Part shown: piece by piece, positions 1 through 64,000 of the stretch
Layout of the letters: every line of letters begins with the position of its first letter
Position numbering within the stretch: the first letter of the stretch is position 1
DNA from: Mustelus asterias
Taxonomy: Eukaryota
NCBI RefSeq assembly: GCF_964213995.1
Contig: NC_135811.1
Coordinates: forward strand, 110,298,001 to 110,362,000
DNA length: 64,000 bases
Direction: 5' to 3'
Notes under the pieces: generated by a model
What the model was told of the DNA's origin: nothing
What the model saw: the letters and a program-made list of their open reading frames with translations, nothing else
Database searches by the model: none
Translations under genes and position numbers: made by a program

Positions 1-900
1 TCACCCTCCATCTGTATCAGAAATTCCACCATATTATGATCACTCATCCCAAGAGGATCCTTCACAAGAAGATCCTTAATCCTACCTGTCTCATTGCACA
101 GAACCAGATCCAAGATAGCTCGCTCTCTCGTAGGTTCTGTAACATACTGTTCAATGAAACAATCCCGACAGCATTCCAAGAACTCTTCCTCAAGCCCTCC
201 ACGTCCAATTTGAGTCGACCAATCAGTATGTAGGTTAAAATCCCCCATGATAATTGCCGTTCCACTTTTGCACGCATCCATTATTTGCTTGTTTATAGCC
301 CTCCCCACCTCTAAGTTATTATTTGGGGGCCTATAGACCACGCCTACCAGTGTCTTTCTCCCCCTACTATTCCTTATCTCCACCCACAACGATTCCACGT
401 TTTGCTCCTTGGAGCCTATGTCGTCTCTCACTACCGTCCTGATATTATCCTTTATTAACAAAGCTACCCCACCTCCTTTTTCTACCTGTCTATCCTTCCT
501 AAATGCCTGATAACCCTGTATATTCAGTTCCCAGTCCCGGTCACCCTGCAACCACGTTTCTGTGATGGACACTAGATCATATTCATTTGTATGGATTTGT
601 GCCATCAACTCATTTACTTTGTTTCGAATGCTTCGTGCATTCAGGCAAAGTGTCTTTATGCCAGCCTTTATCTGGACCCGGTTTGTTGAAGCGCTACTAA
701 CATCTCCCAAGCCCCCTCCTCCTTTAGCTAGTTGTTTATTCACTATACTCCTGGCATTAGAGTAGACACCTCTCAATCCTATGGTCTGACCTCTCCCCTT
801 CTCTGTTCCCAGTCCACCTGCCCTCTTGCACTGCCTATAACCCTTCTCTGTTTGCGAGCTACCTTCCTCACTCTCAGTCACGTCGCTTTGATCCCCTCCC
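1..900 (-). mobile_element. CR1-type LINE fragment (endonuclease region), degenerate
   Basis: Minus strand reads CR1 ORF2 APE-endonuclease-like motifs (VGVVYRPPN, MGDFN-like, AITETW-like) that resemble the intact copy at 40034-40828. Confidence 0.65.
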
Positions 901-939
901 CCGAGGTGAAGAGGGATTATAAAAAGACTGGAAGCCAAA

Positions 940-1205
940 CAGTACAGTGGTTAGCACTGCTGTCTCACAGCCCCATGGACCCGGGTTCAATTCCGGTCTT
1001 AGGTGACTGTGTGGAGTTTGCACATTCTCCCCGTGTCTGCGTGGGTTTCCTCCGGGTGCTCCAGTTCCCTCCCACACTCCAAAGATGTATAGGCGAGGTA
1101 GATTAGCCATGATAAAAGCGTGGGGATAGGGCGGAGGGGACGGCCAGGGTGGGATGCTCTTTGGGAGAATCAATGCAGACTCGATGGGCTGAATGGCTTC
1201 TTGCA
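940..1205 (+). mobile_element. tRNA-derived SINE (HE1-like) with CR1-like 3' tail
   Basis: A-box/B-box-like head (CAGTGGTTAGCAC...GGGTTCAATTCC), conserved body TGTGTGGAGTTTGCACATTCTCCCCGTGTCTGCGTGGGTTTCCTCCGG and tail GCAGACTCGATGGGCTGAATGGC, shared with about 10 other copies in the window. Confidence 0.8.
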
Positions 1206-1209
1206 AATG

Positions 1210-2600
1210 TAACACCCTTTTTCATAAAATGTTGTAAGGACAATCCCAGCAATTACAGGCCAGTCATGTTAACATCAGTGGTGGGCAAGCTTCTAGAAAC
1301 AACTATTCAATCGCATAGAAAAATGTGGGTTGATTAGGAAGAGCCAGCATGGATTTTTAAATTGGGTTTAACTAACTAGTTTTTACTAATAAGTTTTTTT
1401 GAGGAGATAACATAGCGTTGATGAAGATAATGCTGTTGATGTGATCCACGTGGACTTTCAGAAGACATTCGATACAGTGCCACACAACAGACTTGTGAGA
1501 GAAGTTATAGTTATGGCTAAATGGATAGTAGCAAGGTGGATACAAAATTGGCTGATGATAGAAGACAGAGAGTAATGGTCAATGGATATATTTCAGGCTC
1601 GAAGAAGGTTTGTAGAGGTGTTTTCCAGGGGTCGGTATTGGGACTCCTGCTCATCCTGATGTATGTTAATGATTTAGGTTTGCAGGGGACAGTTTCAAAG
1701 TTTATGGATCACACAAAACTTGGAAGTATTGTAAACTGAGGACAGTGTAGAACTTGAAAAGGACATAGACCAGTTGGTCAGTGGGCAGATAGGTGGCAGA
1801 TGAAGTTCAATGTGGAGCAGTGAGAGGTGATGCATTTTGTTAGGAATAACGTGGAGAGACAATATTACAAAAAGGGTAACATTCTAAAAGGGCAGGAGCA
1901 GAGGGAGCTGGGTGTAACTGTGCATTAGGGTTAGGGTGACAGGACAGGTGGAGAGAGCAGTTAATAAAGCATATCGTATTCAGGGCTTTATTAAGACAGG
2001 CACAGAGTACAAGAACAAGGAAATGATGCTGCACTTATACAAGACACTAGTTAGACCTCAGCTGGAATGTTGTGTACTGTTCTGGGAGCCACACTGTAGG
2101 AAGGATGTGAACACATTGGAGAGAGAGTAGAAGAGTTTTCCAAGAATGGTTCCAGGGATGAGAAACTTCAGTGGTGAGGGGAGATTGGAGAGATTGTGGC
2201 TGTTCTCCTTGGAGAGAAAGCTGAAAGGAGATTTGATAGAGATGTTCAAAATTATGAGGGGGCTGGACAGAGTCGATCGGGAGAAACTGAACCCACTCGT
2301 ACAAGGATCGAGAATGAGAGGGCACAGATTTAAAGTGATTTTGCAAAAGATACAAATTTGAGGTGTGAAGAAACTTTTCCCACACAGCAGGTTATTGTGG
2401 TCTGGGATGGGCTGTCCAGAGGTGTAGTGGAGGCAGCTTCAATCAAGGTATTCGGGAAGGTATGAGATGATTATTTAAATAGAATTAATGTGCAGAGGCT
2501 TGGGGAAAAGGCAGGGGAATGGCACTAATGTGTAATACTTGTCTACAGAGCGGTTGCAGGCACAATGGGCCAAATGGCCTCCCATGCCATAACGTTCTGT
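1210..2600 (+). mobile_element. CR1 LINE 3' fragment (RT and 3' UTR), degenerate
   Basis: ORF pieces NYRPVMLTSVVGK, QGSVLG, SKFMDHTKLG and LYKTLVRPQLE are CR1 ORF2 motifs, broken by stops and frameshifts. Confidence 0.85.
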
Positions 2601-2770
2601 GATTGGGAGAAGCTTGGTCAATGCTGCCACTGACCAGTCCATTTTCAACAGCACGCGGACAATAAAAACTAAACCTCGACAGCTCCGAGAGAGTCACATT
2701 GGACCTGAAACATTAACATTGTTTCTCTGCCGACAGACACAAGCAGAACTGCTGAGATTTACCAGCACAC

Positions 2771-4827
2771 ACACTGACCCACACCCCGGTCACTCTGCAC
2801 TGACCCACACCCTGGTCACTCTGCACTGACCCACACCCCGGTCACTCTGCACTGACCCACACCCTGGTCACTCTGCACTGACCCACACCCTGGTCACTCT
2901 GCACTGACCCACACCCCGATCACTCTGCACTGACCCACACCCCGGTCACTCTGCACTGACCCACACCCCGGTCACTCTACACTGACCCACACCCCGGTCA
3001 CTCTACACTGACCCACACCCCGGTCACTCTACACTGACACACACCCCGGTCACTCTGCACTGACCCACACCCCGGTCACTCTACACTGACCCACACCCCG
3101 GTCACTCTGCACTGACCCACACCCCGGTCACTCTACACTGACACACACCCCGGTCACTCTGCACTGACCCACACCCTGGTCATTCTGCACTGACCCACAC
3201 CCCGGTCACTCTTCACTGACCCACACCCCGGTCACTCAACACAGACCCACACCCTGGTCACTCTGCACTGACCCACACCCTGGTCACTCTACACTGACCC
3301 ACAGCCCGGTCACTCTGCACTGACCCACACCCCGGTCACTCTACACTGACCCACAGCCCGGTCACTCTGCACTGACCCACACCCCGGTCACTCTACACTG
3401 ACCCACACCCTGGTCACTCTGCACTGACCCACACCCTGGTCACTCTACACTGACCCACAGCCCGGTCACTCTGCACTGACCCACACCCCGGTCACTCTGC
3501 ACTGACCCACACCCCGGTCACTCTGCACTGACCCACACCGCGGTCACTCTGCACTGACACACACCCTGGTCACTCTGCACTGACCCACACCCCGGTCACT
3601 CTACACTGACCCACACCCCGGTCACTCTGCACTGACCCACACCCCGGTCACTCTGCACTGACCCACACCCCGGTCACTCTACACTGACCCACACCCCAGT
3701 CACTCTACACTGACCCACACCCCGGTCACTCTGCACTGACCCACACCCCGGTCACTCAACACTGACCCACACCCCGGTCACTCTGCACTGACCTACACCC
3801 CGGTCACTCTGACCCACACCACAGTCACTCTACACTGTCCCACACCCCAGTCACTCTGCACTGACCCACACCCCGGTCACTCTGCACTGACCCACACCCC
3901 GGTCACTCTGCACTGACCCACACCCCGGTCACTCTGCACTGACCCACACCCCGGTCACTCTACACTGACCCACACCCTGGTCACTCTACACTGACCCACA
4001 GTCCGGTCACTCTGCACTGACCCACACCCCGGTCACTCTGCACTGACCCACACCCCGGTCACTCTACACTGACCCACACCCCGGTCACTCTACACTGACA
4101 CACACCCCGGTCACTCTGCACTGTCCCACACCCCGGTCACTCTGCACTGACCCACACCCTGGTCACTCTGCACTGACCCACACCCCGATCACTCTACACT
4201 GACCCACACCCCAGTCACTCTACACTGACCCACACCCCGGTCACTCTGCACTGACCCACACCCCGATCACTCTGCACTGACCCACACCCCGGCCACTCTA
4301 CACTGACCCACACCCCGGCCACTCTACACTGACCCACACCCTGGTCACTCTACACTGACCCACACCCCGGTCACTCTACACTGACCCACACCCTGGTCAC
4401 TCTACGCTGACCCACACCCTGGTCACTCTACACTGACCCACACCCTGGTCACTCTATGCTGACCCACACCCTGGTCACTCTACACTGACCCACACCTCAG
4501 TCACACTGACCCACACCCCGGCCACTGCACTGACCCACACCCTGGTCACTCTACACTGACCCACACCTCAGTCACACTGACCCACACCCCGGCCACTGCA
4601 CTGACCCACACCCTGGTCACTCTACACTGACCCACATCTCAGTCACACTGACCCACACCCCGGTCACTCTACACTGACCCACACCCTGGTCACTCTACAC
4701 TGACCCACACCCTGGTCACTCTACACTGACCCACACACTGGTCACTCTACACTGACCCACACTCCGGTCACTCTGCACTGACCCACACCCCGGTCACTCT
4801 GCACTGACCCACACCCCGGTCACTGAC
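2771..4827. repeat. 26-bp minisatellite (ACTGACCCACACCCCGGTCACTCTGC)n in the PNMT intron
   Basis: About 2 kb of head-to-tail 26-bp units with minor variants, abutting the PNMT donor site. Confidence 0.95.
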
Positions 4828-4981
4828 CTGTTGAGAATGAGGATGCAAAGCAGCGGAGTTTCCAGGGAACGACACAGTCTTCTCTCTCAAAGTTGGCTCG
4901 AGGAGGCAGATAGTTGTTCTGAAGGTAAGCCTGAGGGTTGAAGAGCTGGTATCTCTCGGTCACTTCATCCGATCGCAGCAT
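4828..4981 (-). CDS. PNMT: Phenylethanolamine N-methyltransferase, first coding exon (gene continues beyond the left edge)
   Basis: ATG at 4981. MLRSDEVTERYQLFNPQAYLQNNYLPPRANFEREDCVVPWKLRCFASSFST-G matches the PNMT N-terminus (human YQRFEPRAYLRNNYAPPRGD...PWKLRCLAQTFATG). 154 nt, ending at donor G|GTCAGT (phase 1). Lies next to TCAP, as in mammals. Confidence 0.9.
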
Positions 4982-5061
4982 CTTCTCTCCGGACAGATGT
5001 ATCACTCTCTGTATCAATGGTACAAAGCAGAACCGCCAATTAGCAAAGATCAGCGTCAGAG

Positions 5062-6500
5062 TGGACTGACCGACACAGACTGACCGACACAGACTGACCG
5101 ACACGGCTCAGGACAGACTGACCGACACAGACTTACCAACACAGTCTGACCAAGACAGCTCAGGATGGACTGACCGACACAGACTGACCGACACAACTCA
5201 GGACAGACTGACCGAGACAGACTGACCAACACAGTCTGACCAAGACAGCTCAGGATGGACTGACCGACACAGACTGACCGACACAGCTCAGGACAGACTG
5301 ACCGAGACAGACTGATCGACACAGCTCAGGACAGATTGACCAAGACAGGCTGACTGAGACAGACTGACCAAGACAGAATGACCGACATGGTTCAGGACAG
5401 ACTGACCGACACAGGCTGACCGACACAGCTCAGGGCAGACTGACCGAGACAGACTGACTGAGACAGACTGACCGGGTCAGACTGACCGACACAGACTGAC
5501 CGACATGGCTCAGGACAGACTGACCGAGACTGACTGACACAGCTCAAGACAGACTGACCGACACGGCTCAGGACAGACTGACTGAGACAGACTGACCGAG
5601 ACAGACTGACCGAGACAGACTGACTGACACAGACTGACCGGCATAGCTCAGAACAGACTGACCGACACAGACTGACCAAGACAGACTGACCGACATGGCT
5701 CAGGACAGACTGACCGAGACTGACCGACACAACTCAGGACAGACTGACCGAGACAGACTGACCGACACGGATCAGGACAGCCTGACCGAGACAGAGTGAC
5801 CAACACAGCTCAGGACAGACTGACCGAGACAGACTGACCGACACAGACTGACCGACACAGAATGACCAACATGACCCTAGGACAGACTGACCGACACAGA
5901 CTGACTGACACAGAATGACCAACATGGCTCAGGACAGACTGACCAACACAGACTGACCGACACAGACTGACCGACACAGACTGACCGACACAGAATGACC
6001 AACATGGCTCAGGACAGACTGACCAACACAGACTGACCGACACAGAATGACCAACATGGCTCAGGACAGACTGACCGACACAGACTGACCGACACAGACT
6101 GACCGACACAGAATGACCAACATGGCTCAGGACAGACTGACTGACACAGACTGACCGACACAGAATGACCAACATGGCTCAGGACAGACTGACTGAGACA
6201 GGCTGACTAACACAGACTGACCGACACAGACTGACCGAGACAGACTGACTGAGACAGTTCAGGACAGGCTGACTGAGACAGGCTGACCAAGACAGGCTGA
6301 CTGAGGCAGACTGACCGAGACAGCTCAGGACAGACTGACCGAGACAGCTCAGGACAGACTGACCGAGACAGACTGACCAACACAGACTGACCGACACAGA
6401 CTGACCGACACAGACTGACCGACACGGCTCAGGACAGACTGACCCAGACAGACTGACTGACACAGACTGACCGAGACAGCTCAGGACAGACTCACCGACA
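5062..6500. repeat. Compound minisatellite built on a ~14-bp core (GACACAGACTGACC) plus GGCTCAGGACAG units
   Basis: About 1.4 kb of variant ACAGACTGACCGAC repeats immediately upstream of the PNMT coding exon. Confidence 0.95.
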
Positions 6501-6557
6501 CAGTCCGAGTCCCAGCAAAGTGACCAATTGGGAGAGTTGAGAATGCCGGTATTTATA
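6496..6557 (-). promoter_or_regulatory. Putative PNMT TATA box and short non-coding first exon
   Basis: Minus-strand TATAAATA at 6557-6550, consensus donor GTGAGT at 6495-6490, and a branch-like GCTAAT plus ATACAG acceptor at 5009, just upstream of the ATG. Inferred; no transcript data. Confidence 0.5.
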
Positions 6558-7814
6558 CAGTGAGCTCGGATTGTGGGATTGGGCCAGATTTCTCGGTGAT
6601 TTCATTAGTGGGTTAAGGAGTTTAGTAAACAGAGTTATCAGTGATAAAAAATCTTTAAAAACCTTCAGGCTGGTTACAAATAAAAGTAATTTTATTTTCG
6701 GAGCAGCAGAGTCGAAGCAGTGGCAGAGTAATGGTTATCTGACAATGCAGCAGGTGAGATATTACAAGGATGGATTAAAGAGATCCAAACAGTGAGGCAG
6801 GAACTAGCCTGTATCATTGGAAAACTTTAACCAACCGGAACCTGCACCAGATCACCAAATGACCCAAGCACTGTCACAAAGAGGAAGGGTTAGATTTCAC
6901 ATCCTCTGTCCCACACACTGATTCCCACATTCTGCACTTCCCACACGTTGCCTTTACTGTTATTTCTATTCTATATTTATTGAATGTTTATATGTGAGCA
7001 ATAATGATAAATAAATTGATTCTATTAGTTCTATTTACTTCATTCACTCCAGCTGCCTCTCTGCTCCCATTCCACTCCAGTTCCCACGGCTGGTTTGGAT
7101 CCTGGGTCTGATAAAGCTCCCCCTCTTACTGCAGCTGCAGGCTCCACTCGTTAAGGTACAATTCCCAACAGTTAAAGTGTTTCATTAAAACGGGAAGTTG
7201 TTTCTGTCGATGTGAGAGTGATGGTCATTATTGTTATCACCAGTTTGAGTTACTGTTTAAAGGCTTTATTTTATTTACATGTATGAATTAGGAGCAGGAG
7301 TAGGTCTTTCCACACTTTCAGTCTTTTGCATCATTCAATAAAATCTGTGCTGAGTTTGACCTCTGCCTCCCCCCGCAATAACCTTTCACCCCTCTTGCTT
7401 ATTAAGAATCTATCTGACTTTGTCTTGAAAATGTTCAGAGACTCCGTTTCCATCGCCAGAGACTCACGGGATTTTCCACATGACCCACAATGTGTTTCCC
7501 ATTGGCTGGTGGTGGGATTTTCTGTCCCGCCATTGCCAACAGGGTTTCCCATTGACTGCATCCCCTGCGGCTGGGAAACCCCGGCGTGGGTGCACTGTCG
7601 GCGGGACTGGAAGATCCAGCTGGTGTGAATAGCTGGAAAATTCTAGCCTATATGTTTCAATCAAGTCGCTTCTTTCTCTTCTAAACTCCAGCAGATACAA
7701 ACCTAACCTCTCCAACCTTTCCTCAAACCACTCATTCCACGTATTAGTCTGATAAACATTCTCTGAAAAACTTTGAATGCATTTGCATCCATTGCTTAGG
7801 TGTCACTGAGAATT

Positions 7815-9500
7815 AAAATCATGGACACCATAAATGGCCCTGGGAAGTTTGTGTGTACTGGCACCCAGGGTCTCCCTGGCCATTCCCAAGGGTGTAACGA
7901 GGCTGCTGGTGGTTTTCCTGGCAAGTATTGCATAGCTTCACCAGGTTTTCGATATCACTGTCTCTGCCAGGTCGCCAGAGAGAGCTCCTTGCAGGAATTT
8001 TCACCGTAGAAAATCCTGGGTGGCCATTGTGCAATTCTTGAAGTATCGGTCACTGGCCTGGGCACAGGACAACCACCCCGGCTCCCCACACGATGATGCC
8101 ACCTTCTATACTCAGCTCCTGATATTTAGAGAGATAAGGTTTCAAATCCTCCATAAGTCGCCCTTGTGGTTCACCACTTAGGGACGACATGATGTAGTTT
8201 TGCCCATATTGGGCCCTTTTGGGTCCATGCCTGGATCTACACAGCGGAGACTGGCAGAGTGTTCATGATGTTCAGAGTCATGATGACTTTGGGGGAGAAG
8301 GTAGACTGGTGGGTAGCGGGAAGTGGCTCAAGGCACCTGCATTGGCGAGATGTCTGCCTGTATATTCATAGGCTCTTTACAGCAGTGCCCAGTGTTGGAT
8401 CCGAGCTGATGTGATGGGAAGAATCACCTTATCTTTGACAGGGTGTACTCCATCCTTATCAACTCCGTATCCGAGGTACATTACCTCATGGACCTGGAGC
8501 AGACATTTCTCCCTTTTTAATCAGATGCCAGCATCGGAAAAAAGCTGTCAGACCTCCTCCAAACTCTCCAAATGTTCCTTTGCTCCTGAAATTAAAATGT
8601 TATCCAGTTAGACTGCCACTCTGGGCACCCCATGAAGGATGCTCTCCACAGGCTGCAAGGCAAGATACCCAATCAAAGTTGCCTAAGGGTTTGCTCCGCA
8701 ATAATAAATGCAGCGGCTCCTATGTCTACCCCCATGTCTCGAGCGTGGCCATTTACCTGGAGTTTAATATGGATTGGAGCCACTTTGGGTGCGGTGATGC
8801 AATTTAGCTGCATTAGTTCCTCATTTTTGGGCTGGTTTATTTGTAAAGCTGTCCTGAGGTGGTTTTGCCCTTTGGCCTTTGGCCTTTGGCCTGGGCAGTA
8901 CATGTTTTGCCTGTTTCAGTTGCCCTGTCTGAGGCAGACCCGATGACTATGAGTGCAGCACAGATGTGTTTTCTCCTCACTGTATTGTGGAGAGACTTCC
9001 TGTCCAGTTCCGGGATCTTGCGGCCTCTGCCCTTCCCTGGCAGCAGATGGGAGACGCGAGTGTCATCCACCGCGGAGTTTGTTCTGCGGTGTAGGGGTTT
9101 CCCCAGGCTGAGGACGGGGCCTGCTCTGGATTCCTGACGCGCCTGGGTCCCTTTTGCCGGAAGGAGCCAATTCTGAGGCTTTCTCGAGTCCAGATTTAGT
9201 TCAATCAATAACTTCCTTTGAGTCGCTGTATTATTGATTTCACAAACTGAACAATCCCTTAACATATCCCAAGGTGCTGACCCACACTCAGAGCTCCGGC
9301 AATTTCCATAGTTTCGTCAAGAATTCAGTGACTGGTTCGCCAGGGAGTCTATTTGCCGTGTTAAATTGCCTGTAGCTATATAACAGAAAGTTTAGGGTTG
9401 TCACAGTCCAATGCCATATCTACCTATCAAAAGATTTTGAATCTGGGGCTGCTGGGTAGGTTAAACCTTTTATGGTGCTGAAAGTACACACTCAGAGGCC
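7815..9500 (-). mobile_element. Degenerate Ty3/Gypsy LTR-retrotransposon internal region (gag/protease/RT/integrase relics)
   Basis: Integrase zinc-binding motif HNGHPG...LVKLCNTCQE (7819-8034), aspartic-protease-like VNGHARDMGVDIGAA (8673-8903) and gag-like LRDCSVCEINNTATQRKLL. Confidence 0.8.
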
Positions 9501-10221
9501 AAGCTCGAAGCCGTCATCCACACCCCCACAAGGTGTATGAGAGCATGGTCCAAGACAAAGGTCCTCTAGCGTCCTGCCCCCACCACAGAGCACGACACAC
9601 ATCCTGCTTATCAAAATATTGGAATATAGAACCACTTTCCAGAGCCTGGGAGCCTACTGCACCAGGACAGACATCAACAACGAGGTCAATACAGCCTTCC
9701 GGTACCTGAAGAAGAGAGTGTTGAACACAAGGACCTCAGAGTCAGTTCCAGACTCATGGTCTACAGAGCAGTAGGAATTCCCGTCCTTGTCTTTAGCTCA
9801 GAGACATTGACTATGTACAGTGAACACCTCAAATCCCTAGAGAGGTACCACAAGTGTTGCCTCCGCAAGATCCTGAAAATCCATCAGCCGGATAGGTGCA
9901 CCAATGTCTGTTCTCAGTATTGGGAATAACATTCCCAACATTCCCAGTATTGAAGCATTGACCACACAATCAGCTCCACTCAGCAAGCTACAACGTCCGC
10001 ATGCCTGACACGAGACTCCTGAAACACAGGAAGCAAGCGCCAGGTGGGCAGAGGAAATGCCTCAAGGGCACCTTTAGAAAAGGTACAGCATCCGCACCGA
10101 CACCTGGGAATCCCGGGCCCAACACTGCCTGAAGCGGAGGAAAAGAATCCGGGAAGCAGCTGAACACCTTGAGTTTCATCATCGAGAGCAAACTGAAACC
10201 AAGCATCGATAGCAATAGCAG

Positions 10222-10562
10222 TGCCTGGTAACCCAGGTACCCCACTCACCCGGCGCCTGGTAACCCAGGTACCCCACTCACCCGGCGCCTGGTAACCCAG
10301 GTACCCCACTCACCCGGCGCCTGATAACCCAGGTACCCCACTCACCCGGCGCCTGGTAACCCAGGTACCCCACCCACCCGGCGCCTGGTAACCCAGGTAC
10401 CCCACCCACCCGGCGCCTGGTAACCCAGGTACCCCACCCACCTGGCGCCTGGTAACCCGGGTATCCCACCCACCTGGCGCCTGGTAACCCGGGTACCCCA
10501 CTCACCCGGCGCCTGGTAACCCGGGTACCCCACTCACCCGGCGCCTGGTAACCCGGGTATCC
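10222..10562. repeat. 32-bp minisatellite (GCCTGGTAACCCAGGTACCCCACTCACCCGGC)n
   Basis: About 10 tandem units. Confidence 0.95.
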
Positions 10563-11440
10563 CATCCACCCGCTCCCCCACCCACCCGCTCACCCACCCA
10601 CCTGCTGCTCCAACCACTATCTACCCCATCACCCACTGCTCCAACGACACGCACCCTCACCCACCCACTGCTCCACTCACCCGTTCTCCTACCCACCCGC
10701 TCCCCTACCCACCCACTCCCCTACCCACCTGCTCCTCCACCCACCCACTCCCTCACCCACTCACCACTCCACCCACCCGCTCCTTCACCCACCCACCACT
10801 CCACCCACCCGCTCCCCCACCCACCCACCACTCCACCCACCCGCTCCTTCACCCACCCACCACTCCACCCACCCGCTCCCCCACCCACCCACTCCTCCAA
10901 CCACCTGCTCCTCCACCCACCCACTCCCTCACCCACCCGCTCCCCCACCCTCTCGCTCCTCCCCCCACCCGCTACTCCACCCACCCGCTCTCCCACCCAC
11001 CTACTGCTCCAACCACCTGCTCCCCCACCCACCCGCTCGCCTACCCACCCACTCCCCCACCCACCCGCTGCTCCAACCACCCGCTCCTCCAGTACCCCGT
11101 CCTCCATCCACCCGCTCCTCCAACTTCCCGCTCCTCCACCCACCCGCTCCCCCACCCACCTGCTCCTCCACCCACCCGCTCCCCCACCCACCCACTCCCC
11201 CACCCACCCGCTCCCCCACCCATCCGCTCCTCCAACAACCCACTCCTCCACCCACCCGCTCCCCCACCCATCCACTCCTCCAACCACCCACTCCCCCACC
11301 CACCCACTGCTCCAACCACCCGCTCCCCAATCCACCCGCTCCCCCATCCACCCGCTTCCCCACCCACCCGCTCCTCCACCCACCCGCTCCCCCACCCAAC
11401 CGCTCCCCCACCCAACCACTCCCCCACCCATCTGCTCTCC
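10563..11440. repeat. C-rich low-complexity repeat (CCACCCACCCGCTCC-like)
   Basis: Degenerate ~16-bp C-rich units; G-rich on the minus strand. Confidence 0.9.
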
Positions 11441-12194
11441 CAACCATTGTCTGCCCTACCTGTGTCAGAGACTGTAGGTCACACATTGGACTCCTCAGTT
11501 ACCTGAGAACTCATTGTTAGTGTGGAAACAAATCACCCTCGACTCAGAGGGACTATCTCAGAGGGACTATCTCAGAGGGACTATCTCAGAGGGACTATCT
11601 CAGAGGGACTATCTCAGAGGAAGGAGTTATTTCTGTTTGAGTTCTCGGTTTATTTTGACTGCATTCAGATATGGAGCTTTTAGTTTTGGACTTTTTTTAT
11701 TTTTGTAACCTCTATTCTTGACCACTAAGAGTAAATCTTACATTTCTACATTCTGTCTCTTCCTGTCATGTTCCGTTTGTCATTTTCCATATTACTACCT
11801 TTCCCTCTCACCTTGCCTCAACTCTTTAATTTACCACATTTTCCCCAATTTGATCCCTTATCTTGACTGTGTGAAATGCTTTGAGACATTTGGCAATATG
11901 ACATTGTCCACAAGACACAAGTAATGGGATACTTTCCACTTGCCAGGTTGAGTGCTGCCATTAATGTCAAGCCATTGGATAATTGCAGAGATCTCTTTTT
12001 TCATTAATGTATTTGAGCAAAAATTAACTTGAGTTTGAATAAAGTCGAACCTCATCTGAAAGGCTGTAAAATCAATTTGACTTTTTAGTGGTTATTGACA
12101 GGTTAAGAGTTGACATTAACAAATGCCTTTGGAGCCAATACTATGTTACCTTATAAATAATCTTAATATGAAGGGAATATTTTGGGCATTGTAT

Positions 12195-12725
12195 ATATAG
12201 TGGCATTTCTAGCGAGGCCAGCATGTATTGCCCATTCCTAATTGCTCTTGAGAAGGTGGTGATGAGCTGCCTTCTTGAAACTTTGCAGTCCATGTGATGT
12301 AGGTACACCCATAGTCTATTAGATAGGGAGGGAGTGACAGGATGTTGACTCACCAACAGTGAAGAAAGTGATAGAGTTTGAAGTCAGGATAGTGTGTGGC
12401 TTGGGGGAACTTCCTGATGTTCCCAAGCATCCGCTGCCCTTGTCCTTCTAGGCTGTAGAATTCCCAGGTTTGGAAGGTGCTGTCAAAGGAAGCTTGATGA
12501 GTTGCTGCAATGCATCAGTGGTGGAGGGAATGAATGTTTAGGGTGGTGGATGGGGTGCCAATCAAGGGGGCTGCTTTGTCCTGGATGGTGTTGAGTTTTT
12601 TGAGTGTTGTTGGAGCTGCAATCATCCAGGCAAGTGGAAAGTATTCCATCACACTCCTGACTTGTATCTTGTAGACAATAGACAGGCTTTGAGGAGTCAG
12701 GAGGTGAGTTACTCACTGCAGGATT
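12195..12725 (-). mobile_element. LINE 3' fragment (RT C-terminus and 3' tail)
   Basis: Minus strand carries YK-QVRSVMEY-like and IQDKAA-like LINE motifs. Its 3' end (AAGGGCAAT...GCTGGCC) resembles the SINE tail at ~13700. Confidence 0.55.
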
Positions 12726-13099
12726 CTATTTCTCATTCATTGTAATAAATTATAAATGTGTGCAGGGACATTGCTTAAAGCTCAGCACATTATAAGTAAC
12801 TTGTGAGGACAGAGAGTTCCCAAAGACTGCAAAAGGTCGGGTTAAACTATTGCACATATTACACGTTTATCAGTTGGTTCTCACATAAAATCTTTCCACA
12901 GGAAACCTTTTAAACACTTTATTGATAAATGATCAATGCCAAGTTGGTTTTATGTGGGCCAATGAATATGTTTGTTCAGAATGTTCTGCCATGAACATTT
13001 TGCACCACAAACTCTGATTGAGCTCATTAGCATCCTGCCTGTGACCGAGAGGTGGCAAGGAGGGGATAAGTGGAGCTGAAACATGTTTTTAGTTTCATT

Positions 13100-13755
13100 A
13101 GTGGTGGCACAGTGGTATTGTCACTGGGGAGGCCCAGGTTAATGCTTTGGGGACCTGGGTTCAACTCCCACCGTAGCAGATGACAACATTTGAATTTTTA
13201 AAATCTGCAATGAAAAGGCTTGATGATTTTCGTAAAAACCAATCTGGTTCATTAATGTCCGTTAGGGAAGGAATGCCTTCTAGGTAAGGGCAGCACGGTG
13301 GCACAATGGATAGCACTGCTGCCTCACAGTGCCAGGGACCCGGGTTCAATTCCCGGCTTGTGTCACTGTCTGTGTGGAGTCTGCATGTTCTCCCCGTGTC
13401 TGCGTGGGTTTCCTCCGGGGGCTCCGGTTTCCTCCCACAGTCTGAAAGATGTGCTGGTTAGGGTGCATTGGCCATGCTAAATTCTCCCTCAGTGTACCCG
13501 AACAGGCGCCGGAGTGTGGCGACTAGGGGATTTTCACGGTAACTTCCTTGCAGTGTTAATGTAAGCCTACTTGTGACTAATACATTTTTAAAACATCTGC
13601 CGTCCTTACCTGGTCTGACCTACAAGTGACTCTAGAGCCACAGCAATGTGGTTGACTCTTAAATGTCCAATGGAATGGAATGAGCGAGCCACTCAGTTCA
13701 AGGGCAGCCATTACCCAGCCAACACTTGTTGCCTATTTTATGAATGAATTAAAAA
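13100..13755 (+). mobile_element. Older SINE with a nested HE1-like SINE (13289-13590)
   Basis: tRNA-like head at 13100. The body is interrupted at GAAGGAAT|...|CTGCCGTCCTTACC by a second SINE (GGGCAGCACGGTGGCACA...GTAAGCCTACTTGTGACTAATA). Confidence 0.7.
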
Positions 13756-14679
13756 ATATATCAATTTACTCCATCATTGGTGGCTGTACCTTCAGCTTCC
13801 TGCTCCTTAAGCTCTTGGATCCCCTCCTGAATTCTCTCTACCTCTCCACATCTCTCGCCCACTTTAAGATGCTCCTTAAAACCTGCCTCCTTGTCACCAA
13901 CTTAATATCTCCTAATATCCTTGCAAAATAATATCCCCTGGATGTCAGAGTTTATTTTATAAGGCCTCACGTAAGTTCCTGTTTCTTTGATGTTGTCGCA
14001 GTTCCGAGTGTATCTCAGGATTAAAGTCCATGTTATAGTTTCAGTCGGATCTGTGCCTCGGCATTGTAAAGCGAGTGAGTTGTTGCTGTGTTTAAACCCT
14101 GATAATATGAGCTGATGGTTCACCTCCTACACGTGGCTGCCTCTGGGGAAGATCTTATCAGTTCCAGTTATCAATTCAACCCAACAATAACTTGACATGG
14201 ATTTCAACAACTCTCTGCGATTACATGATAATGATTTGATAAAGTGAAGAGGCAGTCAGCTGTTCAGAAGCTGTTAATATCATTACACGGGATGGTCACA
14301 CACATTTCCTGCATTCACATATCTCAATCTAACTGGACTTACAGACAACAGATACAAAACAGAGTTGGGAAATAATACAGTTATAGATTTTTATAGATAA
14401 GAAAATTGTCACAAGCTGAATTATGTTGCTTCAAATAGAAAACCGAGCGTGTCTCAGCGCTGAACAACATTTCCCAGCTGAGGTTAATTGAACATTCACT
14501 GTCCTAATGTGATTGAAGATAATCTTGACGTGACACAGGCTCAACACATTTTGCACATTTCGCCTTTATTAAATTTGCTGCAAAAAGTCACTTCTCGATA
14601 ATATTTGTGTTTGGCAGAAACAGCAAATCTGTCTCCGAAACAAGCTGCTGAGGGGATTATAACCTGGAGTGCAATCACT

Positions 14680-17443
14680 GCACTCCCCCTGTACCGCGCT
14701 CCCCCTGTACCGCGCTCCCCCTGTACCGCGCTCCCCCTGTACCGCGCTCCCCCTGTACCGCGCTCCCCCTGTACCGCGCTCCCCATGTACCACGCTCCCC
14801 CTGTACCACGCTCCCCCTGTACCGCGCTCACGCCGTACCGCGTGCCCCCGTACCGCGTGCCCCCCGTACCGCGTGCCCCCCGTACCGCGCTCCCCCTGTA
14901 CCGCGCTCACGCCGTACCGCGTGCCCCCCGTACCGCGTGCCCCCCGTACTGCGCCCCCCCGTACCGCGCTCCCCCCGCACCGGGCTCCCCCCGTACCGCG
15001 CGCCACCCGTACCGCGCTCCCCCCATACCGCACTCCCCCCGCACCGCGCTCCCCCCGTACCACACACCCCCTGTACCGCGCTCCCCCTGCACCACGCTCC
15101 CCCTGTCACTGCGCTCCCCCCGCACCACACACCCCCTGTACCGCGCTCCCTTTGCACCGCGCTCCCCCTGCACCACGCTCCCCCTGCACCGCGCTCCCCC
15201 CGCACCACACACCCCCTGTACTGCGCTCCCTCTGCACCACGCTCCCCCTGCACCGCGCTCCCCCTGCACCGCGCTCCCTCTGCACTGCACTCCCCCTGCA
15301 CCGCGCTCCCCCTGCACCGTGCTCCCCCTGCACCGTGCTCCCCCTGCACCGTGCTCCCCCTGCACCGTGCTCCCCCTGCACCATGCACCCCCCGCACCAC
15401 TCTCCCCCTGCACCGCGCTCCCCCTGCCCCGCGCACCCCTTGCACCGCACTCCCCCTGCACCACTCTCCCCCTGCACCGCGCTCCCCCTGCCCCGTGCAC
15501 CCCTTGCACCGCGCTCCCCCTGCACCGCGCTCCCCCTGTAACCGCGCTCCCCCTGTCACCACGCTCCCCCTGTAACCGCGCTCCCCCTGTTACCGCGCTC
15601 CCCCGTACCGCGCTCCCCCCGTACCGCGCACCCCCGCACCGCCCTCCCCCTGCACCACGCTCCCCCCGTACCGCGCTCCCCCTGCACCGCGCTTCCCCTG
15701 CACCGCGCTCCCCCTGCACCGTGCACCCTCTGCACCGTGCTGCCTCTGCACCGCGCTGCCTCTGCACCGTGCACCCTCTGCACCGTGCACCCCCTGCACC
15801 GTGCTCCCCCTGCACCGCGCTCCCTCTGCACCGCACTCCCCCTGCACCGCGTTCCCCCTGCACCGTGCACCCCCTGCACCGCGCTGCCTCTGCACCGCGC
15901 TGCCTCTGCACCGCGCTGCCTCTGCACCGCCCTCCCCCTGCACCGCGTTCCCCCTGCACCGTGCACCCTCTGCACCGCGTTCCCCCTGCACCGTGCACCC
16001 TCTGCACCGTGCACCCTCTGCACCGTGCACCCCCTGCACCGCGCTCCCCCTGCACCATGCACCCCCTGTACACGTTCCCCCTGTTACCGCGCTCCCCCTG
16101 TTACCGCGCTCCCCCCATTACCGCGCTCCCCCTACACCGCGCTCCCCCTGTACCGCGCTCCCCCTGTACCGCGCACCCCTTGCACCGCGCTCCCCCTGTA
16201 CCGCGCACCCCTTGCACCGCGCTCCCCTTGCACCGCACTCTCCCTGTACCGCGCACCCCTTGCACCGCACTCTCCCTGTACCGCGCACCCCTTGCACCGC
16301 GCTCCCCCTGTACCGCGCACCCCTTGCACCGCGCTCCCCCTGTACGCATTCCCCTGTACCGCGCTTCCCCTGTACCACGCACCCCTTGCACCACGCTCTC
16401 CCTGAACTGCAGTCCCTGTACCGCACTCCCCCTGTACCGCACTCCCCCTGTACCGCACTCCCCCTGTACCGCACTCCCCCTGTACCGCACTCTCCCTGTA
16501 TCGCACTCCCCCTGTACCGCACTCCCCCTGTACCGCACTCTCCTTGTACCGCACTCTCCCTGTACCGCACTCTCCCTGTACCGCACTCCCCCCGTACCGC
16601 ACTCCCCCCGTACCGCACTCTCCTTGTACCGCACTCTCCCTGTACCGCACTCTCCCTGTACCGCACTCCCCCTGTACCGCACTCTCCCTGTACCGCACTC
16701 CCCCTGTACCGCACTCTCCCTGTACCGCACTCCCCCTGTACCGCACTCCCCCTGTACCGCACTCCCCCTGTACCGCACTCTCCCTGTACCGCACTCCCCC
16801 CGTACCGCACTCCCCCCGTACCGCACTCTCCTTGTACCGCACTCTCCCTGTACCGCACTCTCCCTGTACCGCACTCCCCCTGTACCGCACTCCCCCTGTA
16901 CCGCACTCCCCCTGTACCGCACTCTCCCTGTACCGCACTCCCCCTGTACCGCACTCCCCCTGTACCGCACTCCCCCTGTACCGCACTCTCCCTGTACCGC
17001 ACTCTCCCTGTACCGCACTCTCCCTGTACCGCACTCCCCCTGTACCGCACTCTCCCTGTACCGCACTCTCCCTGTACCGCACTCCCCCTGTACCGCACTC
17101 TCCCTGTACCGCACTCTCCCTGTACCGCACTCTCCCTGTACCGCACTCTCCCTGTACCGCACTCTCCCTGTACCGCACTCTCCCTGTACCGCACTCTCCC
17201 TGTACCGCACTCTCCCTGTACCGCACTCTCCCTGTACCGCACTCCCCCCGTACCGCACTCTCCCTGTACCGCACTCTCCCTGTACCGCACTCCCCCTGTA
17301 CCGCACTCTCCCTGTACCGCACTCCCCCTGTACCGCACTCTCCCTGTACCGCACTCCCCCTGTACCGCACTCTCCCTGTACCGCACTCCCCCTGTACCGC
17401 ACTCTCCCTGTACCGCACTCTCCCTGTACCGCACTCTCCCTGT
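14680..17443. repeat. 16-bp CpG/C-rich minisatellite (CTGTACCGCACTCCCC)n upstream of TCAP copy 1
   Basis: About 2.7 kb of tandem 16-bp units with a variant gradient. It generates the long spurious ORFs in all six frames. Confidence 0.95.
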
Positions 17444-17929
17444 CGCCCAGAATGGTGAGCCAGGATGGATAACCAGCCCTGTTTAACTGGTGTGTTCGTG
17501 CAGTTAATTAGTATAGATAACTAGGTGGTTAACTAGTTTTGATAACTTGGTGATTAACTAGTGTAGATAACCAGGTGGTTAACTAGTGTAGATAACCAGG
17601 GACTGGTTTAAAGCGGTTGGTAACAGCGGCTTTGGGCTGGGATTATTTTTACTCTGTGGGGGGTCCGGAATGGGAAACTTCCAAAACATCGAAACAGCTT
17701 CAGGGGCCGCAGACTAGATGGGCTGAATGGCCGCCTCCTGAACTGAATCAGACTCTGGTTCCAGTCTGAGGGCAGAGAACCGATCCCAATCACTCGGAAC
17801 AAGCTGCCCCGGTTCCCCAGGGGGGTGAGGCCATTCCCGGACTCATTCCCAGACTGTCACCGATCCCAGCTCCGGATTCATTGCGGATTCCGGGTGGTGA
17901 GAACATTCCCCGAAATAGCCCCGGGTGTG

Positions 17930-17935
17930 TATAAA
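17930..17935 (+). promoter_or_regulatory. TATA box of TCAP copy 1
   Basis: TATAAA 77 bp upstream of the ATG; identical in copy 2. Confidence 0.7.
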
Positions 17936-18006
17936 GGGGCGGCTGTCCCCGCACACACAGGCACTGGGAGAAGCTGGTGAACCCAGACAGGGAGACTGTC
18001 GCTGGG

Positions 18007-18125
18007 ATGGAACTGACACCCACTGCCACTCTCAGCTGCTTAGTGAATGAGGAGAACAGCCAGAGGAAGGAGCTTTACTCTGCACAGTGGCAGCAACTCA
18101 GCGTCAGGACACGGGCTCAGGAGCG
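18007..18125 (+). CDS. TCAP: Telethonin (titin-cap) copy 1, exon 1
   Basis: MELTPTATLSCLVNEENSQRKELYSAQWQQLSVRTRAQE-R matches the TCAP N-terminus (LSC.V.EEN..R.E...A.W..L...TR). 119 nt, donor CG|GTGAGT. Confidence 0.93.
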
Positions 18126-18237
18126 GTGAGTCTCCACCCAAACTGTGCCCGGTCCTCACTGGCTCACAGAGGGCCGCTCACTGGAGTATCGCCCAGGGTC
18201 AGCACTGAGAGAACAGCAAGTTACAGCCCAGTGACTG

Positions 18238-18770
18238 AGAGGGGAGAGAAAGAGATAGAGGGGGAGAGAGAGAGAGAGAGAGGGAGAAACAGACAGATGG
18301 AGGGGGAGAGAGAGACACAGTGGGAGAGATAGAGTGAGCGAAAGCGAGACAGAGGGAGATACAGAGAGACATATAGAGAGAGACAGAAAAAACAGAGACG
18401 CATAGAGAGAGACAAAAGGAGGGTCATAGAGTCAGAGAGAAATAGACATAAAGGAACAGGGAGAGAGACAGAGGGAGGGTCACACAGAGAGACAGAGAGA
18501 GACAGGGGGAGGGTCACACAGAGAGACAGAGAGAGACAGAGGGAGGGTCACACAGAGAGACAGAGGGGGGGTCACGCAGAGAGACAGAGGGGGGGGGTCA
18601 CACAGAGAGACAGAGGGGGGGTCACACAGAGAGACAGGGGGGGTCACACAGAGAGACAGAGGGAGGGTCACACAGAGAGACAGAGGGGGGGGTCACACAG
18701 AGAGACAGAGAGAGACAGAGGGGGGGTCACAGAGAGAGACAGAGAGAGAGAGGGGGGGGGGGGTCACGCA
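18238..18770. repeat. GA-rich micro/minisatellite in the TCAP copy 1 intron
   Basis: (GA)n and GGGTCACACAGAGAGACAGAG units. Confidence 0.9.
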
Positions 18771-18891
18771 GAGAGGCACAGCCAGGTTCAGACAGAGATT
18801 GTTTGAGAAAAGGCGTTGTTAATGAAGGGAATATGGATGAGGATCCGGCTAAATCTCCATCTGTTAATCTACATGTTTCTCCTTGTGGCAG

Positions 18892-19303
18892 ATGCTCTTT
18901 AAACGAGGTGGATGATGTCCGGAAGGAGAGTTACAACAGGAAATATCAGGTGACCTACCTGGTGCAGCGAAACCCCAACAATGTGATGAGGATGGGCCGC
19001 TTGGGAGAGGCACTGACTGAGTACCGCCTGCCATACCGCAAGCAGCTGCCACTGCCCATCTTCAGCCCCACTCACATCAGCAACAAGGTGGAAAGGGCAG
19101 TGACTCCCCCAGAGCTAAGTACAATCATTGAGCTGGAGCGAGCTCTGGGCTCGGGCGGCAGGTGTCAGGATAAGAGAGACATCTCCGAGATCACCAGAGA
19201 ACTTCCTCCAGTCATCCAGCCTGTCAGACTGGACAGCAAGAAAGCGGACATGGTGCAAAGATCCCTGTCCAGGTCCATGTCCCAGGAAGCTCAGAGAGGC
19301 TGA
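18892..19303 (+). CDS. TCAP: Telethonin copy 1, exon 2
   Basis: Acceptor TGGCAG|A; CSLNEVD...MRMGRLGEALTEYRLPY...LPLPIF...RSLSRSMSQEAQRG* with the diagnostic TCAP C-terminus. Joins exon 1 in frame (176 aa). AATAAA at 19832 and 19995. Confidence 0.95.
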
Positions 19304-20354
19304 GAGAGGCTGAGAGGCAGTGGGATAGGCTGTGCCTGGGTAGTATTTTGATGCAGTGTACAGTTTAGTCAGTGTGTGAAGATGCGACTTTAGAAGAATG
19401 AGAGGTGATTTCAATGAAACATATAAATTTCTTAAGGGACTTGTTGGAAAGTGTTCCCATTGGCTGGAGATTCTAGAACATGTGCTCAGTCTCGGGGGGC
19501 GGGGGGGGGGGGGTCCATTTCGGATTCCAGGTGGGAAGAATTTTCTTCAGTCGCAGTTTGGAATTTTCTCCACCACAGACCTGCGGCTGCTCCGCCATTG
19601 GATGTGTTCCAGAGGGTGATAGGTCCAAAGGGAATTGCGGGATAGTGGGATGATGTGGAAAGTGGAGATGGATGAGGTCAGTTGGAGTGGAGGAGGCTGT
19701 GTGTGTGTGTGAGGGGTGGAGGGAGAGTCTCTAATTTCTCATGCTCCAGTGTTTAGTGCACTCACTATTCCTGGACAGAGGCTGGCAGTGAGAAAGGTTC
19801 AGAAAGCTTTGATAGAGGATTGGGTAATAGAAATAAAGGTCAAGGAGCAGTGAACACTGGATGTGAGAAGGTCACGGAAGATGCTGAGGCAACACTTCTG
19901 TCTTATATCTCATATCTATATGTGTATCAGTGAGCTTTTGTCCCAGTGCGTTTATTTTAAAATATGAGTGTTTTGTACTGATTTTTGACATTGAAATAAA
20001 ACTGGATAGAACTCTGACTGATTTTCTGATGTTCACACAGTTCTCCATCACACACTCAGTTAGAAACTGGCATCATTAGTGTACCACAGGGCACATGCAA
20101 CGCTGGGGCTGGTATACTTTGTGTGGTACACCATGGTGCATCTTCCTCCAATGCCTCTGCACTCTTATCCAGCTGAGTGGAACTGTTATTGCCTGGTTCC
20201 ATTCTTATTTAATTGTAGCCAGAGAATCATGCAGAATGGCTTCTCTTCCTGTTCCTCTGGTGTCCCCCACACATCTATCTCCGCCCCTTCTCTTTCTAAC
20301 CCAAATGTTGCCTCTTGGCAACAACATCCAAGCACAATGTTAGATTCCACATGT

Positions 20355-20850
20355 ACACATAGAAACCCGGAGCAGGAGGAGGCCATTCGACCCTTTCAGC
20401 TTTATCCGACTCAATAGTCTGATCCCCCCCCCGCCCCTGCCCCCCCATATCCTTCGCTCCCCTTCACCCCAAGAGCTATACCTAACTCCTTGGAAACATA
20501 CAATGTTTTCACCTCAATTACATTCTGTGGTAGCGAATTCCACAGGCTCACCACTGGATGAAGAAATTTCTCCTCACATCTGTTTTAAATGGTTTCCCCT
20601 TACCCTCAGACTGTGACCCTTGGATCTGGACACCCCCACCATCGGGAACATCCTTCCTGCATCTACCCTGTCTGGTCCTGTTAGAATTTTCTAAATTTCT
20701 ATGAGATCTCCCCCCCCCCCCCCCCCCCCCCCCCCGCACCCCCCCCCAACATTCTTCTAAATCCCAGTGAATACAATCCAAACCGACTCAACCTCTCCTC
20801 ATACATCAGTCCCGCCATCCCCGGAATCAGTCTGGTAAACCTCTGCACTC
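20355..20850 (-). mobile_element. CR1 3' fragment
   Basis: Minus strand LYSLEFRR/RRNFF-type CR1 end and 3' UTR GAATGGCCTCCTCCTGCTCC. Confidence 0.7.
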
Positions 20851-21929
20851 CCTCGGCTGTCTGTCATATTTGACCCTGATTTAAGCTTCTGACAATAAAT
20901 TCACCGCATCATTAAGATCACCTATTTCTACATCAGCTGACAGCCCACTTACTCAACTCATATGAACAAATGAACAAGGAGCAGGAGGTCAGCTCCCCAT
21001 CGCCTCCACGCTCATTGACCGCATTGGCTCTCAGTCCAGAGTAGCCTTAATTTTAAAATTCTTATCCCTGTTTTCAAGACGCTCCTTTCCCTATCTCTGC
21101 AACTTGCTCCAGCCCCACAACCCATCGAGGTATCAGTTTTCTTTCTTCTATTCTCTTGAGCATGCTGATTTTAATTGATCCATCCTTGGTGCATATGCTT
21201 TCAACTTCCTTGGTTCTAAACTCTGGAATTCCTAGAATTCCCTCCCTAAACCTCTCCGCCTCTCTCTCTCTCTCTCGCCTCCTTTAAGCTGCTTCTTAAA
21301 ATCAATCTCTTTGATGGAGTTTTTGGTCATCTATCCAATACCTTCTCATGTGTCTTGATGTCAAATGTTGTAAACACTCTGGTGGGCCTTGGCCCATTTA
21401 TGACGTCAGAGGCTTTATGTGTCGGAGGGGCTGCCACACACACGGTGCTGGGATTTAGCTGGCCCTCCATTGCTTACAGCTTTGGTTCAGATGGTTTGAT
21501 TGCCCAAAGACTGGGAATTGAAGTCAGGGCCATGTGATGTTCCTCCAATGAGGAGACTGTGCAGGCTTGCAGGAAAAGGACAAGGATTTGGCAACTTTCC
21601 TGGGCCACAAAAGGAAGATCCTCCAATCAGTGTACAGAGATCTCCCCAACAGAGGGGGGGACTGAGAGACACCAGTTAGTGTAAAAATACCTCCCTGAGA
21701 ATGTGAGACTGAGAGACACCATTCAGGTTACAGATATCTCCCGAAGAGCGAGGGGACTGTGAGACACCTGTCAGTGTACAAATATCTCCCATAGGGAGAA
21801 CAAAACAGAGGTGAGAGACTGTAAGACACCAGTGTACAAAAATCTTCCTGAAAGAGACGGAGAGACTGTGATAAGCTTTACTCTGTATCTATCTGGTGCT
21901 GCACCTGGATGACTGGGGAGTGTGTTGTC

Positions 21930-24289
21930 CAGAGTGAATGACTGGATCTTTTTCTGAGGTGATTGTTTGCATAGTTGCTGCTGCCTAAATTCACAGGGAT
22001 TGTGAACAGAATGAGAGGCAAGAATAACGTTTGCTGATATTCCCACCCTGACTAAACATAGATTAGGCAGCTGTTGTTTACAGTCTGGGTAATGCATTGC
22101 GCTAACTGGTCAGTCAGCTCTCTGGAGAGATATCCTCCACCATCTCGCACTCAAAACAGTTCATTGAAATAGCCATTTAGCTATCATTAAAGGAGAATGA
22201 GATACTCTCACCCATAGGCCAAAGTTTTACGAGATTAATTCCGAGGGCCTGATTTTACCATCAAGTTGCACCTGTTTTTGGGTGTGAAAACTTGGTAAAG
22301 TCGGGCGTGAGGTGAGTAGCGCGGTCTGTGCCCGCCTCCGCGCCGGATCTGTGCCCGCCTCCGCACCGGATCTGTGCCCGCCTCTGCGCCGGAACTGTGC
22401 CCGCCTCCGCGCCGGATCCGTGCCCGCCTCTGCGCCGGATCTGTGCCCGCCTCTGCGCCGGATCTGTGCCCGCCTCCACGCCAGATCAGTGCCCGCCTCC
22501 GCGCCGGATCTGTGCCTGCCTCCGCACCGGATCTGTGCCCGCCTCCGCGCCGGTTCCCCCTTTACCAAGGCCCAAAATGGTCGCGGTCGGGACTGCGCCT
22601 GAAAAGGGCGCGATGGCCATTTAAATGCATTCGCATGCATTTAAATTGACTTAATGGGCTGCACGCCCGACCTTACCGGCACTTCCCCCTTTACCACCGC
22701 GTTCGCCCGTCCAGAATCGGCATGAAACAGACATGCTCCGTATTAGTCTGATTCGGGCGCTCCAGTTAGTGAGGGGGTAAGTGCCGAGTGTCCGACGGCT
22801 CTCTGCATGAGATCGGTGGGGGAGGGGGGGGGGAGGGAAGGGGGGGTTCACTGCCACTCTGCCTGAGATTGGTGGGGGGGAAGAGAGGGAGGAGCCCGTG
22901 TTCAGTCTGGGTAGCGGAAGGGGGAAGGGGGATAAGGGGATCAGTAATGTTGTGGGGGTGGGGCAATGCCTGTGGGGGTCAGGGGGAGGCGTTACCCGGC
23001 CCGGGGGGGATGTGGCAGGGGAACGTTATTCCATCTATTTTTTTTCTGCGCCTGCGCAGTTGGCGACGCCGATCGGAGCAGCAGGGTTACGAGCGCGTTA
23101 AGCGTCTCACACAGGCTTCTGCAGCGTGATTCAGAATTGCTGATATTTTTTCAGGCAGGGTGTGTATGGGAGCGCCTGAGAATGGGTTTAAAAGTCGGAT
23201 CTGAAACACTCCCAGTTTCAAGTCCACCCAGCACTCTGCAAGAGTGCATTCGCATGCATTTAAATTGACTTAATGAGCTGCACGCCCGACCTTACCGGCA
23301 CTTCCCCCTTTACCACCCCGTTCGCCCGTCCAGAATCAGCACGAAACAGACATGCTCCACAAAAGTCTGATTCGGGTGCAGGCATAGATCCGGTGCGGAG
23401 GCGGGCACAGATCCGGTGCGGAGGCGGGCACAGATCCGGTGCGGAGGCGGGCACAGTGCCGGTGCGGAGGCGGGCACAGATCCGCTGCGGAGGCAGGCAC
23501 AGTTCCGGTGCGGAGGCGGGCACAGTTCTGGTGCGGAGGCGGGCACAGATCCGGCGCGGAGGCGGGCACAGTTCCGGTGCGGAGGCGGGCACAGTTCTGG
23601 TGCGGAGGCGGGCACAGATCTGGCGCAGAGGCGGGCACAGATCCAGTGCGGAGGCGGGCACAGATCCGCTGCGGAGGCAGGCACAGTTCCGGTGCGGAGG
23701 CAGGCACAGATCCGGCGCGGAGGCGGGCACAGATCCGGTGCGGAGGCGGGCACAGATCCGGCGCGGAGGCGGGCACAGATCCGGCGCGGAGGCGGGCACA
23801 GATCCGGCGCAGAGGCGGGCACAGATCCGGCGCGGAGGCGGGCACAGATCCGGTGCGGAGGCAGGCACAGATCCGGCGCGGAGGCGGGCACAGACCGCGC
23901 TACTCACCTCACGCCCGACTTTACCAAGTTTTCACACCCGAAAACAGGTGCAACTTGATGGTAAAATCAGGCCCTCGGAATTAATCTCGTAAAACTTTGG
24001 CCTATGGGTGAGAGTATCTCATTCTCCTTTAATGATAGCTAAATGGCTATTTCAATGAACTGTTTTGAGTGCGAGATGGTGGAGGATATCTCTCCAGAGA
24101 GCTGACTGACCAGTTAGCGCAATGCATTACCCAGACTGTAAACAACAGCTGCCTAATCTATGTTTAGTCAGGGTGGGAATATCAGCAAACGTTATTCTTG
24201 CCTCTCATTCTGTTCACAATCCCTGTGAATTTAGGCAGCAGCAACTATGCAAACAATCACCTCAGAAAAAGATCCAGTCATTCACTCTG
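21930..24289. repeat. Large inverted repeat (arms ~21930-22555 and ~23650-24289) built around a MITE-like element with 23-bp internal tandem repeats
   Basis: Identical translations on opposite strands (21771..22097 - and 24122..24331 +). The 23-bp unit GGATCTGTGCCCGCCTCCGCGCC occurs in opposite orientation in the two arms. TIR-like GGGCCTGATTTTACC at 22245. Confidence 0.9.
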
Positions 24290-24359
24290 CAGAATCAAAA
24301 TGGTAAAATAGGACCCCGAGTGTCCAGCTAGCATGAAAATGGGAGAGGTCTGATCCATT

Positions 24360-25400
24360 TTTTGACTAGTGGTGTGCCTCAGGGATCAGTGTTGGGGCCG
24401 CAATTGTTTGCGATTTACATAGATGATTTGGAGTTGGGGACCAAGTGTAGTGTGTCAAAATTCGCAGATGACACCAAGATGAGTGGAAGAGCAAAGTGTG
24501 CAAAGGATGCTGAAAGTCTGCAAAGGGATAGAGATAATCTGAGTGAGTGGGCGAGGGTCTGGCAGATGGAGCACAATGTTGGTAAATGTGAGGTCATCCA
24601 TTTTGGTAGGAATAACAGCAAAATGGACTATTATTTAAATGGTAACAAATTGCAGCATGCTGCTGTGCAGAGGGACCTGGGTGTCCTTGTGCATGAATCA
24701 CAAAATGTTGGTTTCCAGGTGTAGCAGGTAATTAAGAAGGCAAATGGAATTTTATCCTTCATTGATAGAGGGATGGAGTTTAAAAACAGTGAGGTTATGT
24801 TGCAGCTGTATAAGGTGCTGGTGAGGCCACACCTGGAGTACTGTGTACAGTTTTGGTCTCCTTACTTGAGAAAGGATATACTGGCACTGGAGGGGGTGCA
24901 GAGGAGATTCACTAGGTTGATTCCGGAGTTGAGAGGCTTATGAGGAGAGACTGAGTAGACTGGGGCTATACTCGTTGGGATTCAGAAGAATGAAGGGGGG
25001 ATCTTGCAGAATCATATTAAATTATGAAGCAAATAGATAAGATAGAAGCAGGGAAGTTGTTTCCACTGGCGGGTGAAACTAGAACTAGGGGGCATAGCCT
25101 CAAAACAAGAGGAAGCAGATTTAGGACTGAGTTGAGGAGGAACTTCTTCACACAAAGGGTTGTGAATCTGTGGAATTCCCTGCCCAGTGAAGCAGTTGAG
25201 GCTACCTCATTGAATGTTTTTAAGGCAAGGATAGATAAATCTTTGAACAGTAAAGGAATTAATGGTTATGGTGAGCGGGCGGGTAAGTGGAGCTGAGTCC
25301 ATGAAAAGGTCAGCCATGATCTTATTGAATGGCGGAGAAGGCTCGAGGGGCCAGATGGCCTACTCCTGCTCCCAGTTCTTATGTTCTCATGTTCTTATGT
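24360..25400 (+). mobile_element. CR1 LINE 3' fragment
   Basis: GVPQGSVLGP, SKFADDTK, RNFFTQRVVNLWNSLP; (TTCTTATG)n tail. Confidence 0.9.
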
Positions 25401-25404
25401 TATG

Positions 25405-25995
25405 TAGCCCCGCTGCCCCCCCCCCCTCCCTGCTGTCCAGAGCGATCGCGGCCCCCCTTCCCACCCCTACCGATCGCAGGCCGAATGGCAACGGGCCCTC
25501 TCTACCTCCATTGGCTCCGCCCCCAACATCCCCAACCTCCATTGCCCCCCCCCCCCCCGGCACTGCCCAATGGATGGTGCCAAGGTGCCCAGTGGGCATT
25601 GCCCAAGGTGCACCCCCGCTTTGCACTCAGCCTCCCTGGGGAAGTCTCAGTGACCTCCAGTTCCACCGGCGGGGCCAACACAACTGTTCCCCATTCATGG
25701 GGAGGAGGTGTTTTCCTCGCCAGAGAGAACCTCTCCCTGCGAGGCCATAAAGATAAGCGAGCCCGGACGATTGAGCGCCGAGCTCACTAAACAGATATTA
25801 AACAGCTTTTAAATAAATTTAAATAAATGAATCAGCCTCTTGCCCATTCCCGGTGAGAGGCTGACCGCACTGGAAATCCGGGTCTCGTAAAACAGCGAGA
25901 GGTGTGAAAACGGGCGCCATTTCCACCACCCGCTTTACGCCCAATTTTACGACATTTTCCCGCCGCAAAATGGACACAATGAGGTTGTAAAGTTC
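25405..25995. mobile_element. Partial MITE-like non-autonomous DNA element
   Basis: GC-rich body with the palindromic TGCCCA..TGGGCA motif also seen at 34.7 kb, and a TIR-like end GTAAAGTTCCGTCC. Confidence 0.4.
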
Positions 25996-28495
25996 CGTCC
26001 ATGTTGTTCACCATTAACCATCTTGTGGGCTGCGAAATGTGAGCCACAATAACACTCAGCTTTACATCGATTGATGGCGAGTGTCTCGTATTCCAGGAAC
26101 CACTTCCACACCCATTCTGCTTCCAATGTCACAACAAATGATGCTGTCCCACTGCATAGCCCATGAAACAGAGCATGGGCAGCTGGGTGGGTGGGATCAT
26201 TTCACCCGAGGAGTCGCTGGAACCATTTCTTCCAGAGTCCGATGGGTCTGCAGAGCATTTTTATCAGTTTCTCTTTTCAGTTTAGATTTTCATTCCTTTA
26301 ATTTCTGTCATCACTTTATCCACATCGTTTCTTACCCAGCTTTCACCTGGGATGTTAAACCAAGCCCCTGTCCCATCGGTCCTTTCCAGTGGATATAACA
26401 GATCCCTTGTCGCTGCTTTGAACTCTTTGGAGGAAGGGCAGGAGTTATTCCCTTTGCTGCCGTTTATCAGGGTCTGATTGTCCCAAGTGGCCACAGGGTC
26501 TGAAGGAAAGAGATGGAGCATTTTATCAACTGATAATCACTGAAACAGGTTATCTGCTCATTACCCCATTGCTGTCTGTGGGAGCTTGCTGTGCACAAAC
26601 TGGCTGCTGCATTTCATAAAGGACTTCATTATCTCTCGGACATCCTGTCGTTGTGAAGGGTACGGGAGAGATTCAAGCCCCCCTTGCTTCGTTCTCTTTC
26701 ATTTCTCTAATCCCCCATTCCCTCTTATCCTTTCTCTCTTACCCATTCCTCGGTCATTGGGAGCAGATTCTCCTGATATCGTTATCATTCCTGGAAAAGG
26801 TTCCTGTGTGAAGCTGTTTCACAGCAATGCCATTCGCTGTATCCGAGCAACTCAGAGAGTCGTTGTTATTGGAATCTGCCCTTCTTCCATTTCGCCGAGT
26901 ATAGGATAAGCAGGGACCCTTCGACTTGTGATGTCATCCTTCCGGTGAGGAGGATAGAACAAATTCCCTCTTGGATTCCCACCTTCTGGCAAACGGCATT
27001 GGGGGAGGATGGCTAATGATTGGGGAAACATTAATACATGGAGCAGCCTCCCCTACAGACCTTCCCTCTGTCTATGTCCATCTGTGACAATCAGATTATT
27101 AAACATGGGGAGAAACTTGGGATCCAATGTCCAGGAAATCACATACTCAGGATGTTATTCTTTACATCTCATTCACTGGTGCAGGAAAGAATGGGGACTG
27201 CATCACTGCTCCAAGAAACATTCCGGTCCTACAACAAACATTCCAAAATTCATAAAATTCCCACCTCTGTCTGAGACATGTAACAGTGAGTGGGAGATAC
27301 ATTGAAACTGAGACACAGATGCATTAAAGTTGTAACAAAGAGATTGGGTCAGAGAGAAATTGAGTGAGAAGTTTAACCTGTCCATTTTTCCAATGTCAAG
27401 TCAGTGTTAAAACTCCAGAACCTGCTGCTTCCGGATGGCAGTGAACATGGAAAAGGTGCCACATGGAATTGGATCATTATAATCTCCCAGGTCTCCACGT
27501 GACGCAGGAAACTCGAGACTCTGCGCTAGTTATAACTGCACTTGCTCTTCCACAGATTTGACAATAATTATAAATCCTCTGGTCTTAGACGCAATGTTAA
27601 AATAAAAACAGAATTGCTGGAATAAATCTGCAAGCTGCTCTCCCCTAAGGGAGCCATTAAGTCCATCAGTTAAGCATTTGCCTCAGAAGTTTCCAGTCCA
27701 TGATTAAGACTCTGGCTGGACTAATGATGGAAACTTGGATGGAATGTGGAATGTGGTCATTACCTTGGCTCAGATTGTTCCTGGCAGGAAGCCTCTAATT
27801 TTGGTGCAGTGGGGTTAAGTTGCAGAAGGAGCCTGTTTCTGGACAGATTGTGCCCCATGCCTGGACCCAGGCTGTTCCTGTTATTAAGTTTAAAATGAGA
27901 AAATTTAACAGAGGGAATGAACTCCTTCAGGAAAAGACTCTTGAAACTATCGCTTTCAGAACTATTTCCATTTCTCAGCATTTAAACTAGTTTCTGTTCG
28001 AATATCTCAGTCCTGACAATTCTCCTGATTCTCCCCAGCCTCTCCCACTTCCTTCAAACTAATTTCACAGGACAGGAATAAGAGGCCATTCGGCCCGTTG
28101 TGTGTGAGCTAGCCTTATGAATGAATTGTCATTATTCTGACATTTCCTTGGACACGTTTAATTAAATTACTTTCAAATATTTATCCACTTTCTTTGAGAA
28201 GAAATTTTAGATACTGGTTCCCAACTTTCTCGAACTGTTTCTGCTCAGTAAATGCTCCATTCAAACACTGGGATCCTCCTGCCGCGCTCGCCCCAAAACC
28301 GGAGAATCCTGCCCAATTCAATGGACCTTTGCGTGGTCCGTTCCTCGCCCGCTATGATTCCCGTGGAGGCGGGACGGGAGAATTGCCCCCACTTTCTGTT
28401 TAAAACAATTTCTCCTCCCATCCGCCTTTGTGATTTTAGTAAATGATAAACCTTCGGTTTTACCCATTCTTGGAACAGTGACATATTCTCCCTAC

Positions 28496-28862
28496 TCGAG
28501 AGGCAGAGACAGGGTGGATAGTCAGAGGCTTTTTCCCAGGGTGGAAGTGTCAATTACAAGGGGGCTCAGGTTCAAGGTGAGAGGGGGAAAGTTTAAGGGA
28601 GATGTGCGGGGGAAGGTTTTCACGCAGAGAGTGGTGGGTGCCTGGAACGCACTGCCAGAGGAAGTGGTGGAAGCAGGCACATTAGCAACATTTAAGAGGC
28701 ATTTGAATGGGTACAAGAATAAGGAGGGAATAGAGGGACATGGATCGAGTAAGGGCAGGTTTGAAGGTTTATTTCGTTTAGTTAGGACATCATGATCAGC
28801 ACAGGCTTGAAGGGCTGAAGGGCCTGTTCCTGTGCTGTACTGTTTTTTGTGCTTTGTTCTTT
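28496..28862 (+). mobile_element. CR1 3' end
   Basis: DSQRLFPRV...FTQRVVGAWNALP and tail GAAGGGCCTGTTCCTGTGCTGTA. Confidence 0.85.
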
Positions 28863-28934
28863 GACCTTATAACGACCTCTCATCCTTTCAAACCCCTCTG
28901 TCAGGTTCCAATTCAGTTCCAACTAAAGTCTATT

Positions 28935-29920
28935 TAAACCATAGAAACGCAGAATCAGAATCACAGAATTGTTACAGTGCAGAAGGAGAACATTCGGCCC
29001 ATCGTGTCTGAACCGGCTCTCCAAATAAGCATCATGGACTTAGTGCCATTTCCCCTGCCTTTTCCCCATATCCCTGCACATTGTTCCTTTTCAAGCAATC
29101 ATCTAATGCCCTCTTGAATGCCTTGATTGAACCTGCCTCCACCACAACTCCAGGCAGTGCATTCTAAACCCAAACCAGTTGTGTGAAGAAGTTTTTCTCA
29201 CCTCATGTTTGCATCTTTAGCTAATCACTTTAAATCTGTGCCTTCTCATTCGTGATTCTTTTACAAGCGGTAACAGTTTCTCCCAATCTACTCTGTCCAG
29301 CCCCCTCGTGATTTTGAACATCTCTAACAAATCACCTCTTAGGCTTCTCTTCTCCAAGGACAATAGACCCAACCTCTCCAATCTCTCCTCATCACTGAAG
29401 TTGCTGATCCCTGGAATAATTCTTGTAAGCCTCTCTACTCTCTCTCCAATGTGTTCACATCCTTCCTACAGTGTGGCTCCCAGAACTATACACAACATTC
29501 CAGCTGAGGTCTAACTAGTATCTTGTATAAGTGCAGCATCATTTCCTTGTTCTTGTACTCTGTGCCTGTATTAATACAGCCCTGAATACGATATGCTTTA
29601 TTAACTGCTCTCTCCACCTGTCCTGTCACCCTAACCCTAATGCACAGTTACACCCAGCTCCCTCTGCTCCTGCCCTTTTAGAATGTTACCCTTTATTTTA
29701 TATTGTCTCTCCACGTTATTCCTACCAAAATGCATCACCTCTCACTGCTCCACATTGAACTTCATCTGCCACCTATCCGCCCACTCCACCAACTTGTCTC
29801 TGTCCTTTTGAGGTTCTACACTGTCCTCCTCACAATTTACAACACTTCCGGGTTTTGTGTCATCTACAAACTTTGAAACTGTCCCCTGCGCACCAGGACC
29901 TAGATTGTTAATATAAACAA
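28935..29920 (-). mobile_element. CR1 3' fragment
   Basis: Reverse-complement homologue of 1680-2590. Confidence 0.85.
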
Positions 29921-30479
29921 TGGATCATGTTGTGGCCATGATGTGGAGATGCTGGCGTTAGACTTGGGTAAGCACAGTAAGAAGTCTCACAACACCAGAT
30001 TAAACTTTGACCTGGTGTTGTGAGACTTCCATCTTGTGGTGACAGAAACTACACCTCGAATCATTTACAACAAATCTAACAAAATGAAATTGATTTTTTC
30101 ATTGTTAAGGATTGTCACATTCTTCACCTGCCCTGAAACAGAAAGCTGAATATTAGCCAGAGGTTGAGAGGGAACGAGGGAGATAGTTTTAACCCCAAAT
30201 GTACATGAATTTCCTGATCATTGGCTGATGGTGACTGCAGAGAAATTTTAAACTTCTTTCTGTTAGTTTCCAAATCCCTCGAGTGGTTTAGCCCCCGGAC
30301 AGAATGATTACTTGGTGTCTGCCTTTCTGTTCTGAACACTCTTGTCCAATATCATCAACATTACATTTCAGACTGAGAACTGGAGCTTCCTCCCAAAATT
30401 TATCCAGGCTGCATTTCTGAAAAGAAATGAAGAAAAGAGAGAGCGAAAGAAGGTGGAAATAGAGCCAGGGATAAAGAAT

Positions 30480-31045
30480 GAGAGAAAGAAAGTGAGACAG
30501 AGAGAGAGAGAGAGAAACAGACAGAGAGAGAGGGAAACAGAGAGAGAGAGAGAGAGTGAAACAGACAGAATGGGAAACAGAGAGAGAGAATGATTGAAAC
30601 AGATAGAGAGAGAGTGAAACAGAGAGAGAGAGAGAAACAGAGAGATAGGGAAACAGAGAGAGAGAGAGAATAATTGAAACAGATAGAGAGAGAGAGAGTG
30701 AAACAGACAGAGAGAGAGAGAGTGAAACAGACAGAGAGAGAGAGAGTGAAACAGAGAGAGAGAGAGAGTGAATCAGACAGAGAGAAAGAGAGAGGGAAAC
30801 AAACAGAGAGAGAGAGAATGATTGAAACAGACAGAGAGAGAGGGAAACAGAGAGAGAGAGAGAGTGAAACAGAGAGAGAGAGAGAGAGTGAATCAGACAG
30901 AGAGAAAGAGAGAGGGAAACAAACAGAGAGAGAGAGAATGATTGAAACAGAGAGAGAGAGAGAGTGATTGAAACAGACACAGAGAGAGAGAGTGAAACAG
31001 ACAGAGAGAGAGAGAGTGAAACAGACAGAGAGGGCGGACAGAGAC
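30480..31045. repeat. GA-rich compound microsatellite
   Basis: (GA)n with GAAAC/GTGAAAC spacers and an internal ~120-bp duplication. Confidence 0.9.
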
Positions 31046-31479
31046 AAAATGCAATGGTTTTTAAAGGTCTGAGTGAACAAAATGTAATTGGTGTAATTCT
31101 AGCCAGGCACCCCCCACCCCCTTGCCCTCTAGTTGACCCTTACTGTTGGCTCACACATGAAGAAATTTGTCTTTCCAACAAGATGCCAGAGGACAATGAG
31201 TCATCTGTAAAATGTTTGGGCAGATGCCTGGGCACAGAATGTGCTGGTTGGATCCCAGGCAGATCTCAACTTCTCATCCTGGCTGTTTATAATCAGCCGC
31301 CCTGTTGCCCTTGGTAACTACTTTCAATGACATTGAAGGACATGGAAAGATAGATCTCCTGTCAACATTGTACTGATGTGGGAGACAAATCGCTGCCTTA
31401 AAGCTGAACTGTGAGCAGGGGCGGAATCTCCAGGAGGTAGTTATACCGGCTAAATATTCATTCAGGTACAGCACCAAGT

Positions 31480-31885
31480 CTCACTACATTGCTGAGATTC
31501 TGAACTGTGTAGGTCCGGTCTGGCCACTCTGCCACGGAATGATCCATGCTGGCGTACTGTGCTGTATCGCCTCTCCCTCATGGGAAAATGTAGACAGAAA
31601 AACACCTTTGGCCACAAGTCTATCATGTAATGTCCTGGAGGCCCTGCGGGAAAAGGAGATGGTGGATCCTATTGGATGGTTCCCTGAGCAGACTGACAGT
31701 GTCATCTGGCAGAATGCCTCATCACCAGAACTTCCAAACAAGCAGCAAGACCTAGCCTGGCTGCTGGTGAGAAAGACCCTTCCTGTCAGCTCCTTCCTCC
31801 ACACTTGGAGTCTCACCCACATTGCCCTCAAGGTGGCTCTGGTGAGAAAGAGACATTTCCATCTGGAATGTCCCTTTGCAAAGAA
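31480..31885 (+). mobile_element. Tx1/L1-clade LINE C-terminal relic
   Basis: WQNASSPELPNKQQDLAWLLVRKTLPV...HFHLECPFAK resembles the zf-RVT region of Tx1-type ORF2. Confidence 0.6.
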
Positions 31886-31889
31886 GGCT

Positions 31890-34290
31890 TCAGTAAGAAG
31901 TCTCACAAAACCAGGTTAAAGTCCAACAGACTTATTTAGTAGCATGAGCTTTCAGAGCACTGCTTCTTCCAAAGAGACAGGGAAGTTATGGCAGGTTACA
32001 GGAACCATGGTGTACAAAGGCTGTAATGAATCTAGTCAAGAAGAAAAGAAAAGCTTACAAAAGGTTTAGGGAGCTCGGTAATGTTAGAGATCGAGAAGAG
32101 TATACGGCTAATAGGAAGGATCTTAAGAAGGAAATTAGGAGAGCCAGAAGGGGTCATGAGAAGGCCTTGGCAGGCAGGATTAAGGAAGATCCCAAGGCAT
32201 TCTACAAGTATGTGAAGAGCAAGAGGATAAGACGTGAAAGAATAGGACTTATCAAGTGTGACAGTGGGAAAGTTTGTATGGAACCGGAAGAAATAGCAGA
32301 GGTACTTAATGAATAATTTACTTCAGTATTTACTATGGAAAAGGACTGAAAAGCTTGAGCATGTAGATATTAAGAAAGAGGATGTGTTGGAGCTTTTGAA
32401 AAGCATCAAGTTAGATAAGTCGCCGGGACCGGATGAGATGTACCCCAGGCTCCTGTGGGAGGCGAGGGAGGAGATTGCTGAGCCTGTGGCGATGATCTTT
32501 GCATCATCAATGTAGACGGGAGAGGTTCCGGAGGACTGGAGGATTGCAGATGTTGTTCCTTTATTCAAGAAAGGGAGTAGAGATAGCCCTGGAAATTATA
32601 GACCAGTGAGTCTAACCTCAGTGGTTGGTAAGTTGATGGAGAAGATCCTGAGAGGCAGGATTTATGAACATTTGGAGAGGTATAATATGATTAAGAATAG
32701 TCAGCATGGCTTTGTCAAAGGCAGATCATGCCTTACGAGCCTGATTGAATTTTATGAGGATGTGACTAACCACATTGATGAAGGAAGAGCGGTAGATGTA
32801 GTATATATGGACTTCAGCAAGGCATTTGATAAGGTGCCCCATGCAAGGCTTATTGAGAAAGTGAGGGGCATGGGATCCAAGGGGACATTGCTTTGTGGAT
32901 CCAGAACTGGCTTGCCCACAGAAGGCAAAGAGTGGTTATAGATGGGTCATATTCAGCATGGAGGTCGGTCACTGGTGGAGTGCCCCAGGGATCTGTTCTG
33001 GGACCCTTACTCTTTGTGATTTTTATAAATGACCTGGATGAGGAAGTGGAGGGATGGGTTGGTGAGTTTGCTGATGACACAAAGGTTGGAGGTGTTGTGG
33101 ATAGTGTGGAGGGATGTCAGAAGTTGCAGCGAGACATTGATAGGATGCAAGACTGGGCGGAGAAGTGGCAGATGGAGTTCAACCCAGATAAGTGTGAGGT
33201 GGTTCATTTTGGCAGGTCAAATAGGATGGCGGAATATAATATTAATGGTAGGACTCTTGGCAGAGTGGAAGATCAGAAGGATCTTGGGGTCCGAGTTCAT
33301 AGGACGCTCAAAGCAGCTGTGCAGATTGAGGCTGTGGTTAAGAAGGCATATGGTGTACTGGTCTTCATCAATTGAGGAATTGAGTTTAGGAGTCGGGAGA
33401 TAATGTTGCAGCTATATAAGACCCTGGTCAGACCACACTTGGAGTACTGTGCTCAGTTCTGGTCACCTCATTACAGGAAGGATGTGGAAGCCATAGAAAG
33501 GGTGCAGAGGAGATTTACAAGGATGTTGCCTGGATTGGGGAGCATGCCTTATGAGGATAGGTTGAGTGCGCTCGGCCTTTTCTCCTTGGAGAGACGAAGG
33601 ATGAGGGGTGACCTGATAGAGGTGTATAAGATGTTGAGAGGTATCGATCGAGTGGACAGTCAGAGGCTTTTTCCCAGGGCTGAAATGGTTGCCACAAGAG
33701 GACACAGGTTTAAGGTGCTGGGGAGTAGGTACAGAGGAGATGTCAGGGGTAAGTTTTTCACTCAGAGGGTGGTGGGTGCATGGAATGGGCTGCCGGCAAC
33801 GGTGGTGGAGGCGGATTCGATAGGGTCTTTTAAGAGACTTTTAGATAAGTACATGGAACTTAGTAAGATAGAGGGTTATAGGTAAGCCCAGTAATCGCTA
33901 AGGTAGGGATATGTTCGGCACAACTTTGTGGGCTGAAGGGCCTGTATTGTGCTGTAGTTTTTCTCTGTTTTCTATGTTTCATCAGGTGAGTGGAGAGTTG
34001 GGTTCACAAACATGGCATATATAGACAAAGGCACAATTGCAAGATAATGGTTGGAATGCGAGTTTTAACAGGTAATCAAGTCTTTACAGGTACAGATACT
34101 TGGTTATTGATAGCCAAGTTCCGTACACACGAGGACGGCCTCAACCGGGATCTTGGGTTCATGTCACACTACCTGTAACCCGCACCATTTGGCCTGGACT
34201 TGCAAAATCCTACAAACTGTCCTGTCTGGAGACAATTCACACCTCTTTAACCTGTGATTCCCTCTCTCCACTCACCTGTCTCTACCTGTA
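31890..34290. mobile_element. Penelope-like element split by a CR1 insertion
   Basis: CAGTAAGAAGTCTCACAA..ACCAGGTTAAAGTCCAACAG..TTCTTC ends at ~31970 and resumes ATCAGGTGAG at 33981, with a GIY-YIG-type C-terminus LIAKFRTHEDGLNRDLGFMSHY. A related short copy lies at 29940-30030. Confidence 0.55.
31972..33980 (+). mobile_element. CR1 LINE, 5'-truncated, young
   Basis: Overlapping ORF pieces 32026-33885 cover the RT (SQHGFVKGRSCLTSL, YMDFSKAFDKV, FADDTK) and end in a (TTTCTATG)-like tail. Confidence 0.92.
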
Positions 34291-34312
34291 AACCCTGTTT
34301 TGGAGACACTAC

Positions 34313-35651
34313 GGGGGCGAGTCTCCCATCCCGCTAATTTATTTGCACAGGCGGCCGGGAGCTTTCAGCAGGGCTGGATGAGCACGATCCGCGCTGAGCG
34401 TCCGGTACCGAGCGCCTCTCCCAGCGCCAGATTTCTGCCACTGTCAGCTCTGCGCCAGAAATAAATGCGGAGATATACATTAGGTAAGCGGGGGATTTAA
34501 TGTCACTTAAATATCATTAGCGGGCCTGGGACTGAAGCCTCCGAACCCACTTGCATCTCCCTCCCATCAGAGTGGCTCACTCCAGTGGGGTTTACTGGAG
34601 CTCTTCTCTTTCAGGGAGTTGGCAGCCCAACCCCACTGGCAATCGGGACCCCCAGAGGGTCAGGGCAGTGGGTGGTGCCTGCTGGGCATTGGCATCTTGG
34701 CAGTGCCAGCCTGGGCCCCCTGGCAATGCCCAATGGGCAAAGAGCCAATGCCCAGGGGGCACCTTTGCACTGCCCATCTGACATGGGGCAGTGCCAAGGG
34801 GGCAGGGCTTATGGGGCAGGGCATAGGGAGTCTCGGGAATATAGGGGGGTCGGGACTGTGGGGGTGTTTGGAGCTTCAGGCGGGGTGGCACTGCGGGGGG
34901 GGGTTGGGTCAACGGGGGGGTGGAATCAGGGGGTTGGAGATCGGGGAGGACTGGGAGAGGGTGCTTCGAGGCTGGTCCTGCAATGGTCAGGGGAGGCAGT
35001 GGTTGGGCCGTGGGAGGAGGGGGTGGTCACATCGCCAGCGATGCGGGGTTGCAGTGCTGGCCAGCGATCAGGAAGCCAGCAGTGTGCCCCTACACTGATC
35101 AGCGCATGCGCAATGGCCCCCTCAGCGCTCTACTGCCGGTGTCTCGGGTGGGAATAGGCCCCGCCCCTGATTTTCAACGATATTCGTGCTGGTGGCCTCT
35201 GCCACGCACAGAGTGTGAGAGATTCTTCCTGAACTCCCACTGAAAAACCAGCGTGAATTACTCCAGTTTTTTAAAAATACTTTTTCAATCAAATCAAATC
35301 CAATTCAGAGTCTCAACAAGTTGAGACATTTCAGATCCAGGCTGACAAGACAGGGCGAGCGACCAAACCACCCTGTCCTGGGCCCGATCTACATGAGCCA
35401 AGCTGATTGGAGAAGGGGGAGGTTCCTCCTCCAAGACTTGAGCTCATTTGCATCTTAGCCAAAAGGCCGAGATGCCGCTTTTAAAAATTGCTTCATATGA
35501 AGCCTCAGCGTAACCCAATGACCTCAACCAAGTGCGGCCGACCATGGGCTGCCGTCCATACACTTGATCTTAGCCAAAAGGCCGAGAAGTGAATTACTCC
35601 AGTTTTCACGCAAATTCGCCACTTAAAATATTTTTGGGGGAATCCCAGCCC
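34313..35651. mobile_element. MITE-like element (GGG(C)..TCTCCC / GGGGAAT..GCCC termini) hosting the U2-headed insertion
   Basis: Imperfect terminal inverted repeats and a GC-rich body with no coding capacity. Confidence 0.5.
35271..35588 (-). mobile_element. U2 snRNA-headed retroposed element (SINE-like), ~318 bp, with 18-bp TSD
   Basis: Minus strand begins CTTCTCGGCCTTTTGGCTAAGATCAAGTGTA (U2 nt 5-35), has a second U2 piece (nt 7-27) at 35472-35452 and a (GATTT)n/A-rich tail. Flanked by GTGAATTACTCCAGTTTT at 35253-35270 and 35589-35606. Confidence 0.85.
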
Positions 35652-36164
35652 ACATCTGGAACACCACGTTCAGTTTTGGTCTTCACATTTAGGAAAGGAT
35701 ACCCGGGCGTTGGAGGGAGTACAGCAAGGTTCACTAGATTGGCTCATTGGGATGAGGGGGTGAGTAAATTGGGTTTATATTCTCTGGAGTTTAGAAAAAT
35801 GAGAGATGACCTCACAGAAACCGACAGGATTCTGAGGGGTTTGATAGGGTGGATGCGGAGAAACTGTTTCCATTGGTCGGGGAATCTGAAACATGGTGGG
35901 GGGTGGGGAGGGGCTCAGTCTCAGGGGGGCTGATCATTTGGGACTGAGATAAGGAGAAATTCTTCCACTCAAAGCGTTGTGAACCTTTGGAATTCTCTCC
36001 CCCAGAGGGTTGTGGATGCTCAGGTGTTGAATATATTTAAGGCTGGGACAGGCAGATTTTGGACTCAGGGGAATTAAGGGATCGGAGAGTGGGTGGGAAA
36101 ATGACGTTGAAACCCAAGATCCATCAAGAATGGTGGAGATGCTCAATGAGTTATACGGTCCAGT

Positions 36165-37225
36165 CCATAGAACCATGGAATCCTACAGTGCAGAAAGAGG
36201 CCATTCAGCCCATCGAGTCTGCATCAACTCTCCAAAACAGTGTCACACCCAGGCCCTCCCCTCCGCCCTATCCCCATAACCCTGTGCATTTTCCATGTCC
36301 AATCTACCTAACCGCACATCTTTGGACTATGGGAGGAAACCAGAGCACCCGGAGGAAACCCATGCAGACACGGGGAGAACATGCAGATGCCACACGGACA
36401 GTGACCCAAAGCCAGAATCGTACCCCGGTCCCTGGCGCTGTGAGGAAATTGTGCCACCATGGCGCCCCTGCCTCTTGTGTTCTTGTAGACTGTGTGCCTG
36501 AAGTGGAATGAATATTGTAAATATTGTAAATATATTGTAAATATATAAAGGGCGGCACGGTGGCACAGTGGTTAGGGCGGCACGGTAGCACAGTGGTTAG
36601 CACTGCTGCTTCACAGCTCCAGGGACCTGGGTTCGATTCCCGGCTTGGGTCACTGTCTGTGAGGAGTTTGCACATTCTCCTCGTGTCTGCGTGGGTTTCC
36701 TCCGGGTGCTCCGGTTTCCTCCCACAGTCCAAAGATGTGCGGGTTAGGTTGATTGGCCATGCTAAAATTGCCCCTTAGTGTCCTGGGGTGCGTAGATCAG
36801 AGGGATTAGTGGGTAAAATGTGTAGGAATATGGGGGTAGGGCCTGGGTGGGATTGTGGTCGGTGCAGACTCGATGGGCCAAATGGCCTCTTTCTGTACTG
36901 TAGGGTTTCTATGATTTCTATGATTGTCTATGGGGGAAGGGCAGGAGGAGTGGGGCCAGCCAAGTTGTTTCTGTAGAGCCACACAGATACACTGGGCCGA
37001 ATGGCCTCATTCTGAGCTGCATGTTCTCCCCGTGTCTGCATGGGTTTCCTCCGGGTGCTCTGGTTTCCTCCCATAGTCCAAAGATGTGCGGGTCAGGTAG
37101 ATTGGACATGGAAAATGCACAGGGTTATGGGGATAGGGCGGAGGGGAGGGCCTGGGTGTGACACTGTTTTGGAGAGTTGATGCAGACTCGATGGGCTTCT
37201 GCACTGTAGGGGTTCTATAATTCAT
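36165..37225. mobile_element. Cluster of three HE1-like SINEs (36165-36465 -, 36550-36915 +, 37017-37220 +)
   Basis: Conserved SINE body and tail motifs. Confidence 0.8.
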
Positions 37226-37889
37226 TCATAGAATCATAGAATCTACGGCACGGAGACAAGCCTTTCAGCCCAAACTGGTTCCTGCCGACCAAAATATCCA
37301 TCTAAACTAACCCCGTTATATTATTCTAAATTTATTACACTTTCTGTAATTTTCAATATTTTGTAAGGTATTTTAACAAATTTAATGAATAAAGTATTTT
37401 TTTAAAGATATAGACATACTGATGCTAACTTTCACTCAGATACAGCTTACCTGATATTACCTAATACTGAGGCACTAACTCTGCGGGAGATATTCCTCTG
37501 CTATCTGCGATTATCTGCTGCGCTGAAGCACCACATTATTGAAACACCAGAGGGCACCAGCGAGCCAGAGTTCACTCTATTGAATCATAGAATGGTTACA
37601 GCTCAGAATGAGGCCATTCGGCCCAGTGTATCTGTGTGGCTCTACAGAAACAACTAGGCTGGCCCCACTCCTCCTGTCCTTCCCGCATAGACCTATAATT
37701 TTAGCTGCTTCTCCATTTCCCCATTGAAAGTCAGGACTGTATCTGCTTGCACCTTATGCTCAGATGGTGAATTCCAGATCCTGACAGTTTGCTGCATAAT
37801 TTTCCTCACGTTGAACAAAGAACAAAGAACAGTACAGCACAGGAAACAGGCCCTTCGGCCCTCCAAGCCTGTGGCGCTCCTTGGTCCAA

Positions 37890-40828
37890 CTAGACCAATC
37901 GTTTGTATCCCTCCATTCCCAGGCTGCTCATGTGACTATCCAGGTAAGTCTTAAACGATGTCAGCGTGCCTGCCTCCACCACCCTACTTGGCAGCGCATT
38001 CCAGGCCCCCACCACCCTCTGTGTAAAAAACATCCCTCTAATATCTGAGTTATACTTCGCCCCTCTCACCTTGAGCCCGTGACCCCTCGTGAACGTCACT
38101 TCTGATCTGGGAAAAAGCTTCCCACCGTTAACCCTATCTATCCCCTTCATAATCTTGTACACCTCTTTTAGATCTCCTCTCATTCTCCGTCTTTCCAGGG
38201 AGAACAACCCCAGTTTACCCAATCTCTCCTCATAGCTAAGACCCTCCATACCAGGCAACATCCTGGTAAACCTTCTCTGCACTCTCTCTAACGCCTCCAC
38301 GTCCTTCTGGTAGTGCGGTGACCAGAACTGGACGCAGTACTCCAAATGTGGCCTAACCAGCGTTCTATACAGCTGCATCATCAGACTCCAGCTTTTATAC
38401 TCTATACCCCATCCTATAAAGGCAAGCATACCATATGCCTTCTTCACCACCTTCTCCACCTGTGTTGCCACCTTCAAGGATTTGTGGACTTGCACACCTA
38501 GGTCCCTCTGTGTTTCTATACTCCTGATGACTCTGCCATTTATTGTATAACTCCTCCCTACATTATTTCTTCCAAAATGCATCACTTCACATTTATTCGG
38601 ATTAAACTCCATCTGCCACCTCTCCGCCCAATTTTTCAGCCTATTTATATCCTGCTGTATTGCCCGACAATGCTCTTCGCTATCCGCAAGTCCAGCCATC
38701 TTCGTGTCATCCGCAAACTTGCTGATTACACCAGTTACACCTTCTTCCAAATCATTTATATATATCACAAATAGCAGAGGTCCCAGTACAGAGCCCTGCG
38801 GAACACCACTGGTCACAGACCTCCAGCCGGAAAAAGACCCTTCGACCACTACCCTCTGTCTCCTGTGGCCAAGCCAGTTCTCCACCCATCTAGCCACTTC
38901 TCCTTGTATCCCATGAGCCTTAACCTTCTTAACCAACCTGCCATGTGGGACTTTGTCAAGTGCCTTACTGAAATCCATATGGACAACATCCACGGCCCTT
39001 CCTTCGTCAACCGTTTTTGTCACTTCCTCAAAAAACTTCACCAAATTTGTAAGGCACGACCTCCCTCTTACAAAACCATGCTGTCTGTCACTAATGAGAT
39101 TGTTCCGTTCTAAATGCACATACATCCTGTCTCTAAGAATCCTCTCCAACAACTTCCCTACCACGGACGTCAAGCTCACCGACCTATAATTTCCTGGGTT
39201 ATCCCTGCTACCCTTCTGAAACAACGGGACCACATTCGCTATCCTCCAACCCTCAGGGACCTCACCCATGTCCAAAGAAGCGACAAAGATTTCCGTCAGA
39301 GGCCCAGCAATTTCATCTCTCATCTCCCTGAGCAGTTGAGGATAGATGCCATCAGGCCCTGGGGCTTTGTCAGTTTTAATGTTCCCTAAAAAACCTAACA
39401 CTTCCTCTCTTGTAATGGAGATTTTCTCTAACGGGTCAACACCTCCCTCCGAGACACTCCCGGTTAACACGCCCCTCTCCTTCGTGAATACCGATGCAAA
39501 GTATTCATTTAGGATCTCCCCTATTCCCTTGGGTTCTAAGCATAATTCCCCTCCTTTGTCCCTGAGAGGTCCGATTTTCTCCCTGACAACTCTTTTGTTT
39601 CTAACGTATGAATAGAATGCCTTAGGATTCTCCTTAATCCTGCCTGCCAAGAACATCTCGTGACCGCTTTTTGCTCTTCGAACTCCCCGTTTGAGTTCTT
39701 TCCTACTCTCTCTGTATTCTTCCAGAGCTCCATCTGTTTTCTGTTGCCTGGACTTAACGTACGCCTCCCTTTTCATTTTAATCAGATCCTCAATTTCCCT
39801 GGTTATCCACGGCTCTTGAATCCTACCTTTCCTATCTTTCCTTTTTACAGGCACATGCCTATCCTGCAGCCTTATCAATAGTTCCTTAAAAGACTCCCAC
39901 ATGCCAGACGCGGACTTACCCTCGAACATCCTCTCCCAATCAACATCCATCAATTCCTGCCTAATCCGGCTATAGTTAGCCTTCCCCCAATTTAGCACCC
40001 TGCCCGTAGGACAGCACTCATCCTTGTCCATTACTATCCTAAAGTTAACAGAGTGTGGTCACTATTTGCCACATGTTCCCCTACCGAAACTTTGACGACC
40101 TGACCGGGCTCATTTCCCAGAACTAGGTCCAGTATAGCCCCCTCTCTAGTCGGGCTATCTACATACTGTTCCAAAGAACCTTCCAGTATGCATTTTACAA
40201 ATTCCTCCCCGTCCGGACCCCCAGCTCTAAGCACTTTCCAGTCTGTGCCAGGGAAATTAAAGTCCCCCACTACAACAACCCTATTTTTTGTGCACCTATC
40301 CAGAATCTCCTGACATATCCTTTCCTCCACTTCCCGTGGGCTGTTGGGTGGTCTGTAGTACACCCCCAGCATAGTGACTGCACCCTTCCTGTTTCTGAGT
40401 TCCACCCACAGCGACTCAGTACATGACCCCTCTAAGTTGTCTACCCTCTGCACCGCGGTAATATGCTCCTTAACTAATATCGCTACTCCCCCACCTTTTT
40501 TAGCCCCTCCTCTGTCTCGCATAAAACACTTATACCCCAGAATATTCAGCTGCCAGTCCTGTCCTTTTAACCAAGTTTCCGTAACCGCAACCACATCCAA
40601 ATTCCGCACAAGCATTAAGGCCCTAAGTTCGTCTGTTTTACCCGTTACGCTCCCCGCATTGAAGCAGATGCACTCCAGACCTCCAGGCCCAGTCAGGTCA
40701 TCCTCCTCCAGAGTGCTCCTCTTCTTAGCTAGCCTTGCCCTGGCCCCCAGCTCGACCCCAGCCTCAGTATTTACTGACCTACTGTTTTGTTCCCCACCCC
40801 CCTGCCACTCTAGTTTAAATCCTGCCAA
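37890..40828 (-). pseudogene. CR1 ORF2 (APE endonuclease + reverse transcriptase) with one frameshift at ~40050
   Basis: 264-aa EN frame (VAVTETW, YYRPPN, VGDFN, LDLVL, SDH) then a 713-aa RT frame (QHGF, QGSVLGP, FADDTK). Confidence 0.9.
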
Positions 40829-41736
40829 AACACTCTAGCAAAACTCCCAGCCAGGATATTTGCTCCCTTCCAGTTAAGGTGTAACCCATCCTTTCTGTAC
40901 AGTTGCCATCCTGACTTGAAGATTTCCCAGTTATCTATGAATTTAAAACCCTCCCTCTTGCACCAGTCCTTTAGCCACGCGTTCAACTGTAGAATCTCCC
41001 TGTTCCGAGCTTCACTTGCACTAGACACCGGGAGCAGTCCAGAGATTGCTACACTGGAGGTCTTACTTTTTAGCCCAGCACCCAACTCCCTGAATTTCTC
41101 TCGTATGACCCCCCTGCTCTTCCTACCTACATCATTTTCACCAATGTGTATAATCACATCCGTTTGACTACCTTCCTTTTTAAATATGCTTCCTACCCTC
41201 TCGGAGACATCCAGTACCCCAGCACCAGGGAGGCAGACTACCATCCTGGATTCTCGTTCACTCCCACAGAACCGCCTGTCCGTGCCTCTAACCATTGCGT
41301 CCCCTACAACTATCGCTCTCCTAAACCCCTTCTTTCCCTTCCGGACCCCTGAGCCTGTCTCCGTAGAGGCGATCTGGTCCTCGTGGCTTACCCCTGGAGG
41401 GTCATCCCCCTCCACAGAATCCAAAACAATATACCTATTTTGGAGGGGGACAACCACAGGGGATCCCTCCACAGACTGCTCACTCCCTTCCCTTCTCCCA
41501 TCTGTTGCCCATCCCTTTCTTTTATGGGAGACTGCCACTGGGGTACTTTCTGGCACATCACCCTTCTGACTATTACCCCTCCTAACTGTGACCCACGTGT
41601 CTTCCTTCCGAGACCCTGGTGTCACTACCTGACTATAACTTTCATCTATTAATCTCTCATTTTCCCTAACTAAACTGAGTTCATCGAGCCTCAGCTCCAG
41701 CTCCCTCACACGATCCTTCAGGAGTTGCAGTTCCAC
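40810..41736 (-). CDS. CR1 ORF1 (coiled coil + SGNH esterase-like domain), N-terminus incomplete
   Basis: ELQLLKDRVRELELRLDEL coiled coil; IVVGDAMVRG, CLPGA, HIGEND and DGLHLN esterase motifs typical of CR1 ORF1. Confidence 0.85.
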   Translation of the reverse strand: MELQLLKDRVRELELRLDELSLVRENERLIDESYSQVVTPGSRKEDTWVTVRRGNSQKGDVPESTPVAVSHKRKGWATDGRREGSEQSVEGSPVVVPLQNRYIVLDSVEGDDPPGVSHEDQIASTETGSGVRKGKKGFRRAIVVGDAMVRGTDRRFCGSERESRMVVCLPGAGVLDVSERVGSIFKKEGSQTDVIIHIGENDVGRKSRGVIREKFRELGAGLKSKTSSVAISGLLPVSSASEARNREILQLNAWLKDWCKREGFKFIDNWEIFKSGWQLYRKDGLHLNWKGANILAGSFARVFWQDLN

Positions 41737-41809
41737 ACATCTGGCACAGATATGGACTTCCGGGAGGACTTTTATATTTTTGCCATTTTTTGCATTATTC
41801 TTGAAAACA

Positions 41810-42376
41810 NNNNNNNNNNNNNNNNNNNNNNNNNNNNNNNNNNNNNNNNNNNNNNNNNNNNNNNNNNNNNNNNNNNNNNNNNNNNNNNNNNNNNNNNNNN
41901 NNNNNNNNNNNNNNNNNNNNNNNNNNNNNNNNNNNNNNNNNNNNNNNNNNNNNNNNNNNNNNNNNNNNNNNNNNNNNNNNNNNNNNNNNNNNNNNNNNNN
42001 NNNNNNNNNNNNNNNNNNNNNNNNNNNNNNNNNNNNNNNNNNNNNNNNNNNNNNTGTGGGAGTGTGNNNNNNNNNNNNNNNNNNNNNNNNNNNNNNNNNN
42101 NNNNNNNNNNNNNNNNNNNNNNNNNNNNNNNNNNNNNNNNNNNNNNNNNNNNNNNNNNNNNNNNNNNNNNNNNNNNNNNNNNNNNNNNNNNNNNNNNNNN
42201 NNNNNNTGTNNNNNNNNNNNNNNNNNNNNNNNNNNNNNNNNNNNNNNNNNNNNNNNNNNNNNNNNNNNNNNNNNNNNNNNNNNNNNNNNNNNNNNNNNNN
42301 NNNNNNNNNNNNNNNNNNNNNNNNNNNNNNNNNNNNNNNNNNNNNNNNNNNNNNNNNNNNNNNNNNNNNNNNNNNN
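41810..42376. other. Assembly gap / N-masked region
   Basis: Run of N with a few called TG-rich bases. Confidence 1.
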
Positions 42377-43873
42377 TATGTGTGGGTGAGTGTGTGTGGG
42401 TATGTGTATGTATGTAAATTATTTAATTATGTTGAGGAAAAGTTACTCGGGGTAGGTTGTCTGGGGGTTTAAGACATGAAAGAGTAGAGGTGTTCAGTTT
42501 GTGCATTAGTAATGAAATAATATTGGTGGTTTTGAGGTGCAACTAAATAGGCTGGATATAACATTTACCTTTTTAAATGTTTGAATATCAAATAAAAGTC
42601 AAAGGTGTCAAGAAAGATTTTCCAGGGTTCCATTGGATAAAGGGAAGACGGCGTGTTCGACGTTATTGACCCGGAAACAGACAAAATAGAAATATGGAAG
42701 ATTTCACATTTAGAATTATCTGAGTTCCAAAGAGATGTGGGAACATTGGAGCCTGAGGGAGGGGGAGGTGAAAGGTATTTTAGAGATACTGACGAGATCT
42801 TAGGTGTTGCCTGTGTGAGAAAAATCGCCCAGAAACAGCCTTGGGCTGAGAGAAAGTGCAGCTGTCCAGCAAGGCCAGAAAAATCCTGAGGCTGAGGAAA
42901 GCAGTCTTGTTTCTGAAAGTTTCTTAGATTTCCACAGCAGAGTGGAAGAGCTTAATGGGTTGGGTGGTTTACCATATTAAGGTGATGTCTTTTGGGTAAG
43001 ATTACTGGATTTTTATCTGGGTTAAACATCTATAAGGGAGTATTGCCTGGAAGGTGTTTACTTGTGGATCTGGCTAGTAGGAAGTCTTTTGGAGGTATAT
43101 TTTGTAAGACTAATTTTAACTGTGTAACTATAATCTTATGTGCTTAAGTTTTCTTTTCTTCTTGTTGATAAACCTTTTACTTTTCTTTAAATTCCAGAAG
43201 AGTTTGAGATTTCTTTCTGCTGAGGTTAGTATGTTTCCCTCTTGGTTTCACATTGCAAATGAAAGGTTATGGCCCATTAGTCAAGTTTCCCTCTGGGATT
43301 TGGTTTGATCAGCAATTAACATAACCAGACAAAACTTTAAAGGGAGGCTGGCGATTCTTGGTCTTGCCCTTTCTTGGCCTTTCCTGAGGAGAGCTCGATA
43401 CAGCAGAAAGGTCATAGAAGCAGCAGGAACTGACTGGTTTTCTCTTTGATATATTTTTCCTCCTAATCAATTGCTCAGTTGGTGATGTTTGACATTTGGA
43501 CCATGACATATGAGTGTGTATCTGTGTAAAACCACATCTCCCGATGTTGACAGGTAACAACATCTAAGTGAAGTAAATCCAGTCACTACAATGTTAGACA
43601 TGGAGGAGAACCCAGGACCACTTGGGATAGAGAGACAACACCCAAAGCAACAACCGCCCTGAGGGGAAAATTGACACCGGGAAATGATTCACTTTAGCAT
43701 CATGGAGTATCCTGGGTTAGAGCAGTTAGTGAACTGTCCCAGGTTAGAGCTGGGGACGTGAGCAAGTGAGGTGAGTATAGTTCTCAGGGCAACCATGTAT
43801 TGTTTTGGTGACAAATGCAGAATGGTCTCAGTGGAGGGAGGATTCTGATTATAAAGTCCGGCACTGGAAGTAA

Positions 43874-44225
43874 AGGCGGCACGGTAGCACAGTGGTTAGC
43901 ACTGCTGGTTCACAGCTCCAGGGACCTGGGTTCGATTCCCAGCTCGGGTCACTGTCTGTGTGGAGTTTGCACATCCTCCTCGTGTCTGCGTGGGTTTCCT
44001 CTGGGTGCTCCGGTTTCCTCCAACAGTCCAAAGATGTGCGGGTTAGGTTGATTGGCCGTGCTAAAATTGCCCCTTAGTGTCTTGAGATGGGTAGGTTAGT
44101 GGGATTAGTGGGTAAATATGTAGGGATATGGGGGTAGGGCCTGGGTGGGATTGTGGTCGGTGCAGACTCGATGGGCCGAATGGCCTCTTTCTACACTGTA
44201 GGGTTTCTATGATTCTTCTATGATT
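43874..44225 (+). mobile_element. HE1-like SINE, full length
   Basis: GGCGGCACGGTAGCACAGTGGTTAGC...GGGTTCGATTCC...TTTCTATGATT; nearly identical to 36575-36920. Confidence 0.85.
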
Positions 44226-44873
44226 CTTTCTATGAATGTGGCCCTGTCTCCTGTAACCCTCTCCCAGCCCATCGACACTCACGCCTCACCCTCCCTATAC
44301 AACTCTCATCCCTCCCCCTCCTTCCCGCCCCCCTTCCTCCCTCCCCACCACCCCCCCGCCCCCCCACACACACTCTCTGTTATGTTATTGGCGATTGCGA
44401 TTCCTATTGTTGTCTCCAGAATGTTCACTTTTCTTGCTTTTATAACCTAAACCCCACAGTAGGGAGCGAGTTTACAGCCGTCGCTTTGCATTCTTGGCTT
44501 CAGGTTAATTCTTTTTCGAATGAAGCGTTTTTGGATATTTTTCCATTTGTTGCCAGCGAGTCTCTGAGGAAATTATGAAACTGTCTCAAAGCAGCAAGTT
44601 CCTCAGTCATTCTTTATTAAAAATAAAATGAAACTTTCCAGTGAATAATTACAAAAATAAGTCAGGAAACATCTACTTAAATACAATCTTTTTGCTTTAG
44701 TGCCCGAAGTACATTTCACATAATCGCTAAACTTCCAGTTACATTTCACAATTTCTTCCACTTGCTGTCCTGCCTCTCACTCCATCATCATCCGACCCAC
44801 AAAATCTCCCCCCGCGAAACATTCCTCAACACAGTCAGCCTTTGCACTCAGTCCCGCCGCCTCTCAGCCTCTC

Positions 44874-45285
44874 TCAGCCTCTCTGAGCTTCCTGGGACAT
44901 GGACCTGGACAGGGATCTTTGCACCATGTCCGCTTTCTTGCTGTCCAGTCTGACAGGCTGGATGACTGGAGGAAGTTCTCTGGTGATCTCGGAGATGTCT
45001 CTCTTATCCTGACACCTGCCGCCCGAGCCCAGAGCTCGCTCCAGCTCAATGATTGTACTTAGCTCTGGGGGAGTCACTGCCCTTTCCACCTTGTTGCTGA
45101 TGTGAGTGGGGCTGAAGATGGGCAGTGGCAGCTGCTTGCGGTATGGCAGGCGGTACTCAGTCAGTGCCTCTCCCAAGCGGCCCATCCTCATCACATTGTT
45201 GGGGTTTCGCTGCACCAGGTAGGTCACCTGATATTTCCTGTTGTAACTCTCCTTCCGGACATCATCCACCTCGTTTAAAGAGCAT
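44874..45285 (-). CDS. TCAP: Telethonin copy 2, exon 2
   Basis: Reverse complement of 18892-19303 with an identical translation; own AATAAA at 44618-44613. Confidence 0.95.
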
Positions 45286-45407
45286 CTGCCACAAGGAGAA
45301 ACATGTAGATTAACAGATGGAGATTTAGCCGGATCCTCATCCATATTCCCTTCATTAACAACGCCTTTTCTCAAACAATCTCTGTCTGAACCTGGCTGTG
45401 CCTCTCT

Positions 45408-45915
45408 GTCTCTCTGTGTGACCCCCCCTCTGTCTCTCTCTCTGTCTCGGTCTGTGACTCTCTGTATGACCCTCCCTCTGTCTCTCTCTCTCTCTCTGTC
45501 TGTGACTCTCTGTGTGACCCACCCTCTGTTTGTCTCTCTGTATTTCTCTCTCTCGCTCTCCCTGTTCCTTTATATCTATTTGTCTCTCGGTCTTTCTGTA
45601 TCTCTCTCTGTCGCTGATTCTCTCACTGGCTTTCTCTCTCTCTCTTCCTCTGTCTCTGTGCGCGTCTGTTTTCTCTCACTCTCGAATTATCTCTCTCTGT
45701 CTCTCTGTTGATCTCACTTTATTCTCTCTGTGTGTGTCTCTCTGTGTGTGTCTCTCTTTGTCTCTCTCTCTGTCACTATTTTCTCTCTGACTCCTCTCCC
45801 CCCCCCCCACCCCCCGCGTCTCTGTCTCCTTATTTCTCTATATATATATTTCTATGTCTCTTTGTATCTTTCTCTCTATCCCCCCTGTCTGTGTTCCCCC
45901 TCCCCCTCTGTGCCT
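45408..45915. repeat. CT-rich microsatellite in the TCAP copy 2 intron
   Basis: (CT)n/(CTGT) tract of similar composition to, but different sequence from, 18238-18770. Confidence 0.9.
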
Positions 45916-46027
45916 CAGTCACTGGGCTGTAACTTGCTGTTCTCTCAGTGCTGACCCTGGGCGATACTCCAGTGAGCGGCCCTCTGTGAGCCAGTGAGGA
46001 CTGGGCACAGTTTGGGTGGAGACTCAC

Positions 46028-46146
46028 CGCTCCTGAGCCCGTGTCCTGACGCTGAGTTGCTGCCACTGTGCAGAGTAAAGCTCCTTCCTCTGGCTGTTCT
46101 CCTCATTCACTAAGCAGCTGAGAGTGGCAGTGGGTGTCAGTTCCAT
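46028..46146 (-). CDS. TCAP: Telethonin copy 2, exon 1
   Basis: ATG at 46146, 119 nt, donor GTGAGT; identical to 18007-18125. Confidence 0.93.
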
Positions 46147-46217
46147 CCCAGCGACAGTCTCCCTGTTTGGGTTCACCAGCTTCTCCCAGTGCCTGTGTGT
46201 GCGGGGACAGCCGCCCC

Positions 46218-46223
46218 TTTATA
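46218..46223 (-). promoter_or_regulatory. TATA box of TCAP copy 2
   Basis: TATAAA at the same distance from the ATG as in copy 1. Confidence 0.7.
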
Positions 46224-46499
46224 CACACCCGGGGCTATTTCGGGGAATGTTCTCAGTGTCTAAATTCACTCGAACAACTCACCGCAGAATTGTTGACTCG
46301 CTCCCAGTGATTTCCAGATATCAGCACCTAAAGTTCAAGCTTCACAGCTGTCTGTGTGACTGCCCAGAGCAGGGATAATGTTCCTAATCGGATTAATGAG
46401 CAGTCCTGCTTCACATTGACCAGAATCAGGCTCTGAGCAACAAAGGAGCCGATTGAACGACTGGAACAATCCCCAAAGTCAGGGCGAAGATCAAAGGAC

Positions 46500-47165
46500 A
46501 TCACCCCAACCCTCCCTCCCCAACAAACACACCCACCCACCCCCTCCCCCACCTACCCCCATCCCCTACCCACCCACCCCCCACCCACATCCCCACACCC
46601 TCCCCCACCCACCCCCCACCCACACACCCATCCCCTACCCACCCTCCCCCACCCACCCCCCACCCACATCCCCACACCGTCCCCCACCCACCCCCACCCA
46701 CACCTCCACACCCTCCCACCCCCACCCAACCCCCACCCACACCCCCCACACCACCCGCCCCCTCCCCCACCCACCGCCATCCCCTACCCACCCACCCCCG
46801 ACCGACACCCTCACACCGTCCCCCACCCACACTCACCCCCACCCACACCTCCACACACCACGGACGCCCAACCCCCACCCACACCTCCACACACCACCCA
46901 CCCACCCCCCACCCCCAACTCACCCCCCAACCAAAACCCCACCCATCCCCCTCACATCCCCTCCCTCCCCTACAAAACCCTCTCTCTCCCCACCCCACAC
47001 CCACCCCTACACACTCCCACACCCCCCCCTACACACACAACCACCCTCTCCCACATCCTCTCCCCATCCCCCACCCCTTCCCCCACACCCCACCCATATC
47101 CCTCCCCACACCCCACACCTCTGCACACCCCACCAAAACCACACTCCCCTACTCACACCCCACCC
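46500..47165. repeat. C/A-rich low-complexity tract
   Basis: (CCCA)-rich; G-rich on the minus strand. Confidence 0.9.
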
Positions 47166-47204
47166 AGAGACATGAGCATCTCTCCCAGGCTGACACCCGA
47201 AGTG

Positions 47205-48307
47205 CAGTACTGAGGGAGTACCGCACTGTCAGAGCGTCAGTACTGAGGGAGTGCCGCACTGTCAGAGCGTCAGTACTGAGGGAGTGCCGCACTGTCAGAG
47301 GGTCAGTACTGAGGGAGTGCTGCACTGTCAGAGCGTCAGTACTGAGGGAGTGCCGCACTGTCAGCGGGTCAGTACTGAGGGAGTGCTGCACTGTCAGAGG
47401 GTCAGTACTGAGGGAGCGCTGCACTGTCAGAGGGTCAGTACTGAAGGAGTGCCGCACTGTCAGAGGGTCAGTACTGAGGGAGTGCCGCACTGTCAGAGGG
47501 TCAGTACTGAGGGAGTGCCGCACTGTCAGAGGGTCAGTACTGAGGGAGTGCCGCACTGACAGAGGGTCAGTGCTGAGGGAGTGCCGCACTGTCAGAGGGT
47601 CAGTGCTGAGGGAGTGCCGCACTGTCAGAGGGTCAGTACTGAGAGTGTGCCGCACTGTCAGAGGGTCAGTACTGAGGGAGTGCCGCACTGTCAGAGGGTC
47701 AGTGCTGAGGGAGTGCTGCACTGCCAGAGGGTCAGTACTGAGGGAGTGCCGCACTGTCAGAGGGTCAGTGCTGAGGGAGTGCCGCACTGTCAGAGGGTCA
47801 GTGCTGAGAGAGTGCCGCACTGTCAGAGGGTCAGTACTGAGAGAGTGCCGCACTGTCAGAGGGTCAGTACTGAGGGAGTGCCGCACTGTCAGAGGGTCAG
47901 TACTGAGGGAGTGCCGCACTGTCAGAGGGTCAGTGCTGAGGGAGTGCTGCACTGTCAAAGGGTCAGTGCTGAGGGAGTGCTGCACTGTCAGAGGGTCAGT
48001 GCTGAGGGAGTGCTGCACTGTCAGAGGGTCAGTGCTGAGGGAGTGCCGCACTGTCAGAGGGTCAGTACTGAGGGAGTGCCGCACTGTCAGAGGGTCAGTA
48101 CTGAGGGAGTGCCGCACTGTCAGAGGGTCAGTGCTGAGGGAGCGCCGCACTGTCAGAGGGTCAGTACTGAGGGAGTGCCGCACTGTCAGAGGGTCAGTAC
48201 TGAGGGAGTGCCGCACTGTCAGAGGGTCAGTACTGAGGGAGTGCCGCACTGTCAGAGGGTCAGTACTGAGGGAGTGCGGCACTGTCAGAGGGTCAGTACT
48301 GAGGGAG
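47205..48307. repeat. 33-bp minisatellite (GTACTGAGGGAGTGCCGCACTGTCAGAGGGTCA)n expanded inside a Deu-domain SINE
   Basis: About 33 units, preceded by CCAGAGACATGAGCA..CAGGCTGACAC..GTGCAG (SacSINE1/AmnSINE1-like); SINE tail relic at ~48570-48660. Confidence 0.9.
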
Positions 48308-48709
48308 CAGAACCTGCCAGAGGTGCACAGGTGAGTTCAGCCCCCGGGGGGTGAGGGCTATGCCTGGCAATACCCTGGCACAGCTCTTGCAGGTGGTTGG
48401 GGAGGATTGGGTGGGGGGTCGGGGGGTGGGGGCGCCTTTTTTAAAAGCCTCAGTTCCTGGCCACCAGCGCAAGTCGCGAGGACCCACCCCCCCCCCCCCC
48501 CCAACAGTTCTTGTCAACGAGGTTAAAAATACAGCGGGAAGCTGCCGCTTGGATTCTCACCAGATAAACACTGCCCAACATTTCAACAAGTACTTTACTG
48601 GCTGGAAAATGCTCTGGGACATCCCGTGGCTGTGAAAGGAGTGATAGAAATTCAAGTTATTTACTTTACTGAGAGACGGGGTGTGGGATCGTGTGAGTCA
48701 CAAACACAA

Positions 48710-49620
48710 CTCATAGAATCCTACAGTGCAGAAAGAGACCATTCGGCCCATCGAGTCTGCACCAACCACAATCCCACCCAGGCCCTACCCCCACATATTT
48801 ACCCGCTAATCCCACTAACCTACGCATCTCAGGACTCTAAGGGGCAATTTTTAACCTGGCCAATCAACCTAACCCGCACATCTTTGGACTGTGGGAGGAA
48901 ACCGGCGCACCCGGAGGAAACCCACGCAGACACGAGGAGAATGTGCAAACTCCACACAGACAGTGACCCGAGCCGGGAATCGAACCCAGGTCCCTGGAGC
49001 TGTGAAGCAGCAGTGCTAACCACTGTGCTACCGTGCCTCCCTGGAGGAAGTGTTTCCTTCTCTAATCCAGCAGAAACAATATTCTTCTCACACTTCTTGC
49101 CTGATCACACCCTCACTCTGACACTCACTTTTCCCACCATCTCACTCCCCTAGTTTCTCTGCCCCTCCCTGGGTCTCCCTGTCCTTCTCGAAAGCTCTGT
49201 GCCTCTCTCGGGGTCTCCATGCCTTTCCTGGGATCTCCGTTCCTCCGAGTTAGGGTGGCACAGTGGTTAGCACTGCTGCCTCTCAGTGTCAGGGACCCAG
49301 ATTCAATTCCGGCCCCAGGTGACTGTCTGTGCAGAATTTGCATGTTCTCCCTGTGTCTGCATGGGTTTCCTCCAGATGATCCAGTTTCCTCCCACAGTCC
49401 AAAGATGTGCGGGTTAGGTTGATTGGCCGTGCTAAAAATTGCCCTGTTTCCTGAGATGTGTAGGTTAGAGGGATTAGTGGGTAAATGTGTAGGGATATTG
49501 CCCCTTAGTGCCAGGGGAATTAGCAGGTAAATATTTGGGGTTACGGGGATATGGCCTGGGTGGGACTGTTGTCAGTGCAGACTCGATGAACTGAATGGCC
49601 TCTATTTGCTATGATTCTAT
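48710..49620. mobile_element. Head-to-head HE1-like SINE pair (48710-49036 -, 49253-49620 +)
   Basis: Conserved SINE motifs on opposite strands. Confidence 0.8.
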
Positions 49621-49979
49621 GGTTAAGTCCCAAACTGTGTCTCCATTTAGACTGAGAAAAATGAATCAAAATTATTGTGCAGGAATTTCACAAGCAGCAG
49701 AAAGCGAAGATCAAACATTCAGGCTGATATCTCTCTCTCCCCCAGCGTGTGAAACTTGTCCTTCTCCCAGCAACACAAAGATCTCAGCTTTTTGTTCCAG
49801 TCATATGTAATAAAAATGAGACAAAACATATATTTTATGTTTTTATTGACAGCGGCTCAGAGAGAACACAAACAAAGCTGGATAGAAAATCAATATAGTG
49901 CAAGTCCTCCTTTCACACATACACTGTACCCCATCCAAACTCAACAGCCGGCATTTACAGAGCAATTTGAACTGCTTCA

Positions 49980-50290
49980 TTGTGCACTGTGACAGGTGCT
50001 GTCTTGTCGATGTGCTGCTAAATTGAGGCCCCCATTGACCCTTTCAGATGGAGGTCAGATTCCATCAGAATATTTGGAAGTGCAGGAGAGTTCATCCCAG
50101 TGTGCTGGGCAGTATTTATCCCTCAATCAACTCAATTCAAAACAGATTATCATATTGCTGTGCACAATTTGACTGTTGTGTTCCAATATTGCAGCAGTGG
50201 CTACAATGCAGAAGGATCTCATTGGCTGTCGAGTATTTGGGACATCTGAGGTGATGAAATGTGCTTTGGAAATGCAAATTCTTTCTCTCT
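49980..50290 (+). mobile_element. Old Deu-domain SINE relic lying antisense in the predicted melanoregulin-like 3' UTR
   Basis: TGCACTGT..AGGTGCTGTCTT..GATG..TAAA..GAGGCCCC and ATTTATCCCTCAA motifs. Minus-strand AATAAA at 49847-49842 lies beyond it. Confidence 0.55.
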
Positions 50291-50384
50291 CTGCATTGTA
50301 CAATTTCCAACAGGCAAGACAAGGAGGAACTATTGCAACAACCTTTGGAAAACACGGATTAGGAATTCCAAATTGAATTGACAA

Positions 50385-50594
50385 TCACAATTCCAGCGAT
50401 CTTGAGAGGAGAATGTCCTCATCAACTTCTTCCAGTTCCTCATCTGTTACTGGTTTGATTTCATTTGTTCTTTTTATTAGGACAGCCACTGAGTCCTGTC
50501 CCTCATTCTCCACCTCAGGACTTTGATCCCGTGGATAATAAATTCGCGCCTTTGACAGGAAATCCTCTGCAGCATCCAGTGTGATTAAACGATC
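50385..50594 (-). CDS. Melanoregulin-like, exon 5 (terminal)
   Basis: Acceptor TTTCTCTAG|GAT; DRLITLDAAEDFLSKARIYYP matches MREG DRLIALDAAEEFFKLARRTYP, followed by an acidic tail to TGA at 50385. Confidence 0.9.
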   Translation of the reverse strand, partial: DRLITLDAAEDFLSKARIYYPRDQSPEVENEGQDSVAVLIKRTNEIKPVTDEELEEVDEDILLSRSLEL

Positions 50595-50769
50595 CTAGAG
50601 AAACACAAATCACCTCTCACTTTATTACCATTTCCTCCATTTCTGCTATCCTCAACACCAACCAGTCACACTGACTACAGTCTGACCAGCTACCCAGGGA
50701 GCCCCCACTTCACCTGTACACAAGGCCCTGACAGTCAACCCTGATTCTGTCTGAATATATGCACGTACA

Positions 50770-53130
50770 TACACAGCATGTGGATAAGCCTACAAGAGGA
50801 GAGGCTGTACTCGATCTGGTACTGGCTAATGAGCCTGGACAGGTGTCGGATCTCTCAGTGGGGGAGCATCTTGGGGATAGTGATCATAACTCTATCTCCT
50901 TTACGCTAGCATTAGAAAGAGATAGGATCAGGCAAGCTAGGAAAGTGTTTATCTGGAGTAAGGGGAAATATGAAGCCATCAGGCAGGAGATTAGAGGCGT
51001 AAATTGGAAGGAGGCATTCTCGAGGAAAAGTACCAAAGTAAGGTGGCAGATTTTCAATGATTGTTTGTCTGGAGTTCTACATGACAACGTTCCTATGAGA
51101 CAGGGAGGTTTTGGTAGGTTACGGGAACCGTGGTGCACGAAAGCTGTGCTGAACCTAGTCAAAAAGAAAAGGAAAGTGTACAAAAGGTTCTGAAAGCTAG
51201 GCGATGATAGGGATCTAGATGAGTATACGGCTTGTAGGAAGGGACTTAAGAAGGAAATTAGGAGAGCCAGAAGGGGTCACGAGAAGGCCTTGGCAGGTAA
51301 GATTAAGGAGAACCCTAAGGCGTTCTATAAATATGTGAAGAGTAAAAGGATGAGATGTGAAGGAATAGGACCTATAAAATGTGAAGGTGAGAAAGTCTGT
51401 ACGGAACTGGAAGAAATAGCAGAGGTGCTTAATGAATACTTTACCTCGGTATTCACGGTGGGAAAGACCTGGGTGGTTGTACTACAGGATTGCGGCGGAC
51501 TGAGAAGATTGAGTTTGTCGACATTAAGAAAGAGGATGTGTTGGAAATTTTGAATAGCATCAAGATAGATAAGTCACCGGGACCGGATGGGATGTACCCC
51601 AGGTTACTGTGGGAGGCGAGGGAAGAGATTGCAGAGCCTCTGGCGATGATCTTTGCGTCATCGATGGAGACGGGAGAGGTTCCGGAGGATTGGAGGATTG
51701 CGGATGTGGTTCCTATATTCAAGAAAGGGAATAGGGATAGCCCAGGAAATTACCGACCGGTGAGTCTAACCTCAGTGGTTGGTAAGTAGATGGAGAAGAT
51801 CCTGAGGGACAGGATTTATGAACATTTAGAGAAGTTTAATATGCTCAAAAGTAGTCAGCACGGCTTTGTCAAAGGCAAATCGTGCCTTACGAGCCTGGTG
51901 GAGTTCTTTGTAAATGTGACTAAACACATTGACAAAGGAAAAGCGGTAGATGTGGTTTACATGGACTTCAGCAAGGCATTCGATAAGGTCCCCCATGCAA
52001 GACTTCTCGAGAAAGTGAGCGAGCATGGGATCCAAGGGGCTGTTGCCTTGTGGATCCAGAACTGGCTTGCCTGCAGAAGGCAGAGAGTGGTTGTAGATGG
52101 GTCTTTTTCTGAATGGAGGTCGGTCACCAGTGGAGTGCCCCAGGGATCTGTTCTGGGACCCTTGCTGTTTGTCATTTTCATAAATGACCTGGATGAGGAA
52201 GTGGAGGGATGGGTTGGTAAGTTTGCCGACGACACGAAGGTTGGTGGTGTTGTGGATAGTTTGGAGGGATGTCAGAAGCTGCAGTGTGACATAGATAGGA
52301 TGCAAGACTGGGCGGAGAAATGGCAGATGGACTTCAACCCGGATAAATGTGTAGTGGTACATTTTGGCAGGTCAAATGGGATGAAGGAGTATAACATCAA
52401 GGGTAAGACTCTTAGCAGTGTAGAGGGTCAGAAGGACCTTGGGGTCCGGGTCCATAGGACTCTTAAATTGGCCTCGCAGGTAGAGGAGGTGGTTAAGAAG
52501 GCGTATGGTGTGCTGGCCTTCATCAATCGAGGGATTGAGTTTAAGAGTCGGGAGATAATGATGCAGCTTTATAAGACCCTCATCAGACCCCACTTAGAGT
52601 TCTGTGCTCAGTTCTGGTCGCCTCACTACAGGAAGGATGTAGAAATTATTGAAAGGGTGCAGAGAAGATTTACAAGGATGTTGCCTGGATTGGGTGGCAT
52701 GCCTTATGAGGATAGGTTGAGGGAGCTCGGTCTTTTCTCCTTGGAGAGACGAAGGATGAGAGGTGACCTGATAGAGGTGTGCAAGATGTTGAGAGGTGTA
52801 GATCGGGTGGATTCTCAGAGGCTTTTTCCCAGGGCTGAAATGGCTGCTACGAGAGGACACAGGTTTACTGGGGAGTAGGTACAGAGGAGATGTCAGGGGT
52901 AAGTTTTTCACTCAGAGGGTGGTGGGTGAGTGGAATCGGCTGCCGTCAATGGTGGTGGAGGCAAACTCAATAGGGTCTTTTAATAGACTTCTGGATGAGT
53001 ACATGGGACTTAATAGGATTGAGGGTTATAGGTAAGCCTATGTATAGGCCTAGGTAAGTAGGGACATGACCGGCGCAACTTGTGGGCTGAAGGGCCTGTT
53101 TGTGCTGTAGTTTTTCTATGTTCTATGTTC
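50770..53130 (+). mobile_element. CR1 LINE, 5'-truncated, in melanoregulin-like intron 4
   Basis: EN end (LDLVLANEPGQV..SDHN) through the RT (362-aa ORF 51790-52878) and a (TTCTATG)n tail; same subfamily as 31972-33980. Confidence 0.92.
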
Positions 53131-53464
53131 TATACACACACATATATACACACACACTGAGACATACACACACACACTTGCACACACACACGTTGACACA
53201 CACACACACACACACATATACATCCATACTCACACACACATTATAGGGAACAGAGGGTAATCATATTTTGATATGAACTGATTTCAATCTGACTGGACAA
53301 AGAGCTAGTACAGATCTGATGGAGTGAATGATCTCCTTCTATGATGCAAATGATATTGTTTTAAATTCAGATTTTTAAAAACTAAATTTGAATCAGTCAT
53401 GTTTGGGCTTTACAATAGTCACCACCAATATTGAATGTTGTTCACAGCCTCCCCGCCCCTCCCT

Positions 53465-53745
53465 CCGTGGTGGCACAGTGGTTAGCACTGCTGCCTCACA
53501 GTGCCAGGGACCCGGGTTCAATTCCCAGCTTGGATCACTGTCTGTGCAGAGTCTGCACATTCTCCCCGTGTCTGCGTGGGTTTCCTCCCACAGTCCAACA
53601 GACGTGCTGATTAGGTGCATTGGCTAGGCTAAATTCTCCCTCAGTGTACCTGAACAGGCACAGGAGTGTGACGACTAGGGGATTTTCACAGTAATTTCAC
53701 TACAGTGTCAATATAAGCCTACTCGTGACACTAATAAATAAACTT
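53465..53745 (+). mobile_element. SINE (same subfamily as 13289-13590)
   Basis: tRNA-like head and tail TAAGCCTACTCGTGACACTAATAAATAAA. Confidence 0.8.
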
Positions 53746-53948
53746 TAAAACTTCACATCCCAAATCTCCCTATCCTTCCACCTTGCTCACCTTTTCCCAT
53801 CCCCTTCCCCTATCTGCGCTCCCACCTCACCCCCCACCTCATCTCACCTCATCCCCCACCTCACCTCCTCACCCCCCCACCTCACCCCCATCCCCCACCC
53901 ACACACCCACCTCACCCCCCTCCCCCTCCCCCCCACCCACACACCCAC

Positions 53949-54109
53949 CAGAACAAAGATATATCTCTCTGCAGGCATTTTATTTTCAAATATTGAGGTT
54001 TCTTGAGCCAGGATGTCCAACAGTTTCTTTGCCTGTGGTGCGTTCCGCATGTTGCTGTAGGAAGTTACAGATGTGACATTCAAAAGCATATCAGACTCTG
54101 CATGAAAAC
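53949..54109 (-). CDS. Melanoregulin-like, exon 4
   Basis: TTTTGCAG|GT...CTG|GTGGGT, 161 nt; GFHAESDMLLNVT...LAQETSIF...AERYIFVL aligns with MREG GFQKEADSLLSVT...LAEETNIF...SERYLFVV. Confidence 0.9.
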
Positions 54110-54621
54110 CTGCAAAACAGCAATGTCACCAAGAATGGCATCAAAACAGCATTGCAACAGTGGAGCTCATAGCTGATTCCGACTGGAGAGGGATCTGGTC
54201 CAGGGTTAACTTCTGGGGGAGAGGAGGAGGGGACTGAGAAATAGGAGGGATAGAGAGAAGGTGGGAACAGAGAAAGAGAGAGAGATGGTTGTGAGAGAGA
54301 GGGATAGAGTAGGACATTGTGAGAGAGAGAGGGAGACAGAGAGAGTGAAAAACAGAGAGGTAGAGAGAGGGAGAGGGCACCAGAATGTAGAGAGAGCGGA
54401 GGGACAGAAAGGGGGAAAATGCAATAGAGTGAGAGAGAGAGAGAAAATACAAGAGGGTGAGGGAAAGTGAGAGAGGGACAGTGAAGAAGAAAAAGGAGAA
54501 AAGAAGAAATGAAGGATAACAAATTGGAAGGGGAGGGAGGGAAAGAGCTGGAAGGACTTTAAGGGAAAGGCAGGGAATTGGAATGATAAGGTTTCCCTTG
54601 AGATAACACATTATTACTTAC

Positions 54622-54712
54622 CCAAGTTTTCTAAAATCATCTTCCACTTCTCCAGTACACCTCTGCGTTCCTGACGAGCTGCGTGAATGTCAATGCTGAG
54701 GCGACGGTAACC
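54622..54712 (-). CDS. Melanoregulin-like, exon 3
   Basis: CTCCCAG|GGT...TTGG|GTAAGT, 91 nt; GYRRLSIDIHAARQERRGVLEKWKMILENL aligns with MREG [30 protein letters not shown]. Confidence 0.9.
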
Positions 54713-55175
54713 CTGGGAGAGAGGAGACAGACTTACATCAATGCGTTCTGTCCCAGGCTCCAACCCAAACCATTGCACTGCCCTCTGTCAGAAGATGATG
54801 ACCATTGGACACACTACCATCATTCTGTTTGTCTGTCACCTCCATCCTGGCTGATCCACTCCCAGTCTCACTGTATCTTTGGTTTAACATTCTCGTCCTG
54901 ATCTTTAAATCCCTCCATGAATCGCATTCCCACCAACACTGCAGACGGTGAACTCGGGAATGCTCCAACTCTAGCTGTTGTCCGGATCCTCTCCCTTCAT
55001 CCTTCACCCTCACCAACTGAGTCCCTCTTTTGCAATTTCCCCCCAAACCTCTCCAGCCCCCGTCCTGTCCCATATCTGATGACACGTTGTGAGTCGCCAT
55101 GTTAACCGTGTGTTAACATTGATTTAGGAATGTTGTCAGAGGGAAAGCTGAATTGAATTGGAACTCACAGCTCAC

Positions 55176-55335
55176 CTGCGAGCCCCTTCGTGTCTTGGCC
55201 CGTTTCTGCAGCATGTTGTAAAGTTCTCGGTCATCATCTCTTTCCGTGTGGGATGTATCTTGGGGCTCATTCCACAAGTTCGTTTCTTCCGATCTCCTGC
55301 GCTGAGCTTCTTGGGCAAAATACAGCAACGTGTCG
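55176..55335 (-). CDS. Melanoregulin-like, exon 2
   Basis: GAACAG|C...CAG|GTGAGC, 160 nt; NLWNEPQDTSHTERDDDRELYN aligns with MREG NLWSMPHDVSHTEADDDRTLYN. Confidence 0.92.
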
Positions 55336-56419
55336 CTGTTCACAAAAGAGACAACCCAACTGGGTCACTTCCAACCTTCTCCATTTAATTTACATAATAA
55401 CCTCTGTATAAATGACCATACACCGCTTACAAAAGAACATTACAATAATAGGCTACAAAACAAGGAAGTTATGGTGAACCTTTTATAGAATTCTGCTTTG
55501 ACCTCAATTGGAAAAAGTGTGTCTAATTCCGGACACATTTCAGGGAGAGAGTGAATAAATTTGACAATTTACAGGAATGGATCCTGTAAATTTATTTTAA
55601 CTATAAGTTGGGATTGTTGGGGTTACTCTCCTTAGAGAAGGCTGAGAGGAAGTTTGATATCGGTTTTCAAAATCACAAGGGATCGAGACAGAGAAACTGT
55701 TCCCATTGGTGGAAGGATTGAGAATCTAAGAACAGATTTAAAGGCAAAATAAGTAAAGGCGACAAGAGGAAAATCAATTTTTACGCAGCGAGTGGCAAGG
55801 GTCTGCAAGGACTGAGTGTGGACGAGGCAGATTAATCACAGATTTCTGAAGGGAATTTAATAATTATCTGAAGAAAAATTCTTGCAGGGCTTTTGGGAAA
55901 AGGCAAAAGGGTGGGACTTCTGAATTACTCTTGCAGGGCAGATATAATGGGCTGAATGGCATCCTCTGTGCTATAATCATTCATGATTCTAAGATTGAGG
56001 CTCTCTAATAACCAATATTGCCATGGTGAGATTTCTCGATGATTCAGACTAACTTTATTTCGTTAAAAGAGCAGCATTGTTCACTATTTATATATAAGAT
56101 TGGGACTTGGAAAGACAATGTCAAAATTTGCAGATTTGCCAGTTGAGGGAGGTATGAAATTAATGCAGAGGAGGACTGCAATAAAATACAGGAAAACATG
56201 AATAAGCTCACAGAATGTGTGCATAAATGACAAATACATTTCAGTAAGCTAAGCAGGAGGCAATAGACCTTGGTGAAAAATCAGCAGGTCACTTACTTTA
56301 TTGGAAAATAAGCATCTAAATGGAACAGAGGAGACATTAGTGACACAGGTTGATCAGGACAAAGAAAAACAAAGCATTGCAAACCATTTCCATAAAGAAT
56401 AAAATTGAAAAGCAGAGAA

Positions 56420-59175
56420 GAGTCATAGAGATTTACAACATGGAAACAGGCCCTTCAGCCCAACTTGTCCATGCCACAAGTTTTTACCACTAAGCTAGTC
56501 CCAATTGTCCACATTTGGCCCATATCCCTCTATACCTATCTTACCCATGTCATAGAGTCATAGAGGTTGACAGCATGGGAACAGGCCCTTCAGCCCAACT
56601 TGTCCATGCCGCCCTTTTTTTAAAACCCTGAAGTTAGTCCCAATGGCCCGCATTTGGCCCATGTCCCTCTATACCCATCTTACCCATGTAACTGTCTAAA
56701 TGCTTTTTAAAAGACAAAATTGTACCTGCCTCTACTACTACCTCTGGCAGCTCATTCCAGACACTCACCACCCTCTGTGTGAAACAATTGCCCCTCTGGA
56801 TCTTTTTATATCCCTCCCCTCTCACCTTAGACCTACGTCCTCTAGTTTTAGACACCCCTTCCTTTGTATTCAATTGGCTATCTTACCCTGGATCTGTGAG
56901 ATTTAACCTTATGCAACAACCTACCATGCGGTACCTTGTCAAAGGACTTGCTAAAGTCCATGCAGTCAACGTCGACTGCACTGCCCTCATCTACCTTCTT
57001 GGTTACCCCTTCAAAAACTCAATCAAATTTGTGAGACATGATTTTCCACTCACAAAGCTATGCTGACTGTCCTTAATCAGTCCTTGCGTCTCTAAATGCC
57101 TGTAGACCCTATTTCTCAGAATACTTTCTAACAACTCACCCACTACAGATGTTTGGCTCACCGGTCTGTAATTCCCAGCTTTTCCCTGCAGCCCTTCTTA
57201 AACAAAGGCACAACATTTGCTATCTTCCGATCTTCAGGCACCTCACCTGTGGCTGTCGATAATTCAAATATCTCTGCCAGGGGATCCGCAATTTCCTCCC
57301 TCGCCTCCCGCAACGCCCTGGGTACACGTCATCAAGTCCCGGGGATTTGTCTACATTGATGCACTTTAAGACTTCCAGCACCTCCTTCTCTGTAATATGT
57401 ACACTCCTCAAGACATTACTATTTATTTCCCCAAATTCCCTAACATCCATGCTTTTCTCAACAGTAAGTACTGATGAGAATTATTCATTTAGGATCTCAC
57501 TCTTAGGGGTGGCACGGTGGCACAGGGGCAGCACAGTAGCACAGAGGTTAGTACTGCTGCCTCACAGCACCAGGGGCCCAGCTTGGGTCACTGTCTGTGT
57601 GGAGTTTGCACATTCTCCCAGTGTCTGCATGAGTTTCCTTCTGGTGCTCCAGTTTCCTCCCACAGTCCAAAGATGTACGGGTTAGGTGGATTGACCATGA
57701 TAAATTGTCCCTTAGTGTCAGGGGGTCTAGCTAGGGTAAATGAATGTGGTTACGGGGATAGGGTTCGGGTGGGATTGTGGTTGGTGCAGACTCGGTGGGC
57801 CGAATGGCCTCCTTCTGCACTGTAGGATTCTATGAAGATGGTCTGAAATCTCTTGTGGATCCGCATGTAGATGACCTTGTTGATCCTTAAGAGGCCTTAT
57901 TCTCTCCCTAGTTACTCTTTTGTCATTTATGTATCTGTAGAAGCTCTTTGGATTCTCCTTTGCCTCATTCATATTGAATGAGAAATTCCTCCTGAATACA
58001 CTCAACAAATTTCTCTCCATCCAAGCCTATGTTGGATACTATGGCTGTCTTTGGTTATTTTATAACCCTCGGATATATCCCCTCTCAGTACTGCCGTGAT
58101 GTTCTCCCTTATCAAAATCACAACTCACCCTCGTCTCTTACCTCCTGTTCTGTCTTTCCTACAGCATCTGTACCCTGGAACATTGAGCTGCCAGTCCTGT
58201 CCCTCCCTAAGTCATGTTTCAGTAATAGCTATAATATCCCTGTCCCATGTACCCATCCATGCCCTGAGTTCATCTGTCTTGCCCGTCAGGCCTCTTGCAT
58301 TTAAATAAATGCAGTTTAATCTAGACTTCCCTTGCTCTCTGCCCTGACCATCTGTCCTGCCATGTTTTGTACACTCTCCCTGTGTTTTATTTCTCAGCCT
58401 CATTGGACCCATTCACTGAGTTCTCCACAGTCTCTGTACTCTGTGGCCCTTTTTGATTTTTGTCTTTGGTTTCTCTGCCTTTATTTCCCCTTACTGCCTT
58501 TGGTTTCTGTCCCCACTTTATTTCCCTCTGACTTCCTGCATCGGTTCCCATCCCCCTGCCACATCAGTTTAAACCCTCCCCAACAGCACTAGCGAACACT
58601 CCCCCTTGGACATTTGTTCCAGTCCTGCCCAGGTGCAGACCGTCCGATTTGTACTGGTCCCACCTCCCCCTGAACCGGTTCCAATGTCCCAGGAATTTGA
58701 ATCCCTCCCTCTTGCACCATCTCTCAAGCCACGTGTTCATCTTAGTTATCCTGACATTCCTACTCTGATGAGCACGTGGCACTAGCAGTAATCCTGAGGT
58801 TACTACCTTTGAGGTCCTACTTTTTAGTTTAACTTCTAACTCCCTAAATTCAGCTTGTAAGACCTCATCCTATTTTTTACCTATATCACTGGTGCCTATA
58901 TGTACCACGACAGCTGGCTGTTCACCCTCTCCCTCCAGAATGCTCTGCAGCCACTCCGAGACATCTTTAACCCTTGCACCAGAGAGGCAACATACCATCT
59001 TGGAGTTTTGTTTGCATCCGCAGAATGCCTGTCTATTCCCCTTACAATTGAGTCCACTATCACTATAGCTTTGCCACTCTTTCCTCCTGCCCAGCAGAGC
59101 CAGCCACGGTGCCATCAACCTGGCTGCTGTCACCTTCCTCTGGTGAGCCATCTCCCCCAACAGTATCCAAAATGG
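56420..59175 (-). mobile_element. Internally deleted CR1 (ORF1 end, EN, RT pieces, duplicated 3' end) with a SINE inserted at 57507-57832
   Basis: ORF1 esterase pieces (CLSGARVKDVS, DGLHLG..GEGLN*), EN start (CIYLNARGL..AITET), RT pieces and 3' UTR. Confidence 0.85.
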
Positions 59176-59989
59176 TATATTAGAATATTAAACTTGATAG
59201 AATCTTGATTAGACCGGATTTGAATTACTGCTAATAGTTCTGGTCTCCATTGCTTTTTACAAAGGATATAAAAGCATTGCAGAAGATGCAAAAACGGATT
59301 GACTGGAATGACACCAGAACAGGGAGGTTAGAATTATAAAGAAATATTGAACAGATTGGAATTCTTTTCTCCAGAAGAGAGAAGGTTGAGAGGCTGATTT
59401 GCCAGAGGTCATTAAGATGATGAAAGAGTTTGATATGGTAAATATAGAGAAAATAATTCCACTTTTGGGCAAGTCCATAAGTAGGGGCCATAAATATATA
59501 AATCCAATCAGGAATTCAGGAGAAATTTCTTTACCCAGAGTTGGTGAGAATGTGGAACCTCGCTCCCAGAGAGTGACTGAGTTGAATTATAGATACATTT
59601 AAAGAGGAGCTGAATAAACAGGAGAAGGAATAGGCAGATCTGTTGATATAATGAGATGAGGAGTGAAAAGACTGATATGGAGATAAAGACCAGCTCAGAT
59701 CTCTTTCTATGCAGTAGATATTTTGTAAGAGTCAATGCTAAATTGTTGATTTTATCTGGAGCAGAAAAATAATTGACCTCACAAATTTGAACTGATGAGA
59801 TGAAATCAAATAGTATTCCTTCTGCTCAATATAATCTGATTTTACTCAATCTTCCTAACCAATACAACCTATCCCATCTTAACCTATATAATCCAAGACA
59901 ACTCAACTACACAAATTAATCTAACCCAACACTACACACCCATCCATCACCCAAGCAAGTCAAAGCAAATGTTATAATCCCTGCCCCAT

Positions 59990-60318
59990 GTATAGAATCA
60001 TAGAATTCCTACAGTGCAGAAGGAGGCCATTCAATACATCAAGGGTGCACCTACAACAATCCCACCCAGGCCCGATCTCCGGAACCCCACATATTTACCC
60101 TGCTAGTTCCCCCGACACTAAGGGGCAATTTAGCGTGGCCAATCCACCTAACCTGCACATCTTAGGACTGTGGGAAGAAACCGGAGCACCCAGAGGAAAT
60201 CTATGTAGACATGGGGAGAATGTGCAGACTCCACACAGACAGTGACCCAAGGCCAGAATAGAATGCAAGTCTCTGGTGCTGTGAGGCAGCAGTGCTAACC
60301 ACTGTGTCACCGTGCTGC
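59990..60318 (-). mobile_element. HE1-like SINE
   Basis: Reverse complement of the standard SINE consensus seen elsewhere in the window. Confidence 0.8.
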
Positions 60319-60510
60319 CTCTCTAGCTCCTCTGTGAAAAACCTGAAGAACCCACTCACCTACTTGCTTTGTAAAGAAACAATCGATATGTATATAAGCC
60401 ACCAATTAAATAAAGCCCGTGGCTGCCTGTTTATCCCACATTAGCTTCCTGACACAGCAGAATTTCAGTTGAAAATGTTGAAAGTAAATTAGTTTCTGCG
60501 CAATGTTTAC

Positions 60511-60593
60511 CTGATGATTGGAGTTTTCTCCTCTGGTTCATCCTCTGCGCAACAGAAACAGCAAATGCGATAAAATACATTTCTATTTCCCAT
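60511..60593 (-). CDS. Melanoregulin-like, exon 1
   Basis: ATG at 60593: MGNRNVFYRICCFCCAEDEPEEKTPII-S, donor AG|GTAAAC (phase 2 matches exon 2). Gly2 plus a Cys cluster, as in MREG MGLRDWLRTVCCCC...EKEPLVS. Confidence 0.88.
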
Positions 60594-61401
60594 TTCACAC
60601 TCTTTCAATCTTAGTCGCAGTTCAGCCACAGAATCAGGCAACCCCGGAGAATGGAACCATGCAGCACTCAAATTACCCAGCGAGGGGAAATCAACTGGCT
60701 CAGAGAGATTGAGATGTTTCTCCCAAATGACACTTCAGTGGTTTGTCTAATATTAAACGCAGAGATTTGTGAATATTTTCCATTGAGGGGATCAGGTCAT
60801 GGGTGATCATGTGAAGGCTGTGGTGGTTAACTCTCCCCTCCAGCCAAACAAAGAAACACAAACTACATTGAAAGGTCTGATAAAAACAAGCTCAATATAA
60901 TAGTCATACACCACAGAAAGGCCCTTCAGCCCATCGAGTCTGCACCAACAATATCTACCACTAAAGGCGCGCTGCTCCCATTTTCCTATACTCGTCCTAT
61001 ATCCTTGAATGTTATGACATTTCAAATGCTCATCCAAATATTTTTTAAAGGTTGTAAGGTTTCCGACCTCCACTGCCTTCCCAGGCAGTGCATTCCATAT
61101 TGGAATGCACTGCCTGTTGAAAAGGATTTTCTCAAATCCCCTCTGAATCTCCTGCCCCTCACCCTAAAACTTTGCCCCCTCGTGATTGATCCATCAACCA
61201 AGGGGAACAGATACTTCCTATTCACCCTGTCCCTAGATAATCTTACACACCTCAATCATGTCCCCCCTCAGCCTTCTCTGCTCTAAAGAAAACAAGCCTA
61301 TCCAGTCTCTCCTTATAGCTCAAATGTTCCATCCCAGGCAACATCCTGATGAATGTCCTCTGTAGCCCCTCTAATACAATCACATCCTTCCTATAGTGAG
61401 G

Positions 61402-62137
61402 TGTAACAGAGGGTTTAGAATAACTTGGGACTAAAAGACTAACAAATCAGGGTAGATTAATTTAGAGTGAAGTCACAAAGTGCCTGGAATATATCTTACA
61501 AAGGTACTGTTTGCATAGAGACACATATAACCAATGTTAGAGAATTTAGACATGTATTTCTAAATATTCTGTATTAAAAGCATATCCCTTGGTCAACAGC
61601 ACAATGCTCTAAGGCATGATTGGGACTTAGTCAAGTAAAAAGAACAACATTCTTTGGAACAATACAGCTACTGAGTGCAGGGGAAAATAACAATTCTTAT
61701 CCGGGTCTCTAGGCGGTCTTCCAAGGACTGCTAGAGTTCTCAGCTAGGCCAAATGAATAGACAATACAATATACAAGATAAGGGAAAGTCTAGAGTATCA
61801 GGAGACGGTGACAAACTCTTAAAATTCATGAACTAATCGTGCAGTCCCATGCTGTCCAGGAGTAAATGTTATTGGCCAAGGTAAGTAATCCATACTAATA
61901 ATGATTGGCTCACACCGGCTGGGGTGAGCAGAGAGGTGGGCAAATGACTTTTGAAAATTGTATAATTGTAATACTGAGAGTGATGTACTTTTAGAGTGGT
62001 TTTGGATCATCAGCAAAACTGCTCTCCCTCGCTGAGTTGAACCAGGCCTGGGAAATAAAGGAGAGTCTTTAACCAGAATACTGTCTTTGTATTAGCTGAG
62101 CCAGCTTAATGCTTAGTCACTTAAAAAAGCTCCAACA
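61402..62137 (+). mobile_element. Solo-LTR-like element (736 bp) inserted in a CR1 relic
   Basis: TGTAACA...TCCAACA termini, AATAAA at 62054, flanked by a 22-bp direct repeat TCACATCCTTCCTATAGTGAGG (61380-61401 and 62138-62159). Confidence 0.7.
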
Positions 62138-62614
62138 TCACATCCTTCCTATAGTGAGGTGACCAGAACTGTACACAATAGTAATGGCTCACAACGTATC
62201 CAGCCAGCTCCAGAGTTGCATTGAGTAACACTGGCCAGAATTACGATATTTTAGCAACATTGCTGGACAAAAATAACGTGTGTTCATCAGAAACAAACTA
62301 TTCACATTTGAAGTTAGCAACCATTGTACTTGTAACATATGAAAGCCAGAACTGCTTCCAAGATCTGGTTCAGTGTCTGTTCTTTTCAGCATTGGATGTG
62401 GGTATCGTTGTCAAAGTCGAATGAATCCTCATGTCTTTTAAGTTTGATAAAACTGAGTGTCCGTTAGGTCACTGTCGACAGCAGTTAACAGTGAACCACG
62501 TTGATGTGGCCTTAGGAGGAAGCACAGCATAGATTTACCAGAACGATCCCTGAACTTCAAAAGTTCATGGGAGAAATTGTTTTGAGTTCCACAGAGCTTG
62601 GTATTATGGGTTCC

Positions 62615-64000
62615 ATTGCTTCTATTTGTGATATATATAAATGATTTGGAAGAAGGTGTAACTGGTGTTATCAGCAAGTTTGCGGATGACACAAAGATGG
62701 CTGGACTTGCGGATAGTGATGAGCATTGTCGGACAATACAGCAGGATATAGACAGGCTGGAAAATTGGGCGGAGAAATGGCAGATTGAATTTAATCCAGA
62801 TAAATGCGAAGTGATGCATTTTGGAAGAACTAATATAGGGGGGAGTTATACAATAAATGGCAGAGCCATCAAGAGTATAGAAACACAGAGGGACCTAGGT
62901 GCGCAAGTCCACAAATCCTTGAAGGTGGCAGCACAGGTGGAGAAGGTGGTGAAGAAGGCATATGGTATGCTTGCCTTTATAGGACGGGGTATAGAGTATA
63001 AAAGCTGGAACAAAGAACAAAGAACAGTACAGCACAGGAAACAGGCCCTTCGGCCCTCCAAGCCTGTGCCGCTCCTTGGTCCAACTAGACCAATCGTTTG
63101 TATCCCTCCATTCCCAGGCTGCTCATGTGACTATCCAGGTAAGTCTTAAACAATGTCAGCGTGTCTGCCTCCACCACCCTACTTGACAGCGCATTCCAGG
63201 CCCCCACCACCCTCTGTGTAAAAAACATCCCTCTAATGTCTGAGTTATACTTCGCCCCTCTCACCTTGAGCCCGTGACCCCTCGTGATCGTCACTTCTGA
63301 TCTGGGAAAAAGCTTCCCACTGTTCACCCTATCTATCCCCTTCATAATCTTGTACACCTCTATTAGATCTCCTCTCATTCTCCGTCTTCCCAGGGAGAAC
63401 AACCCCAGTTTACCCAATCTCTCCTCATAGCTAAGACCTCCAAACCAGGCAACATCCTGGTAAACCTTCTCTGCACTCTCTCTAACGCCTCCACATCCTT
63501 CTGGTAGTGCGGCGACCAGAACTGGATGCAGTACTCCAAATGTGGCCTAACCAGAGTTCTATACAGCTGCATCATCAGACTCCAGCTTTTATACTCTATA
63601 CCCCGTCCTATAAAGGCAAGCATACCATATGCCTTCTTCACCACCTGTGTTGCCATCTTCAAGGATTTGTGGACTGGCACACCTAGGTCCCTCTGTGTTT
63701 CTATACTCTTGATGGCTCTGCCATTTTTTGTATAACTCCTCCCTACATTATTTCTTCCAAAATGCATCACTTCGCATTTATCTGGATTAAATTCTATCTG
63801 CCACCTCTCCACCCAATTTTCCAGCCTATCTATATCCTGCTGTATTGCCCGACAATGCTCATCGCTATCCACAAGTCCAGCCATCTTCGTCTGATGTTGC
63901 AGCTGTATAGAACGCTGGTTAGGCCACATTTGGAGTACTGCGTCCAGTTCAGGTCGCCGCACTACCAGAAGGATGTGGGGGTGTTAGAGAGAGTGCAGAG
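62615..64000. mobile_element. Plus-strand CR1 interrupted by an antisense copy of the same subfamily (63009-63889)
   Basis: The plus copy breaks at AAAAGCTGGA and resumes at GTCTGATG (~63890). The insert is nearly identical to 37813-38705. Confidence 0.88.

What the first reader, a model, noticed from the sequence alone, without database searches (positions are those of the whole stretch)
17898..46255. Two inverted telethonin (TCAP) genes with identical exons but unrelated surroundings: candidate concerted evolution by gene conversion
Seen: 17898-19318 (+) and 46255-44859 (-) match from 109 bp upstream of the ATG (including the TATA box) to 15 bp past the stop. By eye there are no exonic differences, only one 5' UTR difference (CAGAC/CAAAC) and one intronic difference (CCCGG/CCCAG) in the unique parts. 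The central intronic GA microsatellite is clearly diverged (introns 766 vs 742 bp). Upstream regions, 3' UTRs and poly(A) signals are unrelated. Known: TCAP is single-copy in mammals and caps titin Z1Z2 at the Z-disc; inverted paralogue pairs can be homogenised by intrachromosomal conversion. Inference: an old duplication whose alignable core is repeatedly converted, yielding one protein under two different enhancer/3' UTR regimes (for example heart vs skeletal muscle). The ~25-kb interval could also flip by recombination.
Basis: partly seen in the sequence, partly recalled or inferred. Interest (0 to 1): 0.82.

Follow-up and report, generated by a model that had tools for sequence, protein, structure and literature searches.

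The report
Twin shark telethonin genes kept identical
A shark carries two facing copies of the muscle gene telethonin whose coding sequences are letter-for-letter identical while their surroundings are unrelated, most likely because the copies keep overwriting each other; several other fishes and amphibians also have more than one copy.

Summary
Observation confirmed. Two intact two-exon TCAP genes lie tail-to-tail, 25,540 bp apart, between PNMT and a melanoregulin-like gene. Coding sequences are identical (531/531 nt). The shared blocks of 342 and 550 bp differ at 2 sites, and the flanks are unalignable. The protein equals RefSeq 'telethonin-like' of Mustelus asterias.

An old pair under gene conversion fits best (0.72, inferred). 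Intron identity is graded from 100% to unalignable. The shared block stops at the promoter motifs and 15 nt past the stop. Each copy has its own poly(A) context, there is no insertion scar, and GC3 is raised.

New here: coelacanth, lungfish, caecilians and axolotl also have 2-3 TCAP proteins, which group within their lineage; caecilian sites are a mosaic.

Not shown: a second locus in any other shark, read support, expression, or inversion polymorphism. A skate annotation lists only one Tcap.

The mechanism is known (Drosophila Amy/Hsp70, BMP8A/B, yeast flip/flop). I found no report of it for TCAP in the library searched. New member of a known kind.

The parts
17898..18239 (+). Shared block 1 of copy A: core promoter, 5' UTR, exon 1 and first 114 nt of the intron
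   Evidence: 342 bp, 2 differences from copy B
17904..17942 (+). Promoter motifs at the edge of the shared block: MCAT/TEAD-type CATTCC (-103), MEF2-like A/T box (-97), TATA (-77), GC box (-71)
   Evidence: Positions; motif names recalled, function not tested
18007..18125 (+). TCAP-A coding exon 1
   Evidence: Pfam Telethonin 33.7 bits, cut-off 25; GT donor at 18126
18240..18768 (+). Copy A GA-rich intron middle: unalignable 5' tract, 18-bp anchor at 18448, shared minisatellite (about 11 units)
18769..19318 (+). Shared block 2 of copy A: last 123 nt of the intron, exon 2, 15 nt past the stop
   Evidence: 550 bp, 0 differences
18892..19303 (+). TCAP-A coding exon 2, stop included
   Evidence: Pfam Telethonin 171.7 bits
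19319..20015 (+). Copy-A-specific putative 3' UTR; AATAAA at 19832 and 19995, the latter with upstream TGTA and 74% A+T
   Evidence: 3' end inferred, no RNA data
17600..17897 (+). Copy-A-specific upstream region with three further MCAT-type motifs (17667, 17832, 17844)
   Evidence: P about 0.01 against window background, chosen after seeing the sequence
19319..44858 (.). 25,540-bp spacer: both 3' UTRs, LINE and SINE-like repeats, tandem repeats and the N-run named in the finding; no host gene found
   Evidence: 197 of 197 unmasked ORFs of 36 aa or more scanned, 1 sub-threshold zinc-finger hit; no Rfam hit; length
44600..44858 (-). Copy-B-specific putative 3' UTR; AATAAA at 44618 with upstream TGTA and 78% A+T
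   Evidence: inferred
44859..45408 (-). Shared block 2 of copy B (exon 2 coding 45285-44874)
45409..45913 (-). Copy B GA-rich intron middle; anchor at 45573, about 3 minisatellite units
45914..46255 (-). Shared block 1 of copy B (exon 1 coding 46146-46028; TATA 46223)
46256..46527 (-). Copy-B-specific upstream region, one CAGCTG E-box at 46350
   Evidence: motif name recalled
4829..4981 (-). Neighbour: first coding exon of a PNMT-family gene, head-to-head with TCAP-A
   Evidence: Pfam NNMT_PNMT_TEMT E 1.3e-4, 21.8 bits, under the cut-off of 25 for this single exon
50388..60593 (-). Neighbour: melanoregulin-like gene upstream of TCAP-B on the same strand
   Evidence: Four exons match Pfam MREG positions 1-149 in order, three above cut-off; candidate Cys-rich first exon at 60593 has no Pfam hit

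Best explanation
Two functional TCAP genes from an old local duplication sit as an inverted, tail-to-tail pair and are kept identical by recurrent ectopic gene conversion. SHOWN: identity, boundaries, orientation as assembled, unrelated flanks, intact reading frames. INFERRED: purifying selection on the exons and core promoter keeps a seed of homology. [quoted passage not shown] Tracts end where homology has been lost: the slippage-prone GA tract, the 3' UTRs and the distal promoters. This leaves two blocks of 342 and 550 bp. Because the copies are inverted, a crossover would flip the apparently gene-free spacer and swap the two 3' UTRs between the promoters instead of deleting a copy, so the pair is stable. 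INFERRED, weaker: the result is one protein from two transcription units, kept for dosage and possibly for different regulation (A has extra MCAT and GATA-type motifs, B an E-box).
For: (1) Graded mosaic inside one gene: 0 of 550, 2 of 342, about 90% in the minisatellite, then unalignable. One recent copying event predicts one level of divergence. (2) Outer edges coincide with functional limits, 6 nt before the first promoter motif and 15 nt after the stop. (3) Each copy has its own strong poly(A) context; such sites occur 2 times in 41.9 kb of background, about 3% per 700 nt (criteria set after seeing the sites). (4) No target-site duplication of 6 nt or more within 40 nt of either copy's ends; intron and promoter retained. 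(5) Selection alone cannot explain it: 0 differences at about 121 synonymous sites and 2 in 361 non-coding sites, while shark orthologues differ at 22-34% of residues. The last 20 intron codons read in frame differ at 8 positions in another, unnamed TCAP record P0005. (6) GC3 is 69% (122/176) against 49% (120/247) in neighbouring exons, P=2.6e-5, as expected from GC-biased conversion. (7) Two or three TCAP proteins share the same longest-contig length in Latimeria, Protopterus, Rhinatrema and Ambystoma and group within their lineage: 100/98, 96/89, caecilians 100/96, salamanders 100/100. Cross-class by-locus clades are rejected (4 of 4 tested, p-AU 5e-4 or less). The caecilian quartet has 7 sites by locus, 5 by species and 0 crossed (one-sided P=0.03), i.e. 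an old pair with partial exchange. (8) 9 of 10 shark and ray entries are named 'telethonin-like', as this known two-copy case is, against 0 of 17 frog entries with either name. That RefSeq adds '-like' when no one-to-one orthologue is assigned is my recall.
Against: No DNA from a second shark was available, so the age of this pair is not measured. Each shark or ray appears as a single 90% cluster, which fits one copy as well as homogenised copies. In the little skate annotation, multi-copy symbols carry suffixes (Actc1-1, Actc1-2) but Tcap (LE25000) has none, which points to one gene model there (PMC10115646 supplement rows). Mobula is named plain 'telethonin'. Complex GA tracts change fast, so their divergence is a poor clock. 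GC3 has no single-copy TCAP control. The caecilian by-species sites are not clustered (runs test P=0.42). Pleurodeles P0065 and P0095 (97% alike) have different contig lengths and may be one gene from two assemblies. No read or RNA data were seen.
Confidence: 0.72

Rival explanations
1. A recent, lineage-specific inverted duplication of a 1.4-kb piece by template switching or end joining. The exons are identical because they are young, and the GA tract has been scrambled since by slippage.
For: Both outer boundaries are abrupt. Neutral-site divergence of 0.4% (95% interval 0.05-1.5%) is what a young duplicate shows. One gene model in the skate annotation. No second shark locus seen.
Against: It needs the 5' GA tract to lose all detectable homology while 482 roughly neutral sites gain 2 changes. 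It also needs breakpoints at the promoter motif and the stop codon, and a landing site beside a strong poly(A) context (about 3%). No insertion scar. Multi-copy TCAP in four other lineages.
Confidence: 0.15
2. Assembly artefact. Either one copy is false, or two real but slightly diverged copies were made identical by repeat collapse or polishing; orientation across the N-run could also be wrong.
For: An N-run lies between the copies. Reads were not available. Perfect identity over 550 bp is also what a collapsed consensus gives.
Against: A false haplotype copy would duplicate flanks, and these are unrelated. Two copy-specific bases survive on either side of exon 1. Each copy joins unique sequence with its own poly(A) context. 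The matching RefSeq protein lies on a 111.7-Mb sequence. In the yeast flip/flop case, independent long-read assemblies agreed on such repeats (PMC9731477 section 10).
Confidence: 0.08
3. On the deep history only: the shark pair is old and converted, but the extra copies in coelacanth, lungfish, caecilians and salamanders are separate duplications of a duplication-prone small gene, not one ancestral pair.
For: The protein tree taken at face value says exactly this: copies group within lineage and by-locus clades are rejected. Ambystoma has three copies. Quartets across classes show 0-1 by-locus sites against 16-41 by-species sites.
Against: It needs at least five independent same-chromosome gains, against one gain and about three losses. 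Conversion gives the same tree. The caecilian pair shows that old TCAP pairs persist and exchange.
Confidence: 0.45
4. An old pair held identical by purifying selection alone.
For: Identity is centred on exons and promoter.
Against: Synonymous and intron sites are identical too, and the protein differs by 22-34% between sharks.
Confidence: 0.01

Closest known systems
Drosophila Amy-p/Amy-d and Hsp70 inverted pairs (PMC3924832, passages read)
   Same: [quoted passage not shown]
   Different: There it is proven by cross-species DNA and shared polymorphism. Here it is one genome, a vertebrate sarcomere gene, and the shared part includes the core promoter and intron ends.
Mammalian long-lived converted pairs BMP8A/B, DDX19A/B, TUBG1/2 (PMC2720389, abstract and Results read)
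   Same: Mosaic homogenisation, raised GC3 in two of the three pairs, diverged upstream regions; BMP8A/B is inverted.
   Different: Those pairs are over 100 My old and mammal-specific, with a whole intron above 97%. Here the entire CDS is identical, the intron is only partly shared, and the pair may be much older.
Saccharomyces 24-kb flip/flop region (PMC9731477, abstract and section 10 read)
   Same: A roughly 25-kb interval bounded by a homogenised inverted gene repeat.
   Different: The yeast repeat is 4 kb and encloses 15 genes, and both orientations are documented. Here homology is 342 + 550 bp, no gene was found inside, and no inversion has been shown.
Capitella teleta Dlx tail-to-tail pair (PMC3199776, passages read)
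   Same: Tail-to-tail paralogues with conversion over exon plus adjoining intron.
   Different: Only about 150 bp are converted there; the rest of those genes is divergent.
Vertebrate telethonin/TCAP (Pfam PF09470; PDB 2F8V, 1YA5)
   Same: Full-length homologue including the N-terminal region present in 1YA5; next to PNMT.
   Different: Two copies in inverted layout; mammals have one (recalled).

Membership tests
Telethonin/TCAP | Pfam PF09470 above the curated cut-off | tested here: met
   33.7 and 171.7 bits against 25, covering model positions 1-163
Telethonin/TCAP | Homology to solved telethonin, including the N-terminal titin-binding part | tested here: met
   2F8V_T E 1.6e-41, 1YA5_T E 3.3e-20; that residues 1-90 bind titin is recalled
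Telethonin/TCAP | Linkage with PNMT | tested here: met
   PNMT-family exon at 4981-4829. Human linkage seen only as a table row in PMC3276178; gene order recalled
Telethonin/TCAP | Binds titin Z1Z2 at the Z-disc; muscle expression | not testable with these tools
   No expression or binding data
Inverted pair under concerted evolution (Amy/Hsp70 type) | Linked copies in inverted orientation | tested here: met
   As assembled, 25,540 bp apart
Inverted pair under concerted evolution (Amy/Hsp70 type) | Homogeneity extends to synonymous and non-coding sites while flanks are unrelated | tested here: met
Inverted pair under concerted evolution (Amy/Hsp70 type) | Duplication predates speciation, and paralogues are closer within than between species | tested here: inconclusive
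   Paralogues 100% against orthologues 66-78%, but no second locus verified in another shark. Indirect signs for and against
Inverted pair under concerted evolution (Amy/Hsp70 type) | Shared polymorphisms between copies | not testable with these tools
   No population data
Inverted pair under concerted evolution (Amy/Hsp70 type) | Raised GC3 | tested here: met
   69% against 49% in neighbouring exons; no single-copy TCAP control
Carson and Scherer 2009 screen class (PMC2720389) | More than 97% identity over two consecutive exons and their whole intervening intron | tested here: not met
   Only 237 of 766 intron bases lie in the shared blocks; not filed in this class
Flip/flop inversion region | Both orientations of the interval occur among haplotypes | not testable with these tools
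   One haplotype only; not filed here
Retrocopy or transposon-carried duplicate | Intron loss or poly(A) tail, target-site duplication, no promoter | tested here: not met
   Intron kept, TATA and 32 nt upstream included, no duplication of 6 nt or more at the ends

The most novel reading that the evidence does not exclude
The TCAP pair dates from the last common ancestor of jawed vertebrates (over 400 My, age recalled) and has been under recurrent conversion since. Conversion would be complete in sharks and partial in caecilians and axolotl, escaped at different times in coelacanth and lungfish, with reduction to one copy in ray-finned fish, frogs and amniotes. It would be several times older than the mammalian pairs in PMC2720389, a graded natural series for how duplicates escape conversion, and would mean human TCAP is the survivor of a pair.
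Probability: 0.3. Interest if true: 0.72.

Novelty: new member of a known kind. Interest (0 to 1): 0.5.

Why it matters
If confirmed, this is a compact vertebrate example (a two-exon gene with sharp tract edges) of coding-limited concerted evolution. Related pairs at 65-87% protein identity in other lineages allow a direct test of how long conversion lasts and what ends it; here a microsatellite splits the tract. It changes the orthology of a human muscular dystrophy and cardiomyopathy gene (disease link recalled): protein trees would date the duplication wrongly, and coding-region RNA-seq cannot tell the two shark genes apart. It is not a new mechanism.

Tried and rejected
Cluster membership and accession lists for the shark proteins, which would have shown two loci per species, could not be queried, so copy number in other sharks stayed unchecked. 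The available genome collections hold only bacteria, archaea, phages and plasmids, so no flanks from relatives were fetched.

Residual homology in the flanks: a by-eye likeness upstream and around the poly(A) signals is not significant (best 20 of 200 shuffles).

Genes in the spacer: none found. 448 of 454 listed ORFs of 36 aa or more were scanned window-wide; 5 in an AC repeat and 1 short ORF were left out, and shorter or repeat-masked exons were not scanned. Rfam gave 0 hits.

Literature: no paper on duplicated or converted TCAP in seven searches (listings only). One search gave no TCAP promoter study to check the motifs against. The library lacks most subscription journals. Supplements: catshark PMC11979771 unreadable; PMC5278576 0 hits with 3 files unsearched; PMC3964593 0 hits; PMC12241362 main text 0 hits. 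Unseen supplements may bear on copy number. The axolotl preprint 10.64898/2026.08.27.747356 names one telethonin-like locus in passing.

One search does not show this (different lengths for Pleurodeles, none given for Geotrypetes), and it is withdrawn. Holding the two Rhinatrema copies together is weakly rejected (p-AU 0.04), so caecilian exchange is partial at most.

Full report
1. Observation. The finding is accurate. Copy A (17898-19318, +) and copy B (46255-44859, -) share two blocks, 342 bp with 2 differences and 550 bp with none. Each copy has two coding exons (A 18007-18125 and 18892-19303; B 46146-46028 and 45285-44874) and a GT-AG intron of 766 or 742 nt. The 531-nt coding sequences are identical and encode a 176-residue protein equal to the RefSeq record 'telethonin-like [Mustelus asterias]'. 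It matches Pfam Telethonin above cut-off and the solved telethonin chains 2F8V and 1YA5. The flanks align no better than shuffles, and no other unique DNA is repeated in the same register.

2. Surroundings. Pfam scans of 448 of 454 unmasked ORFs found a PNMT-family first exon at 4981-4829 (-) and a melanoregulin-like gene on the minus strand from about 60593 to 50388. Read along the minus strand, the order is melanoregulin-like, TCAP-B, then TCAP-A facing it, then PNMT. Copy B thus has the orientation relative to PNMT that I recall for human TCAP, and copy A is the inverted one. The 25,540-bp spacer holds both 3' UTRs and repeats, including a near full-length LINE, but no host gene or Rfam RNA was found. 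The N-run named in the finding is broken by two short islands. I cannot tell whether it is a gap or masking, so orientation across it rests on the assembly.

3. Old or young: evidence inside the window. Identity is graded within the intron: near-perfect ends, a shared minisatellite at about 90% behind an 18-bp unique anchor, and a 5' GA tract no more alike than simulated sequence (254 of 500). The shared region begins 6 nt before an MCAT-type motif followed by a MEF2-like box and TATA (names recalled) and ends 15 nt past the stop. Each copy has its own AATAAA with upstream TGTA in A+T-rich sequence (19995 and 44618). That combination occurs twice in 41.9 kb of background (criteria set after the fact). 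No target-site duplication of 6 nt or more flanks either copy, and retention of the intron and promoter excludes a retrocopy. About 121 synonymous sites show no difference and 361 non-coding sites show two, whereas shark orthologues differ at 22-34% of residues. The intron end is not ultraconserved either (8 of 20 in-frame codons differ in record P0005), so selection cannot hold these sites. GC3 is 69% against 49% in neighbouring exons. None of these points is proof, since GA tracts mutate fast. Together they fit repeated conversion better than one recent event.

4. Evidence from other species, proteins only. Three homologue searches (the last two list only the best 120 of 175 and 247 hits) show two or three distinct TCAP proteins with the same longest-contig length in Latimeria (83% alike), Protopterus (65%), Rhinatrema (83%) and Ambystoma (70-87%). 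Geotrypetes also has two (71%; no contig given). Adjacency and orientation are unknown. A tree of 50 named proteins out of the 123 then held (unnamed records and redundant frogs, squamates and mammals left out) groups copies within lineage. AU tests on 26 rows reject 4 of 4 cross-class by-locus clades. Within caecilians the a and b loci predate the Rhinatrema-Geotrypetes split (7 sites by locus), yet 5 sites group by species and none crosswise, suggesting partial exchange. In axolotl, copy c is 90-92% like its paralogues in exon 1 but 62-66% in exon 2. Every shark and ray shows one 90% cluster, which cannot distinguish one gene from homogenised twins. Nine of ten are named 'telethonin-like', as this two-copy case is, against none of 17 frogs. 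Against this, the skate annotation in PMC10115646 gives Tcap without the copy suffix it uses for multi-copy genes, and the Pleurodeles pair may be one gene from two assemblies. Accession-level checks could not be made.

5. Mechanism. Most likely (0.72), selection keeps the exons and core promoter alignable, ectopic repair from the copy 25 kb away overwrites them together with nearby neutral bases, and tracts stop at lost homology. In an inverted pair, crossover flips the spacer instead of deleting a copy (established recombination logic); here that would swap the 3' UTRs between the two promoters. The likely benefit is dosage of a structural Z-disc protein. Split regulation is possible (three extra MCAT-type motifs upstream of A, an E-box upstream of B) but untested. 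Rivals: recent duplication 0.15, assembly artefact 0.08, selection alone 0.01. On depth of history, independent duplications in each lineage (0.45) remain somewhat more likely than one jawed-vertebrate pair (0.3); the remainder covers intermediate histories.

6. Comparison and novelty. It works like Drosophila Amy and Hsp70 (PMC3924832, passages), Capitella Dlx (PMC3199776, passages), mammalian BMP8A/B (PMC2720389, abstract and Results) and the yeast 24-kb flip/flop (PMC9731477, abstract and section 10). It is a TCAP by every feature tested. It is a probable but unproven member of the concerted inverted pairs, because the cross-species criterion is open. It fails the whole-intron filter of PMC2720389 and cannot be filed as a flip/flop. 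Seven searches of the held library found no report of duplicated or converted TCAP; subscription journals and several supplements were not seen.

7. Verdict. A real feature with a known kind of mechanism, in a gene where I found no prior report, and with a wider vertebrate pattern worth one comparative-genomics check.

Noticed in passing
window 37890-41808 (-): Near full-length LINE in the spacer: ORF1 with a GDSL/SGNH esterase domain, endonuclease and reverse transcriptase, ORF2 in two frames. Part of it is 94-95% like fragments at 62619-64000, a recently active family; CR1/L2 type by recall.
   Followed up: partly
window 31967-33978 and 51090-53129 (+): Two 2-kb LINE copies, 85% alike, in direct orientation on either side of TCAP-B; a possible substrate for deleting copy B.
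   Followed up: no
window 50388-60593 (-): Melanoregulin-like gene directly upstream of TCAP-B. I recall no such gene beside human TCAP, so it is a useful synteny marker.
   Followed up: partly
window 14683-17443 and 46528-48307: Both copies have large tandem arrays a few hundred bases upstream (16-bp unit x173 for A; GT-rich tract and 33-bp unit x33 for B), leaving only about 450 and 270 bp of unique proximal promoter.
   Followed up: no
window 17503-17600: 25-bp tandem repeat carrying four GATA-type motifs upstream of copy A only.
   Followed up: no
window 18452-19303 (+) and 45569-44874 (-): The intron's 3' part is open in frame with exon 2 and has an ATG 60 nt before the acceptor. Record P0005 has the same in-frame start, probably a gene-caller artefact.
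   Followed up: partly
proteins P0081 (Emydura) and P0110 (Carettochelys): A single sequence is named 'telethonin-like' by one source and 'telethonin' by another; possibly two identical loci in these turtles.
   Followed up: no
protein clusters P0069 (Alligator) and P0060 (Hymenochirus): The alligator TCAP cluster carries a PGAP3 isoform name, and the Hymenochirus cluster has two locus tags; both may bear on TCAP orientation or copy number.
   Followed up: no
window 7822-8049 (-) and 31496-31627 (+): An integrase zinc-binding fragment and a sub-threshold RING-like zinc finger, probably retroelement remnants.
   Followed up: no
window 22325-22553 and 23381-23894: Two arrays of the same 23-bp unit in opposite orientation about 830 bp apart inside the spacer.
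   Followed up: no

What the first reader, a model, noticed from the sequence alone, without database searches (positions are those of the whole stretch)
35253..35606. U2 snRNA-headed retroposon with two U2 modules and an octamer motif: possible SINEU-like family in sharks
Seen: a 318-bp minus-strand insert with a perfect 18-bp TSD (GTGAATTACTCCAGTTTT). It begins with an exact 31-nt match to U2 nt 5-35, stopping within the branch-point-recognition region. After ~85 nt of unknown sequence comes a second U2 piece (nt 7-27) running directly into ATGCAAAT, then a ~150-nt body and a (GATTT)n/A-rich tail. Known: ATGCAAAT is the Oct-1 octamer of snRNA distal elements; U1/U2-derived SINEs (SINEU) are described from crocodilians; Keno (Tx1 clade) and Utopia elements target the 5' part of U2 genes. 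Inference: a non-autonomous element whose master sits in a U2 gene, is transcribed from the U2 promoter, and is mobilised by L1/Tx1 machinery to non-U2 sites. U2 nt 7-27 cover stem I and U6-pairing sequence, so transcripts might interact with U6.
Basis: partly seen in the sequence, partly recalled or inferred. Interest (0 to 1): 0.78.

Follow-up and report, generated by a model that had tools for sequence, protein, structure and literature searches.

The report
U2-headed SINE-like insert in houndshark
A young 318-base jumping-gene copy in a shark carries two pieces of the U2 splicing RNA, each predicted to be folded away in a hairpin; it resembles the U2-headed mobile elements described from crocodilians, but whether it belongs to a dispersed family is not yet shown.

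Summary
The insert is real: 318 nt on the minus strand, a perfect 18-bp TSD, an L1/Tx1-type TTTT/CA nick, U2 nt 5-35 at its 5' end and U2 nt 7-27 inside. The window is from a houndshark (telethonin 100% identical to Mustelus asterias). Non-U2 parts occur in public runs of 9 further organism codes in 10 further studies. That favours a family but does not prove one: no genome was held and no reads were laid. The octamer is probably incidental (2.5% of shuffles; it completes a hairpin stem). A master inside a U2 gene is unsupported: the head ends at nt 35, not the Keno/Utopia 38/39 junction, and no PSE or U2 3' part was found. New here: the RNA folds unusually well (z -6.4), and the linker carries a 24-nt arm antisense to the U2 head (12 Watson-Crick and 8 G-U pairs; about 0.5% of shuffles). 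U2 is thus predicted to be masked, not free to pair with U6. Verdict: works like crocodilian SINEU, probably of independent origin; Repbase and Dfam unchecked. The scan noted U2-headed elements before in other genomes.

The parts
35589..35606 (.). target-site duplication, copy at the element's 5' end (18 bp)
   Evidence: exact repeat, not extendable
35253..35270 (.). target-site duplication, copy at the element's 3' end; begins with 4 A on the element strand
35559..35589 (-). U2 head 1, U2 nt 5-35; nt 5 is shared with the TSD
   Evidence: Rfam RF00004 alignment
35512..35535 (-). arm antisense to U2 nt 11-34 of head 1: 12 Watson-Crick pairs, 8 G-U pairs, 4 mismatches in two 2x2 loops
35473..35558 (-). 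86-nt linker: antisense arm, a 14-nt palindromic hairpin (35490-35503) and a T5 run (35483-35487) that Rfam aligns to the U2 Sm-site position
35450..35475 (-). U2 module 2 (exact nt 7-27 at 35452-35472) with stem I extended by three extra pairs
   Evidence: pair probabilities 0.94-1.0
35446..35453 (-). octamer-like 8-mer; probably incidental
35306..35451 (-). body of unknown origin: hairpins at 35393-35447, 35332-35391 and 35310-35327
   Evidence: z -4.93 for 35271-35451; no Rfam match below E 0.3; helices
35271..35305 (-). tail: short GATTT repeats, A5, T5, terminal A2
34314..35652 (.). host repeat, about 1 kb without the insert, G-rich and MITE-like with weak terminal inverted similarity; the insert lies about 46 bp from its right end (inferred, unclassified)
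   Evidence: terminal similarity reached by 26 of 2000 shuffles; a 7-bp inverted repeat at 35251-35257 / 35605-35611 straddles the insert

Best explanation
A recent copy of a short, non-coding, non-autonomous retroposon of sharks that works like crocodilian SINEU. Shown: it inserted as one unit by target-primed reverse transcription at a TTTT/CA nick and duplicated 18 bp, the signature of L1/Tx1-clade enzymes. Inferred: the unit was built by two successive additions of the U2 5' end, by template switching in the single-stranded branch-point region, onto a hairpin-rich body. Four internal T4-T5 runs exclude Pol III read-through, so a master is probably transcribed by Pol II from flanking sequence. 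Predicted: the RNA folds into a row of hairpins in which head 1 is paired to an antisense arm and module 2 is locked by an extended stem. This suggests that head and linker have been carried together as RNA under selection and are not a one-off join.
For: TSD and nick. Two U2 modules, as in SINEU-1 subfamilies. T runs, the argument Kojima uses for SINEU. Whole-insert fold z -6.4; only 1 of 57 control windows of 181 nt was lower and 2 of 57 were below -4.9, both in a satellite array. Antisense arm: 20 of 24 ungapped pairs, reached by 7 of 1500 shuffled linkers; duplex -28.9 kcal/mol, reached by 12 of 5000 shuffles and 2 of 4908 window segments; 17 of 24 listed runs hold 0.2 or more of 31 sampled words. 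Leaving out the possible source study P1, that is 10 studies and 9 organism codes besides organism A. The U2 matches in the query are 30 and 21 nt long, so no 31-mer can come from U2 alone. Several holders are small contig sets (33-143 million letters).
Against: No second copy in the window and no look-alike among the scan's notes. No dispersed locus, second TSD or empty site was seen. Run X21, from the same sample as holder X6 and of 1335 million letters, holds next to none of the words, which is not expected of a very high-copy family (the tool warns this is no proof of absence). Shares of 0.3-0.6 also fit one orthologous locus at 2-4% divergence, or only the body being shared (52% of 31-mers). 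There is no real poly(A) tail. The arm was found after the fact, and forcing the native U2 stem I costs only 3.9 kcal/mol. No partner LINE was found in the window; its RT ORFs look CR1-like by eye.
Confidence: 0.62

Rival explanations
1. A single or low-copy chimeric retrocopy: U2 fragments joined by template switching to pieces of one or two other structured RNAs (an unknown ncRNA, or a LINE or mRNA 3' end). The cross-organism matches come from that parent RNA gene or from an orthologous locus.
For: U2 chimeras and 3'-truncated U2 retrocopies with TSDs are common L1 products (PMC4476161; PMC5322556). Single copy in the window. X21 is blank. A share near 0.5 equals the body alone.
Against: It needs three switches in one event. 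In the human set only 1 of 58 characterised U2 copies was joined to a repeat. A fresh join does not explain an arm complementary to the head or the stem-extending changes around module 2. No Rfam family fits the body.
Confidence: 0.2
2. One reading: a non-autonomous Keno-like element whose master sits in a U2 gene and is transcribed from the U2 promoter.
For: The head begins near U2 +1. Keno is a Tx1 element of U2 genes, and Tx1-Mar, the proposed SINEU partner, clusters with it. It would solve the promoter problem.
Against: The Keno/Utopia 3' junction is at nt 39, with nt 1-38 expected upstream; this head ends at nt 35. No U2 3' part follows. The best PSE-like match has 5-6 mismatches, as in random segments (consensus recalled). 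The target here is not U2-like.
Confidence: 0.13
3. The element is a family already catalogued in Repbase or Dfam, or in automatic repeat libraries of shark genomes (compatible with the best explanation; it removes novelty only).
For: The host genome is a public annotated assembly or a close relative of one. Those libraries could not be searched.
Against: Ten literature searches listed no shark snRNA-headed SINE. Kojima 2015 found no SINEU outside crocodilians. The passages seen from the shark SINE paper PMC5499810 hold no mention of snRNA.
Confidence: 0.25

Closest known systems
SINEU-1/-2/-3 of crocodilians (Kojima 2015, PMC4494074)
   Same: Short non-coding retroposon with U2-derived 5' head, more than one U-derived module, internal oligo-T, no known internal promoter, TSDs; sits in what looks like a non-autonomous DNA transposon.
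   Different: Shark host; perfect 18-bp TSD; almost no poly(A); body not matched to U2. No antisense arm or masking of the head is described in the main text read. Homology to the SINEU-1 body could not be tested.
Keno (Tx1 clade) and Utopia, U2-gene-targeting non-LTR elements (PMC4640811; Keno as cited there and in PMC4494074)
   Same: U2 5' fragment ahead of an element; Tx1/L1-type insertion.
   Different: No coding capacity, junction at nt 35 instead of 38/39, no U2 3' flank, target outside U2.
3'-truncated (tailless) and chimeric U2 retropseudogenes made by L1 (PMC4476161, PMC5322556)
   Same: U2 cut in a single-stranded segment, long TSD, L1-type nick.
   Different: Two U2 pieces plus 267 nt of other, strongly folded sequence inside one TSD; non-U2 parts present in other organisms' runs.

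Membership tests
SINEU | 5' head derived from U1 or U2 snRNA | tested here: met
   U2 nt 5-35
SINEU | short (under 500 bp) and non-coding | tested here: met
   318 nt; no ORF of 120 aa or more overlaps it
SINEU | recurrent 5' addition of U1/U2 pieces | tested here: met
   two U2 modules in one TSD; the order of events is inferred
SINEU | internal oligo-T that excludes Pol III transcription | tested here: met
   four T4-T5 runs on the sense strand
SINEU | 3' poly(A) tail | tested here: inconclusive
   A5, then T5, then only A2 plus 4 A shared with the TSD
SINEU | many dispersed copies of one structure (not independent chimeras) | tested here: inconclusive
   17 of 24 listed runs hold 0.2 or more of the words; no loci seen; one copy in the window; no genome held
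SINEU | target preference for a non-autonomous DNA transposon shared with a Tx1 partner | tested here: inconclusive
   one insertion in a MITE-like repeat; n = 1, no partner found
SINEU | sequence homology to crocodilian SINEU bodies | not testable with these tools
   no Repbase or Dfam; the paper's supplements were not readable
Keno / Utopia | inserted in a U2 gene with nt 39 onward as 3' flank | tested here: not met
   head ends at nt 35; 3' flank is not U2
Keno / Utopia | encodes endonuclease and reverse transcriptase | tested here: not met
   no ORF of 120 aa or more
U2 snRNA gene | full-length match above the Rfam gathering score, with upstream PSE | tested here: not met
   37.9 bits against 46; PSE scan at random level

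The most novel reading that the evidence does not exclude
An independently evolved, recently active shark family of U2-headed SINEs whose RNA carries its own anti-U2 arm. The arm masks the U6-pairing and branch-point bases of the head in cis. It may also dock real U2 snRNA in trans, so that reverse transcriptase jumps onto U2 at nt 35, one base past the end of the duplex (nt 11-34), renewing the head. That would be a mechanism for the recurrent U2 capture that is unexplained in SINEU.
Probability: 0.2. Interest if true: 0.78.

Novelty: new variant of a known kind. Interest (0 to 1): 0.5.

Why it matters
In the papers found, snRNA-headed SINEs are described only from crocodilians, where most families are old and how they are transcribed is open. 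A young shark family would show that this design arose again in vertebrates and would give fresh copies for mapping masters, promoters and the partner LINE. If the antisense arm covaries with the head across copies, it makes two open questions testable: how such RNAs avoid disturbing the spliceosome, and why U2 heads are captured repeatedly at about the same base.

Tried and rejected
No whole genome was held and no read or contig pile-up was obtained, so copy number, other flanks and empty sites are open; no RNA holder listed; the 3 small-share rows (X18-X20) and the metagenome labels are not used as evidence. Pattern scans with body probes gave 13 metagenome, 5 viral and 33 prokaryote-genome loci. 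All 51 are read as chance: nearly all alignments were 17-26 nt, and one 41-nt alignment was not inspected. Body as a decayed U2 3' half, suggested by eye from memory: no U2 match in 35280-35451 at E up to 10. Body as scaRNA or snoRNA: SCARNA21 E 0.3 and SNORD94 E 0.07-0.68, far below gathering scores, with no H box between the hairpins by eye. Ribozyme: no Rfam match at E up to 10; the hammerhead core is incomplete by eye. Octamer as promoter element: rejected. Sm site in the linker: Rfam aligns the T5 run to it, but the following G of the recalled consensus is missing; left open. The linker alone folds no better than shuffles (z -1.27). A first telethonin search among longer proteins found nothing. 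Scan look-ups by sequence, place and words gave nothing for this DNA.

Full report
Observation. The insert spans 35271-35588 on the minus strand between exact 18-bp repeats. By chance 0.0008 such pairs are expected in the window. A 7-bp inverted repeat of the host sequence has one arm on each side of the insert, which fits an insertion into a once continuous site. The nick reads TTTT/CA on the plus strand, one base from the L1 consensus TTTT/A given in PMC4476161. Rfam U2 matches at 37.9 bits, E 1.4e-5, with model nt 5-35 exact; nothing in the window reaches a gathering score. The second piece is a 21-nt exact repeat of part of the head. The tail has little poly(A).

Host. A telethonin exon in the window is 100% identical, over 91% of the query, to a protein named for Mustelus asterias; the next named hit is 82% (Scyliorhinus torazame). 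The window is therefore from a houndshark. The insert lies about 46 bp inside the end of a roughly 1-kb G-rich repeat. Its ends show weak inverted similarity (26 of 2000 shuffles as good), and it shares short internal stretches with a second such repeat near 25.4-26.0 kb (77-79% over 48-57 nt). I read it as MITE-like; this is inference and no family name was obtained.

Is it a family? No genome was held, there is no second copy in 64 kb, and no read pile-up was obtained, so dispersed loci were not seen. The run index listed 24 runs: 20 hold part of the insert, 17 hold 0.2 or more of 31 words, and 8 hold half or more. Leaving out study P1 as a possible source, 10 studies and 9 organism codes besides organism A remain. 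The U2 matches in the query are 30 and 21 nt, so these 31-mers must include non-U2 sequence. Several holders are small contig sets of 33-143 million letters, which suits repeated or abundant sequence, though the index selects holders from very many runs. Against a very high copy number, X21, a 1335-million-letter run of the same sample as holder X6, holds next to none. Shares of 0.3-0.6 equal 2-4% divergence over the whole insert, or the body alone (52% of words), so an orthologous locus or a parent RNA gene is not excluded. All 51 loci from pattern scans of metagenome, viral and prokaryote collections are read as chance.

The whole insert folds at -132.9 kcal/mol, z -6.4 against 200 shuffles; the body and tail alone give z -4.93, 0 of 200 shuffles as good. 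Of 57 control windows, 2 were below -4.9, both in a satellite array. Window 35512-35535 pairs without gaps to U2 nt 11-34 of the head at 20 of 24 positions: 12 Watson-Crick and 8 G-U, with the 4 mismatches in two 2x2 loops. Seven of 1500 shuffled linkers reach 20 or more. The duplex energy is reached by 12 of 5000 shuffles and 2 of 4908 window segments, and head plus linker by 16 of 1000. Against an exact reverse complement, all 8 transitions in the arm keep a wobble pair; this is partly circular, since the register was chosen for pairing. In the ensemble the paired bases of nt 13-33 pair with the arm at 0.89-0.97 and the native stem I at 0.03 or less, but forcing stem I costs only 3.9 kcal/mol. 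Around module 2, three extra pairs extend stem I at probability 1.0, and the first four bases of the octamer are the 3' strand of that stem. The test was made after the fact, so I treat the arm as likely, not proven. All of this is prediction; no probing data exist.

Octamer and promoter. An octamer appears in 494 of 20000 shuffles of the insert and 5 times in the window. By eye it also reads as U2 consensus nt 26-33 with one inserted base and one transition. A recalled PSE consensus matches linker, body and 5' flank with 5-6 mismatches, the common value for random segments. Four T4-T5 runs argue against Pol III (termination at T4 is established knowledge and Kojima's argument). Keno and Utopia leave U2 nt 39 onward downstream, with nt 1-38 expected upstream; here the head stops at 35 and no U2 follows. 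Truncation of U2 copies in single-stranded segments is typical of L1 products, and repeated head addition by template switching is documented for SINEU-2. I therefore prefer template-switch heads and an external Pol II promoter to a master inside a U2 gene.

Mechanism, shown and inferred. Shown: a single TPRT-type insertion with long TSD, two U2 pieces, shark host, non-U2 parts present in other organisms' runs. Predicted: hairpin-rich RNA with masked U2 pieces. Inferred: a master copy, a Tx1/L1 partner, Pol II transcription. Speculative: the arm docks U2 in trans and sets the junction at nt 35.

Comparison and novelty. It works like SINEU; membership of the crocodilian families is not claimed, since poly(A), copy number and target preference are inconclusive and body homology was untestable. 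Papers: PMC4494074, parts 1-4 of 5 of the whole text read, supplements not readable, which may bear on body homology and head end points; PMC4640811, passages and section 6; PMC4476161, passages and section 8; PMC5499810, PMC5786205, PMC5381603 and PMC5322556, passages only. Ten searches listed no snRNA-headed SINE from sharks; I saw most hits as listings only. Subscription papers, Repbase and Dfam were not covered. The scan's own unchecked notes describe U2-headed or leader-headed elements in other genomes, so the design may be more widespread than printed; I did not test those notes.

Verdict. A real, young, SINEU-like retroposon copy in a houndshark; family likely (about 0.6) but unproven; octamer, U6 pairing and master-in-U2 ideas not supported; the antisense arm is the most interesting lead. 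New variant of a known kind, interest 0.5.

Noticed in passing
window 18791-19325 (+) and 44852-45386 (-): Two inverted copies of a telethonin coding exon, 533 of 535 nt identical and 26 kb apart: a recent inverted duplication or an assembly artefact. The insert lies between them.
   Followed up: partly
window 37890-42426 (-): A nearly intact CR1-like LINE with GDSL-esterase ORF1, endonuclease and RT; the endonuclease and RT are in different frames, and ORF1 has N gaps.
   Followed up: partly
window 34314-35652 and about 25405-25995: Two G-rich MITE-like repeats sharing short internal palindromic stretches; unclassified.
   Followed up: partly
window 21930-22556 / 23663-24289: A 627-bp inverted repeat at 97% identity around a 23-bp satellite.
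   Followed up: no
window 2771-4824, 5064-6503, 10223-11447, 14677-17443, 47205-48307: Long tandem or low-complexity arrays.
   Followed up: no
window 35483-35487: T5 run between two predicted hairpins, aligned by Rfam to the Sm-site position of U2; may be chance or a trace of an older U2 segment.
   Followed up: partly

Follow-up and report, generated by a model that had tools for sequence, protein, structure and literature searches.

Several systems described previously bear on the locus analysed here. In most vertebrate species the predominant retrotransposons are CR1 elements, according to the available part of PMC13343379, and the closest relatives are the CR1s with a type IV (esterase) ORF1, listed as CR1 subgroup 7 in the accessible text of PMC4120745, which have the same esterase ORF1 and an ORF2 with APE endonuclease and reverse transcriptase (RT). 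That text calls the esterase ORF1 vertebrate-only within CR1/L2. What is understood of ORF2 translation in LINEs comes chiefly from L1 and SART1, which both reinitiate. A -1 frameshift is given as necessary for ORF2 of Dictyostelium TRE5-A and TRE3-A in a figure legend of a review (PMC5911963, available in part); these are APE-type non-LTR elements with overlapping ORFs as in CR1, from a different clade and with a different ORF1. The accessible portions of the reviews mention neither a slippery sequence nor an experimental test for TRE5-A/TRE3-A, and the word 'frameshift' does not occur in those of PMC5633606. Frameshifting at the CR1 junction is likewise not discussed in the available parts of PMC13343379, PMC4120745, PMC3905857, PMC11303007, PMC2734521, PMC4255032 and PMC3708506, and no report of it was found in the open-access literature, a scope outside which older primary papers fall.

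The ORF1/ORF2 junction of two CR1 copies

The window, that is, the whole 64-kb stretch of Mustelus asterias DNA that was analysed, contains a CR1 copy with the following features:

40810..41805, minus strand: visible part of CR1 ORF1, with a cysteine-bearing N-terminal part and a C-terminal SGNH/GDSL esterase, ending ...VFWQDLN before the stop
40817..40846, minus strand: predicted 13-bp hairpin just 5' of the heptamer and overlapping it
40813..40819, minus strand: putative slippery heptamer U_UUA_AAC, in phase with the Leu-Asn codons that end ORF1
40810..40812, minus strand: ORF1 stop codon, UAG here and UAA or UGA in relatives, adjoining the heptamer on its 3' side
40792..40805, minus strand: conserved G element, candidate stimulator, with G at +8, GGGGG at +11 to +15 and a second G run at +18 to +21 (+1 is the first stop base)
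40667..40819, minus strand: -1 frame linker from the heptamer to endonuclease motif I, 51 codons, free of AUG and stops
40034..40666, minus strand: ORF2 APE endonuclease domain, with motif I CFNAGS at 40666, first AUG at 40615 and VTETW at 40585
37890..40058, minus strand: RT part of ORF2, in another frame in this copy, with the break near 40040-40058
37813..37889, minus strand: CR1 3' UTR, terminating in short GTTCTTT repeats

ORF1 matches the SGNH/GDSL esterase family (Pfam PF13472, E 4e-9), and the ORF1 profile A1 matches the ORF1 esterase of PDB 4C1B at E 1e-45; ORF2 contains both APE endonuclease and RT (Pfam Exo_endo_phos, PF03372, and RVT_1, PF00078). Assignment to CR1, as an esterase-ORF1 LINE, is suggested by the esterase tree and by visual likeness to the junctions of published shark consensus sequences labelled CR1. 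The copy is defective through the single ORF2 frame change near 40040-40058, and the 5' end of its ORF1 is hidden in an N gap (41810-42376).

On the minus strand ORF1 ends GAT TTA AAC TAG, and re-reading of the sequence agreed with an earlier sequence-only reading that had placed TTTAAAC at 40819-40813 in X_XXY_YYZ phase on ORF1, directly before the stop. That reading had also described the -1 frame as continuing into ORF2, and indeed an open stretch of 261 aa, beginning FKLEWQGGGEQ..., follows in this frame from the heptamer; the frame is shut 5 codons 5' of the heptamer (SVLAG). Among the 40 of 91 variant places listed from contig depth, none lies within 40810-40819, and 40808, 40809 and 40820 vary; these copy-level statistics cover assembled contigs from 4 of the 24 sequencing runs listed. 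The hairpin 5' of the heptamer was considered as a conserved attenuator and dropped because it is not conserved in other families; it is probably incidental.

TTTAAAC alone is frequent, with 17 sites over both strands of the window. The extended motif TTTAAACTRRNNNNGNNGGGGG has two matches there, against 0.00 in 100 shuffles, both at CR1 ORF1 ends (40819 and 58573); since it was built from these same junctions, the figure speaks for specificity and not for independence. The second match belongs to a divergent CR1 family, whose ORF1 has 47.5% amino acid identity with that of the 40819 copy:

58552..58573, minus strand: same junction signal, with heptamer at 58573-58567, UGA, overlapping in-frame AUG at 58564-58562 and a G run

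In this copy, as in L007 and L017, ORF1 is frame-broken upstream, and the heptamer was located by searching for its string close to where ORF1 ends.

Conservation of the heptamer in DNA and in protein ends

ORF1 protein searches for DNA, made with patterns outside the junction, retrieved 24 junctions from other hosts, and TTTAAAC is present in 23. Eight of 20 metagenome loci extend to the junction (TTTAAAC in 8/8, followed by TAG in 7), as do 16 of 18 genome-assembly loci (TTTAAAC TAG in 15/16, with 14 of the 16 representing one family from one assembly). The loci left out were 12 from metagenomes, of which 11 stop short of the junction and one (L010) lacks any endonuclease match or motif, and two from assemblies, one stopping early (L031) and one an unrelated bacterial-type match (L038). 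The sequence-only reading had proposed an ORF1-ORF2 fusion by programmed -1 frameshifting, for which this comparison argues, and had regarded synonymous variants such as CTG AAT as counter-evidence; none occurs at the ORF1 end among the 24 junctions. It had further suggested a comparison with amino acid constraint: given xLN, the codon usage of the same elements predicts only 0.002-0.14 for the TTTAAAC codon triple, and 0/34 other xLN sites in eight ORF2s (two of them near-copies) are TTTAAAC. In many copies the -1 frame is shut 1-6 codons 5' of the heptamer, so overlapping ORF2 coding does not account for the Phe-Lys that it encodes. Taken as sequence comparisons, these results indicate that the heptamer is kept beyond amino acid need.

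The protein ends of ORF1 show a corresponding pattern. The final tripeptide could encode an X_XXY_YYZ heptamer in 126/166 complete ORF1 ends, compared with 3-37/166 for 11 upstream control tripeptides, and in 47/78 dereplicated ends, compared with 1-13 in upstream controls. The residue preceding the final pair covaries with it, giving xLN-stop (U_UUA_AAC), QGN-stop (G_GGA_AAC) and SKN-stop (A_AAA_AAC): residues with no codon ending in T (E/Q/K/M/W) precede LN in 1/113 ends, against 45/113 one place earlier, while Q precedes GN in 9/11 and S precedes KN in 2/2. The accessible part of PMC5009743 counts all three heptamers among those most prone to shifting. The GN and KN ends and one LN end fall inside one clade of the esterase tree (98/94), and their heptamers are predicted from protein ends only. 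DNA of this clade was not found in three scans (viral contigs, 400 genomes and a G_GGA_AAC motif scan, the last yielding 30 loci, none with an esterase ORF1). LN-ending sequences served as seeds of the homolog searches, a bias towards LN ends in the set obtained; among the 30 dereplicated homologs ending otherwise than in LN, GN or KN, a slippery-encodable tripeptide occurs near the end in 13, against 4-9 in control windows.

Sharks, rays, coelacanth, frogs and turtle carry ORF1 homologs. On the esterase tree the vertebrate clade does not include the L021 and L028 families, which in this differ from the vertebrate-only statement in the available text of PMC4120745. No matches were obtained in viral contigs searched with profiles A1 and A3 or in prokaryote genome contigs searched with profile A2, the 400 genomes, from the order of G001, gave zero new carriers, and the accessible part of the supplement of PMC4316615 yielded no junctions. 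A search for long fused proteins returned one gene model, P0074. P0074, P0025 and P0060, which read into FKL..., are probably frame-broken copies and were left out as natural fusions.

The G element and the start of ORF2

The G element begins 7 nt past the heptamer with a fixed spacer, which fits the range of 5-8 nt (PMC3919603), and its full motif is present in 21 of the 25 junctions that are long enough. G at +8 and at +11 to +15 occurs in 11/11 chosen representatives, third codon positions included. The G-rich tract to which the sequence-only reading had drawn attention is thus conserved in sequence and spacing; no conserved form of the pseudoknot or G-quadruplex that it had suggested looking for emerged from folding. 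No pseudoknot or stem-loop was predicted 5-9 nt downstream, nested folding giving z of -1.5 to +1.4 over 12 junctions. In 7/7 elements the G4Hunter score of this tract is among the highest 0.1-2% of windows, and a G-quadruplex is the minimum-energy fold in 2/7. Pairing of the G run with a long-range partner was also considered and dropped, as no consistent duplex is shared among 7 elements; in L028 one upstream duplex beat its shuffles, at a site not common to other elements. According to these predictions, there is no conserved pseudoknot, hairpin or G-quadruplex at the junction.

In the 40819 copy, motif I CFNAGS starts at 40666 with its Asn at codon 54, and the first in-frame ATG (40615) is codon 69, which bears out the earlier claim that the first ATG lies beyond the first endonuclease motif. 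This Asn is essential in L1 (N14A) and Zorro3 (N17A), as reported in the available part of PMC1965478. In 11/16 assembly loci the -1 frame has no stop between the heptamer and the end of CLNARS, and its first Met, codon 49-59, comes after the motif I Asn (40-45); L021 has an intact 962-aa ORF2, and its family has no AUG and no tested near-cognate in the first 10 codons, the first Met being codon 59. Absence of an AUG before motif I was observed in three families. Across elements the motif I Asn lies at codon 40, 45, 54 or 91, so that linker length varies and the -1 frame is constant. Neither an overlapping stop-start nor an AUG next to the stop is present at 40812 or in the L021 and L028 families. 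The TTG at 40828-40826, previously read as the apparent ORF2 start, was dropped, as most contig depth at 40827 carries another letter (150613/150851 in X1, 56727/58009 in X11) and the family's majority codon is TCG. The majority letter in this family also gives a GTG overlapping the stop.

Translation of ORF2 and comparison with known systems

We consider that the junction is probably a programmed -1 ribosomal frameshift signal giving an ORF1-ORF2 fusion, as the comparison of sequences suggests. Most ribosomes would read ...UUA AAC and terminate at the adjacent stop, releasing ORF1p, and a minority would slip back one base on U_UUA_AAC, with tRNA-Leu and tRNA-Asn re-pairing, and then cross a low-complexity linker of 35-90 codons into the endonuclease and RT. 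This would give a fusion of ORF1 and ORF2 comparable to retroviral Gag-Pol, for which slippage at low efficiency may suffice. The adjacent stop and the G element may stimulate slippage, the latter probably through its sequence, for example when bound by a protein or at the mRNA entry channel. More tentatively, and with rather less confidence, we suggest that esterase-ORF1 CR1s from sharks to birds, and their relatives outside the vertebrate clade, may make ORF2 mainly as such a fusion; the signal would be kept group-wide while switching among U_UUA_AAC, G_GGA_AAC and A_AAA_AAC, and would be driven by the stop and a short G run at the ribosome entry channel and not by folded RNA, that is, by a structure-free -1 stimulator.

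Termination followed by reinitiation, of the SART1/L1 type, would instead have ribosomes resume in the -1 frame from an AUG or near-cognate that overlaps the stop or lies close to it, yielding a separate ORF2p, with the heptamer and G run serving to make the terminating ribosome pause or to retain it. SART1 uses UAAUG and L1 reinitiates (PMC3708506, PMC2881922 and PMC5972666, each available in part), a stop-start overlap likewise places ORF2 in the -1 frame, and such overlaps are found as TGATG at 58566-58562, as TAATG/TGATG at the ORF1 stop of some shark families, and as TAATG in 3/19 published consensus junctions, two of which also have no G run at the usual place. An in-frame AUG precedes motif I in 5/5 bird-type elements examined, in 4 of them at codon 5, where AUG occurs in 4/8 bird-type junctions. 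The sequence-only reading had held that an in-frame upstream ATG would count against frameshifting; it is thus present in these lineages and absent from two other families. However, ATG is one of several NNG triplets seen at codon 5, beside TGG, TCG, GGG and GTG, so that the AUG there may be a consequence of the G kept at +8. The missing AUG of other families by itself proves little, because L1 tolerates loss of the ORF2 AUG and caliciviral reinitiation tolerates changed start codons, according to the accessible parts of the sources. Nevertheless, reinitiation predicts neither the X_XXY_YYZ phase nor covariation of the heptamer, the beginning of ORF2 in the L021 family offers it neither an AUG nor any of the near-cognates tested, the caliciviral UGGGA motif (TGGGA) lies 30-100 nt upstream in only 5/26 junctions, and no required downstream structure was found; we regard this explanation as unlikely.

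Both routes might also coexist: frameshifting would be the ancestral mode, and bird-type and some shark lineages, which have an AUG at the stop or close to it, would produce free ORF2p by reinitiation in addition or for the most part. The AUG is indeed scattered among lineages while every lineage examined keeps the heptamer; yet heptamer and G run are equally kept in AUG-bearing bird-type and AUG-less copies, and L005, L009 and L004 are without the codon-5 AUG, which makes this combination more doubtful still. A constraint at the protein level or outside translation appears highly improbable, be it that the esterase needs Leu-Asn at its C-terminus, that a splice acceptor lies here or that the sequence is a DNA/RNA-binding site. 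Leu-Asn does come after the last esterase helix, and CTAG/G resembles a 3' splice site, but the codons are fixed (TTA AAC and the preceding T) well beyond codon-usage expectation, LN swaps with GN and KN, and related ZfL2-1-like (L2-type) esterases end without LN, so the fold does not require it. The stop varies among TAG, TAA and TGA in relatives, hence AG is not conserved and the splice acceptor was dropped.

If frameshifting is the route, a major LINE clade would use the retroviral solution and CR1 ORF2 would lack a genuine start; the esterase and coiled coil of ORF1 would be joined in cis to the catalytic protein, and in AUG-less families ORF2 annotations and CR1 expression constructs that begin at the first AUG would be incorrect. 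The junction signal is about 25 nt long and directly testable in standard reporters.

In some retroviruses, too, a stop directly follows the heptamer. Judged from the available part of PMC5009743, an X_XXY_YYZ heptamer of the most shift-prone class is common to CR1, retroviral gag-pro-pol and coronavirus ORF1a/1b; shared as well are a structural ORF that comes first, an enzyme ORF in the -1 frame and a conserved element 7 nt downstream. The CR1 junction differs from these signals in that no pseudoknot or stem-loop was found at spacer distance by nested folding and the search for long-range pairing, and in that its host is a non-LTR element. With SART1 (UAAUG coupling) and mammalian L1 (reinitiation), CR1 shares a bicistronic LINE RNA in which ORF2 depends on ORF1 translation, and some CR1 families show UAAUG or UGAUG; in contrast, SART1 and L1 make a separate ORF2p, whereas in CR1 it is the slippery heptamer that is conserved and not the AUG.

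The focal CR1 copy and its ORF1/ORF2 junction

The element under study is a LINE on the minus strand of the window, with an SGNH esterase in ORF1 and an APE endonuclease and a reverse transcriptase in ORF2:

about 41805 to 37813, minus strand, CR1 LINE, 5' end hidden by an N gap

Homologs of its ORF1 that carry names come mostly from sharks and rays, which makes a cartilaginous fish the probable host. The sequence-only reading had described a phased TTTAAAC at the ORF1 end and an open -1 frame, and both were borne out: ORF1 ends GAT TTA AAC TAG, its TTTAAAC (40819-40813) being phased X_XXY_YYZ, and the -1 frame (FKLEWQGGG...), which has a stop five codons upstream of the heptamer, is open for 261 aa. 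It was also correct that the first ATG lies beyond the first endonuclease motif (motif I), whose Asn is codon 54 of ORF2, the first AUG being codon 69; according to passages of PMC1965478, L1 and Zorro3 cannot do without the homologous Asn. The apparent TTG start that it noted is not typical of the family, where another letter predominates in the two deepest runs of contigs. The copy is defective: its ORF2 changes frame near 40040-40058. At 41380-41560 (minus strand), ORF1 of the focal family has an extra segment of about 25 residues with a repeated 'S-P-V-A/V-V' motif, shared with the homolog P0001 and missing from most relatives, which suggests an internal duplication.

A second CR1 in the window, whose ORF1 is only 47.5% identical to the focal one, has an identical heptamer (58573); TGA comes next, overlapped by an in-frame ATG, and the G run recurs too. 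An extended motif built from these very junctions occurs at exactly two places in the window, both CR1 junctions, against 0.00 expected (100 shuffles). A third CR1 endonuclease copy (902-21, minus strand) seems to start right at a junction-like G run, has neither heptamer nor ORF1 upstream, and shows, within a single frame, two stretches resembling motif I (YSNARS near 764, CLNARS near 647). Elsewhere, the telethonin (TCAP) coding region is present as two inverted copies about 26 kb apart (17898-19325, plus strand; about 44852-46255, minus strand; 94-99% identical; PF09470, E 4e-53), which may reflect either local duplication or an artefact of assembly, and long low-complexity tandem arrays at 10488-11520, 14569-17520, 23260-23992 and 47149-48354 produce spurious ORFs on both strands.

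Heptamer retention and covariation in other elements

DNA from other hosts was retrieved by ORF1 alignment, the heptamer not serving as query. The first alignment gave 20 metagenome loci, eight of which reached the junction and resemble what we take to be bird CR1. TTTAAAC is found in 8/8, two of them with an ORF1 frame-broken upstream and the site placed by string search, and TAG comes next in 7/8; two of these loci carry an intact ORF2 in the -1 frame (953 aa in L011, 1006 aa in L007). The second alignment, built on a clade that lies outside the vertebrate esterases, matched 18 loci in assemblies of prokaryotes, with the junction reached in 16 (14 of one family, two of another). Fifteen read TTTAAAC TAG and one TTTAAAG TAG, and in 11/16 the -1 frame is unbroken through CLNARS, the first Met coming after the motif I Asn; L021 has an intact -1-frame ORF2 of 962 aa. 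A further three loci of the first assembly family also carry TTTAAAC, and an unrelated esterase locus (L064) lacks it. The cross-element comparison proposed in the sequence-only reading came out in its favour. The loci in prokaryote assemblies are evidently host DNA. Assemblies G001-G003 hold many eukaryotic CR1 copies (L021-L037) as host contamination, with 23 CR1 profile matches in G001 (17.8 Mb), and one shark-like ORF1 (P0013) bears a Pseudomonas label.

Given xLN, the codon triple TTTAAAC has a probability of 0.002-0.14 by the elements' own codon usage, and it occurs at 0/34 of the other xLN sites in eight ORF2s. At the protein level, 166 of 217 ORF1 homologs have a complete C-terminus; these end in LN (113, the queries themselves having ended in LN), GN (11) or KN (2), among others. 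The last tripeptide is X_XXY_YYZ-encodable in 126/166, versus 3-37 for eleven upstream tripeptides, and in 47/78 versus 1-13 after dereplication. The residue preceding LN is of 14 kinds, yet E, Q, K, M and W, which have no T-ending codon, precede it in 1/113 ends versus 45/113 one position earlier. GN is preceded by Q (nine), S (one) or A (one), and KN by S, their codons being deduced from protein alone since three scans found no DNA for these ends. In a tree of 68 hand-chosen esterase rows built without the tails, the GN and KN ends and one LN end fall in a single supported clade, and ZfL2-1-like rows have other ends. U_UUA_AAC, G_GGA_AAC and A_AAA_AAC are listed among the most shift-prone heptamers in a portion of PMC5009743. 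Ends other than LN, GN and KN have a slippery-encodable tripeptide in only 13/30, versus 4-9 in controls; those of P0201 and P0208 could encode G_GGU_UUU or U_UUU_UUA. In a clade of five proteins (P0184, P0189, P0192, P0202, P0205), ORF1 continues for 11-13 codons beyond a [TSRA]-K-N that is conserved at the junction position, possibly an A_AAA_AAC with no adjoining stop.

A heptamer search in the first 400 letters of each sequence cell of the PMC13343379 supplement gave 44 matches, 19 of which we judged by eye to be CR1/Crack ORF1/ORF2 junctions; being selected on the heptamer, this biased set gives range, not frequency. By species abbreviations, it spans alligator, crocodile, bowfin, bullfrog, elephant shark, rays, catshark, dogfish, coelacanth, bearded dragon and a halosaur fish. 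A stop directly follows in 18/19 (11 TAG, six TAA, one TGA), and three junctions read TAATG. In two TAATG families the G run seems to be missing from its normal position, and in two shark consensus sequences (SquAca_CR1-18 and CR1-3) TTTAAACTA and then a G-containing stretch also occur upstream of ORF1.

The downstream G element

Numbered so that the stop begins at +1, positions +8 and +11 to +15 are G in 11/11 representatives, chosen among intact-motif copies, and -8 and +4 to +7 vary; +8, +11 and +14 fall on third codon positions in ORF2. Of the junctions long enough for scoring, 21/25 have the full motif, so that the G-rich tract noted in the sequence-only reading stands as a conserved feature. 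A conserved fold or G-quadruplex, which that reading had proposed to look for, was not seen: nested folding downstream of the junctions is no better than in shuffles, no long-range pairing partner is common to the elements examined, and a quadruplex is predicted in only 2/7 elements (focal copy and L007), the L021 family having a single G6 run. For these reasons, the G element is, by sequence comparison, conserved as sequence. The spacer from the heptamer is 7 nt; sections of PMC3919603 give a usual range of 5-8 nt and report that G-quadruplexes stimulate shifting on UUUAAAC.

Probable frameshifting, possible reinitiation and known systems

As far as comparative data go, the junction feature is real, deeply conserved and patterned as a -1 frameshift site would be. 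We consider it probable that it works by programmed -1 frameshifting: the ribosome would slip on the last two ORF1 codons and, at low frequency, yield an ORF1-linker-EN-RT fusion. It lacks a canonical stimulator as far as folding and the search for long-range pairing show; the adjoining stop and the G element are likely to be the stimulators.

The main rival is that ORF2 is produced by termination-reinitiation, as described for SART1 and L1 in parts of PMC3708506, PMC2881922 and PMC5972666. An in-frame AUG ahead of motif I, which the sequence-only reading had held to count against frameshifting, is present in 5/5 bird-type elements but not in the focal copy or L021. Some shark families have TAATG or TGATG, GTG overlapping the stop is the majority form in the focal family, and L1 tolerates loss of its AUG. 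However, reinitiation predicts neither the heptamer nor its covariation, and in the L021 family no start codon lies close to the stop. Frameshifting and reinitiation may possibly be combined in AUG-bearing lineages.

In the portions of the open-access full-text literature covered, we found no report of frameshifting for CR1; the 1997 CR1 papers, Kapitonov and Jurka 2003 and Repbase lie outside that scope, and an older remark is possible. A term search found no 'frameshift' in the accessible text of PMC13343379, PMC11303007, PMC4120745, PMC3905857 and PMC3708506, and passages of PMC4255032 and PMC2734521 name frame shifts solely as mutations. Among non-LTR elements, HeT-A and TART are the sole ones named in the first 300,000 characters of a review (PMC5009743), and a figure legend in PMC5911963 states that a -1 frameshift is required by the Dictyostelium elements TRE5-A and TRE3-A.
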